Source: a virus (lineage: Duplodnaviria > Caudoviricetes). From it: 64,000 nucleotides of DNA. How positions within the stretch are numbered: position 1 is the stretch's first letter; each line of letters starts with the position of its first letter. Position numbers and translations under genes: made by a program. The notes below the pieces were generated by a model. It was not told where the DNA came from. It saw only the letters and a program-made list of their open reading frames with translations, and did not search any database. The stretch spans positions 1 through 64,000 of the IMG/VR virus record IMGVR_UViG_3300006133_000004; one strand, 5' to 3'. This document shows positions 1-64,000 of this stretch, piece by piece.

Positions 1-3000
1 TTCTCGGCATTTGAAGTCGTAGCTATGACTGCTCTCTCCAACATCACCAATTCTGCGGTGAATGCTGGTAAGCGTCTTCTCTCCTCCCTGACCATCGAGC
101 CGATTTCGACGGGTTTCAGTGAGTATGAGCTTAAGATGGGTTCTATCCAGACCATCATGGCAAGTACCGGTGAAAGCCTGGACAAAGTCAATCAGAAACT
201 GGACGAACTGAACAAGTATTCAGACCGCACCATCTACTCCTTCTCTGATATGACCTCCAACATCGGTAAGTTCACCAATGCCGGTGTTAAGCTGGATGAC
301 GCCGTTGCCGCAATTCAGGGTGTCAGTAACGTGGCCGCTGTATCTGGCGCAAACGCCAATGAAGCATCCCGAGCAATGTACAACTTTGCTCAGGCGCTCT
401 CGGCAGGCTACGTTAAGCTGATTGACTGGAAGTCCATCGAGAATGCCAACATGGCTACTGTTGAGTTCAAGACACAGCTTCTTGAATCTGCTGTTGCAGC
501 TGGTACTTTAACGAGGACCGCCGATGGCATGTATAAGACTTTGGCGAAGGGGACTGTTATTGATGCGACCCATATGTTCAATGATAGTCTTCAGGAGCAG
601 TGGATGACCACGGAGGTCTTGACTTCGACGCTGAAAGATTATGCTGATGAAACTACAGAAATCGGCAAGAAAGCCTCTGCGGCTGCTCAGGATGTCAAAA
701 CCTGGTCTCAGCTTTTAGACACTCTTAAAGAGAGTGCTCAGTCCGGTTGGGCCGAGACCTGGCAGTTGATCGCTGGTGACTACGAAGAGGCGAAGACAAC
801 GCTTCGTACTTTCTCCGAATTTTTCAGCAGCATTATTGACGGGTCGTCCGAAGCAAGAAACTCGCTTCTCCAAGGAGCCCTGATGTCAAGCTGGGGGCAA
901 CTCAAAAATCGAGTCAATGAAACAGGAATCTCTGTCGATTCATTCCGAGATACCCTTCGGGAGACCGCTGAGGGTTCTGTTGAAGGTTTGGACAAGATGA
1001 TTGAGGAAGCCGGCTCATTTGATGCTGCCCTTTCCAAGGGTTGGCTGACCACCGACATTCTCTCTGATACGCTGGACAATTTGGTCAGCAAAGCCGCCGG
1101 CACGCAGGTCAGCATTTCGGAACTGTCGGATGAGCAACTTCAAAATATCGGCTATACCCAGGAGCAGATTGATGCTCTTCGAGCCCTTTCAGAGGAAGCC
1201 AAATCTTCAGACAGCAATCTTGCTTCTCTGGTCAGCACTTTGGGTCGTCAGAGTGGTCGTGAACTCCTGTTCGATTCTCTCCTGAATGGCGCAAAGGCTG
1301 TTCAGGGGTTATTCCAGACCATCAAAGGCGCTTGGCAGGATATTTTCCCTCCTGCCACATCTGAGCAGCTCTATTCTTTTATCGAAGCTCTCCACTCCGC
1401 ATCTGAGAGGATAAGAGATTTCTTCACACAGGCGGAGGAAGGTGCGGATGGGTTTACTGGAGCTATCAACAAGCCACTACAAGACATCGGAAACACATTC
1501 AAAGGCCTCTTTGCGATACTCGACATCGTGAAGCAAGCCTTTAGTGCTTTGTGGCGTGTCATCACTCCGGCTGGGTCTGCTGTCGGAGGGCTGCTTACTG
1601 GCGTCCTCGGACTGACTGGGTCTTTTGGCGAATGGCTTGTTAAACTTGACGAGTCTATCAAGAAAGGTGATGTCTTCTACAAGGGGCTCAAAACTATCGT
1701 GGACGTCGTGAAAGGCGCTATTACTGCTGTAACTGGCTTTGCAGCCGCGATTGGCGAGAGTTTGGGCTTCCCTGGTCTCGATGGGGCAACGGCTTCCGTT
1801 GAAGCTTTCCTTGGGACTTTGAAAGAGAAAGTCGGAGCGCCGGGCCTGGAGAAATTGCAGGTCGTTTTTGATGGTATCTGCACAAGGGTCAAGTGGGTGA
1901 AAGACGGCATTGTCGGAATGAAAGATAGTGTTGTCGACTCGATGGGTGAGATTGACGGGGCTGTTTCCGGGAATAAATTTGTTCAGGTCCTGACGGGCAT
2001 TGGAACCCTTATCAGACAGGTCGCCAGTGCTATCGGAGGGCTGCTCGGAAAAGCTATCGACGGTCTTATCAATACCCTGAGCAACGCCAATTTCAACGGC
2101 ATCCTTGATTTCCTGAACGCTTTGGCCGCTGGCGGCATTATAGCCGCAATCAACAAATTCATCGATCCTGTAGAGGAACTGGAGAATACATTTACCAGCC
2201 TCAAGGATTGGGTCAAGGGCCTCGGTGGTGGTGTCACCAAGATTTTGGATGGTGTTCGTGGAAGTCTGGAGGCTTGGCAGACAAAGTTGAAGTCCGATGC
2301 TTTGGGTAAGATCGCCGCATCTATCGCCGTACTCTCCGTCAGTTTGCTGGTGCTCTCGTCTATTGACTCTGACAAAGTAACTGGTTCACTTGCCGCTATG
2401 GGCACTATGTTCGCAGAACTTATAGCGTCTATGGCTGTTTTGGACAAGTTGAGCATTGACGGAAAAGCCGCCAACAAAACTGCTTCGGCCATGATAAAGA
2501 TGGGAGCGGCGCTCCTGGTTCTGAGTCTGGCCATGAAGAACATTGGCGAGTTAGAGCCGGAACAGTTAGCGGAAGGCCTGATTGGCGTCGGCGTGTTGCT
2601 GGCAGAGATCGACCTATTCCTTAATACAGCCAAGTTCGACAAGAATGCTTCCAAATCTGCGACAGGTATGATCCTGTTTGCTGCTGCAATCAAAATACTC
2701 TCTACCGCAGTAAAGAGCCTCGGAGAGATGGATTGGGATGATATGGCGAAGGGGCTTGTCGGCGTGGGGGTTCTCCTGGCCGAAGTCGAAATTTTCCTGA
2801 ACAATGCAAAGTTCAATGGAAAGGCTGTTTTGACTGCTACGGGTATCGTCATTCTTGCCTCTGCGATCAAGGTTCTTGCCTCCGCCTGTAAAGATTTTGG
2901 CTCTATGTCGTGGGGTGAAATCACTAAGGGTCTGGCATCTATTGCTGCACTTCTGCTGGAGATCACAGCGTTCACTAAACTGACCGGCGATGCCAAACAC

Positions 3001-6000
3001 GTTATCTCAACCGGTCTTGCCTTGATTGAAATTGCTGCCGCTATGAAGATATTTGCATCTGCGATGTCTGACTTTGGCAGTATGAGCGGTTCAGAGATTG
3101 CAAAGGGTCTTATGGCTATGGGTGGAGCTCTCGCTGAAGTGGCGATTGCTGTAAATCTGATGCCCAAGAACATGGTCAGTGTTGGGGCCGGCCTGGTCGT
3201 TGTCGGTGCGGCACTCAAGATTGTAGCCAGTGCTCTTTCCTCAATGGGCAACATGAGCTGGGAAGAGATCGCTAAAGGTCTTGTAGCTATGGGCGGTGCT
3301 CTTGCCGAACTGGCTATCGGTCTGAACGTCATGAACGGAACGCTGGCCGGTTCTGCTGCGCTACTTGTGGCCGCTGGAGCGTTGACCGTTCTGACTCCGG
3401 TGCTCGTGATTCTTGGCAACATGAGCTGGGAAGCTATTGCAAAGGGTCTTATTACAGTTGCGGGAGCTTTCACAATTATGGGTGTGGCAGGAGCGGTTCT
3501 CGGCTCGTTGGCTCCGTCTATCCTTGCCATTTCCGGAGCACTGGCCCTGCTCGGAGTTGGTTCCGTTGCTATTGGAGCAGGCCTTACACTGATTGGTACA
3601 GGGCTGACCTCCATCGCAGTGGGTTTAACATCGTTGGCAGCCTCCTTCGCCTCCAGCGGAGCCCTCATCGTTGGTGGACTTTCAGCCATTGTTCTCGGAT
3701 TCGCAGGGCTTATTCCGGCTATTGCCGAGAAAATCGGCGAGGCTATTGTGGCATTCTGCGGTGCCATTTCAAGTGGCACTCCAGCCATTGGCGAGGCTGT
3801 GAAAGCCATTGTTCTGACTTTGGTTGACATCCTCGTTGAGTGCGTTCCCGCTATTGCTGACGGTGCTCTTCAGTTGGTGACTGGCGTCTTAGCGTCTCTG
3901 GTTACTTATACACCCCAAATCGTAGATTCTGTTATGCAGTTCTTGATTGAGGTGCTTGAAGGAATTGCTCGCAATGTACCTCAGCTTGTTCAGGCAGCAA
4001 TGGACGTAGTCGGCGCATTCTTCGCTGGCGTCCTGAGTGCTTTGAGCAATATCGACAGCGGTTCCCTTATTCAGGGGATCGCTGCTGTTGGTCTGCTTAC
4101 AGCATTAGTCGCTGCACTCGGCGCTGTCTCGGGACTTATTCCGGCGGCCATGACCGGTGTTCTCGGAATGGGAGTTGTCATCACCGAACTCGCTGTCGTT
4201 CTGGCCGCCATTGGAGCTTTGGCACAAATTCCTGGCCTTGAGTGGCTTATCAGTGAGGGTGGTCAATTCCTCCAAACTGTCGGGAATGCGATTGGCGGTT
4301 TTGTCGGCGGAATCGTTGGTGGATTCATGAGCGGAGTTTCCAGTTCGTTCCCTCAGATCGGGGCGGATCTGTCTTCGTTCATGACAAATGTGAAGCCATT
4401 TATTGACGGAGCCAGAAGCATCAACCCAGACATGCTCACTGGGGTCAAAGCGCTTACCGAAGCAATCATTCTCATTACTGCCGCTGATCTGCTGGAGGGA
4501 TTGACCTCTTGGCTTACTGGCGGTTCCTCTTTGTCTGACTTCGCAGAACAGCTTGTGCCGTTTGGCGAGGCCATGATGAAGTTCTCCAACACCATTTCCG
4601 GTTTGGACGGAGATTTGGTCAGCACCGCTGCTATTGCTGGCAAAACACTGGCTGAAATGGCCGCTACTTTACCCAATACCGGAGGAGTAGTCGGATTCTT
4701 TGTTGGTGAAAACGACATGGAAGAGTTTGGGAATCAGCTCTCTGGCTTTGGCAAGTCTATGATGGACTTTGCTGACAGCATCAAGGGATTGGACTCCAAC
4801 GCTGTTCAAAATGCCGCGATTGCCGGTAAGGCAATGGCCGAAATGGCTGCTACCTTGCCCAATACTGGAGGTGCAGTGTCCTTCTTCACCGGAAACAACG
4901 ATATGGACACCTTTGGCGATCAGCTTGTCCCATTCGGCAAGGCTATTAAGGAATATTCCAATGCTGTGGCCGGTCTTGACGCAGACGCCGTTGTGAACTC
5001 GGCAACAGCCGGTAAGGCTCTTGTAGAACTTGCAAACACCATTCCCAATACTGGTGGAGCGGTTGCGTTCTTCACAGGAGACAATGACCTTGCAACCTTT
5101 GGCGAACAGATTGTTGTCTTTGGTAAAGCCATGAAGGAGTATTCGCAGACTGTTTCTGGTCTGGATGCCGAGGCTGTTACCAATTCCGCTACAGCAGGAG
5201 CAATCCTCGTGGAGCTTGCAAATACCGTTCCGAATACGGGTGGGCTTGTAAGCTTCTTTGCAGGGGATAACGATCTCGAAACCTTTGGTGAGCAAATCGT
5301 TCCGTTCGGCGAGGCTATGAAGGCCTACTCCGATTCCATCACCGGCATCGATGCGGAAGCGGTAACTGCATCTACTACTGCGGCTCAGGCACTCGCTCAG
5401 CTTCAAGCCTCTCTGCCAAACATGGGCGGGCTTGTTGATTTCTTCACCGGAAGTAATGATCTTTCTACATTCGCAGAAGGTATTATTCCCTTCGGTGAGG
5501 CGATGAAGTCCTATGGCCAATCGGTGTCTGGTATTGATGCTGAAGCCATTACTGCATCTGCCGTAGCGGCTCAGGCACTTTCCCAACTCCAAGCGACCCT
5601 CCCCAATGTTGGCGGGGTCATGGAGTTTTTCACCGGTGGAAATGACCTTGGCAAATTCTCTGAGGGGCTGGTCCCCTTTGGAGCAGCCATGAAGTCGTAT
5701 AGTGATTCTGTAGCCGGAATCAATGCAGAGGCTATTACTGCATCCGCCACTGCGGCCAAATCTCTGGCTGAGCTCCAGTCTGTTCTTCCGAATGTGGGAG
5801 GCGTCATGGAATTCTTCACTGGCGGTAACGATCTCGGTACTTTCGCCGCCGGCATCATTCCTTTCGGCGCAGCTATGAAGTCCTATGGGGAGGCTGTCGC
5901 CGACATCAATGCGGAAGCAATCACCGCATCCGCAATCGCGGCACAATCTCTTGCCCAACTGCAAACCACGCTTCCGGCAGTTGGCGGTGTGATGGAGTTC

Positions 6001-9000
6001 TTCACGGGAGGTAATGATCTTGCCACATTCGCCGCTACTATTGTTCCGTTTGGAGCGGCTATGAAATCCTACGGAGAAGCTGTTGCCGAAATTAACACCG
6101 AGTCCATCACCGCATCCGCAATCGCGGCACAATCCCTTGCACAGCTTCAGACCACACTTCCGCAAATCGGCGGAGTTATGGAATTCTTCACAGGCAGCTA
6201 CGATCTTGCGGCCTTTGGTGAATCCCTCATTCCATTTGGCGAAGCTATGAGCTCCTATGGAGCCGCTGTCGCTGGTATTGATGCTGGAGCTGTGACAAAT
6301 TCGGCGACTGCCGGACAGGCCCTTGTGGAGTTGGCCAACACCCTTCCGAAATGTGGAGGATTGGCAGAGGTATTTACCGGAAGCAATAGCTTGGCCGCTT
6401 TCGGCGATGATATTATTCAGTTTGGCGAAGACCTCTCTGCCTACGCCAACGCCATCAAAGATGTTAAACCGGAAATCGTAACAGCCTCCGCGAATGCCGC
6501 ACAAGCTCTGTCTAATTTGGCAACCGGTCTTCCGGATAGCAGTCTCTTTGACAAATGGTTCGGCGGCGACCAAACCCTTGCTTCCTTTGGCAAAGATATT
6601 GCCTCGTTTGGAACCGACATGGGTAATTACTATTCCAAGGTAGCCAGTATTGATTTGACGAAGCTATCCGGGGTTGTTGCTCAAGTTTGGTCTCTTGTTG
6701 ATCTGGCTAAAGGAATTCAGGGCGTTGACGCAAGTGGTCTCAGTTCGTTTGGAAATTCGTTGAAAATCATGGCGAATACTGGGATTTCTGAGTTCACCTC
6801 GGCGTTCTCAAATTCAACCGCTGAAGTCAGCAAAGCCGTTCAGGGTATGCTGAGTTCCGTAAGCGTCTCAATCACAAATGGCAAAACTCTCACTACCCCT
6901 GGTATGGAATCTGTGATGAAGTCGCTGGCCGACGTCGTTACGAAGAAGGCCACGGAGATCAACAACTCTGTAACGACAATGATGAAGGGCGTTGCAACTA
7001 CTATTCGTAGTAGTGACTCATCTATCAAGAGCGCGATGCAGACCGCACTCTCTGGAGCAGTTACCACTGTGAACAGTCTGAAGCCGCAATTCGAGACTGC
7101 TGGTGAGAATGCAGGCCAAGGCTTTGTCAATGGTATTCGTTCGATGCTTGATAGCTCAAGCGCGGCAGGCCGAAGTTTGGCATTGGCCGCATTAAATGCT
7201 GCTAAGAAGGCATTGGATAGTCATTCACCTTCTCGTGAGTTCATCCATCTGGGTGAAAATATGGGCGAGGGGTTGGCTATTGGCGCTAAGAACAGTATTG
7301 TCCCAGCTTCTCAGGCAACCTCTACAATGATCGACGAGGTTCTTAAGGTCAGTTCCAAGGGGATTGACGCATTCCAGGAGTGGGCAGAGGAAAAGAAGTA
7401 TTATGGTGAACTCAGCCTAAAAGACGAACTGGCAGGCTATGAGCGCCTACAGCAGATGTACAGGGCCGGAAGCGAAGAGCGCATCAAGATTGACCGAGAG
7501 GTCTACCGAATTCAAAATGAGCTCGTTGCGTCCACTTATCAAGCGTCTATTAACTGGATCGAGGAGGAGAAGTATTACAACCGGCTCAGTACGCAGGAAG
7601 AACTCGAAGCGTATGAGCGGATGCAGAAGCGATACTTGGAGGGCAGCGAGGAACGTAAGAAAATTGACCGCGAGGTCTACGCTCTTCGTAATCAGCTCAT
7701 GGATGAATCTTATCAGCACTCCATGGACTGGATCGAAGAGGAGAAGTATTACAACCGAATGAGCCTTTCCGATGAGCTCGCCGCTTACAAGCGGGTGCAA
7801 AGCCGATATGCGAAGGGCACCGATGAGCGCAAGAAGATGGATCGTGAGGTCTACCGGCTTGAACAAGAAATCTATGAGGCCCAGAAGCAGTACATTAGCG
7901 ACGTTCAGAGTGTCCAGAGCGAAGCAAATCAGAAACGTTTGGATCTCGAAGAGGAGTATGCCAATAAGGTCAAGTCCATCAACGAGAAATTAGCGTCTGA
8001 TATCCAATCGCTGAATGATAAGTATCAAAGCGCATTGGAATCTCGCACCAATAGTCTTTACCAGTCCTATGGCCTCTTTGATGAGGTTAAGGAGCGGGAA
8101 GAAGTCAGTGGTGAAACGCTGATGAAGAACCTGACCGATCAGGTGAAGGAGTTTGGTGAGTGGCAGGATATTTTGGATAGCCTTTCTGCAAGAGGTCTGG
8201 ATTCCGAGCTTGTCGGAGAGCTCCAAGAGATGGGCCCGTCCGCAATCGCGCAGATTAAAGCTCTCAACTCCATGAGCGATTCCGAGTTGGAGAAGTATGC
8301 TGCACTTTGGTCTATCAAGCACGCCCAAGCTCGTGAGCAGGCTGTTGGTGAGCTGGAAGGGCTCCGAATCGAAACCCAGAACAACATTGCTCAGCTTCGG
8401 GTCGATGCTGAACGGGAACTGGATGACTATCGTGCCACCTGGCAGACCAAGATGAACCAGGTCACCATCGATGCCAACAGGGAATTGGAAGAACTTCGTC
8501 AGGCCTTTGGCGAGAAAGTCGGTCTTATCAAGAAGGATACCGAAAAGGAAACGCAAGAGATGGCCGATGCCGCTCAAGCGATCCTTAAGGAAGCCGGATG
8601 GGATGAGACTGGCAAGCAGATCGTAACAGGCATTAAGGCTGGCGTCGAAGAGGAAAAGCCCAATTTCCTGGATGCTTTGACTCAGATGGCGTTGGACGGT
8701 GTTCAGGCTGTGAAAGACACACTTGACATCAACTCTCCTTCTCGGGTATTCCAGGAACTTGGTAACTTTACCGGTCTTGGTTTTGTGAAGGGGCTGACGG
8801 ACTACGCCGATAAATCTTACGATGCCGCTGCCAATATGGCGGGGTATGCAACCGATGGCCTTTCCAACGCAATCTCCACTGTTTCCGATTTGGTCAATGG
8901 CGAGTTCGATATGCAGCCGAGTATCCGGCCTGTGTTGGACTTCACTGATGTGGCCAGAGGGGCCGGGGAACTTAACAACCTGTTTGGCTACACAAGAACA

Positions 9001-9249
9001 CTTGCCCTTGCTGGGCAAACCAGTCTGGCATTTAACTCCACCTTGGACAAAGATGGAATGACAGTCACCGTTGACAACGATGGCGTTGTTCAGGAACTTC
9101 GTTCTTTGAGGAGCGAGATGGCAGAGATGACCGCTCGTTTGGAGCGGATGCAGGTTGTCCTGGACACTGGTACTCTGGTCGGTGAAATGGCCGATCCGTT
9201 GGATGCGGCTCTTGGACAGAAACAAGCCTTTAGGGGAAGGGGGATTTAG
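1..9249 (+). CDS. Tail tape measure protein (5' end outside window, >3080 aa)
   Basis: Frame is open from base 1 (FSAFEVVAMTAL...). N-terminal tape-measure-type domain (LNKYSDRTIYSFSDMT...), a long Ala/Gly-rich amphipathic body, HSPSR motifs near the C-terminus; lies directly upstream of Dit-like gene. Confidence 0.93.
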   Translation, partial: FSAFEVVAMTALSNITNSAVNAGKRLLSSLTIEPISTGFSEYELKMGSIQTIMASTGESLDKVNQKLDELNKYSDRTIYSFSDMTSNIGKFTNAGVKLDDAVAAIQGVSNVAAVSGANANEASRAMYNFAQALSAGYVKLIDWKSIENANMATVEFKTQLLESAVAAGTLTRTADGMYKTLAKGTVIDATHMFNDSLQEQWMTTEVLTSTLKDYADETTEIGKKASAAAQDVKTWSQLLDTLKESAQSGWAETWQLIAGDYEEAKTTLRTFSEFFSSIIDGSSEARNSLLQGALMSSWGQLKNRVNETGISVDSFRDTLRETAEGSVEGLDKMIEEAGSFDAALSKGWLTTDILSDTLDNLVSKAAGTQVSISELSDEQLQNIGYTQEQIDALRALSEEAKSSDSNLASLVSTLGRQSGRELLFDSLLNGAKAVQGLFQTIKGAWQDIFPPATSEQLYSFIEALHSASERIRDFFTQAEEGADGFTGAINKPLQDIGNTFKGLFAILDIVKQAFSALWRVITPAGSAVGGLLTGVLGLTGSFGEWLVKLDESIKKGDVFYKGLKTIVDVVKGAITAVTGFAAAIGESLGFPGLDGATASVEAFLGTLKEKVGAPGLEKLQVVFDGICTRVKWVKDGIVGMKDSVVDSMGEIDGAVSGNKFVQVLTGIGTLIRQVASAIGGLLGKAIDGLINTLSNANFNGILDFLNALAAGGIIAAINKFIDPVEELENTFTSLKDWVKGLGGGVTKILDGVRGSLEAWQTKLKSDALGKIAASIAVLSVSLLVLSSIDSDKVTGSLAAMGTMFAELIASMAVLDKLSIDGKAANKTASAMIKMGAALLVLSLAMKNIGELEPEQLAEGLIGVGVLLAEIDLFLNTAKFDKNASKSATGMILFAAAIKILSTAVKSLGEMDWDDMAKGLVGVGVLLAEVEIFLNNAKFNGKAVLTATGIVILASAIKVLASACKDFGSMSWGEITKGLASIAALLLEITAFTKLTGDAKHVISTGLALIEIAAAMKIFASAMSDFGSMSGSEIAKGLMAMGGALAEVAIAVNLMPKNMVSVGAGLVVVGAALKIVASALSSMGNMSWEEIAKGLVAMGGALAELAIGLNVMNGTLAGSAALLVAAGALTVLTPVLVILGNMSWEAIAKGLITVAGAFTIMGVAGAVLGSLAPSILAISGALALLGVGSVAIGAGLTLIGTGLTSIAVGLTSLAASFASSGALIVGGLSAIVLGFAGLIPAIAEKIGEAIVAFCGAISSGTPAIGEAVKAIVLTLVDILVECVPAIADGALQLVTGVLASLVTYTPQIVDSVMQFLIEVLEGIARNVPQLVQAAMDVVGAFFAGVLSALSNIDSGSLIQGIAAVGLLTALVAALGAVSGLIPAAMTGVLGMGVVITELAVVLAAIGALAQIPGLEWLISEGGQFLQTVGNAIGGFVGGIVGGFMSGVSSSFPQIGADLSSFMTNVKPFIDGARSINPDMLTGVKALTEAIILITAADLLEGLTSWLTGGSSLSDFAEQLVPFGEAMMKFSNTISGLDGDLVSTAAIAGKTLAEMAATLPNTGGVVGFFVGENDMEEFGNQLSGFGKSMMDFADSIKGLDSNAVQNAAIAGKAMAEMAATLPNTGGAVSFFTGNNDMDTFGDQLVPFGKAIKEYSNAVAGLDADAVVNSATAGKALVELANTIPNTGGAVAFFTGDNDLATFGEQIVVFGKAMKEYSQTVSGLDAEAVTNSATAGAILVELANTVPNTGGLVSFFAGDNDLETFGEQIVPFGEAMKAYSDSITGIDAEAVTASTTAAQALAQLQASLPNMGGLVDFFTGSNDLSTFAEGIIPFGEAMKSYGQSVSGIDAEAITASAVAAQALSQLQATLPNVGGVMEFFTGGNDLGKFSEGLVPFGAAMKSYSDSVAGINAEAITASATAAKSLAELQSVLPNVGGVMEFFTGGNDLGTFAAGIIPFGAAMKSYGEAVADINAEAITASAIAAQSLAQLQTTLPAVGGVMEFFTGGNDLATFAATIVPFGAAMKSYGEAVAEINTESITASAIAAQSLAQLQTTLPQIGGVMEFFTGSYDLAAFGESLIPFGEAMSSYGAAVAGIDAGAVTNSATAGQALVELANTLPKCGGLAEVFTGSNSLAAFGDDIIQFGEDLSAYANAIKDVKPEIVTASANAAQALSNLATGLPDSSLFDKWFGGDQTLASFGKDIASFGTDMGNYYSKVASIDLTKLSGVVAQVWSLVDLAKGIQGVDASGLSSFGNSLKIMANTGISEFTSAFSNSTAEVSKAVQGMLSSVSVSITNGKTLTTPGMESVMKSLADVVTKKATEINNSVTTMMKGVATTIRSSDSSIKSAMQTALSGAVTTVNSLKPQFETAGENAGQGFVNGIRSMLDSSSAAGRSLALAALNAAKKALDSHSPSREFIHLGENMGEGLAIGAKNSIVPASQATSTMIDEVLKVSSKGIDAFQEWAEEKKYYGELSLKDELAGYERLQQMYRAGSEERIKIDREVYRIQNELVASTYQASINWIEEEKYYNRLSTQEELEAYERMQKRYLEGSEERKKIDREVYALRNQLMDESYQHSMDWIEEEKYYNRMSLSDELAAYKRVQSRYAKGTDERKKMDREVYRLEQEIYEAQKQYISDVQSVQSEANQKRLDLEEEYANKVKSINEKLASDIQSLNDKYQSALESRTNSLYQSYGLFDEVKEREEVSGETLMKNLTDQVKEFGEWQDILDSLSARGLDSELVGELQEMGPSAIAQIKALNSMSDSELEKYAALWSIKHAQAREQAVGELEGLRIETQNNIAQLRVDAERELDDYRATWQTKMNQVTIDANRELEELRQAFGEKVGLIKKDTEKETQEMADAAQAILKEAGWDETGKQIVTGIKAGVEEEKPNFLDALTQMALDGVQAVKDTLDINSPSRVFQELGNFTGLGFVKGLTDYADKSYDAAANMAGYATDGLSNAISTVSDLVNGEFDMQPSIRPVLDFTDVARGAGELNNLFGYTRTLALAGQTSLAFNSTLDKDGMTVTVDNDGVVQELRSLRSEMAEMTARLERMQVVLDTGTLVGEMADPLDAALGQKQAFRGRGI
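4672..6534 (+). repeat. Tandem 186-bp (62-aa) repeats inside tape measure gene
   Basis: The Pro codon of the LP(N/A/Q/K/D)xGG unit recurs at 4672, 4858, 5044, 5230, 5416, 5602, 5788, 5974, 6160, 6346 and 6532, an exact 186-bp period. Confidence 0.9.
7381..7902 (+). repeat. Three 174-bp (58-aa) repeats W(A/I)EE(E/K)KYY in tape measure C-terminal region
   Basis: The Trp codon of each unit lies at 7381, 7555 and 7729. Confidence 0.85.
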
Positions 9250-9250
9250 T

Positions 9251-10057
9251 ATGTATCATTCTATCACATTTGACTTCGGCGAGAAGAACAAGAAGAACAC
9301 ATGGGATGACTGGCATCTGGTCCCCACTTCTCGGCCTGTTTTTAACCCGCCTGCACAAAAAGTAAAAACTATAGACATACCCGGTGGGGACGGCGTCATT
9401 GATTTGTCGCAAGCTCTCACCGGGTATCCCGTTTTCCAAAACCGAATCGGTTCTTTTGAGTTCATTGTGCCCAATGGGTTTGAACCGTGGGAAGCCGGAA
9501 AGATCGAACAGACTCCATGGCATTCGGTTTACTCCGAAATTATGGATCTCATTCACGGTCAATCTCTGAGAGCTATCTTAGAAGACGATCCCGAGTATTT
9601 CTACGAAGGGCGCTTCACCGTGAACAGTTGGAAGAGCCAAAAAGACTGGTCTCGCATTACCATTGATTACAGCGTCGGCCCCTATAAATGGTCGGTGCTG
9701 TCATCGATTGACGATTGGCTTTGGGACCCTTTCAACTTTCAAAATGGAGTTATTCGGGCTGCGATCTTCAAGAACATCTCAGTAACTACTGCGACTACTG
9801 CCCGTCAACTGGATGCAAAACTCTTTGGGCGGGCCCCCGTATGCCCTCATTTCCTTGTGACCAGCACAGCAAGGCGAGGAATTCACGTCCGTTTTGTGAA
9901 CCCACAGTTGGGGATTGATGAAACCAAATTACTCCATGATGGGACTATCCAGATTCCGGAGTTCGTATTCTTCGGAGATCAGGGAGCTACCATTTATCTA
10001 TGGTGCGATTCCGGTTCAGGGACCGTATCCGTTGACTTCAGACAGGGGAGGTTGTAA
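9251..10057 (+). CDS. Distal tail (Dit)-like protein
   Basis: ATG follows the TMP stop; KTIDIPGGDGVIDLS...EDDPEYFYEGRF motif typical of siphophage tail components; position after TMP. Confidence 0.8.
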   Translation: MYHSITFDFGEKNKKNTWDDWHLVPTSRPVFNPPAQKVKTIDIPGGDGVIDLSQALTGYPVFQNRIGSFEFIVPNGFEPWEAGKIEQTPWHSVYSEIMDLIHGQSLRAILEDDPEYFYEGRFTVNSWKSQKDWSRITIDYSVGPYKWSVLSSIDDWLWDPFNFQNGVIRAAIFKNISVTTATTARQLDAKLFGRAPVCPHFLVTSTARRGIHVRFVNPQLGIDETKLLHDGTIQIPEFVFFGDQGATIYLWCDSGSGTVSVDFRQGRL

Positions 10058-10060
10058 CCA

Positions 10061-12364
10061 ATGTATTCGATTTACGCAGACGGCGTTTGCATCTACAGCG
10101 ATGTGTTTGCGCTCGAAAGCATGAAGGTTCTGAGTCCAAAACTGGTATTGGAAGACAACGGCGCTGGTTCGTTATCCATGAAACTACCCCCGATGAATGT
10201 TGGCTATGAATCCATCATCCGCATGATTACGGATATTTCTGTCCAAAAGGATGGAGAAGAGATTTGGGCCGGACGAGTCCTATCGGAAAGTAAGGATTTC
10301 TGGAATAATCGGGATCTTTACTGCGAGGGGGAAATGGCATTCTTTAATGATAGCTCTCAGCCCCCGGCAGAGTATCGCGGCCTCTCTGTTCGTGCATATT
10401 TGGAACGTCTGATTGCTGTCCACAACTCCAAGGTAGCTGCAAACCGGCAGTTCTCCCTTGGGGCTGTGACAGTAGTCGACAAGAACTTTCCAATCTATTA
10501 CACGAACTATGAGAAGACCATGGAAATTCTCAACACCTTGGTCGAGCAGTATGGCGGCCATCTCAGAGTGAGAAAGGTAAATGGTGTCCGATATTTGGAC
10601 TACTTGGCAGAATACCCCGATACATGCAGCCAAGTGATTCAGTTTGGGTCAAACCTTATTGATTTCACTCGAAAGTGGGACTCGACTGAGTTTGCAACTG
10701 TCATTGTTCCTCTTGGTAACCGGCTTGAGGACAGCCCCATTGAAGCTTTGGACGCTTATCTGACTGTGGAAAGTGTAAACCGGGGCAGTATGTACGTCCA
10801 GTCCAATGAAGCTGTGGCTGCATATGGCTGGATTGAGAAGACTGTCACATGGGACGATGTCAGTGATCCGGCAGTTCTGCTGGAGAAGGCGAAGACCTAT
10901 TTAACTGACATTCAGTTCGATAACTTGGAACTGGAGCTAAGCGCACTGGATCTGCATTATCTGGATGTCAAAACCGAAGCGGTAAAACTCTTGGACGAGA
11001 TTCGGGTCATATCCCGCCCTCATGGATTGGATCGGATGTTCCCGGTTAAGAAACTGGACATTCCGTTGGACAATCCAGAGCAGACACAATTCACCCTCGG
11101 TGACGCAGTGAAAACGAGTCTGACCAGCGTGAATAATCAGACCAGCGCCGCCATTCTGCAAAAGATTGAGGCCCTGCCCAAAGCCCACTCCATTCTCAAA
11201 GAGGCGAAGGAGAATGCCACTCAGATCATGAATATGGCCACCACTGGCTATATCACTATCACCAAGGACCAGTACGGCTCGGAAACTCTTTATATTTCCA
11301 ATGTCCGTGACTATACAAAGGCCGATAAGTTGTGGAAATGGAATATGAATGGTCTCGGCTACTCCAACGATGGCGGGAAGACTTTCGGTTTGGCTATTAC
11401 GATGGACGGTTCTATTGTGGCTGACTACATTACCACCGGCGTACTTAATGCAGATGTTATCCGGGCTGGAGTTCTCAAAGACTACGGTGGAAACTTTAGT
11501 CTTGATTTCGAGACCGGAAAACTGACCATGAAAAAGGGCTCTATCAATATCGGAAACGGTAATTTTACCGTTGATGAGGACGGAAACCTTTTTGCACGTC
11601 GAGGAACCTTCGCGGGAACATTATCCGGCGCTAAGGGAACATTCGGCGGCCAGCTTGTCGCAGCAAGCGGCGACTTCAAAGGTGTTGTACAAGCATCCGA
11701 CTTCCTTGACCGTTATGGTCGGAGCATGATGAGTGGGGATAAGTTTGCCTCCGATTATCTGGACCTGTATGGACTGACCATCCGGAATAAGAACACTGGA
11801 GCCATTACATTCGCGGTAAGCTCCACCGGCGTCATCACCATCAACGGCAACGTCACTATGGGCGCCGGAAGTTCCATCAACTGGGCGCAGGTGACCAATC
11901 AAAATCTGGCCTACAACCCCGCATACTCGCTGGCCGATAGCGCCAGGACAACCGCGAATCAGGCGTACTCACTCGCTGACGATGCCTACTACGAGGCTCA
12001 GGCCGCCTATAACCGAGCGAACCAGGCTTATAAAATGGCTAACTCCATTGAAATGCCTTGGTATATTAAATCCACTTACATTGATGCTACCACCATCAAA
12101 TCCCCAGTTATCGAAGGTGGGGAATTCTACGGAGGCGAGTTTAACGTCATCGCTGGGAGCAGCTATGGAAGTTTCAACCTGTATGGTCCTTATGGCAACA
12201 GCCGGTATCATATGCTCACCATCAGCTACTACGAGGGCGATGCTCCCTACATCGACATTTACAGTCCTTGTGGCGGCTACATCACCATCGGTAGACGTAG
12301 CGGTGTTGTTTATTTTTCGGGACATGTAGACTTCAGTGGAGCTACCGTTACAGGTTTGGATTAA
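10061..12364 (+). CDS. Tail endopeptidase / Tal-like baseplate hub protein
   Basis: 767 aa; Prophage_tail-like N-terminus; WKWNMNGLGYSNDGG...AITMDGSIVADYITTG segment typical of these proteins; synteny. Confidence 0.8.
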   Translation: MYSIYADGVCIYSDVFALESMKVLSPKLVLEDNGAGSLSMKLPPMNVGYESIIRMITDISVQKDGEEIWAGRVLSESKDFWNNRDLYCEGEMAFFNDSSQPPAEYRGLSVRAYLERLIAVHNSKVAANRQFSLGAVTVVDKNFPIYYTNYEKTMEILNTLVEQYGGHLRVRKVNGVRYLDYLAEYPDTCSQVIQFGSNLIDFTRKWDSTEFATVIVPLGNRLEDSPIEALDAYLTVESVNRGSMYVQSNEAVAAYGWIEKTVTWDDVSDPAVLLEKAKTYLTDIQFDNLELELSALDLHYLDVKTEAVKLLDEIRVISRPHGLDRMFPVKKLDIPLDNPEQTQFTLGDAVKTSLTSVNNQTSAAILQKIEALPKAHSILKEAKENATQIMNMATTGYITITKDQYGSETLYISNVRDYTKADKLWKWNMNGLGYSNDGGKTFGLAITMDGSIVADYITTGVLNADVIRAGVLKDYGGNFSLDFETGKLTMKKGSINIGNGNFTVDEDGNLFARRGTFAGTLSGAKGTFGGQLVAASGDFKGVVQASDFLDRYGRSMMSGDKFASDYLDLYGLTIRNKNTGAITFAVSSTGVITINGNVTMGAGSSINWAQVTNQNLAYNPAYSLADSARTTANQAYSLADDAYYEAQAAYNRANQAYKMANSIEMPWYIKSTYIDATTIKSPVIEGGEFYGGEFNVIAGSSYGSFNLYGPYGNSRYHMLTISYYEGDAPYIDIYSPCGGYITIGRRSGVVYFSGHVDFSGATVTGLD

Positions 12365-12378
12365 AAAGGAGAATCATC

Positions 12379-12750
12379 ATGAAAAAGCGATTGAAAAACT
12401 CCCGGATGGCAGAGATGATGGTTAATCTACGGCCACTTCTGTCTCATCGGGATAAAATCGGGTATATCGCCGCCCGAAACTACCGTGTATTAGGCGAGGC
12501 CCTTACTGAATATGAGACGTTCCGCAACAGCCTTATTGAGAAATACGGTGAAGAGATCACCGACGGGCATGGACAGACCACCATTGGCGTAAAGATCGAC
12601 TCCCCGAAGTTCAAGGACTTTTGCGACGAGCTGGCCCCGTTCAACGAGATGGAACACGAGGTCGAACTCATGATCGCCAAGTATGAGGATGCTATCGGCT
12701 GTCTCACCGGCGAGGAGATTCTGGCTGTCGATTGGATGTTTGAGGATTAG
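12379..12750 (+). CDS. Hypothetical tail-module protein
   Basis: AAGGAG RBS, 123-aa ORF, tight packing. Confidence 0.7.
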   Translation: MKKRLKNSRMAEMMVNLRPLLSHRDKIGYIAARNYRVLGEALTEYETFRNSLIEKYGEEITDGHGQTTIGVKIDSPKFKDFCDELAPFNEMEHEVELMIAKYEDAIGCLTGEEILAVDWMFED

Positions 12751-12765
12751 GAAGGGGTGAGCTAA

Positions 12766-14049
12766 TTGGCAAACATCAGCACCTATCTGCAAAAAATCTT
12801 ATCCGCTATCTATGGCGAAGAGGTGCGTGGTTCTATTCATGACGCTCTCTCCGCTATGAACGTGGAGTCATCCAGCGCCATGGAGTATGCCAAAACGGCT
12901 AAGGATTCAGCGGCCGCATCAGCGTCTACTGCATCAATCAAAGCCACAGCAGCCTCCGCCTCAGCTCAAGCTGCGAAGACTTCCGAAAACAACGCTAAAA
13001 TTTCCGAGACCAACACGAAGACTTCAGAGATCGCCGCCACGAACAAGGCCAATGAGGCCACTACGGCGGCTGCGGAAGCGAAAACCTCTGAAACGGCTGC
13101 CGCCAACTCAGAGTCTGTCGCCACCCAGAAGGCTCAAGAAGCCGCTGATTCTCAGAATGCTGCTGCATTAAGCGAAGCTGAGGCAAAGGCTGCCGAAGAA
13201 AGGGCTAAAACGGTAAGGTCTGAGGTGGAAACCCTTGGCGCTCAAGCTACAGCAGACAAAACGGCCGCAGAAGCGGCTAAAGTTGCTGCCGAGCTTGCCC
13301 GAGACGATGCTCTCGCAAGTCAAAATGCGGCAAAAAGTTCTGAAAATGCTGCTTTGGTGTCCAAGACGGCTGCCGAGCTTGCTGAGGGCGATGCTGAGGC
13401 CGCAAAGACTGCTGCTTTGGCCGCCAAGGTCGCCGCCGAAGCCGCTCGGGATGCCGCTGACGAAGATGCGGACGCCGCCGCACAAGCGGCCGCTGACGCT
13501 GCTGCCAGTGCTCTTTCCGCTCAGCAATATAGCGGTAAGCCGCCTAAGCCGCAGGATGGAACCTGGTGGATCTGGGACGCTGCTCAGCAGAAGTATATCG
13601 ACAGCGGTATTGGTTGTGATTTGGTTGGCCCCACCGGCAACGGCATTGAAAACATCCAACTCACTAAAGGTGACCATACTCCTGGCACTGCGGATATTTA
13701 CACAGTGACTATGACGGATGGAACAACCTATAACATTTCCGTTTATAACGGACGGAACGGTACAGGTACCGGCGATGTACTCGGAATCTGGTTCGATCTG
13801 GTGATCCCAGCATCCGGATGGGCCAATGGCGAAATTACTATTGCCGATAGCCGTTTGATAGCCCTGTCCACCCACAAGTATTTTGTCAGTGCGGACGAGG
13901 CCAGCCGTGAGGAATATCTGGAATGCAACGTGCAGCCCAGAGACATCACCACGACTGGTTTTATCACGTTCAAGAACGATACCGACCCGTCGGAGGATAT
14001 CACAGTGAATGTGATTCGCTTTGAGCTGTCTGCCAATGGAACAACATGA
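12766..14049 (+). CDS. Tail fibre-like protein with Ala-rich coiled-coil stalk
   Basis: TTG start; long A/K/E/S-rich repeats resembling side-tail-fibre stalks; WWIWD..G and collagen-like GPTG/GRNG segments. Confidence 0.7.
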   Translation: MANISTYLQKILSAIYGEEVRGSIHDALSAMNVESSSAMEYAKTAKDSAAASASTASIKATAASASAQAAKTSENNAKISETNTKTSEIAATNKANEATTAAAEAKTSETAAANSESVATQKAQEAADSQNAAALSEAEAKAAEERAKTVRSEVETLGAQATADKTAAEAAKVAAELARDDALASQNAAKSSENAALVSKTAAELAEGDAEAAKTAALAAKVAAEAARDAADEDADAAAQAAADAAASALSAQQYSGKPPKPQDGTWWIWDAAQQKYIDSGIGCDLVGPTGNGIENIQLTKGDHTPGTADIYTVTMTDGTTYNISVYNGRNGTGTGDVLGIWFDLVIPASGWANGEITIADSRLIALSTHKYFVSADEASREEYLECNVQPRDITTTGFITFKNDTDPSEDITVNVIRFELSANGTT

Positions 14050-14065
14050 TAAGGAGGTGTGATGC

Positions 14066-14665
14066 TTGAAGATTGATATTTTGGACACATGGGCCGTCAT
14101 TGTCGAGGACGATACCCTTCGGCAAAACTCGACTAAAACCTATGAGGTGGAGTTTAACTTCGCTGAGAGCTGGGACGGATACTCCAAGACGGCCATCTTT
14201 GAAGCAGGCCCCGCCAGCGTCATCGTTGCCCTGACGGAAGACCGGTGCACTATTCCGGCCGAATGCCTGAAGCATGGAAGTGTCAAGCTTAAAGTCGGTG
14301 TGTATGGCGTAAAAGGTGAAGAGCGTAAGGGGACCGTCTGGTGCGTCGGCAGCATGATTATCCCGGATGCTACCATGAACATGGGCAGCTCTTCGGGGAA
14401 CCCTTCTCCGGATGACGTGTATTCCGAAATTATGGCCGCTATCGGCGATCTCTCTGCCGCCGGCTTCGAGGGTAAGACTTTGGCTGAGGTCTTCAAGGAG
14501 ATCAAGAACAGCGTCTGCGAGACAGCAACCGACGAGGAAGTCAAGGATGCTTTGAACACCGCATTCGGCGCAAAAACCGATCCCTCTGAGCATCCTGAGG
14601 AACTTCCCAGTAATACGGCCACTGATAAAGAAGTCAGTGATCTTCTCGACGATGTTTTCGGCTGA
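14066..14665 (+). CDS. BppU-like baseplate upper protein N-terminal domain
   Basis: EVEFNFAESWDGYSKTAIF...IPAECL...VGVYG pattern; AGGAGG RBS. Confidence 0.6.
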   Translation: MKIDILDTWAVIVEDDTLRQNSTKTYEVEFNFAESWDGYSKTAIFEAGPASVIVALTEDRCTIPAECLKHGSVKLKVGVYGVKGEERKGTVWCVGSMIIPDATMNMGSSSGNPSPDDVYSEIMAAIGDLSAAGFEGKTLAEVFKEIKNSVCETATDEEVKDALNTAFGAKTDPSEHPEELPSNTATDKEVSDLLDDVFG

Positions 14666-14701
14666 CAACCGCAAACAAATATTTTTAAGGAGGACATAAA
14701 T

Positions 14702-15280
14702 ATGTCTAAGCACACTACTCTCGACCAGCTGAAGATGCTGGCTCAGCGTACCAAGACCGAGATCGACAAGGTCGATACCAAAGTGGACAAGCTGTCTGAG
14801 CGGGTGGATGATATTGCCACCGTTGGCGGCGAGCCCAATGTCATCACCGAGATCAAGAACAACGGCACTGCCCTGGCTGTTGCCAATAAGGGCGTCGACA
14901 TCGGCCCTTCCATCGCCGAAGCCGTGGCCGCCGCTGACCACCTGACCAAGAAGAAGGTAACCTCCGTAGCCGACATCGACCCTGCCGCCGACGGTGCCGA
15001 CAAGTTCATCTACCTGGTGCCCAAGACCGACTCTGACGAGGACGACGTGTACGACGAGTACATGATTCTGGACGGCAAGGTGGAGCATGTGGGTAACACC
15101 AAGGTGGACCTGAGCGGCTACGTCCAGAAGGAGGATGGCGCTGGCCTCTACCCCGATGCCGACAAGGAGAAGCTGGCTGGCATCGTGATGGCCGAGGACG
15201 CTGAGATCACCGCCATGCTGGACGAGGTCTTCGGGGCGGCTCAGACTGAACCGACGCCTCCTGAGACCACCGAGCCCTGA
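14702..15280 (+). CDS. Tail/fibre-associated hypothetical protein
   Basis: AAGGAGG RBS; IYLVP...YDEY...E.VG.TKVDLSGY motif common in tail-fibre modules. Confidence 0.65.
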   Translation: MSKHTTLDQLKMLAQRTKTEIDKVDTKVDKLSERVDDIATVGGEPNVITEIKNNGTALAVANKGVDIGPSIAEAVAAADHLTKKKVTSVADIDPAADGADKFIYLVPKTDSDEDDVYDEYMILDGKVEHVGNTKVDLSGYVQKEDGAGLYPDADKEKLAGIVMAEDAEITAMLDEVFGAAQTEPTPPETTEP

Positions 15281-15344
15281 ACAATCTGAGAGGGGATGGA
15301 GAAATATCTCCGTCCCTTTTCGCATTTGAAAGGAAGATAAACGT

Positions 15345-15716
15345 ATGGCAGAGAAGAAACTCAGCACTGTTGAGCAGCTCAAGATGCTTGCCCTCAGAGC
15401 AAAGGCTGATTCTGCCGCCCGTATCGCCGCCCTGGCGGCATTGGTTGCCGATGGTTATGGGCATCTCATCACGGTCACTTTGCCGGCTGGCAAATGGAGC
15501 GGCAGAGCACAGAAAATCGAACATCAGGCCCTTTTGGCGAACAGCGGCTACTGTTACTTTGTCTGCGGCGACGCCGACTGCTACATGGATTGCAGTGACA
15601 CCGGCATCAAAGCGGACAATGTTGTAAAGGACGGTGAGGTTATGTTCCGATGTGAAGTCACACCCGACATAGACCTGACCGTAAATATTCTTCGACTGGA
15701 GGTCGAGACAGAATGA
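15345..15716 (+). CDS. Hypothetical protein paralogous to the C-terminal domain of 12766-14049
   Basis: Shared pattern (V/L)xxPAxxW...YFV..D...P..D(I/L)TVN(V/I)(I/L)R(F/L)E. Confidence 0.65.
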   Translation: MAEKKLSTVEQLKMLALRAKADSAARIAALAALVADGYGHLITVTLPAGKWSGRAQKIEHQALLANSGYCYFVCGDADCYMDCSDTGIKADNVVKDGEVMFRCEVTPDIDLTVNILRLEVETE

Positions 15717-18460
15717 GTGAAAACCCCAATGTCGGCAAGGTATTCAATCTGACCGGCGGTGGCAGTAACGGCTCTCTCAAACTGGAGAGTTTGGATGTCA
15801 CCAAGCCCCCTATCAAGACAACTTATAAGTCCGGGGAGAGCTTTGACCCCACTGGTATGGTGGTAACTGCCAGCTATGGCTATGGCATCACCTCGGACGT
15901 GACCGGATACACCGTGACCCCCTCCGTCCTGACCGACGGTACTACCGAGGTCACTATCACCTACACTGAGGGCCGAACCACTAAGACGGCGAGTACGCCT
16001 GTGACTGTGGAGAAAGTCCTGGTATCCATTGAGGTCGCTACCAACCCGACCAAGATGACCTATAACTACCTGGAGAAGTTCGAGCCTCATGGAATGGCTG
16101 TGACCGCCACATTTTCGGACGGTTCCAAGTCTGCCGCCACAGGGTATAGTTATCCCACCACGGAGTTCTCCACGCTGGGGCAGCAGGCTGTGAATCTGGA
16201 TTACACCTTTGAGGGGGTTACCAAATCCACCAGTCTGACAGTGACGGTCGATCCCATTGAGGTGCCCGTTCCCACCCAGAAAGACGCCCCCAGCTATGAC
16301 GGCAGCACTAAGCAGCCCATCTGGAACGGGTATGATTCCGTCAAAATGGCATTGGGCGGAACGACTGATGGAGTCAACGCCGGCAACTATACCGCTAAGT
16401 TCACTCTGGTCTACGGCTATGTATTCCCTGATGGGAGTAATGAGGCCGAGGCGGAATGGACAATTAGCAGAGCGGTTATTCCGGCACTGCCCACACAGAA
16501 CAACGCTCTGGCCGCCGACGGCACGCCCAAGTCTCCTACTTGGGATGGTTACGTCGTAGGTCAGCTCACTATCAGTGGTGACCGATTCGGAACCGAGGCC
16601 GGCGACTACACTGCCGAGTTTACCCCGACCGACAACTATCAGTGGTGGGACGGCACTACTGATATGAAGACCGCTACCTGGACTATCTCCAGCGTCATCG
16701 TCCCTATCCCGACGCAAAAGGGCTCCCTCACCTATACCGGGGCGGCCCAGACGCCTCAGTGGGATAACTTCGATACGGAGAACTCTACCGTACAGGTCAC
16801 GCCTGCTACGGATGCCGGCGAGCATACGGCTACGTTCTCTTTGCTGGCAGGTATGTGGTCGGATGGCACCACAGCCAACAAGACCATCAAGTGGGTCATT
16901 GGTCGGGCCACCATCGCCAAGATTCCGGCTCAGAGCGGTATGCCGAAGTACGACGGCAACCCCAAGACTCCGACCTGGGACACCAACTATGACGCCACCA
17001 AGATGACGTTGAGTGTGGAGGCCAAGGTCAATGCCGGGACGGCCTATACGGCTTCGTTCACTCCGACCCCCAACTATCAGTGGCCGGATGGTACGATTGA
17101 AGCCAAGGTGGTTACCTGGGCCATTGGGAAGGGCAATAACGCCATTACGGTGAGCCCCACTTCGATTACGCTGAACACTGCTAACAAGAGCGGAAAGTTT
17201 ACTGTCAGCCGGAAGGGCGACGGTACTATCACCGCCACCTCCAGCGACACCAAGATCGCTACCATCGGCGCCATCAACCAGACCACCGGTGAGGTAACTG
17301 TCAACAGCGTTGGCGATACTACCGGCACTGCGACCATCAAAGTCAAAGTTGCCGAGAGCGCCAACTACCTTGCCCCGGCGGATAAGGATGTTCCGGTCAA
17401 GGCACAATTCGTCACCATCTACGGCGTGGAATGGGATTGGACCAGTAGCGGCCCCACCAAGGGCACCCGCACCGACGCAGCGGCCGGGTTCAGCGATCCC
17501 AATCCTGCTGTGAACAACGGCACCGGTTCCTCTCCCTTCGACAGCCTGATGCCCTGGGCCGGCATGGTCAAAGAGACCCGAACTGGCGGTGTGATGGTGA
17601 AGGAGCCCAAGTATTGGTTTAAGTGGACCAAGACGGGGAAGAAGCTGAAACTGCAAATTGCGGACGGCCCCGTGGATGGGTTCCATGTGGACCCTGTGAA
17701 CATGGATAAGGGCGACGGCCTGGGCGAGCTGGACTTCTCCTACATCGGGCGGTATCACTGCGCCTCCGGCACCTACAAGTCGGAGACTAACAAGGCGCAG
17801 CAGGTCAGTATCACCAGGAGTGCGGCTCGTACCAGTATCCACAATTTGGGGGCCAACATTTGGCAGATGGACTTCGCCCAGATGTGGTATGTGGGTATGC
17901 TGTATCTGGTGGAGTTTGCTGATTGGAATGGTCAGAAGACGATCGGTCGGGGCTGTTCCGCCGCCGGCTCCAAGGAGAACAACGGCAAGACGGACGCCAT
18001 GCAGTACCACACCGGCACTACGGCGGCCAATCGGACTACCTACGGGTACACCCAGTACCGCAACATTGAGGGCTGGTGGGACAACGTCTATGACTGGATG
18101 GACGGCTGTTATTACAACAGTAACGGCCTGAATGTTATCTTGAACCCCAGCAAGTTCAGTGATAACGCAAATGGTACACTGATTGGTTCCATGCCTTCGA
18201 GCGGTTATCCGAACGATATGGCAGTTCCGACACAAAGTGGATTCGAGTGGGCGCTTCGTCCGGCCACAACCGGCGGCAGTGACAGCACTTATGTCCCGGA
18301 TTACTGGGATTTCAACGGTAGTAACCCGTGCCTGTTCCGCGGCGGTAACTATAACCAGAGCCAGTATCGCGGGCCGTTCTGCGTCGGCTACAGCAGTACG
18401 TCGAACGCGGTCACCATCATCGGCTGTCGCCTCCAGGAACGCCCGCCGAAGGCGGCGTGA
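15713..18460 (+). CDS. DGR target protein: Ig-like repeat tail fibre / receptor-binding protein with C-terminal variable (C-type lectin-like) domain
   Basis: Two Big_3-like repeats (KTTYKSGESFDPTGMVVTA), about four Y(D/T)G..K.P.W repeats, then a C-terminal domain carrying the VR. Confidence 0.88.
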   Translation: MSENPNVGKVFNLTGGGSNGSLKLESLDVTKPPIKTTYKSGESFDPTGMVVTASYGYGITSDVTGYTVTPSVLTDGTTEVTITYTEGRTTKTASTPVTVEKVLVSIEVATNPTKMTYNYLEKFEPHGMAVTATFSDGSKSAATGYSYPTTEFSTLGQQAVNLDYTFEGVTKSTSLTVTVDPIEVPVPTQKDAPSYDGSTKQPIWNGYDSVKMALGGTTDGVNAGNYTAKFTLVYGYVFPDGSNEAEAEWTISRAVIPALPTQNNALAADGTPKSPTWDGYVVGQLTISGDRFGTEAGDYTAEFTPTDNYQWWDGTTDMKTATWTISSVIVPIPTQKGSLTYTGAAQTPQWDNFDTENSTVQVTPATDAGEHTATFSLLAGMWSDGTTANKTIKWVIGRATIAKIPAQSGMPKYDGNPKTPTWDTNYDATKMTLSVEAKVNAGTAYTASFTPTPNYQWPDGTIEAKVVTWAIGKGNNAITVSPTSITLNTANKSGKFTVSRKGDGTITATSSDTKIATIGAINQTTGEVTVNSVGDTTGTATIKVKVAESANYLAPADKDVPVKAQFVTIYGVEWDWTSSGPTKGTRTDAAAGFSDPNPAVNNGTGSSPFDSLMPWAGMVKETRTGGVMVKEPKYWFKWTKTGKKLKLQIADGPVDGFHVDPVNMDKGDGLGELDFSYIGRYHCASGTYKSETNKAQQVSITRSAARTSIHNLGANIWQMDFAQMWYVGMLYLVEFADWNGQKTIGRGCSAAGSKENNGKTDAMQYHTGTTAANRTTYGYTQYRNIEGWWDNVYDWMDGCYYNSNGLNVILNPSKFSDNANGTLIGSMPSSGYPNDMAVPTQSGFEWALRPATTGGSDSTYVPDYWDFNGSNPCLFRGGNYNQSQYRGPFCVGYSSTSNAVTIIGCRLQERPPKAA
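18291..18434 (+). repeat. DGR variable repeat (VR)
   Basis: 144-bp ungapped match to 18614-18757 with 17 mismatches, 16 opposite TR adenines; lies at the 3' end of the target CDS. Confidence 0.96.
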
Positions 18461-18515
18461 TTCCCCTGATAGAGGAAGGGGTTTGGGGTGAGGGGACCGC
18501 AGTCCCTTCCCCCAA
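18443..18515 (+). promoter_or_regulatory. GC-rich hairpins after VR (candidate DGR homing/IMH-associated structures)
   Basis: CCGCC-GAA-GGCGG at 18443-18455; a roughly 14-bp imperfect stem with CGCA loop at 18483-18515. Hairpins downstream of IMH are established for the BPP-1 DGR. Confidence 0.65.
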
Positions 18516-18613
18516 CTCTACGCCTTTGAACAATTCAAAATGGAGCTGAAACGCTCTTAAAAATCGCTTTTCTTTTGATAAAGGGAAGCGCGGGGTCAAC
18601 TTTGCAGCAGACG

Positions 18614-18757
18614 ATGTCCCGGATAACTGGAATTTCAACGGTAGTAACCCGTGCCTGCACCACGGCGGTAACTATAACCAGAACCAGAATCACGGGCCGT
18701 TCTACGTCAACTACAACAGTACGTCGAACACGAACACCAACATCGGCTGTCGCATCC
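18614..18757 (+). ncRNA. DGR template repeat (TR)
   Basis: AAC/AAT-rich invariant copy of VR, located between target gene and RT. Confidence 0.95.
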
Positions 18758-18954
18758 TTGATAAGCCACGGGCTAAACCTCCTATAGGTAGTCAGGGTTC
18801 CTCACCCTTTCTATTACGCATCGTTGACCGCGCAGCACTGGCTGAAGATGAGCCGACAGGACACAGCTTAGTACACTTCGGGCCGGGTCTCGCCTCGGAA
18901 CACCCCGCGGCGATGGAACAGTTGTGAGGCTACAAGGAGGAAAACATATCCCTG

Positions 18955-20130
18955 ATGAAACGAGTTCGAGTTTACCAACAAATCCTCTCTGAGGAAAATC
19001 TGCGTCTTGCCATCCAGGAGGTCTGCCGCAGTCACCGGCGCAATGGCGACCACAGCCTGAACAAGAAGGTGCTGGAGATCGAGGCAAACCTGGACGACTA
19101 TGTGAAGGAGCTTCACAAGTTCATCGAGGACCTGGTGAGCGGAGACGCCCATATGAACAAACCTATCAAGCGACGGCGCTGGGACCGGAACGGAGACAAC
19201 GGGCGAGGGAAATGGCGAGACATCAACGAGCCCTTGTTATGGCCGGACCAGTGCGTCCATCACGCGGCCTTACAGGTCATGATTCCGCACATCATGCGGG
19301 GTATGGACCGCTACTGTATTGCAAGCGTTCAAGGCCGGGGCAACTCCTACGGCGTGAAGGCGCTGAAGAAGTGGATGGATGACGACCCCGTTGGTACCAA
19401 ATATGCCTTGGAGTGCGACATTTACCACTGCTTCGAGGAACTGGACCCGGCGTATGTCATCAATGCACTGAAGCGGCTGTTCAAGGACCGGGAAACCCTT
19501 TGGCTGTGCGACGCCATGATGGAGTACGGTGTGCTGATCGGCGCATTCTTCTCCGCATGGTTCCTGCACCTTACAATCCAGCCGTTAGACCTGATGATTC
19601 ACGACAAGAAGTATGGCGTGAGTCACTATTTGCGGCAGATGGACAACTTTACCATCTTCGGTTCCAACAAGCGAAAGCTGAGGAAGCTGTTGGAGGACAT
19701 GAAGGTCTGGCTGGCCGCAGTCGGATTGAAGCTGAAGGGAAACTGGCAGATCTTCCGGGTGGGCTTCACACCTCTGGTTGCTAAAGCCCATGAGATGCTG
19801 CCCGAGAAAAAGCAGCGGCATCGCCGGCCAAGAATGCCATCCGCTCTTGGTTATCGGTTTGGTCGCGGGTACACGATTCTTCGGAAACATAATCTGTTCC
19901 GGCTGAAACAATCGCTGCATCTGTACTACTATCGACGAGATCGGAACCGGGTCATCTCATTCAAGAGAGCATCCGGCTTGATTTCGCGGCTTGGGCAGCT
20001 TCGCAAATGCAACAGCCAACAGATACTGGAGCGGTACTACCAACCGAAGACGATGTTCGATTTGAAGAAGGTCGTCCGAAAGGAATGCAGGCGGCTTCAA
20101 GCATTATATCCGCCTTATGTGGCGGCATAA
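18955..20130 (+). CDS. DGR reverse transcriptase (divergent; QMDN at the YxDD position)
   Basis: RT motifs PDQCVHHA, ASVQGRG, ECDIYHCF, LIGAFFSAW, LRQMDNF, LGYRF; AAGGAGG RBS; adjacent to TR. Confidence 0.9.
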   Translation: MKRVRVYQQILSEENLRLAIQEVCRSHRRNGDHSLNKKVLEIEANLDDYVKELHKFIEDLVSGDAHMNKPIKRRRWDRNGDNGRGKWRDINEPLLWPDQCVHHAALQVMIPHIMRGMDRYCIASVQGRGNSYGVKALKKWMDDDPVGTKYALECDIYHCFEELDPAYVINALKRLFKDRETLWLCDAMMEYGVLIGAFFSAWFLHLTIQPLDLMIHDKKYGVSHYLRQMDNFTIFGSNKRKLRKLLEDMKVWLAAVGLKLKGNWQIFRVGFTPLVAKAHEMLPEKKQRHRRPRMPSALGYRFGRGYTILRKHNLFRLKQSLHLYYYRRDRNRVISFKRASGLISRLGQLRKCNSQQILERYYQPKTMFDLKKVVRKECRRLQALYPPYVAA

Positions 20131-20142
20131 AGGAGTGATACC

Positions 20143-20508
20143 ATGAAAGTACATGGGATGGTAGATCCCGGCAGTTTTACCGTGGAACAGATCCCCGGGA
20201 CAAACAGGAGTCTCGTGCGGCTTTTCCAGAACGTCGAGCCTTATGAAAAGGACGACTTTCAGGGGTTCCAGTACGATGAGTACCACGTTGAGGTGGAAAC
20301 CTGGGACGGCGTTGCCCAGAACGTGCTGGACAACTACGACGAGTTCCTGAAGAAGGGCATGGACAACGAGATCGACCGGAGCAACGACGCCCTGTTCCGG
20401 GCCCAGGCGGAGACAGATGTCGCCGTCCAGGACATGGACGCCATGAACGTAGACCACGAGTACCGGCTGACCCTGCTGGAGCTGGGCCTGTCCGAGACTG
20501 ATATTTGA
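20143..20508 (+). CDS. XkdW-like tail-fibre-associated protein
   Basis: AAGGAG RBS; acidic 121 aa with C-terminal coiled segment; precedes an XkdX-like ORF. Confidence 0.55.
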   Translation: MKVHGMVDPGSFTVEQIPGTNRSLVRLFQNVEPYEKDDFQGFQYDEYHVEVETWDGVAQNVLDNYDEFLKKGMDNEIDRSNDALFRAQAETDVAVQDMDAMNVDHEYRLTLLELGLSETDI

Positions 20509-20526
20509 GGAAAGGAGGAATAAATC

Positions 20527-20664
20527 ATGTTGTATCGTACTCTGAAGCGCATGATCGAGCGCGGCCAGACCGAGGGTATCGAGACCAAGCTGGACATCTT
20601 CTACGCCGCCGGCAAGATCTCTGAGGCCGAGTATTCCGAGCTCATCGGGATGCTGAGCAAGTAA
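20527..20664 (+). CDS. XkdX-like small protein (45 aa)
   Basis: MLYRTLKRMIERGQTEGIETKLDIFYAAGKISEAEYSELIGMLSK; strong AGGAGG RBS; the G.I...EY.EL pattern. Confidence 0.7.
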   Translation: MLYRTLKRMIERGQTEGIETKLDIFYAAGKISEAEYSELIGMLSK

Positions 20665-20686
20665 AATTGATCGGAGGAATTGAACT

Positions 20687-21154
20687 ATGACAATCCAAGA
20701 GCTTTTAGCTGGCGGGGGCAGTCTGCTTCTTCTCCTCATGACGCTGGTGCAACTTGCCCCCGTCAAGATCAACCCTTGGTCAGCTCTGGCAAAACTCATT
20801 GGAAGTGCTATCAATGCCGATGTGTCCAAACGGCTGCACGATATTGAGCAGAAATTGGATGCTCACGTTGATATGGATGACAGGCGTACCGCAGATGGAC
20901 ATCGAGCCCGCATTCTACATTTTAACAATGAATTGCTACGGGATATCGACCATACGAGAGAGGAATTCTTCGAGGTGTTGGCAGAAATTGACGCATATGA
21001 GCGCTACTGCGATGCCCACCCCGAATATCCGAACAATCGAGCAGTTCTCGCAATCGAAAACATTCAGGAAGTCTACAAAGACCGGCTTAAAAAGCATGAC
21101 TTCCTTCAGGAGAGTCATGTCAAAGATGGTGCTGAGGAGGGTGAGGTATGCTGA
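20687..21154 (+). CDS. Membrane-anchored lysis-module protein
   Basis: N-terminal hydrophobic helix, GGAGG RBS, position beside holin-like genes. Confidence 0.65.
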   Translation: MTIQELLAGGGSLLLLLMTLVQLAPVKINPWSALAKLIGSAINADVSKRLHDIEQKLDAHVDMDDRRTADGHRARILHFNNELLRDIDHTREEFFEVLAEIDAYERYCDAHPEYPNNRAVLAIENIQEVYKDRLKKHDFLQESHVKDGAEEGEVC

Positions 21155-21498
21155 ATATCAAAGCGAAAGAAGCCCCCATCCAAATCGACGAGCCCGATCC
21201 TGAAATGGAAAATGTTTACCAAGAGGAATCAACTGGGGGTATGGTTGAGGAACCTGCCCCCATTCAAAAGGAACGCAAGACTTCCAACGTCGTGTTGACC
21301 ATTTTGGCGGTGTTCCTTCTGGCGTTTATCGTGGTCATGATTGTGACTTTCTGGGTTAAAGGCTCTGTGCCGGACACGCTGATCCAGTACACCATGGGGG
21401 CAGGAGGCATTGAGGCCCTGCTTCTGGCCGGAATCAAGATCAGCAAGGTTGTGACAGGAAATAAATCCGAATCAGACCCGTCCGATGGGATGGGGTAA
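21148..21498 (+). CDS. Two-TM membrane protein (holin-like)
   Basis: Acidic N-terminus followed by two hydrophobic segments. Confidence 0.6.
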   Translation: MLNIKAKEAPIQIDEPDPEMENVYQEESTGGMVEEPAPIQKERKTSNVVLTILAVFLLAFIVVMIVTFWVKGSVPDTLIQYTMGAGGIEALLLAGIKISKVVTGNKSESDPSDGMG

Positions 21499-21516
21499 CA
21501 CAAGGAGGAATCGCAT

Positions 21517-21822
21517 TTGGAAAGTGTTCTGAACTGGTCTGTGGTCATTAGCATCATCGGCGTGCTGGTGGCACTGACTAACATCATTGTCCAGGTTGTC
21601 AAGAAGGCCGTCTGGGACAAGCTGCCGACGAATATTCTGGCCGTTATCGTCTCGATGGCGCTGACCCTGGTGACGTTCTTCGCCTACTGCCAGATCAAGG
21701 CCATCGCGGTGGTGTGGTATATGGTTGCCGCTGCGGTCGTGCTGGGGTTCATGGTGGCGTATGCAGCCATGTTCGGGTATGACAAGCTCATGGAGGCCAT
21801 CGGCAAGGCTGGCAAACAGTAA
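21517..21822 (+). CDS. Holin-like protein
   Basis: TTG start, AGGAGG RBS, three hydrophobic segments in 101 aa. Confidence 0.7.
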   Translation: MESVLNWSVVISIIGVLVALTNIIVQVVKKAVWDKLPTNILAVIVSMALTLVTFFAYCQIKAIAVVWYMVAAAVVLGFMVAYAAMFGYDKLMEAIGKAGKQ

Positions 21823-21835
21823 TTGAGAGCGGAAA

Positions 21836-22074
21836 AAGGTGTAGGAGAGCCGTTTACTTCTTGTCTACTCCTACACCTTGACCGTTTTACCCCTGAAATT
21901 CCGGGATTTAGTGCTTCTTTAATAGAAACACCCTTTTGCATTTACTGCTCTTAACTACCTCTAATCACTGTTATTCCAATAGTTTTAACAGCCGTTAGAA
22001 GTGGAAAACTTTGTGGAAATGTAGATAACTCCTGTTTTATTCCTATACTAATCCTATACCGATATTCCTATACT
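21836..22074. other. Candidate attP region
   Basis: Non-coding, AT-rich, near the integrase. TCCTAYAC copies occur as an inverted pair (21836-21879) and three direct copies (22041, 22052, 22066), flanking an imperfect dyad at 21911-21931. Confidence 0.45.
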
Positions 22075-22093
22075 TTCAGAAGGGAGGACAGGT

Positions 22094-22279
22094 ATGAATA
22101 AAAATACAGTTCTCTATCTCTGCGACGGTGCTGTAGAGGCCTGCCCGAAGACAAGTTGCTACAAAAGAGGCCATGAGTGTCGCCATACAACAGACGCCAC
22201 CCACGCTCTAAATCCAGAGCCTCGTAACCTTATTCCCGATGAGCAAGGTAATCTGTGGGAGACTTCTCCCGAAAGTTGA
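22094..22279 (+). CDS. Small Cys-containing hypothetical protein
   Basis: GGGAGG RBS, 61 aa. Confidence 0.55.
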   Translation: MNKNTVLYLCDGAVEACPKTSCYKRGHECRHTTDATHALNPEPRNLIPDEQGNLWETSPES

Positions 22280-22460
22280 AAACGCCATTTCTAAAAGAGA
22301 GGAAAAGGAGGAGGCTGCCGTCAACAGTCCCCTCCTTTTGTGTGTTTGGGTGATGTGAGTTTTACCCTCCTTTTGTGTGTTTAAGCGTATCTCGCTATCA
22401 GATCTACGACCCGGACATCGTTTGCCTGAGCACTCCCTCTCTTTTAGAAATGGCGTTTTC
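22278..22460. repeat. 183-bp element bounded by 25-bp perfect inverted repeats
   Basis: GAAAACGCCATTTCTAAAAGAGAGG at 22278-22302 and its exact reverse complement at 22436-22460; internal 18-bp direct repeat at 22330 and 22365. Confidence 0.9.
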
Positions 22461-22488
22461 TCATTTTCATCGAAAAGAGGTGTAAATT

Positions 22489-22836
22489 ATGTTACCAGTT
22501 AAAGCCCCAAAGCCTAAAGATTGGACTGATAAAGATCGCTGGATTTGTACGTTAAGATGGCTTGAAGCAACCGCTCACTCTGTCTACAATGGCTGTGATC
22601 CTGACTATAAAGGGATCGACTTAGGAGAAAAAGGCGACCCTTGTTTTGGATGTCCTGCTGGCGAACGCTGTCCGGCCTTCTGCGACGAAACTCACTGGAA
22701 ACGCTACACTGAGTTTTATGCCTTTGAGAACTTCAAAGTCGTCGAACAATTTGCTGGCATTCAGATGGCCGGCATTGATGCTATTCTCAAAGAAATCTGC
22801 GATGCAAATTCGGTTAAAGATACTTCTCCGGCATAA
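22489..22836 (+). CDS. Cys-rich hypothetical protein
   Basis: GAGGTG RBS; C..CP....CP pattern. Confidence 0.6.
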   Translation: MLPVKAPKPKDWTDKDRWICTLRWLEATAHSVYNGCDPDYKGIDLGEKGDPCFGCPAGERCPAFCDETHWKRYTEFYAFENFKVVEQFAGIQMAGIDAILKEICDANSVKDTSPA

Positions 22837-23047
22837 GAGGACATTGGCTTGCCATGGGGCAAAGGCTTCTTTCAAGAGTACAGCTATAACCACTTAAAGT
22901 GTACGTCAGTTGAAGGTCGGTCTTTGCCCCTAATCTTCCGTAATAGCCACCTGTCACAGTGGCCTGCTTATGGAATCTTGGGCATTCCCCTGAATACGAG
23001 ACCTCTTTATATTGCGATTGATCGTTGCGAACAATTTTCCATCCCAT
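22814..23047 (-). CDS. Small Cys-rich protein with its own promoter (moron-like)
   Basis: AGGAGG upstream and a consensus sigma-A promoter; downstream of the integrase. Confidence 0.55.
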   Translation of the reverse strand: MGWKIVRNDQSQYKEVSYSGECPRFHKQATVTGGYYGRLGAKTDLQLTYTLSGYSCTLERSLCPMASQCPLMPEKYL

Positions 23048-23083
23048 TGGACATATGCCTCCTGCTGCTCATGTGTGAAGTCC

Positions 23084-23112
23084 ATTATACCATTCCGAGC
23101 GTCTGGATTCAA
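23084..23112 (-). promoter_or_regulatory. Sigma-A/70-type promoter
   Basis: Minus strand TTGAAT-N17-TATAAT with TG extension. Confidence 0.7.
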
Positions 23113-23139
23113 GATATGGGCATACGCCCTCCAGACACC

Positions 23140-24375
23140 CTATCTTATTTTTTCGATTTCGGTCTTTAGCCACTCGAACTCACGCTGAGTGTAGACTTTC
23201 TCGGTAATGTCCGAAATCTTGTGACCGACCATGTACTTGATGGCATATTCGTCTACCCCGGCTTTCTTGGCAGCAGTTACAAAGTGTTTCCGGCCATCGT
23301 GCGGACGATGCTCCGGTTTCAACTTCAGCTCATCCCGAACCATGGCGAACCCCTTTTGGTATCGCTGATAGGTCAGCATCGTTGGCTTGCCGCTGCGGCC
23401 ATCCGTACAAGTGAAAAGGCACTTGCTTCCAGCCTGCTGAGACTCTTTATATTTGCGTTCGACCAAGTGACGTATCTTCGAGTGGATCGGCACGACACGG
23501 TTCTCTCCGGCATCCGTCTTCATGCCGCCTTTGAATGTCCACCCCTCCAGGTCAACATTCTCAAGTTCCAGTAATCCGAGCTCCTGCGGTCTCCATCCGG
23601 AGTAACACTGAATGAGCATAATATCGACATATCGTTTATCGTCTACATGACTCCAGAGAAGTTCCATCTCTTCATCCGTAAATGACATGTGTTCCTTCTT
23701 TACTGTCTGTATCTCTTTGATTGTCTCTTCAGTCAGGTTGAAGGTGCGGGAGTAGTTTCGGTCGACCAGTTCATACTCCAAAGCATAGTCGAGCATTAGG
23801 TTGAACAGAGACTTGATCTTGTTTTTCATGCTCGCCGAGGGATGCTGCTCTTTCCCTCGAACCTTGGCCGTTCCCTCCTCCATACAGCCTTTCACATGAC
23901 GGGCTCGAACATCCATCACCCTCATATCATAGACAGCCGAACAATAGGCCCAAGCCGATGTAACAGCTCGGATGCTACCATCCGCTTTAAGGGTCTTAAA
24001 ATACTCTTCTGACCATTTGTCGTAAAGCTCCCTAACTGTAATGGACGGCTCCAAATCATACGGATTTTTGTTATACTCTACGAGAGCGGCGTAAGCGTCA
24101 TTGTAAGTAGGGAAATACGATTCCGGTTTCAGAGGTTTACAAATAGGCCGCCCTTCTGGGGTCTTTCCAACCGTAACCATCGCCCGAAAAGGGTTTCGGA
24201 GGTTACGGTTCTTTATTTCACTGATTTGACCAAAGCCATTGGGGAGGCGCCTTCGTTTGTTGCTCTTAACACGGGGTTTTCGTTTTACAGTGGGCTGCAT
24301 CGGGTAGCCACAATGAGGGCAGGCCGTAGCCTTATCGCTAACTTGGAGTTCGCATTCAGGGCATTTTATTAACAT
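23140..24375 (-). CDS. int: Tyrosine recombinase / phage integrase with N-terminal zinc ribbon
   Basis: Catalytic residues R (SGWRPQE), K (KTDAG), HxxR (HDGRKH), H (VGHK) and Y (EKVYT); CPEC...CPHC N-terminus. Confidence 0.93.
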   Translation of the reverse strand: MLIKCPECELQVSDKATACPHCGYPMQPTVKRKPRVKSNKRRRLPNGFGQISEIKNRNLRNPFRAMVTVGKTPEGRPICKPLKPESYFPTYNDAYAALVEYNKNPYDLEPSITVRELYDKWSEEYFKTLKADGSIRAVTSAWAYCSAVYDMRVMDVRARHVKGCMEEGTAKVRGKEQHPSASMKNKIKSLFNLMLDYALEYELVDRNYSRTFNLTEETIKEIQTVKKEHMSFTDEEMELLWSHVDDKRYVDIMLIQCYSGWRPQELGLLELENVDLEGWTFKGGMKTDAGENRVVPIHSKIRHLVERKYKESQQAGSKCLFTCTDGRSGKPTMLTYQRYQKGFAMVRDELKLKPEHRPHDGRKHFVTAAKKAGVDEYAIKYMVGHKISDITEKVYTQREFEWLKTEIEKIR

Positions 24376-24636
24376 GGCGGTTCCTCGTCTTTCTTTTCAA
24401 GAGTCTTAATCGGAAGCCTTTCGATCTTATCCACTATGCGTCCAAGTTTTTGAATGCTCCAGACAATCCCGGCAAATTTCAAAATGCCTATGACCTGCTG
24501 GTTTTTGTTATGCTCTTTTACACCTCCTTCTTCGGTATAGACCTTATGCAGAAAGTCTTTTGGGTTCACATGTTTCTTCATCGAATAGCTCCTTTCGCAG
24601 GTTTGGCACCTCCTTTTATGAAGGAGGTTGACTACC

Positions 24637-24849
24637 ATGAAAATAGACAAAAAGTTAATGAACGAGGTTGAAGAGTTGTGGGTTGGCCACGAGGAGGCAT
24701 TAACTCACTTCGGACAAGTATGTGTCGCGGCAGCAAAAGCTGGGCACGATTGCAAAGTGCGAAGACATTTGCGTCTGGGTATGGTTGTAGCCACTGCGGC
24801 AACTATCATCATTACATGCTGTTTAGATTTGATGAGCGAAACTTACTAA
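24637..24849 (+). CDS. Small protein with C-terminal hydrophobic helix
   Basis: Motif and AGGAGG upstream, hairpin terminator downstream. Confidence 0.7.
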   Translation: MKIDKKLMNEVEELWVGHEEALTHFGQVCVAAAKAGHDCKVRRHLRLGMVVATAATIIITCCLDLMSETY

Positions 24850-24856
24850 AACGGGA

Positions 24857-24900
24857 GAGGCTCGCGGAAACGCGGGCTCTTTCTTTTATTTTTCCCGTTT
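24857..24900 (+). terminator. Intrinsic terminator
   Basis: GAGAGGCTCGCG-GAAA-CGCGGGCTCTTTC followed by a T-rich tract. Confidence 0.7.
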
Positions 24901-24941
24901 ATTTTGCTTTTCCCGCTATTTCCCTTTGTTTCGCCCTAATA

Positions 24942-24983
24942 ATCATATATGATAGTGTAGGAATTGTCAAGTAATTCCTATAT
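24942..24983 (-). promoter_or_regulatory. Sigma-A promoter facing the integrase, overlapped by dyads (operator-like)
   Basis: Minus strand TTGACA-N17-TATGAT; palindrome ATCATATATGAT at 24942-24953; inverted repeat TAGGAATT/AATTCCTA at 24958-24980 around the -35. Confidence 0.65.
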
Positions 24984-25037
24984 AACTTTTTAACTTAGAT
25001 TAGGAAGCTCGTACCTTAGAACAGAAAGGAGTCATGT

Positions 25038-25409
25038 ATGATTGCCAAGAACGCGTCAGTCTGCCCAAAATGCGGAGGACATCTCAGATTCTTCGACACT
25101 GTGAAACGCATTGTACGGACAAAAGCTCGGGTGGCAGAATGGATTGTAATACGCAGACTCCGGTGTACCATATGTGGTTCGTTACATAGGGAATTACCAG
25201 AGGAACTATTCCCTTACAAGCAGTACGAGGCCGAAGTCATTATCGGTGTATTGGAGGGCCTTATCACCTGCGAAACACTGGGGTTTGAGGACTATCCCTG
25301 TGAGATGACTATGTCCCGCTGGCTCGCTGAATTTACAGGTGCTGTTACGGAAAGGAGGTCGTACTATGAACGAGAAACGACTGATGGGCGAAATCGAGAA
25401 GCTGTGTAA
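25038..25409 (+). CDS. Zinc-ribbon protein, DUF6431-like
   Basis: CPKCG...RRLRCTICGSLHRELPEELFPYKQY pattern; AAAGGAG RBS. Confidence 0.65.
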   Translation: MIAKNASVCPKCGGHLRFFDTVKRIVRTKARVAEWIVIRRLRCTICGSLHRELPEELFPYKQYEAEVIIGVLEGLITCETLGFEDYPCEMTMSRWLAEFTGAVTERRSYYERETTDGRNREAV

Positions 25410-25590
25410 AGACGGTCATACGGATGCGCTACTCTACCTGTGCCGGAACTATGGAAACGCGGCAATCGAAGGGTACAGACGTGGATACCGGAAAGCATTC
25501 TGGACAGGATTGGGCGTTTCCAGTCTGATCATTACAGGTTGCATAGGAGCAATCTCGGTCATCATGAAACAGTACGGCAAGAAGAACTGA
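25366..25590 (+). CDS. Small membrane protein
   Basis: Motif at 25325, AGGAGG RBS, C-terminal TM helix. Confidence 0.7.
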   Translation: MNEKRLMGEIEKLCKDGHTDALLYLCRNYGNAAIEGYRRGYRKAFWTGLGVSSLIITGCIGAISVIMKQYGKKN

Positions 25591-25666
25591 TCCAAGGAGG
25601 GAGCGGCTAAACGGCGGCTCTCTTCTTTTCGCTTATTTCACAGGTCCTTTTACGGAGGTGACTGTT

Positions 25667-25948
25667 ATGGTAATCAGAAATAAAGAATACTACACTCAGT
25701 TTAACGAAGAGATGAGGCGAGACCGTAAAGCTTTGGACTACCACATCCGACAGGCAGAAAACTACAAGCGTATCTACCAGCTCACAAGAGGACGTTCGGG
25801 AGTATACGTCTTGTTGAACAAATGGGCCAAGAAGATGAATCAGATTCATTGCGATAAGGGATTCAAAATGGCAAAGTTGGACATGACATGGTGTCTTTAC
25901 GAAATGATGTACCTACAGAACTACATTCAGAAAGGTGAGGAGTCCTAA
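25667..25948 (+). CDS. Hypothetical protein
   Basis: Motif at 25630, GGAGGTG RBS, stop codon inside terminator loop. Confidence 0.7.
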   Translation: MVIRNKEYYTQFNEEMRRDRKALDYHIRQAENYKRIYQLTRGRSGVYVLLNKWAKKMNQIHCDKGFKMAKLDMTWCLYEMMYLQNYIQKGEES

Positions 25949-26006
25949 ACAGGGACTTTTCCCTTTTCGCTTATTTCACAGGTCCTTTTACGGAGGTGAT
26001 GTTTCA

Positions 26007-26336
26007 ATGAAACTGACGAAAGAGTATAGACGGATCTTTAATTCGGACAATGTCCACTGGTCAAAGAACACTACGTTGAATTTGTTCTTTCTTAAGACCA
26101 CACAATCACATCTTAACGATATGCTGAAGGCCAGAGGTCATCTTATGCTGAATGAAGCATATGACGCGCTCGGATTTCCGCGTACAGCGGCAGGAGCTGT
26201 GATTGGTTGGGTCTATGAAGAGGGAAACGACTTAGTTGACTTTGGTTTAGGTAAATGCGAAATTGTCGATCCCAACATTCCAATCGTCTTTAATGTCAAT
26301 GGAAACATCTTGGACAAACTGGGAGAAGAGCCCTAA
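26007..26336 (+). CDS. Stand-alone C-terminal domain of the DUF6353-like family
   Basis: [31 protein letters not shown] closely matches [31 protein letters not shown] in 38506-39468. Confidence 0.8.
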   Translation: [109 protein letters not shown]

Positions 26337-26378
26337 CAGGGGCTCTCCCTTTTCGCAGATTTTGCAGGATACATTATG

Positions 26379-26499
26379 GAAAGGAGAGAAAATCTGCTTA
26401 GGAAGAAATCCTGAATGGAACTGGTACAGGTAAAGTCTGGCTGAAATGCCGCGTGGCCATTCAGATGGGGTTCGAGTCCCCACAGCTCGCCCTTTCTCT
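26379..26499 (+). ncRNA. tRNA-like structured RNA with expanded central arm
   Basis: T-arm TGGGG-TTCGAGT-CCCCA at 26466-26482; 8-bp stem CTGAATGG/CCATTCAG; inner GGC-TGAAAT-GCC hairpin; closing AGAGAAA/TTTCTCT; directly after motif 26354; no ORF. Confidence 0.55.
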
Positions 26500-26531
26500 T
26501 TGTTTTCCGCAGATTTTACAAATTCCTTTAT

Positions 26532-26626
26532 GAAGAGGAATAAAAGGGAAACATTGAAAAGCCAAATTGTAAGACATGGTCGGCAATTACATTCGTAAGG
26601 ATGTAATCCCAAATCATGCCCTCTTC
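26532..26626 (+). ncRNA. Candidate small RNA (ORF-less motif unit)
   Basis: Begins GAAGAGG right after motif 26508 and ends CCTCTTC plus a T-run; internal ATTACAT/ATGTAAT stem. Confidence 0.45.
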
Positions 26627-26668
26627 TTTTTCGCCAAATCGGCAGTGGCCTTTATGGAGGTGATACTT

Positions 26669-26863
26669 GTGGAGACCAAGAAAATTCTTAGTACGATTGG
26701 AACGTTCGTTATTGTAGGGGCAGTATCAACAGCAGGAGCCGCATTATGGACGAACGTTTTAGATGACAAACTTAAATTGGTTAAAGCGAAGAAAACACAT
26801 TCCAAATCAGACAAAGTAATTGTTGTTGATTTCAAGAAAGTAAGGAGGGACATGAGCCGCTAA
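26669..26863 (+). CDS. Small membrane protein
   Basis: GTG start, GGAGGTG RBS, motif 26632, N-terminal TM helix. Confidence 0.7.
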   Translation: METKKILSTIGTFVIVGAVSTAGAALWTNVLDDKLKLVKAKKTHSKSDKVIVVDFKKVRRDMSR

Positions 26864-26927
26864 CACAGCGGCTCTCTCTCTTTTATTTTCCGCATAAAAC
26901 TCCACGTCCTTTATGGAGGTGAAAGTA

Positions 26928-27203
26928 ATGAGACAAGTCATTCTTTATGGAATTTCTGGAGCAAGTAGGGCCTATACAGTTCTGAATTACTTCTGTATCT
27001 ACGAGGAATTCGTATCGATCAGCACTATCTTAGGGGAAGCGAGGCGACTTCGGATGAGAAATCCGGATATCGAGCACGTTTACGCAATAGATAATCGATA
27101 CGGGCTCCGCCGTGATTACAGGGAGAGCATGAAACGGAATAGTATCGAGAGCCATTACATTTTCAAGGATATTCTGGAAAGAGAAGGTATGCGAATTATT
27201 TAA
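26928..27203 (+). CDS. Hypothetical protein
   Basis: Motif 26891 and GGAGGTG RBS. Confidence 0.7.
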   Translation: MRQVILYGISGASRAYTVLNYFCIYEEFVSISTILGEARRLRMRNPDIEHVYAIDNRYGLRRDYRESMKRNSIESHYIFKDILEREGMRII

Positions 27204-27303
27204 CTCCGAGGAGGGTCCCGGCAGGGACTTTTCCTCTTTCCGCAGGAATGGCAGTTCCCTTTATGAGAGGCTTAGGCTTCATCTGTTATAAGGAGTGGAA
27301 ACT

Positions 27304-27465
27304 ATGTTTACAAAATTGGAAATGGTCGGAGCTATTGCTATCAGCCTGTTCGGCGGATTCGCCATCGGCTACAGCAAGGCAAGAGAAATCTGTTTGCAAG
27401 CAATCATCACTGCTACCGGAGAGCAGAAGGAACCCGAGACGACCGAGAAGGAGGAGACGCCCTAA
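27304..27465 (+). CDS. Small membrane protein (53 aa, below ORF-track cutoff)
   Basis: MFTKLEMVGAIAISLFGGFAIGYS...EETP; AAGGAG RBS; motif 27241; stop in hairpin loop. Confidence 0.7.
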   Translation: MFTKLEMVGAIAISLFGGFAIGYSKAREICLQAIITATGEQKEPETTEKEETP

Positions 27466-27540
27466 ACAGGGGCTCTCCCCTTTTCGCACAAACCACAGCA
27501 CCTTTTATGGAAGAATCCATATTTGAAAGGAGAAGCAACA

Positions 27541-27888
27541 ATGAGCATGGAAAAGTTCAAAAGGTTTGTGGAGGACCATAAAAAGGAGCTGATTGCCACT
27601 ACGGCGGTCGCTGGCGGAATCGTGCTGGTGATTCTCGGGTGCAAGCGCCACAGCGGGAAGGCGGTCAAGGCCAAAGGCATATTCAGGAGGAAAGATATTT
27701 CGATCCCGGATGGCCTCAAGGTCTGGGACACGTCATACCTCTGGGTGGAGGGAAAGTACCTGAACGCAATCGTCAACAGCATTCCCGTGGACGACCTGGG
27801 TGAACTGGGCAAGCAATACATCAAGCATGGGCTCGCACAGCCTGGCGACATTGCAAGTGTCGTTATTGGAGTCGAGTACAACAAGTGA
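27541..27888 (+). CDS. Membrane-anchored hypothetical protein
   Basis: Motif 27485, AAAGGAG RBS, hydrophobic helix near the N-terminus. Confidence 0.72.
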   Translation: MSMEKFKRFVEDHKKELIATTAVAGGIVLVILGCKRHSGKAVKAKGIFRRKDISIPDGLKVWDTSYLWVEGKYLNAIVNSIPVDDLGELGKQYIKHGLAQPGDIASVVIGVEYNK

Positions 27889-28001
27889 TTCTACCAAAGG
27901 TGGAGGCCGCTAAAGCAGCGGCTTTCGCCTTTTCACCGAGGTTGTTTGTACTTCAGTGTGGTTGCTAACTTAGAATAGCCGTTGAAAGGAGGTAGTCGTT
28001 A

Positions 28002-28253
28002 ATGAGTGAACAAGAATTTCATCCAGGCTCTGTTCCAGTAGCAGTAGTAGCCCGCGTCTATGGAAAAGATGCGTCTTGGGTTCGAGCCGGCATTGTGTCA
28101 GGATGGCTTCCGATTGGTAAGGCTACCCGAAACGGCAAACTGGTGACCAGCATCAACGAGATAGACAGCCGGTACGGACGTATCAACTTTTACATCTCGC
28201 CAAAACTCCTCTATGAGGAAACCGGATTTTTATGGAAAGGAGAAAAGCGATAA
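28002..28253 (+). CDS. HTH-like DNA-binding protein (excisionase/regulator-like)
   Basis: SVPVAVVARVYGKDASWVRAGI helix-turn-helix pattern; AGGAGG RBS. Confidence 0.6.
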   Translation: MSEQEFHPGSVPVAVVARVYGKDASWVRAGIVSGWLPIGKATRNGKLVTSINEIDSRYGRINFYISPKLLYEETGFLWKGEKR

Positions 28254-28254
28254 T

Positions 28255-28674
28255 ATGCCTACAAATGTACGACCCGAAGTATCCAAGAAGAATCCCTACT
28301 ACATAGAGCGTGAGCGATACTACGAGCTGAAACACTTCTGCCGGCAGTATCCGATTTGGAAGAAAGCTCATGCGGCCCTTGATGGGCTGAGCCGGCGACC
28401 TGCTGATTTGGAGTTGTTCAGCGAGACTGGAGAGACAAGCGATCCAACATTCCGATGCGTAGCGGCCCGTGAACGCTACTCCAGATGGATGGGTATGGTT
28501 GAGCAGTGCGCTCATGAAGCGGACCCCGAGCTCTACAAGTATCTCATGAGCTATGTTACGAAAGGAGATTGCTACAGCGTTCTCAAAATGCGTGACCATA
28601 TCCCCTGCTGCAAGGATGTGTTCTACGAGACGGCCCGTAAGTTCTTTTGGCTCCTTAACAAAGTTCGAGACTGA
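28255..28674 (+). CDS. Putative transcriptional regulator (RinA/ArpU-like, tentative)
   Basis: RYYELKHFCRQY...C.KD.FYE.ARKFFWLL pattern; coupled to the HTH gene. Confidence 0.5.
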   Translation: MPTNVRPEVSKKNPYYIERERYYELKHFCRQYPIWKKAHAALDGLSRRPADLELFSETGETSDPTFRCVAARERYSRWMGMVEQCAHEADPELYKYLMSYVTKGDCYSVLKMRDHIPCCKDVFYETARKFFWLLNKVRD

Positions 28675-28742
28675 TTTGGCATCTTCCGCAGAAAATACAT
28701 CCACCTTTATGGAAGACCCAATATTAGAAAGGAGTTTGACTT

Positions 28743-28919
28743 ATGAACCGTCGTTTTAACTGGATGGACAAGCCTGTCACCTGGGGAGGTTACTTTAAGC
28801 TGTGCGGCATTTGCACTGTGGTCGGAACGGCCATCGCTGCGATTGAGCTCATCGTGTTTATGGAGCCCGCCTGGTGGAAGGCTACAAAGAACTTTGTGAG
28901 AAGACTGTTCGACAGATGA
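28743..28919 (+). CDS. Small membrane protein (58 aa)
   Basis: Motif 28687, AAAGGAG RBS, central TM helix. Confidence 0.68.
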   Translation: MNRRFNWMDKPVTWGGYFKLCGICTVVGTAIAAIELIVFMEPAWWKATKNFVRRLFDR

Positions 28920-29033
28920 ACTATCGGCATATAGGTCGGCCAAGAGGGAGGTTGTGGAAACACGGCCTCTTCTCTTTTTTATATTTTTGCTCGCACAATT
29001 TACAATGACCTTTATGGAAAGGAGGTTCGATTT

Positions 29034-29213
29034 ATGACTTACAAGCAAATTGAGGCCAGCAGAGAATTGCGGCTTTGGATCGGGCAGGTAATCGTACCGG
29101 CTGTCAGCGTGACGGCGGTAGTGCTTGCTAATCCTGACGTGAGAAATGCGGCTAAGCAAAAGCTGGACAGCATCAAGCAGAAGTTCCAGACCAAAAAGAT
29201 CAGGGTCGTGTAG
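29034..29213 (+). CDS. Small membrane-associated protein (59 aa)
   Basis: MTYKQIEASRELRLWIGQVIVPAV...; motif 28992, AGGAGG RBS. Confidence 0.7.
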   Translation: MTYKQIEASRELRLWIGQVIVPAVSVTAVVLANPDVRNAAKQKLDSIKQKFQTKKIRVV

Positions 29214-29328
29214 CAGCGACCCTTTCTTTTATATTTTCCGCATATAGGTGACTGTAATGTGTGGTAAATTGGTATTCTAAAAAATTCCCGGGTGGAAAAT
29301 TCTGAAAAACAATTTTAGGAGGAATCCT

Positions 29329-29547
29329 ATGGAAATCGTAATCGCACTCGTAGCTGTCCTTATCGGCTTTATCATCGGTCGAGTCCTTCCCAGAGAGCGC
29401 CCCCTTGGCGATTTGCGGGTTGACAGGTCTGACCCGACTTGTGAGCCCTATCTTTTTCTTGAACTGGGTACGGATGTCCGTAACGTCATGAGTAAGCGGC
29501 ACGTTACATTTCGCGTCAAAGTCGAAAACTTCCTGCCGCACGAATAA
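29329..29547 (+). CDS. Small membrane-anchored protein
   Basis: AGGAGG RBS, N-terminal TM helix. Confidence 0.72.
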   Translation: MEIVIALVAVLIGFIIGRVLPRERPLGDLRVDRSDPTCEPYLFLELGTDVRNVMSKRHVTFRVKVENFLPHE

Positions 29548-29597
29548 CACCCGCTATTATGGAGCCCAACTCTAATATTTGAAAGGAGTAAAGCAAT

Positions 29598-30272
29598 ATG
29601 GCAGAGATCAAAAGTTTGTTGGACGGCGTGATCGAGCAGGAAATCCAAAACGTGGAGGCCCTGAGCTCTGGATCTGACGAGAAGTCGAAGGCGATCCAGA
29701 ATCTCGCAACCCTGCACAAACTCCGTATCGAGGAGATCAAGGCCGAGACCGAGGCGGAAGAGAAGCGTGAACGCCGGGTTATGGACAGCGAGCAGCGTAA
29801 AGCGGAACTCGCTCTGAAAGAAAAGCAGGCTACCCAGCATCAGGCTGAGCTCTCTATCAAGGAGCGCCAGGTGGATAGTGCCGAGGCAGAACGTAAGATG
29901 AAGGACGAACAGTTCAAAGCTGAACTCGCCCTGAAGAAGCGTCAAGCCGACGGCGACACCGCTGAGCACAAGTTGAAAGAGAAGCAGAGTGAGGCTGAGT
30001 CTCAGCATAAGGGTGCCGAGCTTGTTCTGAAGGAGCGGGAGCTTGACAGCAAGGATGCTGACCGTACCCAGGAGGGAGAGCTTCAGAAACGCCAGGCCCG
30101 GGATCAGATGGTCGACCGGTGTGTGAGAGCTGGTGTGGCGGTTGGAGAACTGGTACTGCCGTTGGTATTCTACGGCATCTGGATGAACAAGGGTTTCAAG
30201 TTCGAGGAAACCGGTTCGTTCACGTCGACCACATTCAAGAACTTGCTGAATCGCTTCAGACCCACGAAGTAA
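29598..30272 (+). CDS. Coiled-coil protein with internal AEL.LK..Q repeats and C-terminal TM helix
   Basis: Motif 29537, AAAGGAG RBS, repeats visible in translation. Confidence 0.75.
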   Translation: MAEIKSLLDGVIEQEIQNVEALSSGSDEKSKAIQNLATLHKLRIEEIKAETEAEEKRERRVMDSEQRKAELALKEKQATQHQAELSIKERQVDSAEAERKMKDEQFKAELALKKRQADGDTAEHKLKEKQSEAESQHKGAELVLKERELDSKDADRTQEGELQKRQARDQMVDRCVRAGVAVGELVLPLVFYGIWMNKGFKFEETGSFTSTTFKNLLNRFRPTK

Positions 30273-30373
30273 AGGGTAAGGCTACAAAAGCGGAGAGGGC
30301 GCGGAGATTTCGCGCTCTTTTCGTTTTCGCCATTTCTACAGCGCACTTTATGAGGAAGAAGAGCTCTTTTACC

Positions 30374-30402
30374 TCGACTATTAGCCAAGAGTGGAGTATA
30401 AT
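30374..30402 (+). promoter_or_regulatory. Sigma-A/70-type promoter
   Basis: TCGACT-N17-TATAAT upstream of the AGGAGG of the next gene. Confidence 0.55.
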
Positions 30403-30436
30403 ACTATACAACACTTCTGGACTACATCAGGAGGTA

Positions 30437-30772
30437 ATGAAAGTGCGTAAAAAGGGTAAAGAGATCATTCGGCCGGTAGGAGTTGAGATCAGGGAGTATC
30501 TCAATGACGGCTGGGGTATCTGCAACAACTGCGGAGCGCTTATGGATGAGGAAATCAGGGATAGAATTGGAGTATTCACCTGCCCGGCATGTGGCTGGGA
30601 GTGCGATGTTATGGATTATGAGTACGAGGAGGAAGACACTATGGAACTCGTACAGGATGAAAGAGGTGACGAGTACCTGATTCCGAGAGATGATATGCCG
30701 CCCGCGGGGTGCAGAGCTTGTGGAGGTCCATATCCCTACTGCAAAGCATCTTGCAAGATGTATGACGACTAA
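30437..30772 (+). CDS. Zinc-ribbon (three Cys clusters) acidic protein
   Basis: CNNC, CPAC and CRACGGPYPYC motifs; AGGAGG RBS. Confidence 0.72.
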   Translation: MKVRKKGKEIIRPVGVEIREYLNDGWGICNNCGALMDEEIRDRIGVFTCPACGWECDVMDYEYEEEDTMELVQDERGDEYLIPRDDMPPAGCRACGGPYPYCKASCKMYDD

Positions 30773-30978
30773 GCATTATCAAAATGGAGGAGAGTCCTGG
30801 AAAAGCCGGGGCTCTTTCTCTTTATCTCTGAACTTTGTGAGGAGATTCGCAGATTTTGCAAATCGTATTATGGAAAGGAAGTATGAGAGACGCATGTTGT
30901 TGGTGAAAACCCAACCATCTACGAGGAGTGCGATCCTCCCTCGTAGCCTTTTCTTTTTATTTTCTTGGAGGGATTGTG

Positions 30979-31338
30979 ATGCGCTATCATTTCGAGAAGC
31001 CGGCTGTTTCGCTGTCGATGTATGGTCGGCGTTACATTTGCAACCATCCGGTGTATGACAGTTGCACCTTGTTCGAAATTGATGAAAAGGGTTTAGCTGT
31101 GATACAGCAGAGATTTGATCCTAAGACAAAGAGTACATCCTGGACAGAGGTAGACGCCTATTTGACCGACGTTTTATATTTGCACCCCAAGTTCAAGGAG
31201 TTCTTTGACAGTCGGGCCAGAACTTGTACGGACGGCCTCTACCCTACCGTAACCATTCGGCAAATCATGTGGGCTTTGAAAATGAAGCCTTTGCCTAAGC
31301 AAACATGGGAAACCGTGTTCGACCGTTCGCCAATTTAG
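30979..31338 (+). CDS. Hypothetical protein
   Basis: GGAGG RBS, 119 aa. Confidence 0.7.
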   Translation: MRYHFEKPAVSLSMYGRRYICNHPVYDSCTLFEIDEKGLAVIQQRFDPKTKSTSWTEVDAYLTDVLYLHPKFKEFFDSRARTCTDGLYPTVTIRQIMWALKMKPLPKQTWETVFDRSPI

Positions 31339-31396
31339 CGCCGAATAGACAGCCTCTCTTATGGAGAGATCCAAAATTTTTGAAGGGAGCTAAATT

Positions 31397-32113
31397 ATGA
31401 ATCTCAAACTTTTGAAGAGCTTAGGGGCTTTGTGCAAAGAGCAGTTACCTACGATCCTATCAGGAGCGGCAGTGATTGGAGTCTTTGCAACTGGAATCTG
31501 TGCGGCTAAGGCAACTTTGAAAGCAAAGGAAGAGGTTGAGAAGCTGGAGGAGCCGACAACCTTTGAGAAGTTCAAGGTGGCGGCACCCATTTATGGGCCG
31601 TGCGTTGCCATCGGAGGAGCAACCGTTGCTTGCATTCTTGGTGCCAACCGAGTCAGTGTCAAGCGTTATGCAGCTCTTGCTGGGACTTGCGCTATTGCAA
31701 AGACTCAACTGCAAGAGCACAAGGACAAGGTGCTTGAGATGTTTGGCAAAGAGAAAGCAGAAGCTGTTGAACAGGAGATTGCCAAAGATCAAGTAAGCAA
31801 GAAGGCGACTGGCGGACTAATCTGTGCAAGCGACGAGCTCGTGACATGCAAGGATCTTGTGACTGGGATGGTGTTCAAGTCAAGCATGGTCCGGATACAA
31901 GCTGCGGCAAACAACGTCAACACATTGGTGCTACTGGATGGCGCTGCTGGGTTGACGGATTTCTACGATCAGCTTGACGAAGAACACACGCCAATCATGG
32001 AAAGAGTACGATGGCATTGCGATTCACGCATTCCGACGATGCAGATAGAGTTTGGAGCGGAGATTTCGGAGCATGGACTCCCATACTTGACGTTCACTTA
32101 CGAGTGTGACTGA
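31397..32113 (+). CDS. DUF6353-like membrane-associated protein, paralogue 1
   Basis: PTILSG...AAKATLKA / YGPC...CILGAN pattern shared with three other ORFs. Confidence 0.75.
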   Translation: MNLKLLKSLGALCKEQLPTILSGAAVIGVFATGICAAKATLKAKEEVEKLEEPTTFEKFKVAAPIYGPCVAIGGATVACILGANRVSVKRYAALAGTCAIAKTQLQEHKDKVLEMFGKEKAEAVEQEIAKDQVSKKATGGLICASDELVTCKDLVTGMVFKSSMVRIQAAANNVNTLVLLDGAAGLTDFYDQLDEEHTPIMERVRWHCDSRIPTMQIEFGAEISEHGLPYLTFTYECD

Positions 32114-32210
32114 TGGTGACTGCTGAGGGGCGCAAAGCCTCTTAGCTTTTTACCGCCAATTCCGCAACTCCTATTATGGACACCAATACCTATGAAAGGG
32201 GTTAAGGAGT

Positions 32211-32426
32211 ATGGATGAGATGAGAATTGAATCGAAGTTTACAAGAGGAATTGCGTCGAGGCTTATCAAGAAGGCCATGCGTGACAAATTGGGCTACAAT
32301 GTAGATGTTCAGCTCAATAAGTTCCGCACGACCGTCATCGAGGAGAAGACGCACGTCCATCTGGACATCGAACTGGATCTCAGCAAAGAGGAACTTGACA
32401 AACTGTTAAAGAGCATTGGTCTCTGA
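32211..32426 (+). CDS. Hypothetical protein
   Basis: Motif 32154, AAGGAG RBS. Confidence 0.72.
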   Translation: MDEMRIESKFTRGIASRLIKKAMRDKLGYNVDVQLNKFRTTVIEEKTHVHLDIELDLSKEELDKLLKSIGL

Positions 32427-32480
32427 GGCAAAAGCCGCTGTTACGCAAGATATTCACACCGTATTATGGAGGTGATCGCT

Positions 32481-32668
32481 ATGAGATTTGACAGCAAAAA
32501 GGTATTCAAGTTTGCGGGAGAAGTTAGTGGTTGTGTCGTCATGGGAATTGTTTCCGCGGCAACGCAGACGCTTTGGTACAGAATCGCAGAACCCAAGATA
32601 CTTAACGCTATGGACAAAAATGAGGCAAAGCGAAAGCAGCCAATAGGTTTTAGGGGGGGGAGTCCTAA
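32481..32668 (+). CDS. Small membrane protein; probable frameshift at G8 tract near 3' end
   Basis: Motif 32444 and RBS. One extra G at 32653-32660 gives ...GGES-stop with TAA in the terminator loop, as in neighbouring units. Confidence 0.6.
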
Positions 32669-32711
32669 CGGGCTCCTCTCTCCTTTTCGCAGATTTTGCA
32701 CATTCCTTTAT

Positions 32712-32770
32712 GGAGAGAAAGAGTTCTGCCCGATTAGCGTTGGGAGCAAGAATTGTGGCGACTTTCTCTC
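32712..32770 (+). ncRNA. Candidate small hairpin RNA (ORF-less motif unit)
   Basis: 9-bp closing stem GAGAGAAAG/CTTTCTCTC immediately after motif 32688, then a T-run and the next motif. Confidence 0.45.
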
Positions 32771-32810
32771 TTTTTCTTCCGCAGATTTTACAAATCGTAT
32801 TATGGAGAGG

Positions 32811-32882
32811 AGACAGTTAGCTCAGTTGGTAGAGCGCAACCTGAAATGGTTGAGGTCATCGGTTCGAGTCCGATACAGCCTC
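32811..32882 (+). tRNA. Degenerate tRNA-Phe(GAA)-like element (probably not a translating tRNA)
   Basis: Perfect D-arm GCTC-AGTTGGTA-GAGC and T-arm ATCGG-TTCGAGT-CCGAT; anticodon stem CAACC/GGTTG with only a 6-nt loop TGAAAT; acceptor 5/7 paired; no CCA. Confidence 0.6.
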
Positions 32883-32916
32883 TCTAATTTTTTCGTCGAG
32901 GAAAGGAGAAACAGGA

Positions 32917-33102
32917 ATGAGAAAAGAAATGAAGCCGATTCTCATCGGCGCATTGACCGCAGGCGTCATCATTGCGGTTGGTGTTGGGTTTCATGCATGG
33001 ACCATCAAAACTATCCCTTATTCCTATCGTCAGAATCTCTTAGATGCCGTTGACTATCTCGCCGGCAAAAATGTTTTCAACAGAGTCGATTCATTACAGT
33101 AA
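32917..33102 (+). CDS. Small membrane-anchored protein
   Basis: AAAGGAG upstream, N-terminal TM helix. Confidence 0.6.
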   Translation: MRKEMKPILIGALTAGVIIAVGVGFHAWTIKTIPYSYRQNLLDAVDYLAGKNVFNRVDSLQ

Positions 33103-33125
33103 AACAATGAAAGGAGAAAATCAAA

Positions 33126-33596
33126 ATGGAAATCAAAATCGTAGGAGAAGTCAAGTTCAGAAACCGCGTCCTCGCTGTCTATGGGGATCTGGATGCGCCC
33201 CTCTTCAAGGCTGCGGACGTCGCCGATCTGGTGGAGTACGGCGAGGGGAATGTCTGGAACCTTGTTCGGCTCTGTGAGGAGGACGAGCATATGCTCCTTC
33301 CGCTCGTAGTCGCTGGGCAGAAGCGGCAGGTAACTTTCATCACCGAGACCGGCCTCTACAACGTCCTGGCCCAAAGCAGAAAGCCTCTTGCCAGAGCATG
33401 GCGGCGTATCGTTCACGAGGAACTGATTGCGCTCCGGCGGTCCCAGGGTAAGAACGTCTCTGAGAAGTTCGACGAGTGGGACCATCTGGCCGACAACATC
33501 TACTTCGATGAGGAACGGGGCTGTCTGATGCGCTCTGTGACCGTTCAGGGCGGCGATGTCGAGCAGGTTCCGTATGAGCTTGATGACCGGAGGTAG
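33126..33596 (+). CDS. BRO-N domain protein (antirepressor-like)
   Basis: PLFKAADVA...FITETGLYNVLAQSRKPLARAWRR, a canonical BRO-N pattern. Confidence 0.85.
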   Translation: MEIKIVGEVKFRNRVLAVYGDLDAPLFKAADVADLVEYGEGNVWNLVRLCEEDEHMLLPLVVAGQKRQVTFITETGLYNVLAQSRKPLARAWRRIVHEELIALRRSQGKNVSEKFDEWDHLADNIYFDEERGCLMRSVTVQGGDVEQVPYELDDRR

Positions 33597-33598
33597 AA

Positions 33599-34099
33599 AT
33601 GAATCGACAAATCTACGTCCACTATGGATCAACAGCCTTTGACCCAACCAAAGGTTTTCCTATCAAAAATGTTAAGGACTGGATTAAACCAGAGGGAGGA
33701 CTTTGGGCGTCACAGATAAATGCGACACGAGGTTGGAAAGATTGGTGTGAAACTGAGGATTTCAGAGAATGCACCGAAAAGCTCTCCTTCAAGTTTACCG
33801 TCAAAGATGGTTCAAATATAGCGGTCATCAAATCTACAGAAGATCTTGAGAAACTTCCTGTACAAGAAGGGTCCAGATGGAGCAAAGATACACCGTGGAG
33901 GAGATATATTATTGACTTTGAAAAGTGTATCAATCAGGGAATAGATGCAGTTGAACTCTGTATTTATGGTGATGAGTATGATTGTGAAGATTACTTTGAA
34001 CTCCATCATTCGCTTTATGGTTGGGATTGTGATTCCATTGTAATACTCAATCCGAATGTGGTAATTCCCGTTTCCGATAGGGAAGGAATCATTGCATGA
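33599..34099 (+). CDS. Hypothetical protein
   Basis: GAGGT RBS; KPEGGLWAS...YGWDCDSIVILN; 166 aa. Confidence 0.72.
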   Translation: MNRQIYVHYGSTAFDPTKGFPIKNVKDWIKPEGGLWASQINATRGWKDWCETEDFRECTEKLSFKFTVKDGSNIAVIKSTEDLEKLPVQEGSRWSKDTPWRRYIIDFEKCINQGIDAVELCIYGDEYDCEDYFELHHSLYGWDCDSIVILNPNVVIPVSDREGIIA

Positions 34100-34458
34100 A
34101 ACCCGAAATCGATTATGACCACATCGTGATAGGTTCTTACATTGATGATCTTCTCAAAGATGTTGAGCGGAACTTAAAACGTACTGCACTGCGAGATCCA
34201 TACTTCAAGCAATTAAGTGTTGAGAAGTTTGCGCTTGAAACATTACTCCAGGAAATCATCGAGTGTAATGGCATTGTTACACCGATAGAGGTACTTGAAC
34301 GTTTTGCCCAGGAAGCCGAACGATGCATTGTCGACAGCCGTGACCCAAACAGCAGCTATACTTTTGAAGTGTCGAGAGACACAGCGATATCCATTTTAGA
34401 TGGACTCTATTTTGGATATTTGGAAGGAGAAAAACGCGGTGGATTTGAAGAAACATAG
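34096..34458 (+). CDS. Helical hypothetical protein (family shared with 35697 and 47483)
   Basis: Overlapping ATGA start; weak paralogy pattern. Confidence 0.68.
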   Translation: MKPEIDYDHIVIGSYIDDLLKDVERNLKRTALRDPYFKQLSVEKFALETLLQEIIECNGIVTPIEVLERFAQEAERCIVDSRDPNSSYTFEVSRDTAISILDGLYFGYLEGEKRGGFEET

Positions 34459-34618
34459 AAACCTCTGGAACGATGTCATTTATGGAACTCCGATGGCATC
34501 CTTAGCGGCTGCGAGCAAGCTTTATGATCTCGGTGAAATGAGTAAAAAGACGTTCCAAGTCCTTGTTCTCGCAGCGGGCATCGAATCTACAGATAAAAAA
34601 GGAGGTAAATGGAAATGA
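34439..34618 (+). CDS. Small hypothetical protein
   Basis: GTG after GAAGGAG; fills the gap between genes. Confidence 0.45.
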   Translation: MDLKKHRNLWNDVIYGTPMASLAAASKLYDLGEMSKKTFQVLVLAAGIESTDKKGGKWK

Positions 34619-35439
34619 AGCCTAAGCAAGGTCTGGTGAAGCAGACCCAAAAAGCCTTAAAAAAGGCGTCGCCGACAATCTTGAGCATCCTCGGAGTTGT
34701 CGGCGTGGTTACAACGGCGGTTTTGGCCGTCAAAGCTACACCCAAAGCCCTCGAACGTATTGAGGATGCTAAAGAGGCTAAAAACCTCGAAAACGGCAAA
34801 GATTTGACCCGGATGGAGACGGCAGCAGCTTGCTGGCAATGTTATATCCCTGCTGCCGCCACTGGAATCGCCACAATCGGGTGCATTATGGGCGCAAATG
34901 TCCTGAATCGGCGTCAACAGGCTTCTCTCGCCAGTGCGTATGCTTTACTTAACCGAACGTACCAGGACTACACAAAATCGGTCAAGAACGTCTTCGGCGA
35001 AGAAGGTCATAAGCGCGTCTTGGAGGATATGGCCATTGAGCGGGTTCCCGAGAATCACACAATCTATACCGAGGGTATGTTTGAATCTACTACCTTAGAT
35101 TTCTGCATCCCTGAGGAGGAGCATCTGTTTTACGATGTTTATTCCAACCGGCAATTCGCTTCTACCATCGGAAAGGTGCTTCAGGCCGAATACCATCTGA
35201 ACAGGATGTTCGCTCTGAATGGAAATGTCTCACTCAATGACTTCTATAAGTATCTCGGACTCGACCCTGTTCCTGAAGGAGACGACATTGGATGGTGGGT
35301 CGATTTCGATAATGAGGTATATTGGGTCGAGTTCAATCATGCTGTCTCTTACATTGATGACGGGCCTGAACATCCGCAAGTCGAGTGTCTCATTATTGAG
35401 TTTCCTCAGCCGCCGGGTCTTCCGCCTCCCGAGGAGTAA
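34609..35439 (+). CDS. DUF6353-like protein, paralogue 2
   Basis: SPTILSILG...AVKATPKA...YIPAAATG...LNDFYKYLG. Confidence 0.8.
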   Translation: MEMKPKQGLVKQTQKALKKASPTILSILGVVGVVTTAVLAVKATPKALERIEDAKEAKNLENGKDLTRMETAAACWQCYIPAAATGIATIGCIMGANVLNRRQQASLASAYALLNRTYQDYTKSVKNVFGEEGHKRVLEDMAIERVPENHTIYTEGMFESTTLDFCIPEEEHLFYDVYSNRQFASTIGKVLQAEYHLNRMFALNGNVSLNDFYKYLGLDPVPEGDDIGWWVDFDNEVYWVEFNHAVSYIDDGPEHPQVECLIIEFPQPPGLPPPEE

Positions 35440-35485
35440 TCCGCAGAAACAACACACTCTATTGTGGAAAGGAGGCTAAGGCTTC

Positions 35486-35659
35486 ATGGATAAGAAAGCT
35501 ATCTTCAGAGTCATGTCCATGATCGGTATGGTCCTTGGAGCGGTGGGAACGCTGCTGTCCAACTGGGCCGACGATCGTGAGCAGGACATGCTGATTGACG
35601 AGAAGATCAATGAAAAACTTGCCGCCCGTGAAAGTGAAGAAGAGAGTGAGGAGCCCTGA
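35486..35659 (+). CDS. Small membrane protein (57 aa)
   Basis: Motif 35442, AGGAGG RBS, stop in hairpin loop. Confidence 0.7.
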   Translation: MDKKAIFRVMSMIGMVLGAVGTLLSNWADDREQDMLIDEKINEKLAARESEEESEEP

Positions 35660-35696
35660 CAGGGGCTCTTCGCTTTTGGATGGGGAAGAACTGCAC

Positions 35697-35999
35697 ATGA
35701 ACGAACGGGCAATTATCACGCTGAATCGGATGCTGGAAATGTACGAAGATGCTCCATATTTTGATTGGCCGCAACATGAGCTTGAAGAGGTTGCGTTCTC
35801 AAGATGTGCCATTGAAGAAATTTTACAACTGGTTTGGGACCATCCGTGGACTCTGGCATCCGACACCATCGAAAATTTTGCATTAACGATGGAACTTTAC
35901 AAGCATTCGTCTGTTACGGACGAACAAAGGCGGATATTTTCAGTTTTAGCAGAAACGACTTGTGAAATTCTGCAAGAAATCGAATCACTTGAAAAGTAG
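35697..35999 (+). CDS. Helical hypothetical protein
   Basis: FSRCAIEEIL...P...IENF...RIFSV pattern. Confidence 0.65.
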   Translation: MNERAIITLNRMLEMYEDAPYFDWPQHELEEVAFSRCAIEEILQLVWDHPWTLASDTIENFALTMELYKHSSVTDEQRRIFSVLAETTCEILQEIESLEK

Positions 36000-36030
36000 C
36001 CCCAAAAATACGTTTGAAAGGAGTCATATT

Positions 36031-36795
36031 GTGAACAAGCAAACCTTTGTAAAGGCGCTTAAAAATGTTCCGAAAATTCTGAAAAAGCACAGTCCTGAGC
36101 TTTTGACAGGTATCGGCATCGCAGGGATGATCTTTACAACCATTACAGCCGTCAAAGCCACTCCCAAGGCCCTTCGCCTCGTAGACGAGCGAGAAATCAA
36201 GGAAGGAAAGCGACTGACTAATTCGGAGATCGTCAAGACAACTTGGAAGTGCTACGTTCCCGCAGCTGTGACTGGTGTGTGCTCCATTGGGTGTTTGATC
36301 GGTGCCAGCTCGGTCAACGCGAGGCGAAATGCGGCTTTAGCCACTGCCTACACCATCTCTGAGACAGCTTTCAAAGAGTACAAGGAGAAGGCGGTCGAGG
36401 TTGTTGGTGAAAAGAAGGAGCAAGCGATTCGTGATGCAGTCGCTAAGGACAAACTGGAGAAAGCCCAGGTGGCCAGCCGAGAGTTCATCATCACCGGCAA
36501 AGGAGAAACCCCCTGCTTCGACCCGCTCACCAACTCCTGTTTTAAGTCCGATATTGAGATTCTGCGGAAGGCAGAAAACATCCTGAATAAGCGGATGCGG
36601 GACGACATGGTCATAACCGTCAACGAGTTCTTACAGGAAATCGGCCTGGACTCCTGCGACGATGCCATTGGAGAGAACATGGGCTGGGATATCGACAAAG
36701 GCTACATTGACCTGGACTTCAGTTCGCAGTTGGTCGATGGCGTTCCCTACCTTGTCATCGGACATCACAATCCGCCCCGCTACATCGGACGATAG
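36031..36795 (+). CDS. DUF6353-like protein, paralogue 3
   Basis: GTG start, AAGGAG RBS; HSPELLTGIG...AVKATPKA. Confidence 0.8.
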   Translation: MNKQTFVKALKNVPKILKKHSPELLTGIGIAGMIFTTITAVKATPKALRLVDEREIKEGKRLTNSEIVKTTWKCYVPAAVTGVCSIGCLIGASSVNARRNAALATAYTISETAFKEYKEKAVEVVGEKKEQAIRDAVAKDKLEKAQVASREFIITGKGETPCFDPLTNSCFKSDIEILRKAENILNKRMRDDMVITVNEFLQEIGLDSCDDAIGENMGWDIDKGYIDLDFSSQLVDGVPYLVIGHHNPPRYIGR

Positions 36796-36866
36796 CGTCC
36801 GCAAAAATTGCAAACCGTATTATGGAGAGATCCACACTAAAATCTTTAATAAAGGAGTAATTCAAA

Positions 36867-37163
36867 ATGGAAGAGAACACTGTGAGAACCAACGAGATCG
36901 AGGAGTATGAGCAGCCTGAGATCGAGGTTGAGGAGGCTCTGGAAGAGAGCTCCGGCAGCGGCGCGTTTGTTGCGGGTATCGTCGGTGGTTTCTTGGCCTA
37001 TGCCGCAATCGGCGGGGTTAAGAAGCTGGTGGCGTTTGCCCAGACGAAGTTGGCCGATCGGAAGCAGAAGGAGCAGGCCAAGACCGTGATCGAGGCGGAC
37101 TACACGGAAGTCCCGGACGAGCAGCAGGAAAATTCCGATGAGGACGCTTCTGAGGAAAAGTAA
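36867..37163 (+). CDS. Acidic single-TM protein
   Basis: Motif 36800, AAGGAG RBS. Confidence 0.72.
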   Translation: MEENTVRTNEIEEYEQPEIEVEEALEESSGSGAFVAGIVGGFLAYAAIGGVKKLVAFAQTKLADRKQKEQAKTVIEADYTEVPDEQQENSDEDASEEK

Positions 37164-37243
37164 ACAGCGAGGATCGCCGGCGGGGAGAGTACCTACAACA
37201 GGTGCTTTCCCCTTTTTTCATTAAGTAACAAGGAGGAACCACT

Positions 37244-37861
37244 ATGGCAGAAGCCCCCTACCCCAACAATTCCCATACTGCACGGGAGCGCAAACCGGAA
37301 GGTCCCAACCCGCCCGAGAAAAAGCTGGAGAAGGTAGTAAGCGGAGGGGCCAAGACCCGAAAGAAGAGTGAGGTCAAGAAATTCGCCAATATCTTCGTTC
37401 CGGAGGATGTTGAGAACGTCAAAAGCTACATCTTGGTCGACGTTATCGTACCGGGCATCAAGAACGCAATCGCCGACGCGGTAAGCATCATGCTTTTCGG
37501 CGAAGCTGGTCGTCTCGGTGGCCGGAACGGTAAAGCTTCCCGGGCCTCTTATCAGAGATACTACGATGATCGGCGCGATGATCGTCGAGACTACGGACGG
37601 CCGAGAGCTGCCGCCGGATTCGAGTATGACGACATTGTCTTTGAGACCCGCGGCGATGCGGACTTGGTTTTAGACCAGTTGGAGTCAGCCATCAATACCT
37701 ATGGCATCGCTTCTGTTGCCGACCTGTATGACTTGGCCGGTATCACCTGCCGTAGCTACACGGCAAACAAATACGGCTGGACTGATATTCGGTCTGCCAA
37801 GGTAGTCCGTATTCGGGACGGATACATCTTGCAGCTTCCGAGAACGGTTCAAATCAACTAA
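37244..37861 (+). CDS. Conserved-type phage hypothetical protein
   Basis: AAGGAGG RBS; SVADLYDLAG...YGWTD pattern. Confidence 0.75.
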   Translation: MAEAPYPNNSHTARERKPEGPNPPEKKLEKVVSGGAKTRKKSEVKKFANIFVPEDVENVKSYILVDVIVPGIKNAIADAVSIMLFGEAGRLGGRNGKASRASYQRYYDDRRDDRRDYGRPRAAAGFEYDDIVFETRGDADLVLDQLESAINTYGIASVADLYDLAGITCRSYTANKYGWTDIRSAKVVRIRDGYILQLPRTVQIN

Positions 37862-37874
37862 GGAGGATTCGACT

Positions 37875-37982
37875 ATGTGCGGGTATCCCGTTTCGTCTGG
37901 CTATAGAGGCTTGGTCAATGGCGAGTGGATGTTGTTCCCGACTGAAGCCGAGTACCACGAGTACATGGAGGAAGAGTCATGA
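37875..37982 (+). CDS. Small protein (35 aa)
   Basis: AGGAGG RBS; MCGYPVSSGYRGLVNGEWMLFPTEAEYHEYMEEES; ATGA overlap with next gene. Confidence 0.6.
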   Translation: MCGYPVSSGYRGLVNGEWMLFPTEAEYHEYMEEES

Positions 37983-38503
37983 AACTAAACTCTGATACGC
38001 TGCTCAGCTTCGGCGTATTTGGTCTTGGCCTTGTTGCCATTGGGTATACGATTGGTGTCCATTCTCGTATGAAGGCTGTGGCCGACAAACTGGACACCAG
38101 CATTGACAAAATTGCCAATGACACCGAGGTCGAAATTCCGTCTAAGCTCATTGAGCAGGCAGTCCAGAAAGCAGTCGACCGTGAGTCCTATACTGCTGTC
38201 CGGCGGGCTACGGATGTCGTGGTGGATGGTCTGAAGAAGGAAATCGGCGACCAGGTATCTACGGCTGTGAAAGCCAGCTATGACAGCATCGCGGATGGCG
38301 TGACCAGTGAGATTGCGAAAAATGTCGCTAAAATCGACGAAGCTCGTCTCAAGAAAGAGGTTGTCGCCAAAGCAAAGGAGCAGATTGCCGAGAAATTCGA
38401 CGATAAGCTCGATGATATTTTGGATGAATTCAATGGTAATCTCCAAAATGTTGGTAAAATCTACAAATCTATTGCCAAATCATTCTCTAAGGAGGAAATT
38501 TAA
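37979..38503 (+). CDS. Membrane-anchored coiled-coil protein
   Basis: N-terminal TM helix followed by a helical body. Confidence 0.72.
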   Translation: MKLNSDTLLSFGVFGLGLVAIGYTIGVHSRMKAVADKLDTSIDKIANDTEVEIPSKLIEQAVQKAVDRESYTAVRRATDVVVDGLKKEIGDQVSTAVKASYDSIADGVTSEIAKNVAKIDEARLKKEVVAKAKEQIAEKFDDKLDDILDEFNGNLQNVGKIYKSIAKSFSKEEI

Positions 38504-38505
38504 CC

Positions 38506-39468
38506 ATGATGAAAAACGAAATCATGAAGTCTGTGGGCCTGACCTTCAACAAGATCGGCTTCCAGATTCAGAAGAAGAGCCCCGAGCTCCTGGTCGCTGC
38601 CGGTATCGCCGGCGTCGTTGTCAGCGCGGTTATGGCCTGTAAGGCCACTATCAAGGCCAGCGAGGTCGCCGAGGAGACCAAAGAGACCATTGACGAGATC
38701 CACGAGGCCGAGGCCAACGGCATCACCAAGGCCGGCAAGGACTACTCCGCCGAGGACACCAAGAAGGATCTTACCACCGCCTACATCCAGACCGGCGTAA
38801 AGTACGCCAAGCTTTACGCTCCCGCTGTCATTTTGGGCGCTGCTTCCATCACATGTATTGTTGCCAGCCACCGTGTTCTGAAGAAGCGCAATATCGCCCT
38901 TGCGGCGGCCTATACGACCTTGGATAAGTCCTTCAAGGACTACCGCGGCCGGGTCATGGAGCGTTTCGGCGAGCAGGTCGAAAAAGAGATCCGCTACAAC
39001 ATCAAAGCCAAGGAGATCAAGAAGACCGTTGTCGACGAGAACGGCAAGAAGGAGAAAGTCAAAGAGGTGGTCGACGTACCTGCCGTTGAAGGATGGGACC
39101 CCTCTCAGTACAGCCCCTACGCCAGGCGCTTTGATGAGGCCCATCCGCAGTGGACGAAGAACCCTGAAATGAACCTCTACTACCTGAAGGCCCGGCAAGC
39201 GCAGGCTACCGATATGCTCAAGGCCCGTGGTCACCTGTTCCTCAATGAGGTATATGACATGTTGGGCTTCCCCCGCACCAAGGCCGGCGCAGTTGTGGGA
39301 TGGCTGTTTGACCCCAAGCATCCTGAGCTGGGCGACCCCTATGTGGATTTCGGTATGTATGAGATTCACGAGGGCGACAGTTTCGAGGACTACCTGAAGT
39401 CCTATATTCTTGATTTCAACGTTGTTGGCGACATTACGGACGATATCGCCGACCATCAGCATATTTGA
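38506..39468 (+). CDS. DUF6353-like protein, paralogue 4
   Basis: KSPELLVAAG...ACKATIKA...LNEVYDMLGFPRT. Confidence 0.82.
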   Translation: MMKNEIMKSVGLTFNKIGFQIQKKSPELLVAAGIAGVVVSAVMACKATIKASEVAEETKETIDEIHEAEANGITKAGKDYSAEDTKKDLTTAYIQTGVKYAKLYAPAVILGAASITCIVASHRVLKKRNIALAAAYTTLDKSFKDYRGRVMERFGEQVEKEIRYNIKAKEIKKTVVDENGKKEKVKEVVDVPAVEGWDPSQYSPYARRFDEAHPQWTKNPEMNLYYLKARQAQATDMLKARGHLFLNEVYDMLGFPRTKAGAVVGWLFDPKHPELGDPYVDFGMYEIHEGDSFEDYLKSYILDFNVVGDITDDIADHQHI

Positions 39469-39479
39469 GGTGTGGGCCA

Positions 39480-40126
39480 ATGAAGAAATTTGTACTTCTC
39501 CTACTGATCGCCGCAATGGTGATTGTTGGGGATTCCTATGCGGCTGGGCCAGTAATCGTATCCAAAAATGACAGAGCCGTTGTTCAGCTGAAGAACGCGG
39601 CTCTTCTTTCGTCTTTTGTGAAATGCACCCCCCCGGCGAGGAAATCAAGACCATCGTTGAATTGGCACAACCCCCTGCCGAGAACGAACCGAAGGCAAAG
39701 CCGGTAGTTGAGCAAAGTCACTATTGCGACAGCATCCCGCTTACCTTTGAGGAACAGGGTTGGCTTCGAGCGGCCTGCGAAGAGTTCAACATTCCTTATG
39801 CCCTGGCGCTGGGTCTCATTGAGAAAGAGACCGAATTCCGAAATCTCATCGGGGATGACGGTGCTTCTACCGGCTATATGCAGATTCAGAAAAAGTGGCA
39901 TTGGGACAGAATGGAACGTCTCGGTGTTACAGATCTGGTGGAGCCGAGCGGTAACTTCAGAGTAGGATGCGACTTTCTGGCCGAGCTCTATGCAAAGTAC
40001 AACGACTGGAGTCTGGCTCTAACCGTCTACAACCGTGGGCATAATCCTGGCTACATCACTGATTATGCCAAAGAGGTCATGGGAAACTATGCTCATTGGC
40101 AAGAGATCGTCGAAAATTATATTTAG
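39480..40126 (+). pseudogene. Signal-anchored lytic transglycosylase (SLT-like), frameshifted at C7 tract 39628-39634
   Basis: First frame has the hydrophobic leader MKKFVLLLLIAAMV; second frame has EKETEF, GYMQI and VYNRG SLT motifs; one extra C joins them. Confidence 0.7.
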
Positions 40127-40142
40127 AAAGGATGGTATCACC

Positions 40143-40241
40143 ATGAAAAAGTGCTTTAACAGCTTGCTTTCGTATACCCTGTCCGTCGTCTCCGGCTTGT
40201 TCCTCGTTAGCGGCATCGCCGTTCTGTCGGCTGGGAGGTAA
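40143..40241 (+). CDS. Small membrane peptide (32 aa)
   Basis: AAAGGA RBS, hydrophobic, TAATG coupling with next gene. Confidence 0.55.
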   Translation: MKKCFNSLLSYTLSVVSGLFLVSGIAVLSAGR

Positions 40242-40396
40242 TGGACATGGAGGGATTTGCGAACCTTGTGTCCATGATGGACTATGTGGTTGACACAAAA
40301 CGGAAGCGTCATATCACCGGCGGGCTCCTGATTAGCATGGCTATGCTTTTTGGGGGCCTTGCCATCACGGTGATGAGCGCTAAAGAGGAGGACTAA
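40241..40396 (+). CDS. Small membrane protein (51 aa)
   Basis: Coupled start; KRKRHITGGLLISMAMLFGGLAITVM. Confidence 0.6.
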   Translation: MDMEGFANLVSMMDYVVDTKRKRHITGGLLISMAMLFGGLAITVMSAKEED

Positions 40397-40399
40397 ATT

Positions 40400-41038
40400 A
40401 TGGGTAAACTCAATACCGTAATTGCCTTCTTCACAGGAGCTGCTGTTGGCGGTGCGGCCGTTTGGTACATAACCAAAGAGCGGTATGCTCAGCTTGCCGA
40501 AGAGGAGATCAACTCCGTGAAAGAGGCTTACTCCCATAGGGGAGAGAAAAAAGAGAAAGCCGATGCGGCCCTGCGGCGGTATCAGGGAGAGGGCGAAGAG
40601 GAGCCCAAGACTCCTGTTGTGACTACTAAAGTCACTGAAAAAGAGAGCATCTCCGAATACGCCAAGAGGGTTCAAAATGGGGCTCCGATGGAGTATTCCA
40701 AAACAGTCGTACCACCCAAGGCTATGGAGCCGGAGAAACCCGCTCCCCCCGTCACCTCGGGTGATGTCCCCTATGTTATTTCACCTGAGGAGTTTGACGA
40801 ACTTGAAGGCTACACTCCGATCAGCCTGACTTACTTCGCCGATGGCGTATTGGCAGATGAGAACGGTGTTATTGTCGATGATGTGGAAGAGATTATTGGC
40901 GATGCACTGGAACATTTCGGCGAGTACGAGGAAGACGCAGTCTTCGCTCGAAACGACGCAAAACGATGCGACTATGAAATTCTGAAAGACGAACGCACAT
41001 ATGCGGAGTTTCGGAAAACTCTTCCGACCAACATCTAA
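40400..41038 (+). CDS. Membrane-anchored acidic protein
   Basis: N-terminal TM helix; PYVISPEEF...LTYFADGVLADE C-terminal domain. Confidence 0.75.
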   Translation: MGKLNTVIAFFTGAAVGGAAVWYITKERYAQLAEEEINSVKEAYSHRGEKKEKADAALRRYQGEGEEEPKTPVVTTKVTEKESISEYAKRVQNGAPMEYSKTVVPPKAMEPEKPAPPVTSGDVPYVISPEEFDELEGYTPISLTYFADGVLADENGVIVDDVEEIIGDALEHFGEYEEDAVFARNDAKRCDYEILKDERTYAEFRKTLPTNI

Positions 41039-41056
41039 AAGAAGGAGGTTCAACCT

Positions 41057-41611
41057 TTGACCAGAAACGAGCTTATCGATCAATATTTTGATTGGATGTA
41101 TCAGCTCGTGGTCGACAACCGATATTCTAAGTCCTATCGTAAGCTGTTTGCCAGGCTGCACGATACGGAATTCACATACACGATTCCGATGGACGGCAAC
41201 CGGGCCGAAGACGGCATCGACCTTAGATATCGGTTCGGTCGCGAGTATTCCTATCCGGACGCTATGATTGCGTCATATTTGGATGACCGTCCGTGCAGCA
41301 TTCTGGAGATGATGACGGCCCTTGCGATTCGTTGCGAAGAGCACATCATGGATGACCCCGACATTGGCAACCGTACCGGACAATGGTTCTGGAGTATGTT
41401 GGTCAATCTTGGACTCGGTTCCATGTATGATGCTAAGTTTGACAGATACCGTGTTGACAGGATTCTTGAACGACTCCTGGATCGCGAGTACGGACGTAAT
41501 GGCAAGGGTGGTCTCTTTACCGTCAACAACGGCCGAGATATGCGGACAACGGAAATCTGGTATCAGATGAACTATTACCTCAGTGAGGTTATTAGAGAAG
41601 GGAACACTTAA
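41057..41611 (+). CDS. Conserved-type phage hypothetical protein
   Basis: TTG start, AGGAGG RBS; GNRAEDGIDLRY...CSILEMM. Confidence 0.75.
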   Translation: MTRNELIDQYFDWMYQLVVDNRYSKSYRKLFARLHDTEFTYTIPMDGNRAEDGIDLRYRFGREYSYPDAMIASYLDDRPCSILEMMTALAIRCEEHIMDDPDIGNRTGQWFWSMLVNLGLGSMYDAKFDRYRVDRILERLLDREYGRNGKGGLFTVNNGRDMRTTEIWYQMNYYLSEVIREGNT

Positions 41612-41612
41612 C

Positions 41613-42182
41613 ATGAAGAAAATTCCTACACTCTTTGAGCGTGTGTATGAAAACCACAAAATCGTCGGAATAACCGAAGTGGTAACACCGGGTTTCGAGT
41701 GGGTGCTTGCCGGCGGTGGTATCAGCACTATCAAATATGATGGTAGCTGTTGTGCTATCATCAACGGCGAACTCTACAAGCGTTATGATGCCAAGAAAGG
41801 CAAAAAACCTCCAGTTGGAGCGATTCCTTGTTGTGCCCCGGATTCCGTGACGGGTCACTGGCCCCATTGGGTAAAGTGCGATCGGAACAATCCGTCTGAC
41901 AAATGGTTCTGGGCGGCGTATGATGCGTCTCCCTTGGCCAGAATGGATGGAACCTATGAGGCCATAGGTGTTCACTTCCAAGGAAATCCTTATCAGCAGC
42001 AGGTCGACTTACTCTATCCTCATGGCGTGGATATCTGCGAGGTGGACCGGAGCTTTGAGGGTATCCGGGCTTATCTGGAAAGTCACAACATCGAAGGAAT
42101 TGTGTTTTGGCTTGATAATGAGCCTCAGTGTAAAATTAAAAGAAGCGATTTTGGCTTTAGTTGGCCGGCGAAAGGAGACTAA
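41613..42182 (+). CDS. RNA-ligase-like nucleotidyltransferase (DUF5565-like)
   Basis: KYDG motif I, TYEA, IEGIVFW and CKIKRSDFG motifs. Confidence 0.65.
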   Translation: MKKIPTLFERVYENHKIVGITEVVTPGFEWVLAGGGISTIKYDGSCCAIINGELYKRYDAKKGKKPPVGAIPCCAPDSVTGHWPHWVKCDRNNPSDKWFWAAYDASPLARMDGTYEAIGVHFQGNPYQQQVDLLYPHGVDICEVDRSFEGIRAYLESHNIEGIVFWLDNEPQCKIKRSDFGFSWPAKGD

Positions 42183-42189
42183 GCTTAAC

Positions 42190-42438
42190 ATGGCAAAGAA
42201 GAAAAATATCGTCCCCATCAACTCTATGCGGGACCTGGTTGACTTGGTCAATCACAACTCCCAGGTTCTCGATCGGCGGACCAAAAAGCTGGTTAAGAGC
42301 GCCCGGAATATGAAGATTCTGTACTTCATCGCGGTAGGCTATGCCATTTACACCGCCATCGAATGCCGGAAACAGGAAGAGCAGCTCTATCAGCTTTCCA
42401 TCAAGGTGAAGAAGCTGGAGCACAACGAAGGGGAGTAA
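42190..42438 (+). CDS. Small membrane-associated protein
   Basis: AAGGAG RBS, short hydrophobic segment. Confidence 0.6.
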   Translation: MAKKKNIVPINSMRDLVDLVNHNSQVLDRRTKKLVKSARNMKILYFIAVGYAIYTAIECRKQEEQLYQLSIKVKKLEHNEGE

Positions 42439-42446
42439 GCGATCCA

Positions 42447-45400
42447 ATGTTAGACTTCTTGATGATATCCACGCGCCCAGGTAAGCGCGGCATCATCGAG
42501 ATCTACCCAAGGTTTATCATCAAAAAAAGCAGCGACCTCATGATAAGAGGCGGAGACTTCTACGCTGTTTGGGTCGATGACCGTGGGTTATGGTCGACCG
42601 ATGAACAAGATGCGGTTGACTTGATCGACCGCGAATTAGACCAATATGCTGAGGAGAACCGCCAGCGCTTTGACAACAACATTCGTGTCCTCCATATGTG
42701 GGATGCTGAGACTGGCATGATCGATTCATGGCATAAATACTGTCAGAAACAGATGAAAGACCAGTTTCATATGCTCGATGAAGAACTGATATTTGCCAAC
42801 ACCAAGACCGGAAAGCGAGATTATGCCAGTAAGTCTTTGAGTTATCCTCTGGAACCTGGAGAGACACCGGCATGGGAGAAACTCATTAGCACTTTATATT
42901 CTCCAGAGGAGCGGCACAAGATCGAATGGTGTATTGGTTCTATCGTAACCGGCGCTTCCAAGAGGCTGCAAAAGTTCATGGTGTTCTACGGAGCCGTTGG
43001 TACCGGTAAAAGTACCATCATCAATGTCATCCAGCAACTCTTCGATGGGTACTACACCAGCTTCAATGCCAAAGATCTTGGCTCCTCCAGCAATGCTTTC
43101 GCATTGGAGGCGTTTCGTTCAAACCCGCTGGTGGCGATTCAGCACGACGGGGACCTCTCACGCATTGAGGACAATACCCGCATCAATAGTTTGGTGTCTC
43201 ACGAGCTGATGACCGTCAATGAGAAGTTTCGGTCCGCCTACTCAAACCGATTCAAGGCGTTCCTTATCATGGGTACAAACAAGCCCGTAAAGATTACGGA
43301 CGCCAAGTCAGGCATCATCCGCAGACTGATTGACGTGTCCCCTACGGGGGATAAGGTTCCGCCAGGAGAGTATCGCACGCTCACCAAGCAAATTCCTTTT
43401 GAGCTCGGCGGCATCGCCTATCACTGTCAGGAAGTATATTTGGAAGACCCTGATTATTACGATGACTACATCCCTATCTCGATGCTCGGAGCCTCTAACG
43501 ACTTCTACAACTTCGTTGTGGACTCCTACCATGTGTTCAAACGGGAAGATGGTGTTTCTCTGAAATCCGCTTGGGAAATGTATAAAACCTATTGCGACGA
43601 TGCGAAGGTTCTGTATCCCTTGTCTCGAATGATATTTAAGGAGGAGTTGCGAAACTACTTCCGAGAATACGAGGAGCGATTCAACATGGAGGATGGAACT
43701 CGTGTGCGGAGCTACTATCACGGGTTTCGGACAGAAAAGTTTGAGGAACCTGCTTCAGACGAAAAGGAGGGAGCTGCAAGTGCGCGAAACACTGATTGTC
43801 AACCAACTATTGAGTTCGCGGAAGGTGTTTCCTCCGTCTTTGATGCTTGTTGTATGGACTGCCCTGCTCAATACGCAGGAGAAGAGGGAACACCGCAGCG
43901 AAAATGGGAGCGTGTGCGCACAAAACTCTCGCAGCTTGATACCTCGAAGCTCCACTATGTAAAGCTGCCGGAGAATCACATCGTCATCGACTTTGATATT
44001 CCGGACGAACAAGGCAATAAGTCCTTTGAACGGAATTTGGCCGAGGCGAGCAAGTGGCCGGCGACTTATGCAGAGGTGAGCAAAAGCGGCTGTGGCATCC
44101 ACCTGCACTACATCTATTCCGGAGATGCAACAAGGCTTAGCCGGATTTATGACGACCATATCGAGATAAAGGTCTTCACCGGTAATAGCTCGCTGCGCCG
44201 GAAGCTTTCCAAATGCAACAACCTGCCTATCGCTACGATAAGCTCTGGATTACCGTTGAAAGGAGAAAACAACGTGGTAAATGCCAAAGTGGTTCAAAGC
44301 GAGAAAGGGCTTAGACTCCAGATCAAGCGCAATCTCAACAAAGAGATCCATCCAGCTACTAAGCCCAGTATCGACTTTATCTACAAAATCCTGACGGATG
44401 CGTATGAAAGCGGCATGACCTACGATGTCACTGATATGCGCAATGCTGTCCTGGCTTTCGCGGCCAACAGCAGCAATCAGGCGGAATACTGCATCAAGCT
44501 GGTGAACAAGATGCCGTTTAAGTCCGCCGAAGATGGCCCTGCGGTGAAGAACGACGAGGCAAAGCTTGTCTTCTATGATGTGGAGGTGTTCCCGAACCTA
44601 TTCTTGGTGAACTGGAAAATTGAGGGCCCCACACAACCCGTCGTGAGAATGATTAACCCGAAGCCCCAAGAAATTGAGGAGTTGATGAAGTTCCGCCTTG
44701 TCGGGTTCAACTGCCGCCGGTATGATAACCATATCCTCTATGCTCGCCTGATGGGTTACACGGAGGAGCAGCTCTACAATCTGTCCCAGAAGATCATCAG
44801 CAGCGAGAAGAAAGCCAAGAGCAACAACTGCTTCTTCGGTGAGGCCTATAACGTATCTTATACGGACGTTTATGACTTCTGCTCCAAGAAACAGAGCCTG
44901 AAGAAGTGGGAAATTGAGCTCGGCATTCACCATCAGGAGCTGGGCCTTCCCTGGGATCAACCGGTTCCCGAGCATCTGTGGCAGAAGGTTGCAGAATATT
45001 GCGACAACGATGTCATTGCAACTGAGGCGGTGTTCAATGCTCGTAAGGCCGACTTTGTGGCTCGTGAGATCCTGGCAGACGTAGCCGGCATGACAGTTAA
45101 TGACACCACCAACACCTTGACTACCAAAATTATATTTGGCGGCAACAAGAAACCTCAGGATCAGTTCAACTACCGTGACATGGGCGATACGAACCAGATT
45201 TATGATCCAGACCGAGACCTGCCTTTCGAGATGGGCCCGAAAGAGTTCGACGAGTTCACGGCTTTCGACAAGAAGGGCCGTCCTATCTTCCCGGGCTACA
45301 AGTTCGAGAATGGTAAGTCCATTTATCGCGGTGAGGAAGTTGGCGAAGGCGGATACGTCTATGCCGAGCCTGGTATGTATGGCAACATTGCTCTGCTGGA

Positions 45401-46595
45401 CATCGCCAGTATGCACCCGTCGAGCATCATTGCCGAAGTCCTGTTTGGTCCTGAATTCACTAAACGGTTCCAGGAAATCCGTGATGCCCGCGTGGCCATC
45501 AAGCATAAGGACTTCGAGAAAGCGAAGAAGATGCTGAATGGTGCGTTGGCGAAGTACCTGACGGATGAAGGAGCAGCTACTGACTTGGCTCAGGCTCTGA
45601 AAATCGCCATCAACTCGGTGTATGGACTGACCTCAGCCAGTTTCGAGAATCCCTTCCGGGACAACCGGAACAAAGACAATATCGTTGCCAAGCGCGGAGC
45701 CCTGTTCATGGTCAACCTCAAGCATGAGGTCCAGAAACGGGGCTTTACTGTTGCCCACATCAAGACCGACTCCATCAAGATCCCCGATGCTACTCCGGAA
45801 ATCATCAAGTTCGTCATGGACTACGGCGAGAAGTACGGCTACACCTTTGAGCATGAGGCTACTTATGACCGGATGTGCTTGGTGAACAACGCCGTCTATA
45901 TCGCCAAGTATAAGGATGGTAAGCACGCCGGCGAGTGGACGGCCACAGGGACTCAGTTTCAGATTCCGTATGTGTTCAAGAAACTGTTCAGCCGTGAGGC
46001 GATCACCTTCGAGGATATGTGCGAGACCAAGAGCGTGACCAGTGCTCTCTATCTGGACATGAATGAGGATTTGCCTGACGTTTCTGAGTATGAGAAAGAA
46101 GCTGGCATCCGTGTCAAGATTGCCAACTGGGATTACAACAGAGACGGACGTACACCGCCGAATCAAATCATGCCTGATATTTCAGATGAGGAGCTGGCGA
46201 CCAAGATCGCTGACGGCCACAGTTATACCTTTATTGGAAAGGTTGGGCAGTTCTGTCCGATCAAGCCTGGCTGCAATGGCGGCTTGCTGCTGCGGGAAGT
46301 CATTGACAAGAAGACTGGCGCAAAGAGCTATGCTGCGGCCACCGGGGCGAAAGGCTACCGTTGGCTGGAGTCCGAGATGGTCAAACAACTGGAGAAAGAG
46401 GACGGCATCGACCGAGGCTATTATGATGCTATGGTCGACGAAGCGGTTCATGATATTTCTCAGTATGGCGACTTCGAGTGGTTCGTGTCTGATGACCCCT
46501 ATGTTCAGCCGAACCCTTCGGACGATATTCCGCCTTGGGAGACCCCCGGTGAACCTTGGCAGGCTGAACCGGCAACGGCGTTTGACGTGCGATGA
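42447..46595 (+). CDS. Fused replicase: SF3/D5-like helicase + AEP primase + 3'-5' exonuclease + family B DNA polymerase (1382 aa)
   Basis: Walker A GAVGTGKS; IVIDFD...SKSGCGIHLHY (AEP); FYDVEVF and GFNCRRYD (exonuclease); LLDIASMHPS, KIAINSVYG and HIKTDS (PolB). Confidence 0.88.
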   Translation: MLDFLMISTRPGKRGIIEIYPRFIIKKSSDLMIRGGDFYAVWVDDRGLWSTDEQDAVDLIDRELDQYAEENRQRFDNNIRVLHMWDAETGMIDSWHKYCQKQMKDQFHMLDEELIFANTKTGKRDYASKSLSYPLEPGETPAWEKLISTLYSPEERHKIEWCIGSIVTGASKRLQKFMVFYGAVGTGKSTIINVIQQLFDGYYTSFNAKDLGSSSNAFALEAFRSNPLVAIQHDGDLSRIEDNTRINSLVSHELMTVNEKFRSAYSNRFKAFLIMGTNKPVKITDAKSGIIRRLIDVSPTGDKVPPGEYRTLTKQIPFELGGIAYHCQEVYLEDPDYYDDYIPISMLGASNDFYNFVVDSYHVFKREDGVSLKSAWEMYKTYCDDAKVLYPLSRMIFKEELRNYFREYEERFNMEDGTRVRSYYHGFRTEKFEEPASDEKEGAASARNTDCQPTIEFAEGVSSVFDACCMDCPAQYAGEEGTPQRKWERVRTKLSQLDTSKLHYVKLPENHIVIDFDIPDEQGNKSFERNLAEASKWPATYAEVSKSGCGIHLHYIYSGDATRLSRIYDDHIEIKVFTGNSSLRRKLSKCNNLPIATISSGLPLKGENNVVNAKVVQSEKGLRLQIKRNLNKEIHPATKPSIDFIYKILTDAYESGMTYDVTDMRNAVLAFAANSSNQAEYCIKLVNKMPFKSAEDGPAVKNDEAKLVFYDVEVFPNLFLVNWKIEGPTQPVVRMINPKPQEIEELMKFRLVGFNCRRYDNHILYARLMGYTEEQLYNLSQKIISSEKKAKSNNCFFGEAYNVSYTDVYDFCSKKQSLKKWEIELGIHHQELGLPWDQPVPEHLWQKVAEYCDNDVIATEAVFNARKADFVAREILADVAGMTVNDTTNTLTTKIIFGGNKKPQDQFNYRDMGDTNQIYDPDRDLPFEMGPKEFDEFTAFDKKGRPIFPGYKFENGKSIYRGEEVGEGGYVYAEPGMYGNIALLDIASMHPSSIIAEVLFGPEFTKRFQEIRDARVAIKHKDFEKAKKMLNGALAKYLTDEGAATDLAQALKIAINSVYGLTSASFENPFRDNRNKDNIVAKRGALFMVNLKHEVQKRGFTVAHIKTDSIKIPDATPEIIKFVMDYGEKYGYTFEHEATYDRMCLVNNAVYIAKYKDGKHAGEWTATGTQFQIPYVFKKLFSREAITFEDMCETKSVTSALYLDMNEDLPDVSEYEKEAGIRVKIANWDYNRDGRTPPNQIMPDISDEELATKIADGHSYTFIGKVGQFCPIKPGCNGGLLLREVIDKKTGAKSYAAATGAKGYRWLESEMVKQLEKEDGIDRGYYDAMVDEAVHDISQYGDFEWFVSDDPYVQPNPSDDIPPWETPGEPWQAEPATAFDVR

Positions 46596-46675
46596 CACGC
46601 CAAAACAACAATCCATGTGACGGAGAGGATGCCATAATCGGCGTCCTCTTTATATTTTGAAAGGAGAAAACAGAT

Positions 46676-46876
46676 ATGAGCAAGTTTGTTCAGTTCCTCG
46701 CGAAAGGCATCATCTATGACCGGGACAAGAAGGGCCGTCCTTGCGGTGTGAAGTGCACCATCAAGGGGGGGGGCGTAACGCTCGGCAACGCTAACCTGAT
46801 GGGTAAGGTCTTCATGCAGTGCCCGGATCTGCTGCCTTGCGACTGGGTGGAGGTTGAGACCTGCCCCATCGGGTAA
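46676..46876 (+). CDS. Small hypothetical protein
   Basis: AAAGGAG RBS, 66 aa. Confidence 0.6.
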   Translation: MSKFVQFLAKGIIYDRDKKGRPCGVKCTIKGGGVTLGNANLMGKVFMQCPDLLPCDWVEVETCPIG

Positions 46877-46912
46877 TTCAACTATCAACAATCATCGAAA
46901 GGAGTTTTTCAC

Positions 46913-47404
46913 ATGGCTAACCCCAGAGTCACCGAAAACATCAAAATCGAGAACGCGCACATCCTGTTCCGGAACTTCTCCGGCCGGGAGAGTAAGTACA
47001 ACCGCGCCGGTCAGCGCAACTTCTGCGTCTACATCGACGACCCTGATCTGGCTCAGCGTCTCATCGACGACGGCTGGAACATCCGTGTTCGTGAACCGCG
47101 GGAGGAGGGCGAGGCCCCGAGGCACTACCTCCAGGTCGCTGTCAGCTTCGATAACATCCCGCCCACGGTGTATATGCTCACCAAGCGGAAGAAGGTCAAG
47201 CTGGATGAGGAGTCCATCGATACCCTGGACTTTGCCGAGATCCGCAATATCGACCTGACCATCCGTCCCTATAACTGGATTATCCAGGAGGGCACAAAGA
47301 ATGAAAAGAGCGGCGTCAAAGCCTATCTGCGGACGATGTACGTCATCATTGATGAGGACGAGTTCGCGGAGAAGTACGCCGGCGACGAGTATCCCCAGGA
47401 GTAA
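46913..47404 (+). CDS. Putative single-stranded DNA-binding protein
   Basis: Beta-rich aromatic pattern (FRNFSG...RNFCV...WNIR), acidic tail, next to the polymerase. Confidence 0.6.
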   Translation: MANPRVTENIKIENAHILFRNFSGRESKYNRAGQRNFCVYIDDPDLAQRLIDDGWNIRVREPREEGEAPRHYLQVAVSFDNIPPTVYMLTKRKKVKLDEESIDTLDFAEIRNIDLTIRPYNWIIQEGTKNEKSGVKAYLRTMYVIIDEDEFAEKYAGDEYPQE

Positions 47405-47482
47405 GGCATGTGCAGGGGCGCTGGTTAGGAGGTGACTGGCGCTCCTGCTCTTCGCTTTATATTTGAAAGGAGAAAAGTTCAA

Positions 47483-47851
47483 GTGACCATAGACTATTCA
47501 CACTGCAACCAAGCCTTTGTTGATGGTTTGTGGGCGTTCTTGGAATACACTGAACCAAATTCATTACGAACACAACCAAAAGAGGGCCTGATGGTTCGCA
47601 GATGTTTACAGAAGGGAGACTTTGAAAAGCGTTGCATTCAAAGATGGGCTATCTCCGAATTGGCGGACTCGATCATTAAAAATCCATACGAACCCGTTGA
47701 AGACACAACTTACAAGCTCGCATTAAAGCTGTATTCTTTTGAAAAAGCGGCTATTAGCGAGAATGTAAAAAAGGTATTCCGCACTGCAGCAGAATTTATC
47801 GACAATGAGGTTATCGGAATTTTTAGAACGAGGGAGGGAATATACCCATGA
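47483..47851 (+). CDS. Helical hypothetical protein
   Basis: GTG start, AAAGGAG RBS; QRWAISEL...P...VFRTAAE. Confidence 0.65.
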   Translation: MTIDYSHCNQAFVDGLWAFLEYTEPNSLRTQPKEGLMVRRCLQKGDFEKRCIQRWAISELADSIIKNPYEPVEDTTYKLALKLYSFEKAAISENVKKVFRTAAEFIDNEVIGIFRTREGIYP

Positions 47852-48327
47852 AGAAATCTTTCTGGCGACATTTTCAGCTCCCAAGAAAACGCAAACCAAA
47901 ACCCAAGGCAGAATTGGTGGTGTATAAGCCACCTAAAAAGCACATGACGGAACCTGACCGTTGGAAGCCGCCATTTGCAACGACCAAGGAGGCTCCGCCT
48001 CTCAAAGTTGAGAATCAGGACTTAATTGTTCTGAACGAAACGATAGGATTTGACCTTGGCAAGGTTACGGCGACAGTCGGCATTATGCTGCAAGCGAGAA
48101 TGGACTATACCTTTCAGCTGTTTGTAGACGAATGCCTCGAACGTTTTAAGGCGCAGGATTGGGGCGGCGTAAACGAAAAAGAAAGGCGGTTGAATGACCT
48201 CAGAGTCACAGCACGGACTGGGACTATTTGCGGCATCTACACTGAACTCGGCTCTGGAGTGCAAATCTGGATCGCAACTGACTTGGATCAGGGTATCACA
48301 AGGATTTGTCTCTCTGACGAACGCTGA
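47848..48327 (+). CDS. Hypothetical protein with basic N-terminus and DWG...IWI.TD domain
   Basis: C-terminal pattern resembles a plasmid/ICE-associated family; AT-richer region. Confidence 0.6.
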   Translation: MKKSFWRHFQLPRKRKPKPKAELVVYKPPKKHMTEPDRWKPPFATTKEAPPLKVENQDLIVLNETIGFDLGKVTATVGIMLQARMDYTFQLFVDECLERFKAQDWGGVNEKERRLNDLRVTARTGTICGIYTELGSGVQIWIATDLDQGITRICLSDER

Positions 48328-48340
48328 AAGAGGTGTGGTT

Positions 48341-49366
48341 ATGAAACCGTTTTGGCAGAGATCGCCCAAGAAAAGTAAGAAGAAAAAGCGAAAGCCCAAG
48401 GCTGCACCACAAGGAAAAGCTTTGCAGACAATTCCTAAATCAAAACCGACGCCTTGGGTTCCGCCACATCCGGTAATACCGAGCTCGCCCTCAATAGAGG
48501 GTAAATTTCTCGCAAAACCGTCCGTAACATATCAGGTGCCGGCTGTCCAGGAGGTTAAAGAGGACACACCGAGCCCATCTTCTCCAAAGTCAAAGGTGAT
48601 TCATCATAGAAATGAGCATATACGAAAAGAGTTCATGAAAACATTTCAGAGCCTTACTAATCGTTGGCGGTCCTGGGATATTTGGACCGACTTCATTACT
48701 ATGACAGCTTGCGCTATTTCCAACTCAGTAGACAAGCTTCACTTTGACGAGCGGGAAAAGACGTATCTCCGAATCATCAATAAGTATAACAAGCAGGAAC
48801 GGAAACTCTTTCCACAACTATTTACCTATGTGGTGCTCGCTTTGGAAGAAAATCCTGACCAAGACTTCCTTGGCGATATTTACACCGAACTTGGCTTGAA
48901 TAGCAAGGAACACAGACAGATATTTACACCGTACAATGTCTGTTACTTCATGGCCGAGGTTACGATTGGCGATCTCGCAAAGCAGGTTGAAGAAAAAGGC
49001 GTCGTTGAGATTCATGACTGCTGTTGTGGAGCTGGAGCAACACTCATTGCTGCTGTAAATGTAGCAAAAGAAAAGCTTTATGAAACCGACTTCAACTACC
49101 AGAATCATATTTTGGTTACCGGCCAAGACATCGACTACCTCGTTACCATGATGTGCTACATCCAGCTCTCACTTCTCGGCGTGGCCGGATATTTTAAGGT
49201 GGGCAACGCCCTTACTGAGCCGATGACAGACCATGATGATTTAAGTACCTATTGGTTCACACCGATGTATTTCTTCCCTGTTTGGCATTACCGGAGAATT
49301 TGGCATAGCATAGACAAGTTGTTTGAACCAAATAAGAGCGACGACGTTGAAACCAAAGGAGAATGA
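48341..49366 (+). CDS. N-6 DNA methylase-like protein lacking an evident NPPY motif
   Basis: DFLGDIY...QIFTPYNV, SAM-binding DCCCGAG, QDID...MCYIQLSL; GAGGTG RBS. Confidence 0.72.
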   Translation: MKPFWQRSPKKSKKKKRKPKAAPQGKALQTIPKSKPTPWVPPHPVIPSSPSIEGKFLAKPSVTYQVPAVQEVKEDTPSPSSPKSKVIHHRNEHIRKEFMKTFQSLTNRWRSWDIWTDFITMTACAISNSVDKLHFDEREKTYLRIINKYNKQERKLFPQLFTYVVLALEENPDQDFLGDIYTELGLNSKEHRQIFTPYNVCYFMAEVTIGDLAKQVEEKGVVEIHDCCCGAGATLIAAVNVAKEKLYETDFNYQNHILVTGQDIDYLVTMMCYIQLSLLGVAGYFKVGNALTEPMTDHDDLSTYWFTPMYFFPVWHYRRIWHSIDKLFEPNKSDDVETKGE

Positions 49367-49370
49367 ATCC

Positions 49371-49574
49371 ATGCAGGCTTTTACAAAAACCGAAATCTCA
49401 TGGTTAATTATTGAGCTCGATAAGCAGGCTGCAATTCTCAATTTGGATGCCAAAGACCCTATCAATAAAAGCATTTCTGAAACTTATCGGCTCAGATCGG
49501 AACAGTACGCTGATATTTCTCGGCGACTTCGCCTGGCCCTTAAAGAGGGCAGTAAACGAATTGAAATCAAGTAA
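49371..49574 (+). CDS. Small hypothetical protein
   Basis: AAGGAG RBS. Confidence 0.55.
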   Translation: MQAFTKTEISWLIIELDKQAAILNLDAKDPINKSISETYRLRSEQYADISRRLRLALKEGSKRIEIK

Positions 49575-49633
49575 ATCTGTTATTAAGCAGCTAATCAGAG
49601 CTGCTTATATTTTTGAAAGGAGAAAAAACAACT

Positions 49634-50149
49634 ATGAGCACTAACCATATGCCTCCCCTTGAAGTGATCGAGCAGGGGTTGAAGGACGACGATTGCGATG
49701 TCCGGGCTGCGGCCATGAACGCCTGCCAGGGCCGGGAGGTGCCCCTTGAAGTGATCGAGCAGGGGTTGAAGGACGACGATTGTGATGTCCGGGCTGCGGC
49801 CATGAACGCCTGCAAAGTAAACAATATGCCGATTCCGGTGATTCGGACGATTGAACCGCCCAAGCTGGTCTACAAGAAGTGCGTCGGCGGCATTATTGTT
49901 GTTGCCTCTATTCCCCAGGACGCCCAGGTTCGTGGCAGTATCGGTCACAAGTGCCGGGCCAGCAAAGCAGTCATCAAAGAAATCATCGGTGATCTCTGCG
50001 GAGAGCGAGTCGGGATTTCTAAGTATGACCTGAGGACTCTTTACTATGCTGGGGACGAGGTTGAAATCGACAACTTCGATTTCAGTAATGAGGAATGCTC
50101 CACCGGCTTCCACTTCTTCTGCACAATCGAAGAGGCCCGGAACTACTAA
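49634..50149 (+). CDS. HEAT-like repeat + DUF5758-like protein
   Basis: Two LKDDDCDVRAAA repeats; YKKC...IPQDAQV...KCRASKA...ECSTGFHFF C-terminal domain. Confidence 0.7.
   Translation: MSTNHMPPLEVIEQGLKDDDCDVRAAAMNACQGREVPLEVIEQGLKDDDCDVRAAAMNACKVNNMPIPVIRTIEPPKLVYKKCVGGIIVVASIPQDAQVRGSIGHKCRASKAVIKEIIGDLCGERVGISKYDLRTLYYAGDEVEIDNFDFSNEECSTGFHFFCTIEEARNY
49655..49813 (+). repeat. 72-bp near-perfect duplication, 87-bp period
   Basis: 49655-49726 versus 49742-49813 differ at one base. Confidence 0.9.
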
Positions 50150-50168
50150 GCATTAGGAGGGGATTCAA

Positions 50169-50617
50169 ATTTTAAGTCAGGCACTATTCTCTACGGGCAA
50201 GAATGACTGGGCAACTCCGCAGGAACTCTTTAACGAGCTCGATGCGGAGTTTCATTTTACGCTCGATCCTTGTGCAACTCCGGAAACGGCAAAATGCGCA
50301 AAATTTTACACGGAAGAAGACAACGGTCTTGCCCAAGATTGGACTGGAGAGACAGTGTTCTGCAACCCTCCCTACTCTGACCAGCAGCAAACCGAATGGG
50401 TTAAAAAATGCTATGAACATGGAGTTCGGGGGGGGTAGCAGTTATGCTGATACCAGCCAGAACCGATACGAAACGTTTTCACGAATACATTTATGGAAAT
50501 GCAGAGATACGGTTCATCAAAGGCCGGTTGAAGTTCGGCGGGTGTGAAAACTCTGCACCCTTCCCCTCCATGATCGTTGTGTTTGGAAAAGATCCTATTG
50601 AAAGGAGGACGCGGCCA
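50169..50617 (+). pseudogene. Phage Dam-type N6-adenine DNA methyltransferase, split at G8 tract 50428-50435
   Basis: First frame: DWATPQELF...LDPCA...FCNPPY, stopping at 50436. Second frame: VAVMLIPARTD...GRLKF...APFPS. One extra G joins them; only ATT is available as a start. Confidence 0.78.
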
Positions 50618-51859
50618 ATGGGGCGCATCAATCTCCGTGACTACCAGCTTGACGCTATTAAGCGGATGAAAAATGGATGCATCCTGTGTGGCGGTGTCGG
50701 AAGCGGTAAATCACGCACTTCCCTTGCATACTATTACGATTTGCAAGGCGGCGATCTTCTTGCGCCAGATGAAGTCGCTATGAAGAACCCGCAAAACCTC
50801 TATATCATTACGACCGCTCGGAAACGGGACACCTGCGAGTGGGAGGGGGAACTGGCTCCGTTCCTCCTCTCTACTCATCCTGACTGCAACTACTACAAGA
50901 ATACGGTAGTTGTGGATTCATGGAACAACATTGGAAAATACACGGATGTCAAAGATGCATTCTTTATATTTGATGAACAGCGGGTAGTTGGTTATGGTGC
51001 TTGGACAAAAGCTTTCCTCAAGATTGCCAAGGCCAATAACTGGATTCTGCTATCCGCTACTCCCGGGGACACTTGGCAGGACTACATTCCAGTCTTCATC
51101 GCCAATGGGTTCTATCGCAACAAGACTGATTTCGTTGACCAGCATGTCAACTATGACTGGCGAGCCAAATACCCGAAGATCGATAGCTATCGGAACACAG
51201 GACGTCTGATCCGGCTTCGCAACAGTATTCTCGTAAACATGGACTTTAAGCGGCAGACTATTTCTCATCATGAGGACATCCCCGTCCCGTATGATATTTC
51301 CAAGTATAAGGACATCATGCGGAAACGTTGGAATCCATGGGAAGATCGGCCAATCGAAACGGCAGCGGAGTTGTGTATGGCTCTTCGGCGAGTCGTCAAT
51401 TCCGATGAAGCTCGTTCAGTTGCGACGCTTGAAATCTTGGAAGACCACCCCAAGGCCATTATCTTTTACAGCTATGACTATGAGCTGGAGATTCTTCGCT
51501 CCCTTGGATATTCGGAGGGTACGGAGATAGCGGAGTGGAACGGTCATAAGCATCAGGAGATCCCGACAAGCGACAAATGGGTCTATCTTGTCCAGTACAC
51601 GGCTGGCTGCGAAGGGTGGAACTGCATCACAACCGATACCATTATATTCTACTCCCAGCAGTATTCGTACAAGGTGGCGACGCAAGCAGCCGGACGAATT
51701 GACCGACTCAACACCCCATACCAAGATTTGCACTACTACCATCTGAAGAGTTTCTCTGGAATCGACCTCGCTATCAGCAAAGCCCTTAAACAGAAGAAGA
51801 ACTTCAACGAGGGTAAGTTTGTTGGCTGGGCCACCAAGCCGATGCCAAGAGCCGCATAA
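50618..51859 (+). CDS. SF2 (SNF2-like) helicase
   Basis: LRDYQ, GGVGSGKS, FIFDE, LLSATP, EGWN...QAAGRIDR; own AGGAGG RBS. Confidence 0.88.
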   Translation: MGRINLRDYQLDAIKRMKNGCILCGGVGSGKSRTSLAYYYDLQGGDLLAPDEVAMKNPQNLYIITTARKRDTCEWEGELAPFLLSTHPDCNYYKNTVVVDSWNNIGKYTDVKDAFFIFDEQRVVGYGAWTKAFLKIAKANNWILLSATPGDTWQDYIPVFIANGFYRNKTDFVDQHVNYDWRAKYPKIDSYRNTGRLIRLRNSILVNMDFKRQTISHHEDIPVPYDISKYKDIMRKRWNPWEDRPIETAAELCMALRRVVNSDEARSVATLEILEDHPKAIIFYSYDYELEILRSLGYSEGTEIAEWNGHKHQEIPTSDKWVYLVQYTAGCEGWNCITTDTIIFYSQQYSYKVATQAAGRIDRLNTPYQDLHYYHLKSFSGIDLAISKALKQKKNFNEGKFVGWATKPMPRAA

Positions 51860-51932
51860 TTTGCAAGTCCTATTACGGAGGAGATGCTACATAGCGTCTT
51901 CTTTTATATTTTATGAAAGGAGGCGAAATGCC

Positions 51933-53231
51933 TTGCAACAGCAGCCTGACCTTGAAGTCAAGGCGTTCTTTGACACTTTGTCTGGCACAGCATCTATCAA
52001 GGCAAAAAAGCAGCTCCTCGCCGAGAAGCGGAATGATGGAAATGTCAAGAAATTTCTGGACTATCTGCTGAACCCGTTCTTTGTTACGGGTATCTCTGAG
52101 AAGAAAATTGGCAAATCGGTGACAAAAGCGCCGACTATCCAATTTACCTCATTCCACGAGCTGATGCCCTACATCCGGGAGAACCACACAGCCTCGGATG
52201 ATATTTTGGCAAATGTTCAAGCATTCTTGGAGGGTACGGAGGACGAACTGCGGTCGTTCTACATGGGCATTATCACCAAGACCATTCGGATTGGGTGTGA
52301 TGTCAAGACTGTAAACGACGCATTTAGGTTCGAGCTCATTCCTCAATGGGAAGTGCAGCAGGCTTATCAGATCGGCAAGCTGAAAATGAATGAGAACGAG
52401 TGGTTCAGTTTGAGTCAAAAGCTCAATGGCGTTCGCGGTACCTACTTTGAGGAAAAGCTCATCAGCCGGCAGGGAAAAGAGTTCAATGGACTGGAGCATA
52501 TCCTGGCAGACATCCAAAACCTTATCCCGGATTGTGAGAATTGGGTACTTGACGGAGAGCTGATTCGCAAGAACATCGACCATGTCTCTGATAACGAGAA
52601 CTTTCGGCTGACTACCGGAATCGTCAATCAGGAAGATGGCGATAAGAGTCTGATTCAAATGGTGATCTTTGATATTTTGCCGAAGTCCGAGTTCCTCTAC
52701 GGCGAGAGCAAATTGCGATATCGAGATCGCCTTGAACAGCTAAAGAAGTTGAAACGGCAGATACGGAGACTGGGTCTGTCTGCTCTTCGTGTTGTGGATA
52801 TTCTCTATACCGGAACCGATATGTCCATGATTTCGCCGTATCTGGACCGCATGATTGCCGAAGGCAAAGAGGGCATGATGCTGAACCGTAACTGTAAATA
52901 CTTCAGAAGACGTCACAATGGCATTCTGAAAGTGAAGCAGTTCTATACGGTAGATCTTGAGGTCGTAGACCTTGAAGAGGGGACGGGGCGACTGACCGGA
53001 ACTTTGGGGGCATTCGTTGTGCGCTACAAAGGTAACTACCTACGGGTCGGCTCTGGCATGACCGATGAGCAGCGGAAGCTGTTCTGGAGCGACGGTATCA
53101 GTTTGATCGGGCGTGTCATTGAAGTCAAGTATAAGGACGAAAGCCTTGACAAACGAACAGGTCTTTACAGCCTGCAATTTCCGATCTTTGTCCAACTCCG
53201 TGAACTCGGAAAACAAGAAAGCTACGACTGA
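51933..53231 (+). CDS. lig: ATP-dependent DNA ligase
   Basis: TTG start; QKLNGVRG (motif I), LDGEL, IFDIL, EGMML, LKVK, and C-terminal OB-fold motif LQFPIF. Confidence 0.9.
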   Translation: MQQQPDLEVKAFFDTLSGTASIKAKKQLLAEKRNDGNVKKFLDYLLNPFFVTGISEKKIGKSVTKAPTIQFTSFHELMPYIRENHTASDDILANVQAFLEGTEDELRSFYMGIITKTIRIGCDVKTVNDAFRFELIPQWEVQQAYQIGKLKMNENEWFSLSQKLNGVRGTYFEEKLISRQGKEFNGLEHILADIQNLIPDCENWVLDGELIRKNIDHVSDNENFRLTTGIVNQEDGDKSLIQMVIFDILPKSEFLYGESKLRYRDRLEQLKKLKRQIRRLGLSALRVVDILYTGTDMSMISPYLDRMIAEGKEGMMLNRNCKYFRRRHNGILKVKQFYTVDLEVVDLEEGTGRLTGTLGAFVVRYKGNYLRVGSGMTDEQRKLFWSDGISLIGRVIEVKYKDESLDKRTGLYSLQFPIFVQLRELGKQESYD

Positions 53232-53252
53232 TATTTTAGGAAAGGAGCCGAA

Positions 53253-53628
53253 ATGAGCTGTTGGACTTATGTAACGGGCGTCATCGAAGTCGATACTTGT
53301 GCCAGGAGTGATGCGGAAGCCATGTATCTCGCTCAAACTGTCGTCAACCATCTGCCACATCGTCCTTTCTGAGGATGAGTTAAGTCAACTTCTCAAAACG
53401 GGTCATGTAACTATACACATGTCTCGTGTTCCTTGTACCACAAGCAGATTGGTCTTTAATGACGACGAAGGAAAAATGGAAATCCACGTCAATGAACCTG
53501 TCGCCGACATTGAAGCCGGTGACCACAATGTACAATTCTTGTGTATCAACATTGAGAGAAAGACGGGAAGTGATATCGATGGCTCAGAAAAGAATCAGAA
53601 TGGTACGGACGGACATCTTGAACTGTAA
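53253..53628 (+). pseudogene. Apparent deletion junction: 39-aa N-terminal fragment followed by an out-of-frame ORF
   Basis: RBS-led MSCWTYVTGVIEVDT... stops at 53372; an unrelated frame with no RBS continues to 53628. Confidence 0.4.
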
Positions 53629-53764
53629 AGTCCGACTTCTCTATGATGACGGCAGTCAAGGTGAGCTCGACATGACGAAGGCGAAAGTTTCTACGAGCGA
53701 GGCCGCCTTTGTAGTCGGCATGACTTTGAAGAAAGCCAAGATACGGCTCGGTATCAAGAGTTGA
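53579..53764 (+). CDS. Small hypothetical protein
   Basis: GGGAAG upstream, 61 aa. Confidence 0.5.
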   Translation: MAQKRIRMVRTDILNCKVRLLYDDGSQGELDMTKAKVSTSEAAFVVGMTLKKAKIRLGIKS

Positions 53765-53810
53765 CAGCTTTGGGCCGAACATTATATTCTGTCAGATGGG
53801 AGGTGAAAAA

Positions 53811-54596
53811 ATGATCGGTGCAATTATCGGCGACATCGTTGGTTCTCGGTTCGAGCGGGCAAACTGCAAATCTACTAAATTCGAGCTGTTTACAAAAAGA
53901 TGTTCATTTACTGATGACACCGTGATGACGCTTGCGATTGCAAAAGCGCTGCTTGAAAGCGACAATGATTGGAGCAGACTGAGAGAAAATGCCGTGAAGT
54001 GTATGCAGGAAATCGGTAGGAGGTACCCAAACTGCGGATACGGTCAGATGTTCTATCTGTGGCTCCATAAGCGAACCCCAAAGCCCTATAACAGCTTCGG
54101 AAATGGGGCGGCCATGAGAGTAAGTCCGGTAGCATATGTGGCTGAAACAATAGAGCAATGCATCAAGCTTTCCGACATAGTCACCGGAGTTAGTCACAAC
54201 CATCCGGAAGGATTAAAAGGCGCTCAGGCTGCCGCAGTTGCAACCTGGGCTGCATTGCAGGAAATGCCGAAACAGGAAATTCGAGAGTTGATCGAAGATC
54301 GCTTTTACGACCTGAACTTCACGATTGATGAGATACGCCCGAAGTACCGTTTCGATGCATCCTGCCAAGGCAGTGTACCACAAGCAATTAAAGCGTTCCT
54401 GGAATCCGACGACTTTGAGAGCGCGATACGACTTGCTGTCTCTATTGGTGGCGATAGCGACACGATTGCAGCCATTGCGGGAGGAATCGCAGAGGCATAC
54501 TACGGTATCCCGGAACATATCAAAATGCAGGCCATAAAATATTTGACAGAAGATCTACGCGATATCATGGTCGAGTTTGAAGTGGCCTACTATTAA
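53811..54596 (+). CDS. ADP-ribosylglycohydrolase (ARH/DraG family)
   Basis: GAIIGDIVGS, FTDDTVMT, SFGNGAAMR, GGDSDTIAAIAG; GGAGGTG RBS; TTGACA-N18-TATTCT upstream at 53761-53790. Confidence 0.9.
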   Translation: MIGAIIGDIVGSRFERANCKSTKFELFTKRCSFTDDTVMTLAIAKALLESDNDWSRLRENAVKCMQEIGRRYPNCGYGQMFYLWLHKRTPKPYNSFGNGAAMRVSPVAYVAETIEQCIKLSDIVTGVSHNHPEGLKGAQAAAVATWAALQEMPKQEIRELIEDRFYDLNFTIDEIRPKYRFDASCQGSVPQAIKAFLESDDFESAIRLAVSIGGDSDTIAAIAGGIAEAYYGIPEHIKMQAIKYLTEDLRDIMVEFEVAYY

Positions 54597-54665
54597 ACTG
54601 AATGAAACGAGGGTTTCTCTACTTTGAGGAGCCTTCGTTTTATATTTTGAAAGGAGAAAATTTTT

Positions 54666-56711
54666 ATGGAATTCAACAAGTTCAAGAAAGCGATTCAAGA
54701 TCATTTCGCAAAACTGAGCGAGACTGCCGACCATGTCTACGAGGTGGAAGTGGACAAGGATGCGCTGTGGAACCTGTACTTGGACAGCTTCCCCGCTGGA
54801 ACCAACGAAATCTATCGGGAGCGCCGCGAGTACGATTGCAGCTGCTGCCGGCAGTTCATCCGGGCCATCGGCAACGCGGTGTTCATCAAGGACGCCATTA
54901 TCCACACTATTTGGGAGCTTACCGATCTCGGCTCCACGTTCCAACCTGTGGCGGATGCGCTGGATGCCTACATCAAGGCCCACGCGGTTACGGACGTTTA
55001 TATTTCCAAGTTCGCAAAGATCGGCACCAACAAGAACCATGAGCAGCTCTCGGATGGCACTGTGAAGACCTGGGAACATTTCTATCTGGAGCTCCCCTCC
55101 AAGTTCGTCGATAAGAGCCAGCGTTCTGTCGGCGACCTCAAAGGCCCTTTCCGGGATACCAAGAACGTCTTCAAGCGGTCTTTGGAGGAGATTACGGATG
55201 ATGCTGTTGATACCGTGCTGGAGCTGATCGGCCAGAAATCCCTGTATAAAGGCGAGGAATGGCAGCACGCCTTGGAGGAATTCAAGAAGTACAAGGCTAT
55301 GTATGCTGCAACGCCGGAGGAACTCCGGGACAACTTTACCTGGGAGCAGTCCATGAACGCCGGTATGGCAGTCGGTCGAATCCGCAACCACAGCATGGGT
55401 ACTCTCCTGGTCAATATCAGCCAGGGGATGGAACTGGATGAGGCTGTTCACAAATACGAGGTCATCGTGGCCCCGACAAACTACAAGCGGCCCAAGGCAA
55501 TTTACACAAAGAAAATGCTTGAGAATGCGAAGCAGACGATCTCCGACCTTGGATATTTGTCTTCCCTGGGGCGGCGCTTCGCTACTCTGGACGATATTAC
55601 GGTGAACAACATCCTGTTTGCCAACCGCAATGCGGCGCAGCGCATCCGGAGCGGGACTGATATTTTCAGCGAGATGGAGCGGGACATCGCTGTTGACCCG
55701 AAGAAGTTCTCTCGGGTACAGGAGATCTCGATTGAGGGTTTCGTCAAAAGCGTACTCCCGACAGCTACCTCGGTGGAGACTTTGCTGGAGAATCGGCATG
55801 CGGCCAATATGGTCTCGCTGATTGCGCCTGCGGATAAAGATAGCAAAACCATGTTCAAGTGGGCTAATGGCTTCAGCTGGGCATACTCCGGCAACATCAC
55901 TGACAGTGACATCCGCGAGAACGTGAAGATGGCCGGCGGCAAGGTAGATGGTATCCTCCGTTTCTCCATTCAGTGGAACGACGAGGATTTCTGCCCGAAT
56001 GACTATGATGCCCACTGTAGGCTTCCCGACGGCAGGGAGATTTACTTCCATGAAAGGCTGGATCGAGTGACCCTCGGTGAACTGGACATTGATATTATTC
56101 ACCCGCAGAGGGGAACTCCCGCTGTCGAGAACATTGTATGGCCTTCCATGACCAACATGAAGCCGGGGACTTATCTGATGTACGTCCACTGCTACACCAA
56201 CAGCGGTGGTCGGAGCGGCTTCAAGGCTGAGGTGGAGTTCGATGGAACGATTCACTCCTTCGAGTATAAGAAGGAGCTTCGGCGGGACGAAATCGTCAAG
56301 GTAGCTGAGGTTACCTATGACCCGGCCACCGGCTTCACGATTAAGGATCTGATCCCCTCCTCTGTGTCCACACGGGATATTTGGGGGCTCAAGAGCAACC
56401 AGTTCGTTCCCGTCTCTGTTGTCATGTATTCGCCCAACTACTGGGACGAGCAGGACGGCATCGGTCATCGGCACTACTTCTTCATGCTCAAGGACTGTGT
56501 CAATCCCGAGCGGCCCAATGGCTTCTACAACGAGTTCCTGAAGCCTGAGTTGGAGCAACACCGGCGAGTCTTTGAGGCTCTTGGAAGCAAAGCAGCGGTT
56601 CAGGATGTGGAAGATCAGCTCTCCGGGCTGGGCTTCTCTGCTACGAAGCGGAACAGCCTGTTGGTCAAGGTGAAAGGCGCCACTGAGCGCATTCTCAAAA
56701 TCACATTTTAA
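54666..56711 (+). CDS. Large hypothetical protein with YDCSCC motif and YfaP-like C-terminal region
   Basis: 681 aa; RFSIQWN...DYDAHC...LDIDI pattern; AAAGGAG RBS. Confidence 0.75.
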   Translation: MEFNKFKKAIQDHFAKLSETADHVYEVEVDKDALWNLYLDSFPAGTNEIYRERREYDCSCCRQFIRAIGNAVFIKDAIIHTIWELTDLGSTFQPVADALDAYIKAHAVTDVYISKFAKIGTNKNHEQLSDGTVKTWEHFYLELPSKFVDKSQRSVGDLKGPFRDTKNVFKRSLEEITDDAVDTVLELIGQKSLYKGEEWQHALEEFKKYKAMYAATPEELRDNFTWEQSMNAGMAVGRIRNHSMGTLLVNISQGMELDEAVHKYEVIVAPTNYKRPKAIYTKKMLENAKQTISDLGYLSSLGRRFATLDDITVNNILFANRNAAQRIRSGTDIFSEMERDIAVDPKKFSRVQEISIEGFVKSVLPTATSVETLLENRHAANMVSLIAPADKDSKTMFKWANGFSWAYSGNITDSDIRENVKMAGGKVDGILRFSIQWNDEDFCPNDYDAHCRLPDGREIYFHERLDRVTLGELDIDIIHPQRGTPAVENIVWPSMTNMKPGTYLMYVHCYTNSGGRSGFKAEVEFDGTIHSFEYKKELRRDEIVKVAEVTYDPATGFTIKDLIPSSVSTRDIWGLKSNQFVPVSVVMYSPNYWDEQDGIGHRHYFFMLKDCVNPERPNGFYNEFLKPELEQHRRVFEALGSKAAVQDVEDQLSGLGFSATKRNSLLVKVKGATERILKITF

Positions 56712-56725
56712 GGAGGACATGTAAA

Positions 56726-57112
56726 ATGGATGCTAACAAAATGTTCGAGGTTGCGGTTCGCAACAAGTTCCGGTATCCCTACAAGGGCGTCATCGCCACC
56801 GAGGACCTCTGGGATCTGCCTGTCCAGCAGTTGGACGGCATCTTCAAGACGCTTAAGTCCCAGGAGAAGAAGGCGCAGGAGGAGAGCCTTCTGGACACCC
56901 GCACTCCGGAGGATGAGATCCTGACGGCTAAGATCGAGATCATCAAGTACATCGTCAACACCAAGCTGGAGGAGGCCAAGCAGGCCGAGCGCGCCAAGGA
57001 AGCGCACGACCAGAAGCAGAAAATCCTCGGCATCCTCGCTGAGAAGCAGGATGAGGATCTGCGCAACAAAACTCCTGAAGAGCTCATCGCCATGCTGAAT
57101 CAGTTCGGCTAA
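56726..57112 (+). CDS. Helical partner protein of 54666-56711
   Basis: AAGGAGG RBS; KFRYPYKG.I..EDLWDL; followed by a terminator. Confidence 0.75.
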   Translation: MDANKMFEVAVRNKFRYPYKGVIATEDLWDLPVQQLDGIFKTLKSQEKKAQEESLLDTRTPEDEILTAKIEIIKYIVNTKLEEAKQAERAKEAHDQKQKILGILAEKQDEDLRNKTPEELIAMLNQFG

Positions 57113-57180
57113 GCGGCAACGGGAGGGCCTGCGGAAACGTAGGCTCTCCCAAATTATATTTTAGAAAGGAGAAAACTTCC

Positions 57181-57453
57181 ATGATCGATATTAAAGGATT
57201 GGACAAAGCTGAGGTTTTGAAAGCTTTGTATGATAGCTCCCATGTTCAGGGAATGGGTTTCCTTCAGACTGTTCCGGAAGGAACAGTTACTGTACAGCAC
57301 TGCCGCGAGTTGCTTAAGCATGGCACCTACTTCGACTACTTGTACGGACGGATTCTCAAGGTTGACCTCTCCGGCGATGAGTTCGACGAGCGGCTCTATG
57401 AGCGTGATAATGGCCGTGATTCGGCTGCCAGAGCCATTTCTTTCTTAAAGTAG
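57181..57453 (+). CDS. Conserved-type hypothetical protein
   Basis: IDIKGLDKAEVLKALY...FDYLYGRILKVDLSGDE. Confidence 0.72.
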   Translation: MIDIKGLDKAEVLKALYDSSHVQGMGFLQTVPEGTVTVQHCRELLKHGTYFDYLYGRILKVDLSGDEFDERLYERDNGRDSAARAISFLK

Positions 57454-57463
57454 GGAGGTCTAT

Positions 57464-58336
57464 ATGGATATTTTGATTGGAAAACGTCAGCAGGGCAAGA
57501 CGACTCGCCTGATTGAATTGTCGGCCGCCGGCAAAGGTACCATCGTGGCCCCGACCGAGCAGAGCGCTGAATACATTAAGGAACAGGCCAAGGCGATGAA
57601 GCTGAACATTCCGGAGCCTATCAGTTGGAACCGATTGACCGAAATCGGCGGAGGTGGATATGGGGGCGGCCCCTACCTTCTCGATGAACTTGGTGGGGTT
57701 CTCGGTTGGCTCAACATTAAAACCGCAACTCTCGGCGACGAGAGTTGCATCGAGTATCTGAGCGGAGGGCCGCTGCACTACGGGGATGAACTGACTGCAA
57801 AAATCCGGGAAAACACAAAGGATCTCAGCAAACTTTCCGATTTTGACAAGTTCGTCCTCAATAACGGTTATCGGTATGAGACTCAGGAGGCATTGCAAGC
57901 CGGATACGAGCGGCACTGGAAAGCGGCCCATGATATTTTGGTGTCCATGGATGAGTTCCTGGCTGAAGCCGAAAAGAAACAAAGTGATCCGGCCGCAGAT
58001 GTATATGAGATACTCACAGGCCTCGTTGAAACGAAGAAACTCCGCCCAGGTGAAGTTCTTAACTATGCGCACTTCCACTGGTGTCTTGATACCCCGGAAG
58101 CGATTGTTGCCTGGCAGACCGGACGGGATAAATGGACTGTAAACAACTGCGACACCGAGATAACTGAGGAAGCAGCTCTTATCAAAATCTGTGAGGAATG
58201 GGGATTTGAGACCGGGCGGACTCATATCATCGGCACGCCCTACTATGACGCGACCGATTATCAGTTCATCCGCTTCAACTGCGCTCATATGGCTTGGCTC
58301 TGGCAGAACGGCAATCTCCTTCAGGTGTACTGCTAA
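57464..58336 (+). CDS. Hypothetical fusion protein with N-terminal P-loop-like segment
   Basis: GKRQQGKTT; GGAGG RBS. Confidence 0.65.
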   Translation: MDILIGKRQQGKTTRLIELSAAGKGTIVAPTEQSAEYIKEQAKAMKLNIPEPISWNRLTEIGGGGYGGGPYLLDELGGVLGWLNIKTATLGDESCIEYLSGGPLHYGDELTAKIRENTKDLSKLSDFDKFVLNNGYRYETQEALQAGYERHWKAAHDILVSMDEFLAEAEKKQSDPAADVYEILTGLVETKKLRPGEVLNYAHFHWCLDTPEAIVAWQTGRDKWTVNNCDTEITEEAALIKICEEWGFETGRTHIIGTPYYDATDYQFIRFNCAHMAWLWQNGNLLQVYC

Positions 58337-58347
58337 GAGGTGGCTTG

Positions 58348-58644
58348 ATGTTGTTCAGAAGAAAAAACCCTGAAAGCAAGGACATCCGCAAATTTGTTGA
58401 TATTCTGTATCAATTTGAAAAAGAGCATCCCGATGAACTATGTCCTCCTGAGACAGATCCTCAGCTGGTCGTAAACTGTCTTTGTGATGTGTTTTTGGGA
58501 GCAGATTGGTACACCGCCATGCCTATGAACACAAAACAGGTCAACACTATCATTCTTGATAATATTCTCCGAATGCACAGCAAAGAATTCCGGAAGATGG
58601 TGAAAGAGAAACAGAAAGAATGGAGGAACTCGAATGCCTCATGA
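58348..58644 (+). CDS. Hypothetical protein
   Basis: GAGGTG RBS. Confidence 0.6.
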   Translation: MLFRRKNPESKDIRKFVDILYQFEKEHPDELCPPETDPQLVVNCLCDVFLGADWYTAMPMNTKQVNTIILDNILRMHSKEFRKMVKEKQKEWRNSNAS

Positions 58645-58936
58645 TTTTTCATGGAAACGGATACCCCCAAGGGTGCAGGAATATTTTGTCGAGCTTTTGG
58701 GTTCTAAAAAGGCAAAAGCCCTTACTACGGCTATGAGACGGCGTCAATGGATTGTCATAGGTGGACCTTCTGGACCCACGGGGAAATCAACTCTCGCCGA
58801 TGTATTGCGTTCAATCGGCTATACCCGGGTAATCGAGGAATGGGAATCTACATCCATTCAAATTTGCGATCCTTTGACGGAACTCCGAGAGAAGAGCGAA
58901 ATATTTGAATCGCTCGGGATCGACTGGAAATGTTGA
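58634..58936 (+). CDS. Small protein with P-loop-like motif
   Basis: IGGPSGPTGKST; GGAGG RBS. Confidence 0.55.
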   Translation: MPHDFSWKRIPPRVQEYFVELLGSKKAKALTTAMRRRQWIVIGGPSGPTGKSTLADVLRSIGYTRVIEEWESTSIQICDPLTELREKSEIFESLGIDWKC

Positions 58937-59153
58937 AATAGGTTTGCCCATCACGTTGCACGGCTTGATAACCGCAGTCCTTCATGGCGCGAATTACATC
59001 ATGCTCTGTAACATAGAACCCTTTATCGTAAAGACGCTCAAATATGCCGTGAATTGTGTATGCACATACTTCTTCGTTGATACTTTTGATCGGCGTAAAA
59101 TTTCTTTCTGCCCAACTGAGAAGAACATTATATTCTTCGTTTGTAAGTTGCAT
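58848..59153 (-). CDS. Counter-oriented winged-helix-like protein (moron)
   Basis: GGAGGTG RBS; minus-strand promoter TTTCAA-N17-TATACT with TG extension at 59178-59206. Confidence 0.65.
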   Translation of the reverse strand: MQLTNEEYNVLLSWAERNFTPIKSINEEVCAYTIHGIFERLYDKGFYVTEHDVIRAMKDCGYQAVQRDGQTYFNISSRSRAIQIFRSSLGVPSKDRKFEWM

Positions 59154-59217
59154 ATTCGACACCTCCAATACCTGGAGAGTATAGCACGTTTTCCAGCAAA
59201 TTGAAAGGAGAAAAAAC

Positions 59218-60267
59218 ATGGAACTGAAACAATTCTGCAAAGATAACAACATCCCGCTGGAAAAGCTGGGTGACATCGGTGAGGTGAGCGACGGCTTTCA
59301 CACCTTTAACTCCCTCTACCACCAGCGGCTGATTCTGTCTGCCGCCCTGGTCAACGCCTTCCCGCATCTGGCTTGGAAGTCCCACAAGCACCATGATGGT
59401 GAGCCCCCATTCGGTGGCGGCTGGTTTGTCGTCGGCATCAATACACCGAAGGGCCAGTACACCTACCACTATGAGGATAAGGATTGGGATATTTTCCGCT
59501 GCCAGGAGCTGGAGAAGGCCCCTGAGTGGGACAGCCATACCGACAAGGATGTCGAAAGGCTGTTGTCGCTGACTCCCGATCCGGAAAAGGACACGATGTC
59601 CAGCTGGGCCGCTAAGGAAATTGAGCTGGCTATTCAGGCTGAAAAGGAAGCCTCTGATGGTACGGATGACTGGAATTATGGTGCTGCGTGTTATAAGAGT
59701 GCGTTTCGGGCATTCAACAGCCTGTCCAGTGATGGTCACTCTGGCTTCAGCATCCAGATGACTAAGAGCATCCTCAACCGCCTGATTGATGGGCGCTGCC
59801 TTACTCCCATCGAGGACACGCCTGATATTTGGACGAATATCTCGGAGATTTTCTCCAAAGGCAGTAAGACCAAGCGTTACCAGTGCAAACGGATGTCTTC
59901 CCTCTTCAAAGAGGTGGCGGAGGATGGCACCGTGACCATAAGCGACGCCAACCGTGTCTGCGGGGTGAATGTGAATAACCCTGATGTGACGTTTACGAAT
60001 GGATTCCTCACCCGGCTGATCGACAAGATATTTCCGATCACCCTGCCCTACCTCCCGTCCAGCAAAAAGTTCAAGGTCGTGGTGGATGACTTCCTCGTTG
60101 ACCCCAAGAACGGCGACTATGACACCATCGGCTATCTCTACTTTACTACGCCGGATGGCAGAAAGGTGGAGCTGAACCGCTACTTCAAGGAAGTCGACGG
60201 CCAGATGGTTCAGATCGAGAAGGCAGAGTTCGATGAGCGGAAGGATAAGCGGGTGGATAAGAAATGA
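59218..60267 (+). CDS. Two-domain hypothetical protein (WDGH-like N-terminus)
   Basis: DGFHTFNSLY...GQYTYHY...EWDSHT; C-terminal GHSGFS...LTPIED. Confidence 0.72.
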   Translation: MELKQFCKDNNIPLEKLGDIGEVSDGFHTFNSLYHQRLILSAALVNAFPHLAWKSHKHHDGEPPFGGGWFVVGINTPKGQYTYHYEDKDWDIFRCQELEKAPEWDSHTDKDVERLLSLTPDPEKDTMSSWAAKEIELAIQAEKEASDGTDDWNYGAACYKSAFRAFNSLSSDGHSGFSIQMTKSILNRLIDGRCLTPIEDTPDIWTNISEIFSKGSKTKRYQCKRMSSLFKEVAEDGTVTISDANRVCGVNVNNPDVTFTNGFLTRLIDKIFPITLPYLPSSKKFKVVVDDFLVDPKNGDYDTIGYLYFTTPDGRKVELNRYFKEVDGQMVQIEKAEFDERKDKRVDKK

Positions 60268-60617
60268 GAGTGCTCGACAGCGAGAAAGCCATAGCCCTTC
60301 TTGAGAGGGCAAAGAAGCTTCTCCCCGGAAACGATGGAATACTCCCTCAAAAATACCTTTCCAAAGATGGTATGGATGCGATCATTCAAGGTTTGCGTGA
60401 ACATACAGTAGACCTTGATATTTTGGCCAACACGATTGGCTTGGCAGGTAAAAAGAAAGATTCCGATACCCTTCTGACTGGTTTTGACCATGCGCATGGT
60501 GATATTGCTGTTCTCATCATCGGACGTAAGGAATCCGATGGTAAAGTCCAAATCGTCAATCAGTTCCAAGGCAAGGAGGCCGAGGAGTTGTATGAAAGGT
60601 TGGTGGAGAAGAAATGA
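60264..60617 (+). CDS. Hypothetical protein
   Basis: ATGA-coupled ORF. Confidence 0.62.
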   Translation: MRVLDSEKAIALLERAKKLLPGNDGILPQKYLSKDGMDAIIQGLREHTVDLDILANTIGLAGKKKDSDTLLTGFDHAHGDIAVLIIGRKESDGKVQIVNQFQGKEAEELYERLVEKK

Positions 60618-60974
60618 GCTTTATTCACCTTTGGAAAGCTGAGTAAGTTGCCTTCCAATGTCGTTCCTATCTCCATATGTGGCAAAGCACCTGACTGGTA
60701 CACGGGGTTACAGTATAAAAAGCTGGCCCCAAAGTACCAGTTTTTCATGGAATGGAAACGGACGCATGACAACGCCTATTACGTTGAGCACTTCGAGCAA
60801 GAGGTGTTGGTGCAACTGAATGCCGACACGGTGTTTAAGGAGCTCTCGGCGTTGTCGGGCGGGCAAACCTTTGCTCTGATCTGCTACGAACGGCCAAGCG
60901 ACTTCTGTCACCGACATCTCGTGGCGGAGTGGTTCTGTAAGAACGGCTACCGCTGCGAAGAAATTGATATTTGA
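60614..60974 (+). pseudogene. DUF488-like protein with disrupted 5' end
   Basis: KLAP...LICYE.P.DFCHRHLVAEW motif. The coupled ATG at 60614 is out of frame; the conserved frame opens only at 60618 (TTG at 60648 has no RBS). Confidence 0.55.
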
Positions 60975-60986
60975 AAGGAGAAATCA

Positions 60987-61376
60987 ATGCATACGTTGGA
61001 TGAACTGATTGCGGCTGGATATTCCATCCAAAACGCCAAGATCACGAATGTTTCGCTCAATATGGAAGACTACGGATGCCTGACGCTCGCTATGACCCTG
61101 GAAGGCGGCGGTTGGGGCGTTGTTTATGGTGGCTATTGCCTGGGTAAGGGCTACCTTGGCGCAGAAGAGTTTGAAGGCTCTGCCAGGGGGATGGAAGCTA
61201 TCATGCGGATCATGAACACAGTCGGTGTATCTGACCTTCTCAAAATGAAGGATAAGTATGTCAGGGTGGCCACCAAGGGCCTGGGCTCTACGGTGAAGAT
61301 CATCGGCAACATCATCAATGATATTTGGTTCGACTACGAAGCCTTCTTCAATGAGAACGGGGGGGGGAGGCAATGA
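60987..61376 (+). CDS. Hypothetical protein
   Basis: AAAGGAG RBS; YGCLT...GGGWGVVYGGY. Confidence 0.72.
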   Translation: MHTLDELIAAGYSIQNAKITNVSLNMEDYGCLTLAMTLEGGGWGVVYGGYCLGKGYLGAEEFEGSARGMEAIMRIMNTVGVSDLLKMKDKYVRVATKGLGSTVKIIGNIINDIWFDYEAFFNENGGGRQ

Positions 61377-61897
61377 GGCCAAAAATCATCGCCGTTGACT
61401 TTGACGGCACATTGATTGAGGAAGGTAAGTGGCCTGGAATCGGGGCTACGAACGAAAAAGTCCTCAACTACTGCAAAGATGAACAGGCAAAGGGCGCCCG
61501 CATAATTCTCTGGACGAACCGTGTTGGCGAGCCTCTCGAAACTGCGGTCAAGTGGTGCGAGAAACACGGCCTGCGGCTGGACGCGGTCAATGACAATGTC
61601 CCCGAGGCTGTCGAGTTCTTCGGAACGAATACCCGGAAAATCTATGCGGACGAGTTCATTGATGACCGAATGACTCAGGGTTTCAATCTCCCCTATTATG
61701 GTGAGCCCAAAATCAAGGAGCTGACAGATGAGGAGCTCATTGTTCTCTATCGAGAGAAATATTTCGATGAGCATGATCCCATCATTAACTACTGGCCGCA
61801 TGAAACCATCCCTCACACTATTGTGGTGGAGCACCATAGCGGGTTTGAGAGGACATTCAATGTCTTTGAGTATCCTGTGGGTAAGAGGGATCAGTGA
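61373..61897 (+). CDS. HAD-superfamily hydrolase-like protein
   Basis: IIAVDFDGTL, LWTNR, KIYADEFIDDR. Confidence 0.8.
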   Translation: MRPKIIAVDFDGTLIEEGKWPGIGATNEKVLNYCKDEQAKGARIILWTNRVGEPLETAVKWCEKHGLRLDAVNDNVPEAVEFFGTNTRKIYADEFIDDRMTQGFNLPYYGEPKIKELTDEELIVLYREKYFDEHDPIINYWPHETIPHTIVVEHHSGFERTFNVFEYPVGKRDQ

Positions 61898-62328
61898 TGT
61901 GTGAATTCTGTATGCGTCATGCAGGAAATGGGCAAGAGTGCGGAAAGGACTACACGATTCACCCCTGTGCGAATGGCGATCTTGGGGTTCGAGCAGAGTA
62001 CATTGATGGCGGAATTGTCCTGTTCAAAGACCATAACATGGCCAGTGGATATTTTGACATCAACTACTGCCCTATCTGCGGACGACGGATTGCCAAGGAG
62101 ACTGATTCTGAACCGGTTCCTGTCCAGAAAGTTCTTGAAGATATGTATAACCCTGATGGCGGACTTGTAGCATTAGCTGCCAGGGATTACTACTATCAGA
62201 ACTATGCCAATGAGAAAGAGCGTAAAAGCATGGATCGAGAAGACAAGATTCAAACAGCGGTCGCAATTATATTCATGATCGTCTTCTGGACAGCCGTCGG
62301 TTTTGCTGTCATAAAATCGTTCATCTAA
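61897..62328 (+). CDS. Cys-rich protein with C-terminal TM helix
   Basis: CEFC...INYCPICGR; C-terminal hydrophobic helix. Confidence 0.65.
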   Translation: MCEFCMRHAGNGQECGKDYTIHPCANGDLGVRAEYIDGGIVLFKDHNMASGYFDINYCPICGRRIAKETDSEPVPVQKVLEDMYNPDGGLVALAARDYYYQNYANEKERKSMDREDKIQTAVAIIFMIVFWTAVGFAVIKSFI

Positions 62329-62330
62329 AG

Positions 62331-62492
62331 CATATGCGGTGGTGGAATAGGTAGACACTAATGTCAGATAGGATGGCCTATCGGTTCGATTCCGACGGCT
62401 CTTAACCACGGTGAAATAGCCGACAGAGCAGGGGCTGATTTGGTACAAGGGAGTGGACGTCTATGCAAGGTGCAAATCCTTGCCCGCATATG
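62331..62492 (+). ncRNA. 162-nt tRNA-shaped RNA with a ~90-nt insertion in the anticodon arm
   Basis: 9-bp acceptor-like stem CATATGCGG/CCGCATATG; D-arm GTG-GAATAGGTAGA-CAC; T-arm GCAAGG-TGCAAAT-CCTTGC; internal second T-like arm TCGG-TTCGATT-CCGA. Confidence 0.75.
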
Positions 62493-62520
62493 TATGATAT
62501 TTTGAAAGGAGAACTTCCAA

Positions 62521-62781
62521 ATGAAGAAAAAGCTGTTTGCGGCCATCCTCGCTCTGGGGATGGCCCTTTCTCTGGCCGGATGTGGAAACCGCCAGATGAT
62601 CGATCTCACCTATAACTACAAATACGCCATCATCAACTTGCTCAACGGCGAAATCATCGAGGGTAAGGTTGAGTCCTGGCGGGACTATGAGGACGGCGAC
62701 CAGATTCAGGTTACTGTTGACGGTGTGACCTATCTTGTTCATGCCGCAGATGCTGTCCTGATGACGGAGGAGCCGAAGTGA
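62521..62781 (+). CDS. Lipoprotein
   Basis: Signal peptide with lipobox LAGC. Confidence 0.8.
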   Translation: MKKKLFAAILALGMALSLAGCGNRQMIDLTYNYKYAIINLLNGEIIEGKVESWRDYEDGDQIQVTVDGVTYLVHAADAVLMTEEPK

Positions 62782-63107
62782 TGGACAAAAACCAGCTCAA
62801 AGAGTTCATGAACGCCATTGGGGCCGTCGCTGAAACCACATTGATATTTTACCGGAGCATCATTAAGGCCGGTGGAACTCAAGAAGAAGCTACGCGGCTG
62901 ACTCAGGCACTCATTGCCGCAACTATCTTTGGAGACAAGCACGGCCAAGAGAATGGGGGGGGGGTAACGAATGAATATGACCGTCGAATGGAATACCCGG
63001 CTTTGCACAGTCAAAGGCGAAACTGGATATTTTCATACCTGGGAGCACTATTCAAAACCCCTCCCGGCAAGCCCACTTATTGGCGGAGAACCTGCTGGGC
63101 TGTTTAG
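62778..63107 (+). CDS. Hypothetical protein (probably ends near 62966 if the G10 tract is G9)
   Basis: Removing one G at 62955-62964 creates TAA just before the next gene's start, removing a 137-nt overlap. Confidence 0.55.
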   Translation: MMDKNQLKEFMNAIGAVAETTLIFYRSIIKAGGTQEEATRLTQALIAATIFGDKHGQENGGGVTNEYDRRMEYPALHSQRRNWIFSYLGALFKTPPGKPTYWRRTCWAV

Positions 63108-63273
63108 CCAGATCTTCGGCATCGTAGAGTTCAAAGATGGTGTCCGGCGAGTAGATCCGACGACCATTATATTCTGCCCGGCCGGATATTGTGTGCAAGT
63201 TGATTACAACAAACTGGCAACAGCAATCCATGAGGCCGGTTATAGAAAGGAGAAAACACATGATCCTGATTGA
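62971..63273 (+). CDS. Hypothetical protein
   Basis: RLCTVKGETGYFHTWE...GIVEFKDG pattern. Confidence 0.65.
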   Translation: MNMTVEWNTRLCTVKGETGYFHTWEHYSKPLPASPLIGGEPAGLFSQIFGIVEFKDGVRRVDPTTIIFCPAGYCVQVDYNKLATAIHEAGYRKEKTHDPD

Positions 63274-64000
63274 GAAAACCCAAATCACGGGCCTGGAGCC
63301 CACCATCCGCGGAATGCGGAACCCGATGAACTCCTGGGCTAAGTCAGATAGTATCTTTGCGGAAATTGGCCGCGATGATACCCATGATCTCGTTGGGAAT
63401 TTTGTCGGCATGGGGCCGTTGGACAAAAGCGATGTAGACATCGGCCCCAATGACCTCGACCTGATGCTGCGGCTGGCCAGGGTCGGCTCGGTGGACGGCA
63501 AGTTCCGCCGGATGATCGCAGTGTACGTCGACATCACCGCCCCGCTCTACTGGTGGAAGGAGTTCGACACCTATAAGGTGGGTACGGTCGCCAACTCCTG
63601 CTCCACCATGCACAAGATTCATGCCAAAGAGTTTACGCTGGACGATTTTAGTCATGAGCATCTGCGTGGCGAGGGAATTGTCCCGGATCACGATTATCAG
63701 AACGGCCATGATATCCTGTGTCTCACAATCGACTGCCTCAATTACTGGCGAGAGCAGTATCTTGAGCTCTCAAAAATTGATGATACAGTTTGGAAGGCCG
63801 CTCCGAAGTCCAAGGGCTTAACTGATGAATCACTTGCCACTGCTAAGAAAGAATGCTGGTGGCAGATGATTCAGCTTCTCCCCTCCAGTTACAATCAGAG
63901 GCGGACGGTCATGCTGAACTACGAGGTCCTGTCCAACATCTACCAGCACCGGCGGAACCACAAGCTGAACGAGTGGCGGGAGCTCTGCAAGTGGATTGAG
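63260..64000 (+). CDS. ThyX-like (thymidylate synthase complementing) protein, 3' end outside window
   Basis: AAAGGAG RBS; open to the window end; IRGMRNPMNSW, APLYWWKEFDTYK, QLLPSSYNQ...RRNHKL.EWR. Confidence 0.65.
   Translation, partial: MILIEKTQITGLEPTIRGMRNPMNSWAKSDSIFAEIGRDDTHDLVGNFVGMGPLDKSDVDIGPNDLDLMLRLARVGSVDGKFRRMIAVYVDITAPLYWWKEFDTYKVGTVANSCSTMHKIHAKEFTLDDFSHEHLRGEGIVPDHDYQNGHDILCLTIDCLNYWREQYLELSKIDDTVWKAAPKSKGLTDESLATAKKECWWQMIQLLPSSYNQRRTVMLNYEVLSNIYQHRRNHKLNEWRELCKWIE

Follow-up and report, generated by a model that had tools for sequence, protein, structure and literature searches.

The window analyzed here is a stretch of 64,000 nucleotides, positions 1 to 64,000 of the IMG/VR record IMGVR_UViG_3300006133_000004 (Duplodnaviria; Caudoviricetes), the source record being an 84-kb virus genome that is complete by CheckV. 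Within it lies a DGR cassette in which the target gene, the variable repeat (VR), a GC hairpin, the template repeat (TR), an RT-18 RNA, and the reverse transcriptase (RT) gene follow one another in this order (Table 1). The product of the target gene matches Pfam Big_3 (E = 4e-7), PHROG 37900 (E = 7e-94), and PHROG 5302, "tail protein" (E = 1.5e-40); Pfam detected no CLec/FGE fold in this protein.

Table 1. Coordinates of the cassette elements and RT motifs in the window
Feature	Position	Strand	Basis or remark
Target gene: 915-aa tail-fibre/adhesin, Ig-like repeats, VR at C-terminus	15713..18460	+	ORF, Pfam, PHROG
Variable repeat (VR), last ~48 target codons	18291..18434	+	144-nt gapless repeat of TR
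GC-rich hairpin, 8-bp stem, overlaps target stop codon	18439..18458	+	DNA fold; z = -1.05, not significant alone
Template repeat (TR), non-coding, 43 adenines	18614..18757	+	Repeat with VR
Mutable TR cytosine, VR partner 18335	18658..18658	+	Substitution frequency in VRs similar to that of adenines
RT-18 RNA (Rfam RF03021), between TR and RT, ends in RT ribosome-binding site	18833..18939	+	Covariance model
DGR reverse transcriptase, DN-type (QMDN), 391 aa	18955..20130	+	PHROG 1423 RT, E = 4e-48
Motif A codons GAG TGC GAC = E153-C154-D155 in LECDIY	19411..19419	+	Direct sequence reading
Motif B/4 IGAFFSAW, SA replacing DGR SQ	19537..19560	+	Sequence; aligned to bRT IGSLTSQ
Motif C codons CAG ATG GAC AAC = Q228-M229-D230-N231, replacing YMDD	19636..19647	+	Direct sequence reading

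When the TR adenines are placed in the reading frame of the VR, 23 fall at codon position 2, 20 at position 1, and none at position 3. The two repeats differ at 17 of 144 nt, and 16 of these differences are at TR adenines, all in codon positions 1 or 2; the sole non-adenine difference in the window is a C>T at TR position 18658. The 16 adenine-specific differences counted in an earlier note on this DNA are all present, but one of them, the A>C at 18754/18431, is shared by all relatives without exception and evidently marks the repeat boundary and is not a product of mutagenesis. Beyond ATCGGCTGTCGC, with this fixed A/C difference, the repeats diverge at a candidate IMH-like boundary. The hairpin 3' of the VR, beside the IMH-like end, is a candidate target-recognition element by analogy with the BPP-1 architecture. 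The cytosine at 18658 is substituted, mostly C>T, in 15 of the 23 loci of the QMDN clade, and its VR partner reads T, C, or G among the window and contigs from four metagenome runs.

The RT starts 197 nt past the TR, and TR/VR pairs accompany every relative checked, to identities as low as 25%. Direct reading of the sequence shows that the catalytic Asp of motif A is kept as D155, whereas the canonical YxDD box with both aspartates is replaced by QMDN, and the signature (I/L/V)GxxxSQ of DGR RTs by IGAFFSAW, in which TCC GCA at 19552-19557 encodes S200-A201. The only sequence match of the protein in the PDB by phmmer is bRT, the RT of the BPP-1 DGR (8ub7, E = 1.7e-5); LKSDFSKFF, IGSLTSQ, and RYMDDIVVLG of bRT are aligned with LECDIYHCF, IGAFFSA, and RQMDNFTIFG, respectively. 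This phmmer/HMMER alignment supports the motif assignment and, together with the codon reading, bears out the LRQMDNF, the IGAFFSAW, and the retained Asp of ECDI that had been pointed out in the earlier note. The Pfam RVT_1 model (PF00078) matches at E = 1e-5 with 25.8 bits, below its gathering threshold of 29.6. An RT fold is nevertheless supported by an AlphaFold2 model (pLDDT 78.3), for which Foldseek finds 8ub7_A at a TM score of 0.77, normalised to target length (E = 1.7e-12), as well as G2L4 and the group II intron RT GsI-IIC (E ~1e-12). RTs that carry Asn at the second Asp of motif C are referred to below as DN-type and those that keep both aspartates as DD-type.

The RT-18 RNA scores 65 bits against a gathering threshold of 41.3 (E = 3e-11) and occupies the corresponding position in each of 15 relatives examined, of both the DN and the DD type. 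By analogy with the Sp RNA of BPP-1, it is probably the spacer section of the DGR RNA and serves in RT binding and priming. The bulk RNA fold of the region from TR to RT is no stabler than that of shuffled sequences (z = -0.45), so that the structured RNA upstream of the RT is supported by the Rfam model and not by the bulk fold. Across the whole 84-kb record, no match to Avd (PF05635) appears at E ≤ 1, nor is there space for an Avd gene between VR, TR, and RT, and a second RT was not found in this complete phage record. A 121-aa ORF that follows the RT (20143-20508) was considered as an Avd substitute and rejected: it has no Pfam match, is kept only within the QMDN phage lineage, and is absent beside YMDN or DD RTs.

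A close point of comparison is the BPP-1 DGR (mtd-VR/avd/TR-Sp/brt; 8ub7-8ubf), which has been reconstituted in E. coli with retrohoming into a reporter VR (PMC12875486) and where, as here, the C-terminus of a receptor-binding tail-fibre protein of a phage is diversified by adenine-specific transfer from TR to VR and a structured RNA lies between TR and RT. bRT is also a top structural match of the query RT, and the Asp of motif A and the first Asp of motif C are conserved between the two. The differences lie in YMDD, SQ, and a Lys two residues upstream of the motif A Asp (position -2) in bRT against QMDN, SA, and Glu in the query; in the presence of an Avd gene in BPP-1 and its absence from the query record; and in size, with 391 aa in the query RT, where there is a basic insertion and the C-terminal part is longer, compared to 328 aa in bRT, at an identity of ~18-19%.

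Distribution of QMDN and other DN-type reverse transcriptases

The QMDN motif is not peculiar to the window. Among the 120 best homologues, down to ~60% identity, 96 carry (L/V/I/M)RQMDNF together with SA or SS, and another 11, at ~50% identity, carry (L/I)RYMDNF together with SQ. Related QMDN prophages are found in Oscillospiraceae/Clostridia genomes, including one that is intact in the cultured Muriventricola aceti H5_61 and, in Clostridiales CCNA10, a relative (locus L069) with a broken RT. A HMMER search over 1.8 billion cluster representatives gave 1603 matches, of which the 113 nearest usable ones were taken for a census of motif C. DD forms include YMDD (43), YADD (11), YVDD (10), YIDD (8), and NMDD (5), and about 25 of the 113 are xxDN: YMDN (15), YIDN (3), QMDN (2), YVDN (2), and HMDN, YLDN, and YADN (1 each). 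Taken together with the homologue counts, this census shows that the Asp-to-Asn replacement characterizes a sizeable set of DGR-type RTs. A "DLDN" family (L041-L053) that had come up in a regular-expression pass proved spurious, the alignment giving RYVDDM as its motif C.

The substitution in motif B/4 is another matter. Over the same 113 representatives, the SQ position reads SQ in 62, SP in 17, SA in 15, and SS in 4, and most of the 15 SA-bearing proteins have YMDD. Thus, SA by itself is a frequent alternative in DGR RTs, and the weight given to it in the earlier note as a departure from the family was overstated.

Several sequence comparisons place the QMDN group inside a wider YxDN clade that retains SQ, with Tyr-to-Gln and Gln-to-Ala (or Ser) as later changes within one DN sublineage. 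The change from Tyr (TAY) to Gln (CAG) takes two base substitutions, and the codons CAG ATG GAC AAC are invariant in all 24 genes of the QMDN clade. The residues D155, D230, and N231 are invariant. Pairwise dN/dS in this clade is 0.02 to 0.10, with a median of 0.09 over 263 pairs and dS of up to 1.4; the QMDN RT is under strong purifying selection. The Gln had been taken to be lineage-fixed and not a read error, and the RT, in one of two readings, to belong to a divergent subfamily; the 96 QMDN homologues, the invariant codons, the nested position in the YxDN clade, and a dN/dS of ~0.09 agree with both. The close relatives, moreover, are without YxDD.

In a quick maximum-likelihood tree (LG+G4), the query RT falls in a well-supported clade of 11 rows, all of them DN, with a YMDD protein as sister, and the distribution of DN on this tree requires at least 5 changes. 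A single DN origin was considered and provisionally rejected, since one DN clade fails the AU test (p = 0.006), with the tree being a quick LG+G4 search. A second DN family (YVDN, with SH and AELDIH) is itself large and conserved, and its nearest outside matches are likewise DN-type. Within every DN family Asn231 is invariant, with no drift back, and DD is equally invariant in DD families.

Close in organization are the gut phage DGR RTs of the YMDN type (L030-L034, L112-L121, and MT838586, an unannotated human faecal contig). They share with the query the Asn at the second Asp, the upstream RT-18 RNA, the order of the cassette, and a low share of A>C substitutions, and the C-terminal domain of their target is homologous to that of the query target at ~54% identity; unlike the query, they keep the Tyr and SQ, have no 21-aa basic insertion, and are only 40-53% identical to it. 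The cultured phages nearest in sequence, Lactobacillus phage LBR48 and Butyrivibrio phage Arawn, both from Firmicutes, fall with the query into one broad RT group (28-31% identity), have no Avd, and have the RT annotated beside tail genes, as in the query. However, both keep DD: LBR48 has NIDD (Tyr to Asn) and Arawn YMDD, and both have Lys at motif A -2, where the query has QMDN and Glu.

In the literature, both aspartates were reported as 100% conserved in 155 DGR RTs and SQ as present in 90% of them, the variants named at the SQ position including neither SA nor SS (Schillinger 2012, PMC3521204). The text of the survey by Wu et al. leaves active-site variants unmentioned. Whether QMDN-type RTs had already been characterised was asked in the earlier note; no description of YMDN, QMDN, or YxDN RTs was found in the open-access and bioRxiv literature, which does not prove them undescribed.

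Recent adenine-directed TR-to-VR transfer in the QMDN cassette

Two sets of closely related cassettes were compared. In the first, six IMG/VR contigs (L003-L008) have RT genes that are 97-99% nucleotide-identical, and the spacer between VR and TR is identical or differs by 1 base in five of the six, L003 differing at 33 of 179 positions. All six VRs differ, with 14 to 25 adenine-site differences from the TR. Furthermore, L003 and L005 each have private non-adenine changes in the TR that recur in the VR of the same contig, the mark of copying from TR to VR.

The second set comes from metagenomes. The stretch is present in 22 mouse-gut metagenome runs from 13 studies, and contigs from four of the runs, each of a different study, were compared with the window over 17900-20200. 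All four match the window at every position of the TR, the spacer, and the complete RT gene, and the Asn codon reads AAC; GAC at this position, which the earlier note had named as refuting its observation, did not appear. The VR, in contrast, differs from that of the window at 10 to 21 positions per contig, and of the 30 variable VR sites, 29 correspond to TR adenines and the remaining one to the partner of TR C18658. Run X7 gave two alternative 171-nt VR contigs, the one assembly bubble on which polymorphism of the VR within a sample rests, since the run data are contigs and not raw reads; the assembly of run X12 breaks at the VR.

As a separate observation, the contigs of runs X3 and X7 share a 4-nt patch at 17947-17950.

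These comparisons show recent adenine-directed transfer from TR to VR in the QMDN cassette. Other DN families, with YVDN, HMDN, and YMDN, likewise have adenine-specific TR/VR pairs. The locus is very probably a complete, currently active DGR with a DN-type RT in a mouse-gut phage, and the QMDN RT itself presumably performs the cDNA synthesis.

The spectrum of substitutions differs among the families. At TR adenines, A>C accounts for 4/391, 2/83, and 6/111 substitutions in QMDN and YMDN loci, compared to 24/118 in DD relatives. A DN active site was considered as the cause of this scarcity and rejected, as the independent YVDN family shows A>C in 46/152 substitutions (30%); the depletion is therefore a property of one clade and not of DN.

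The active site and alternative explanations

In the active complex of bRT, D138 and D215 are the residues reported next to the Mg2+ ion, at distances of 2.2 and 2.3 A, without mention of D216 among the ligands, and the spacer RNA of BPP-1 positions template and primer in the enzyme (10.1101/2023.10.23.563531). D138 and D215 correspond to D155 of motif A and D230, the first Asp of motif C, in the query RT, and N231 corresponds to D216. The Gln of SQ in bRT contacts the base of the incoming dNTP (10.1101/2023.10.23.563531), but the replacement Q187P left the misincorporation frequency unaltered (PMC7826257), so that SA is unlikely to abolish mutagenesis. bRT is very slow, and its slowness has been linked with adenine mutagenesis (PMC7826257). 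Asn also occurs naturally in motif C of RNA-dependent RNA polymerases (RdRps), as GDN in negative-strand RNA viruses and as ADN in birnavirus VP1, with activity lowered (PMC9752661). These are right-hand polymerases that work with Asn, but they are of a different class and make an RNA product, which makes the comparison an analogy and not family homology.

To see which residues change along with N231, 20 DN representatives were compared with 78 DD representatives of at least 300 aa. The columns that best separate the two are 231 (N in DN, D in DD), 297 (A against F/Y), 233 (T against V/I/L), 153 (E against K), 348, and 296 (S/N against D), and they fall at motif A -2, in motif C, and in the "DFLG" primer-grip motif. 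Motif A -2 is Glu in 16 of the 20 DN rows and Gln in the other 4; among the 78 DD rows, none is listed with Glu and 60 have Lys. The pattern looks like a co-evolving network of residues around the active site. In a test of independent pairs, however, Glu at -2 went with Asn in 3 concordant pairs, with 0 discordant and 2 uninformative, which is not significant (p = 0.25) and makes a re-wiring of the active site a matter of interpretation.

From these comparisons, the following mechanism can be proposed. The RT would bind the transcript of TR and RT-18 and copy it into cDNA, misincorporating opposite adenines, and this cDNA would then replace the VR. Catalysis would be carried by D155 and D230, with N231 serving as a neutral ligand or hydrogen-bond partner in a co-evolved residue set that would comprise Glu at motif A -2, Thr233, and S/N-A in place of D-F in the primer-grip "DFLG". 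Carried further, and held only tentatively, DN-type DGR RTs would be a mechanistically distinct RT class in which the third carboxylate has been given up and a co-evolving network (Glu for Lys at motif A -2, Thr for Val/Ile at motif C +2, and S/N-A for D-F in the primer grip) re-balances the site. Under that proposal, DN may tune metal binding and catalytic rate for mutagenesis without Avd. The QMDN/SA sublineage would have changed further, at the two residues in contact with the primer and with the incoming dNTP, and this could be linked to the near-absence of A>C and to the mutable template cytosine.

Another account, somewhat more doubtful, is that the enzyme is active and the change from Asp to Asn is neutral in DGR RTs, with no re-wiring and with the covarying residues reflecting shared ancestry. 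The naming of D138 and D215 as the only Mg2+ contacts in bRT fits this account, as do the nonsignificant outcome of the independent-pairs test and a mutation spectrum that does not track DN, given the share of A>C in the YVDN family. Neutrality sits less well with an Asn231 that never reverts within any DN family, with a Glu at motif A -2 that is frequent in DN rows and essentially confined to them, and with the switching of positions 233, 296, and 297 along with 231. Rejection of a single DN clade by the AU test further implies that the association between Glu at -2 and DN arose or reverted more than once.

It is improbable that the QMDN RT is dead, perhaps serving as an RNA-binding scaffold, while a canonical YxDD DGR RT of the host or of a co-resident prophage diversifies the VR in trans. 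In HIV-1 RT, engineered replacement of the second Asp is severely damaging, and such a helper is conceivable, as DD-type relatives share the RT-18 RNA motif, which a related RT might recognise, and the genome of Muriventricola aceti H5_61, with its related QMDN prophage, contains eight further RVT_1 matches. But strong purifying selection with invariant D155, D230, and N231 is hard to explain for a protein that is not an enzyme, and both aspartates named as Mg2+ ligands in bRT are retained. The phage is complete without a second RT, fresh VR variants of the same phage occur in samples from four studies, and several large DN families, each with its own adenine-mutagenised VR, would all need a helper. 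The alternative raised in the earlier note, in which the RT is dead and the VR owes its diversity to earlier activity or to another RT in trans, is contradicted by near-identical cassettes that carry different VRs, by TR changes mirrored in the VR of the same cassette, and by the two VR versions in one sample.

A recent loss of RT activity, or a QMDN produced by faulty sequencing or assembly, with VR differences left over from earlier activity, can be dismissed: the motif is itself unusual and relic cassettes do exist, as the prophage of Clostridiales CCNA10 with its broken RT and still adenine-divergent VR demonstrates, but the same codons persist in 24 genes at saturated synonymous divergence, QMDN recurs in 96 database homologues and in contigs of four independent runs, and VRs differ between cassettes with identical RT, TR, and spacer.

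The findings bear on how such elements are detected and used. DN-type elements would go unnoticed or be wrongly labelled in annotation or DGR-finding pipelines that demand YxDD or a Pfam RVT_1 score above the threshold. For builders of DGR mutagenesis tools, these cassettes offer compact, Avd-free pairs of RT and RNA with a different substitution spectrum, and Muriventricola aceti H5_61 is a cultured carrier for experiments. The RT palm is regarded as having three invariant aspartates, and these are the standard target for "dead" controls, for example, YMDD>SMAA in bRT. Here, a large natural family of RTs does without one of them, and the comparative data indicate that the cassettes still work, providing enzymologists with a natural test of the role of the second aspartate in RT.

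An RNA between the template and the RT

The Rfam RT-18 RNA was found between the template repeat (TR) and the RT, both in the window and in 15 related loci. It was present in every Avd-less relative tested, including both DN types, in which motif C carries an asparagine, and DD types, which retain both motif C aspartates. These observations suggest that a large group of gut-phage DGRs uses RT-18, so far an orphan in Rfam, as its spacer RNA.

Features of the window discussed in this part
Feature	Window position (nt)	Position in RT (aa)
4-nt replacement in the target gene	17947-17950	
VR partner of the TR cytosine	18335	
TR cytosine	18658	
RT-18 RNA	18833-18939	
21-aa insertion	~19762-19830	~270-292

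RT sequence variation, mosaicism and a relic

RTs of the QMDN clade carry a 21-aa insertion in the GFTPLVAKAHEMLPEKKQRHRRPRM region that is absent from the YMDN and DD relatives. The second half of this insertion is strongly basic, and part of the insertion is modeled as a helix in the AlphaFold2 prediction, with moderate confidence only. In several other DGR-type RTs (P0153, P0155, P0194, P0255 and L060), the box tyrosine is replaced by asparagine, yielding NIDD or NMDD; L060 belongs to a cultured phage, Lactobacillus phage LBR48. Thus, the tyrosine position also tolerates change more than the literature suggests.

When positions 17500-20510 were compared with five close relatives (L004-L008), the RT proteins were 99% identical, whereas the C-terminal 315 aa of the target and the ORF 3' of the RT were only ~83% and ~86% identical, respectively; this mosaicism implies recombination around the DGR. 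Among the contigs of four mouse-gut metagenome runs, the sole difference from the window outside the variable repeat (VR) was a replacement of TCGG by CTAC upstream of VR, common to runs X3 and X7.

A related prophage of Clostridiales bacterium CCNA10 (AP018533.1) has an RT gene that lacks ~115 nt compared with an intact copy and is frameshifted, with 10 stops in the reading frame. Its TR and VR are both retained and differ at 22 adenine sites, making this a relic cassette.

Substitutions at template cytosine and adenines

A single TR cytosine, the first base of a CAC codon (context CTG-C-ACC), is a conserved mutable non-adenine site. Its VR partner is substituted in 15 of 23 QMDN-clade loci, predominantly C>T, and is T, C or G across the window and four runs. 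This variability could be explained by site-specific RT error or, alternatively, by rare errors on which selection acted.

At TR adenines, A>C is nearly missing from the QMDN and YMDN clades (4/391, 2/83 and 6/111 substitutions), whereas it is frequent both among DD relatives (24/118) and within the YVDN family (46/152). The counts were derived from TR/VR pairs of the window, L003-L038, L030-L034 and L112-L121 versus those of L039-L057 and L084-L108. Because A>C is nearly absent, each AAC gives the QMDN/YMDN clade access to ~9 codons instead of 16.

Follow-up and report, generated by a model that had tools for sequence, protein, structure and literature searches.

A rigid one-strand motif accompanying a two-barrel RNA polymerase gene in phages of two phyla: a candidate promoter of a phage-private transcription system

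Distribution of the motif along the phage genome

The window analysed here comprises the first 64,000 nucleotides of an 84-kb gut-phage record from IMG/VR. Its first 24.5 kb, the tail/DGR/lysis arm, contains no copies of the motif described below, and none is found in the head module of relatives (the record itself lacks this module). Beyond the integrase, from 24.6 to 33 kb, about 20 short cassettes, early or non-structural, would be led by the putative promoters. They carry a tRNA, small genes and small structured RNAs, and most end in a terminator of their own; a few of the promoters would lead longer operons (Table 1).

A pattern scan of the window with the strict form, CGCH-N7-CA-N7-TTAYG, gave 21 plus-strand and no minus-strand matches, against 0.13 expected (maximum 2) in dinucleotide shuffles. 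The relaxed form, CGC[ACT]-N16-TTA[CT]G, returned 24 plus-strand sites and no minus-strand sites. These are the same 24 that an earlier sequence-only reading had listed, and the 16-nt gap between the CGC and TTAYG boxes that it described holds for all of them. Two of the sites, 40378 and 50714, score below 18 bits against the PWM built from the motif copies and are probably chance matches; the CA is thus in register in 21 of the 24 rather than in 23 as first counted. The site at 26891, with CC at the place of CA, fits in all other respects and is counted as real. The credible copies in the window therefore number 23, of which 22 are clear and one is a TTGTG variant. Over the whole record the PWM finds 26 forward and no reverse copies. 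The 37-bp block reported to be shared by two copies is exactly identical, with no identity beyond its ends.

Table 1 Motif copies and neighbouring features of the record (+1 is the putative start G)
Feature	Position	Strand	Remarks
Tyrosine integrase	23140–24375	−	Separates the late (tail/DGR/lysis) arm from the plus-strand candidate promoter cassettes
Motif copy 1	24596–24620	+	Putative +1 G at 24620; first plus-strand unit beside the divergent integrase module
Near-consensus sigma-70-like site TTGACA-17-TATGAT	24942–24970	−	Points toward the integrase module
Motif copy, TTACG variant	25325–25349	+	Overlaps 3' end of ORF 25038–25409
Motif copy in 37-bp block 25625–25661	25630–25654	+	Shine-Dalgarno +2, ATG +13
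Motif copy in 37-bp block 25963–25999	25968–25992	+	ATG +15
Motif copy, ORF-less tRNA-like unit (26378 to about 26505)	26354–26378	+	5' end of unit pairs with 3' end
Motif copy, ORF-less unit of ~100 nt	26508–26532	+	Unit closes from nucleotide +1
Motif copy	26632–26656	+	Shine-Dalgarno +2, GTG +13
Motif copy, CC for CA	26891–26915	+	Shine-Dalgarno +2, ATG +13
Motif copy	27241–27265	+	Strict pattern
Motif copy	27485–27509	+	Strict pattern
Motif copy	28687–28711	+	Strict pattern
Motif copy	28992–29016	+	Strict pattern
Motif copy	29537–29561	+	Overlaps end of ORF 29329–29547
Motif copy	30328–30352	+	Followed by 85-nt leader holding sigma-70-like site 30374–30402
Motif copy	30848–30872	+	Strict pattern
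Motif copy	31339–31363	+	Ahead of DUF6353/phrog_2152 gene 31397–32113
Motif copy	32154–32178	+	Strict pattern
Motif copy	32444–32468	+	Shine-Dalgarno +2, ATG +13
Motif copy, ORF-less hairpin RNA of ~65 nt	32688–32712	+	RNA closes from +1
Motif copy, tRNA unit	32780–32804	+	tRNA 32811–32882 from +8; +1 to +7 pairs with 3' trailer
Variant copy CGCAGAAACAACACACTCTATTGTG (TTGTG for TTATG)	35445–35469	+	PWM only, 25.9 bits
Motif copy	36800–36824	+	Directly 3' of DUF6353 gene 36031–36795
Probable chance match	40378–40402	+	Coincides with Shine-Dalgarno and ATG of ORF 40400; no CA
Probable chance match	50714–50738	+	In helicase gene; CA out of register
Motif copy, TTACG	51853–51877	+	End of helicase gene, ahead of ligase region
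Motif copies beyond the window	65679, 77871, 79888	+	PWM
Predicted RNA polymerase gene	81361–84048		Beyond the window

Structure of the motif and position of the putative start

The signal is rigid and about 33 bases long, with conservation spanning about −28 to +8 and an extended consensus of TTTT-CGC-A-n-A-W-W-t-n-R-CA-N4-C-Y-t-TTAT-G-G-A-R-R. Outside the three original boxes there is an A/T-only stretch at −19 to −16 and a C/Y pair at −7/−6. Downstream, G is found at +1 in all 25 copies scored and at +2 in 21, A at +3 in 23, and purines at +4 and +5. The purine-rich run already noticed after TTATG belongs to this conserved block, as it is kept even where the real Shine-Dalgarno lies 20–30 nt further on. 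The observation that copies tend to follow a hairpin and T-run is also borne out: at least five of the ten upstream bases are T in 16 of the 25, and most of these 16 follow a stable hairpin.

The copies precede start codons by 13–43 nt, and in five units the Shine-Dalgarno, GGAGGTG, occupies +2 to +8 with the start codon at +13 to +15. In the minimum-energy structures of four ORF-less units, the bases from +1 onward pair with the 3' end immediately preceding the T-run, and a tRNA starts at +8 in this record and at +3 in phage FP_oengus. Initiation at the G after TTAT, as proposed in the sequence-only reading, is what these folds and the position of the FP_oengus tRNA suggest.

An ordinary sigma-A promoter, which that reading had discounted, does not fit. 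A start 6–8 nt past a TTTATG "−10" would remove the ribosome site in the five units, so the sigma-A geometry fails. Moreover, position 2 of the TTTATG-type hexamer has the essential A in 8 of the 25 copies and lacks it in 17, and no conserved box is found among the copies 17 bp upstream of the putative −10. The separate class of ordinary sigma-A promoters that had been suggested is weakly supported: sigma-70-like matches between 22 and 38 kb (25, with 17 ± 4.7 expected) are not above chance; the two best (24970>24942 and 23112>23084) are both on the minus strand beside the integrase.

The polymerase gene and its co-occurrence with the motif

The phage-encoded polymerase predicted to lie outside the window is found near the end of the same record, where a gene encodes a predicted single-chain two-barrel RNA polymerase of 895 residues. 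It matches phrog_4291 with E = 0, and the catalytic loop SGADFDGD, R462-x-P464 and K599 are invariant in 40 sequences with 45–55% identity to it. An AlphaFold2 model (pLDDT 82) has QDE-1 as its best fold match (E 2e-9) and also matches the P74-26 gp62 and P23-45-type gp64 phage RNA polymerases (2e-7), RDR2 and gp96, followed by the largest subunits of cellular polymerases. HTH repeats are located in the N-terminal part (residues 39–114), and HTH and sigma-70 region 4 matches at the C-terminal end (residues 857–895). The record yielded neither a T7-type polymerase, the other large ORFs all being otherwise assigned, nor a sigma-70 region 2. The earlier suggestion of a phage polymerase is supported, but the enzyme is of the two-barrel, cellular-like type and not of the T7 type. 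The distant YonO is the sole relative shown to transcribe DNA (PMC5467207).

A motif of the same geometry on one strand accompanies the polymerase in ten phage lineages of Firmicutes and Actinobacteria. FP_oengus has 14 copies, and de novo EM recovered the same geometry in Lactococcus P092 (10 copies), Streptomyces HotFries (~6) and Arthrobacter Circum (9); the P092 motif is without the CGC box, although the P092 polymerase has both ends. Forward and reverse matches to CGC-N8-CA-N7-TWRTR were 7/0, 4/0, 12/0, 8/0 and 5/0 in phages of Gordonia, Bifidobacterium, Streptomyces, Curtobacterium and Microbacterium, respectively, and 80 IMG/VR relatives together gave 154 forward and no reverse motif matches. 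Ten control phages lacking the polymerase have 0–2 copies each. Three Oscillospiraceae host genomes have the motif only in their prophage, with chance-level numbers elsewhere (16 in 63 kb against 6 in 3.5 Mb; 17 against 2; 9 against 7). In the reverse test, in which 24 near-complete viral records were chosen solely for having the motif, 20 encode the polymerase, including all with several copies; the four that do not have a single copy each. Across the records sampled, the motif without the gene was seen in fragments or as single chance matches. A copy some 0.9–1.5 kb upstream of the polymerase gene is kept in this record, its IMG/VR relatives, FP_oengus and Circum.

Interpretation and relation to known systems

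Since the motif and the polymerase gene accompany each other in phages of two bacterial phyla, and the host chromosome lacks the motif, we consider it probable that the motif serves as promoter in a phage-private transcription system, with the phage-encoded two-barrel polymerase as its reader. Judged from the sequence, about 23 copies in the window are very probably promoters, and their reader is most likely this single-chain enzyme, of the family found in Lactococcus 1706, Faecalibacterium FP_oengus and actinophages (phrog_4291). Three blocks about one helical turn apart would be recognised, CGC at −24 to −22, an A/T-rich block ending in RCA at −19 to −12 and C-Y-t-TTAT at −7 to −1, the HTH modules at both ends of the protein docking on the upstream boxes whilst the catalytic core melts the AT-rich TTAT and begins transcription at the invariant G that precedes G-A-R-R. 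We infer this start at G, the HTH–DNA contacts, and reading by the polymerase unaided rather than by another phage factor; other proteins conserved across these phages could be a specificity factor (bioRxiv 10.1101/842583). The copy at 79888, conserved in relatives, would head the nuclease–polymerase operon itself, and if the operon uses it the first polymerase molecules must have another source.

That bootstrapping problem disappears if host RNA polymerase is redirected by a phage factor, with an activator bound at the CGC and ACA boxes and TTTAT/TATAAT acting like a −10, much as at T4 MotA/AsiA middle promoters or with SPO1 gp28. In the Arthrobacter, Gordonia, Streptomyces and Lactococcus lineages a perfect bacterial −10, TATAAT or TATAGT, occupies positions −6 to −1, and the following G-G-A resembles a favourable discriminator. 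Actinobacterial hosts can use a −10 by itself as a promoter, so that in lineages with such a hexamer the actinobacterial host polymerase may act with a phage co-factor. As a general account we regard host polymerase as unlikely, given the 17 copies here without the A at hexamer position 2, a start 6–8 nt downstream that would lose the five Shine-Dalgarno sites and also cut the FP_oengus tRNA, and the failure to find a sigma region 2 in the record. The geometry is, furthermore, constant from Lactococcus to Streptomyces hosts despite their very different sigma and promoter habits, and the two-barrel enzyme is the sole conserved protein with both DNA-binding and polymerase signatures.

We give far less weight to a role other than promoter, as oriented protein-binding sites or as RNA processing or translation-control sites. 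The stoperators bound by the L5-type immunity repressor are asymmetric, intergenic, numerous and in one orientation, as are the copies here, and a few copies (24596, 65679 and 26508) could form a hairpin between −10 to −4 and the Shine-Dalgarno. Hairpin potential within sites is, however, no greater than that between sites (permutation p = 0.21), conservation runs on into +1 to +5, and the motif is the sole candidate start signal for units after strong terminators, including the tRNA and small-RNA units. It is also present in Arthrobacter cluster AM phages, and the one integrase among 46 Arthrobacter phages studied is that of Galaxy (PMC5513430), which counts against stoperators. Least credible is an alternative-sigma promoter (ECF-, sigma-54- or sigma-A-like) borrowed from the host: the 16-nt CGCN–TTATG spacing superficially resembles a −35/−10 gap and boxes at −24 and −12 recall sigma-54, but this is contradicted by the chance-level motif outside the prophage in the three host genomes, conservation across two phyla, a CGC-N8-CA that does not fit GG-N10-GC and the lack of sigma-70 spacing.

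Among the closest known systems to the private one favoured here is that of Thermus phage P23-45, which has its own two-barrel polymerases and private multi-copy promoter motifs upstream of early genes (bioRxiv 10.1101/2022.12.01.518664; PMC10770324), the virion polymerase gp96 using an AT-rich motif and the non-virion gp64 a GC-rich one (PMC10770324). In both cases the motif is restricted to enzyme-bearing relatives, and the present polymerase has the gp64-type fold among its best structural matches. The motif sequences differ, and the enzyme here is of a distinct family with HTH fused at both ends; start sites were mapped and enzymes assayed in P23-45, whereas the present putative promoters and predicted enzyme are known from sequence and predicted fold. 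YonO, likewise a two-barrel polymerase in a single chain, comes from the Bacillus prophage SPbeta, a temperate siphophage of Firmicutes, and was shown to transcribe phage genes processively as a DNA-dependent RNA polymerase (Forrest et al. 2017, PMC5467207); the 1706 family was listed as one of five YonO-like families (PMC2919709). YonO serves a long late operon from one mapped start site (P_yonO), with the promoter sequence left undefined (PMC5467207); here some 26 putative promoters would serve early or non-structural cassettes through an enzyme with fused HTH domains. A pattern search found no copies of the motif in SPbeta, and the PWM none between yonO and yonK. With the T7/T3/SP6 class the motif shares a long rigid one-piece layout, an upstream specificity region, AT-rich −4 to −1, an invariant +1 G, a purine-rich start (GGAGA here, GGGAGA in T7) and many one-strand copies absent from the host. 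It differs in reaching about −28 with blocks a helical turn apart, and the enzyme fold is unrelated (two-barrel against a Pol I-like right hand).

The polymerase belongs to the same family (36–54% identity) as the HTH-flanked putative RNA polymerase of the actinophage/Lactococcus 1706/FP_oengus supercluster, whose DxDGD loop, HTH at both ends and standing as signature gene of a cross-phylum phage group were already noted by Koert et al. 2021 (bioRxiv 10.1101/842583). The word "promoter" is absent from that paper, and we found no description, in the literature searched, of a conserved motif travelling with the polymerase gene.

Sequence, number and placement of the motif

The sequence-only reading had listed 24 sites of the motif CGC(A/C/T)-N7-CA-N7-TTAYG and proposed them as a phage-specific promoter. 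The motif is multi-copy and confined to the plus strand, the strict pattern CGCH-N7-CA-N7-TTAYG giving 21 plus and 0 minus matches where 0.13 are expected. Relaxing the requirement for CA returns exactly the 24 sites, with CA in register in 21 of them rather than the 23 stated, and the 37-bp block described as identical in two copies is exact. A position weight matrix (PWM) built from the copies and run over the full record (84,369 bp, the window being its first 64 kb) gave 26 forward and 0 reverse matches. It drops two of the listed sites, 40378 and 50714, as chance matches, retains the site at 26891, which has CC instead of CA, and adds a TTGTG variant at 35445.

The conserved region exceeds the three boxes. 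Numbered from the G that closes TTATG as +1, it comprises a T-run (−28 to −25), CGC (−24 to −22), an A-rich position (−21), an A/T-only block (−19 to −16), R (−14), CA (−13/−12), C/Y (−7/−6), TTAT (−4 to −1), G at +1 in 25 of 25 copies, G at +2 in 21 of 25, A at +3 in 23 of 25, and purines at +4 and +5. The purine-rich stretch noticed after the copies is thus present, and it belongs to the element itself rather than being simply a ribosome site, because the true Shine–Dalgarno sequence often lies 20–30 nt further on. With these small corrections the original observation is confirmed, and its interpretation is supported.

Twenty copies lie within the array of short cassettes and the others stand singly (see the table). 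None was found in the tail/DGR/lysis arm (1–24.5 kb), nor in the 10 kb of head genes downstream of the polymerase in relatives. At least five of the ten bases preceding a copy are T in 16 of 25 cases, and a stable hairpin stands before most. In most coding units 13–43 nt separate the G from the start codon; five units have GGAGGTG at +2 to +8 and the start codon at +13 to +15. Pairing of the ORF-less units from the G after TTAT was borne out in four units, whose minimum-energy folds pair +1 onward with the 3′ end, the partner of +1 sitting just before the T-run. One motif-headed unit is a tRNA, beginning at +8. The placement of every copy, with a terminator before it and a ribosome site or RNA gene after it, confines the start signal to about −24 to +2. 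Most of the copies are very probably working promoters.

Three ORF-less units each form one closed fold, the closing helix doubling as terminator stem, and the first of them in the table contains a tRNA-like T-arm. The tRNA (Rfam tRNA score 47.5 bits) is reported by ARAGORN as 'tRNA-???' with a four-base anticodon (gaaa); its acceptor stem is irregular-looking and its 5′ leader GGAGAGG pairs with the 3′ trailer CCTCTC. An open frame of 190–195 aa spans a terminator, two promoter copies and this tRNA gene; it is unlikely to be a single gene, or may have a different true end. Near-identical terminators (consensus approximately CTAAACAGGGGCTCTCCCCTTTT) close many cassettes. In the de novo motif search, crude masking of ORFs brought this terminator family to the top and improved masking the promoter.

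Features of the record, by position (coordinates above 64,000 fall outside the window)
Feature	Position	Strand
Tape-measure protein (3074 aa) and tail genes	window	
DGR-like cassette: RT-18 RNA and reverse transcriptase	18833–20130 (window)	
Tyrosine integrase	23140–24375	minus
Array of very short cassettes	24.6–33 kb	plus
Near-identical terminators	25590–32690 (e.g. 25937–25961, 26854–26874, 27460–27484)	
ORF-less units forming one closed fold	26378–26505, 26532–26631, 32712–32779	
DUF6353/phrog_2152 paralogues (four)	31397–32113, 34609–35439, 36031–36795, 38506–39468	
Open frame spanning the tRNA gene	32466–33053	
tRNA	32810–32884	
Single motif copies	35445, 36800, 51853, 65679, 77871, 79888	plus
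DUF5906 primase-polymerase, methylase, helicase, ligase	window	
ADP-ribosylglycohydrolase-like protein	53811–54596	
NrdD and further genes	record, beyond window	
Adjacent protein pair with DUF7211 motif	77906–79486	
HNH/NUMOD homing-type endonuclease	80252–80797	
Predicted two-barrel RNA polymerase (895 aa)	81361–84048	

A predicted two-barrel polymerase in the same record

The enzyme reading the motif had been predicted to lie outside the window, and the remainder of the record contains a candidate, an 895-aa ORF matching phrog_4291 (E = 0), a family labelled 'RNA-dependent RNA polymerase'. Pfam detects only HTH domains in the protein, including a C-terminal Sigma70_r4, which explains why it is usually annotated as a DNA-binding protein. 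Across 40 aligned representatives, 45–55% identical to the query, SGADFDGD (506–513), R462-x-P464, D596 and K599 are invariant, and the protein has the DxDGD loop, R-x-P and Lys that characterise two-barrel RNA polymerases. A sequence search of the PDB gave HTH-repeat matches only, so that identification of the enzyme required a fold search. With an AlphaFold2 model (pLDDT 82), Foldseek matched QDE-1 (E 2e-9) and then P74-26 gp62 and P23-45-type gp64 (2e-7), followed by plant RDR2, P23-45 gp96 and the largest subunits of cellular polymerases; whole-chain TM-scores are low, ~0.3, as expected for a multi-domain model. The protein is accordingly predicted by modelling to have a two-barrel (double-psi beta-barrel) fold.

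The family comprises 916 clusters at 50% identity (E ≤ 1e-30) and is carried by 250 deposited phage genomes, where the gene is mostly labelled 'HTH DNA-binding protein'. Its '1706 family' was listed among YonO-like proteins by Ruprich-Robert and Thuriaux (PMC2919709), and Koert et al. described an HTH-RdRP-HTH protein as the hallmark of a phage group that spans phyla (bioRxiv 10.1101/842583). DNA-dependent RNA synthesis has been demonstrated only for the distant relative YonO, in work that did not define its promoter (PMC5467207). In seven IMG/VR genomes the match is split (~1–660 and ~655–893) within a single frame of ~1000–1040 aa, suggesting that this subgroup has an insertion near residue 655.

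The N-terminus of the polymerase is disordered and invariant (HYG..SGRYPWGSG) and is similar to the DUF7211 leader on an adjacent pair of proteins nearby. Both members of the pair have a DUF7211 motif of 25 aa close to the N-terminus (..AHHG[VI][KR]G..WG[VI]R), to which the polymerase N-terminus, LMHYGVKRRSGRYPWGSG, looks related; one of the pair also has a weak papain-fold glutamine-deamidase match. We speculate that the shared leader could be a packaging or processing tag. It is further possible that the polymerase enters with the virion and so switches on the early cassettes.

The operon that begins with the copy at 79888 comprises a small ORF, then genes for an HNH endonuclease, a PD-(D/E)XK exonuclease and the polymerase, and a copy ~0.9–1 kb upstream of the polymerase is also found in IMG/VR relatives, FP_oengus and Circum. 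The endonuclease gene is of the homing (HNH/NUMOD) type and lies inside this conserved operon directly upstream of the exonuclease gene. In one close relative no strong terminator or sigma-70-like site was found between polymerase and terminase, so that read-through from the polymerase operon into the late genes is possible, which would resemble the late operon of SPbeta. Sigma-70-like sites are somewhat enriched in 64–84 kb (40 versus 22 ± 5).

The close relatives are Oscillospiraceae prophages (Muriventricola, Pseudoflavonifractor, 'Clostridiales bacterium CCNA10'); among deposited phages, a DNA similarity search matched only 216 bp of the polymerase gene. In a relative with a 95% identical polymerase, the gene order continues beyond the point of the record's right end with terminase, portal and protease-capsid genes. 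Judged by gene content the record is a fragment, since these genes are missing from it, yet its completeness rating is 100%. Like many related contigs (seven loci), it ends 300–450 nt past the polymerase gene, and in the actinophage relatives examined this gene lies ~300–500 bp short of the right-hand end of the linear sequence as deposited; the shared stop may be a real genome terminus or an assembly-breaking repeat. Elsewhere in the record, a 391-aa reverse transcriptase ORF follows directly on the RT-18 RNA (Rfam RF03021, 65 bits) and the pair adjoins a 915-aa Big_3 tail protein; the three look like a DGR cassette. The DUF6353/phrog_2152 paralogues, of unassigned function, number three in FP_oengus versus four here, and the ADP-ribosylglycohydrolase-like protein matches phrog_6572 (E 6.5e-55).

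Other promoter classes and the distribution of the motif

A host sigma-70 (sigma-A) promoter needs −35 and −10 boxes 17 ± 1 bp apart, and the boxes at −24 to −22 (CGC), −14 to −12 (RCA) and −4 to −1 (TTAT) do not have this spacing: the ACA box lies only 5 bp, and the CGC box 13–15 bp, from the hexamer at −6 to −1. A −10 element needs A at position 2 and T at position 6; read as one, that hexamer has the position-2 A in only 8 of 25 copies and lacks it in 17. A start 6–8 nt downstream would remove the Shine–Dalgarno sequence in five units and truncate an FP_oengus tRNA that begins at +3. Sigma-70-like matches are not enriched in 22–38 kb (25 versus 17 ± 4.7), the two best being on the minus strand beside the integrase. 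A sigma-54 promoter (TGGCAC-N5-TTGC, with GG at −24 and GC at −12) differs from CGC-N8-CA in both spacing and bases. Use of the motif by host genes, whether through sigma-54 or another alternative sigma factor, is contradicted by its chance-level frequency outside the prophage in three host genomes (3.1–3.7 Mb, each with a related prophage). These have 16 copies in a 63-kb prophage versus 6 elsewhere (reversed-pattern controls, 6), 17 versus 2, and 9 versus 7, respectively; on these counts the host does not use the signal.

As for other phage-encoded factors, no Sigma70_r2 match was found in the record, and its sole sigma region 4-like signal is inside the two-barrel polymerase. The record likewise gave no match to PF00940 (Pfam RNA_pol) of T7-like polymerases, a search that carries little weight by itself since its controls were unmatched too; all ORFs above ~400 aa are assigned to other families. 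L5-type stoperators, oriented repressor sites in the immunity systems of temperate phages, are unlikely given that the same motif occurs in the Arthrobacter cluster AM phage Circum; among 46 Arthrobacter phages of one study only Galaxy has an integrase (PMC5513430). A hairpin across the start, whether formed in DNA as in N4 or in RNA so as to mask the Shine–Dalgarno sequence, is not indicated, complementarity within sites being no greater than between sites (p = 0.21).

The motif was found, on one strand and in multiple copies, in 10 of 10 lineages that bear the polymerase. FP_oengus, with a 54% identical polymerase, has 14 copies of CGCGAAAAAnnCA-N7-TTTATG. De novo EM searches, not seeded with the present motif, recovered TTTAAGTTTTACA-N7-TAATG (10 copies) in Lactococcus P092, CGCA-N7-CA-N7-TARTG-AGACCCC (~6 copies) in Streptomyces HotFries and CGCGTAAATTACA-N7-TAATG (9 copies) in Arthrobacter Circum, all with the geometry of the present motif and every copy on one strand. 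The pattern CGC-N8-CA-N7-TWRTR gave forward/reverse counts of 7/0 in Gordonia Chikenjars, 4/0 in Bifidobacterium BitterVaud1, 12/0 in Streptomyces Rima, 8/0 in Curtobacterium Yotsuba and 5/0 in Microbacterium Damascus, with 0–1 for the reversed-pattern controls. Ten control phages without a polymerase match (SPbeta, sk1, phiC31, FP_Lagaffe, FP_Brigit, L5, GTE2, R4, ArV2 and Min1) have 0–2 copies each, and no related motif was seen in the P_yonO region of SPbeta.

In the reverse test, 50 IMG/VR contigs were chosen solely for containing an exact 17-base form of the motif. The polymerase is present in 29 of them, and in 20 of the 24 that are at least 90% complete; the other four have a single copy each, with the A/T-rich block absent. 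One contig that is 78% complete and lacks the gene carries nine copies; it stops 273 bases past the last of them, where the polymerase operon would be expected. In this sample the motif without the gene reflected either an incomplete contig or a chance match. The polymerase and the motif occur in the same genomes, and the phages compared that lack the enzyme also lack a multi-copy motif.

From this distribution it seems likely that the phage two-barrel polymerase reads the copies. The fused HTH domains would recognise CGC and ACA, boxes set one helical turn from each other, and the two-barrel core would melt TTAT and start at the G. We hold only tentatively that the 895-aa protein may be self-sufficient, with promoter recognition built in and no host or phage co-factor.

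Significance for the polymerase family

Private promoters for phage-encoded polymerases are an established principle (T7, N4, phiKZ/AR9, P23-45), so the kind of system is known already, and the polymerase family has been predicted in the literature. To our knowledge, no YonO-like enzyme has yet had its promoter defined, and the phrog_4291-type family has never been assayed. Our literature search for a promoter of this family found no description of one, and no published mapping of transcript 5′ ends. The conserved consensus of ~33 bp is a directly testable template for a large polymerase family. In practice, the pair could be used for orthogonal expression in Gram-positive bacteria, and the motif could improve transcription-unit annotation in hundreds of phage genomes. 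If the enzyme is self-sufficient, it would be the smallest relative of cellular RNA polymerases known to be promoter-specific, and with its motif a natural orthogonal polymerase–promoter pair ranging from Lactococcus to Streptomyces. Recognition by the polymerase would explain early transcription in hosts as unlike as Oscillospiraceae, Lactococcus, Arthrobacter and Streptomyces. A further prediction is a catalytic core of cellular type that locates its promoters via fused HTH domains, which bears on the evolution of promoter recognition before sigma factors.
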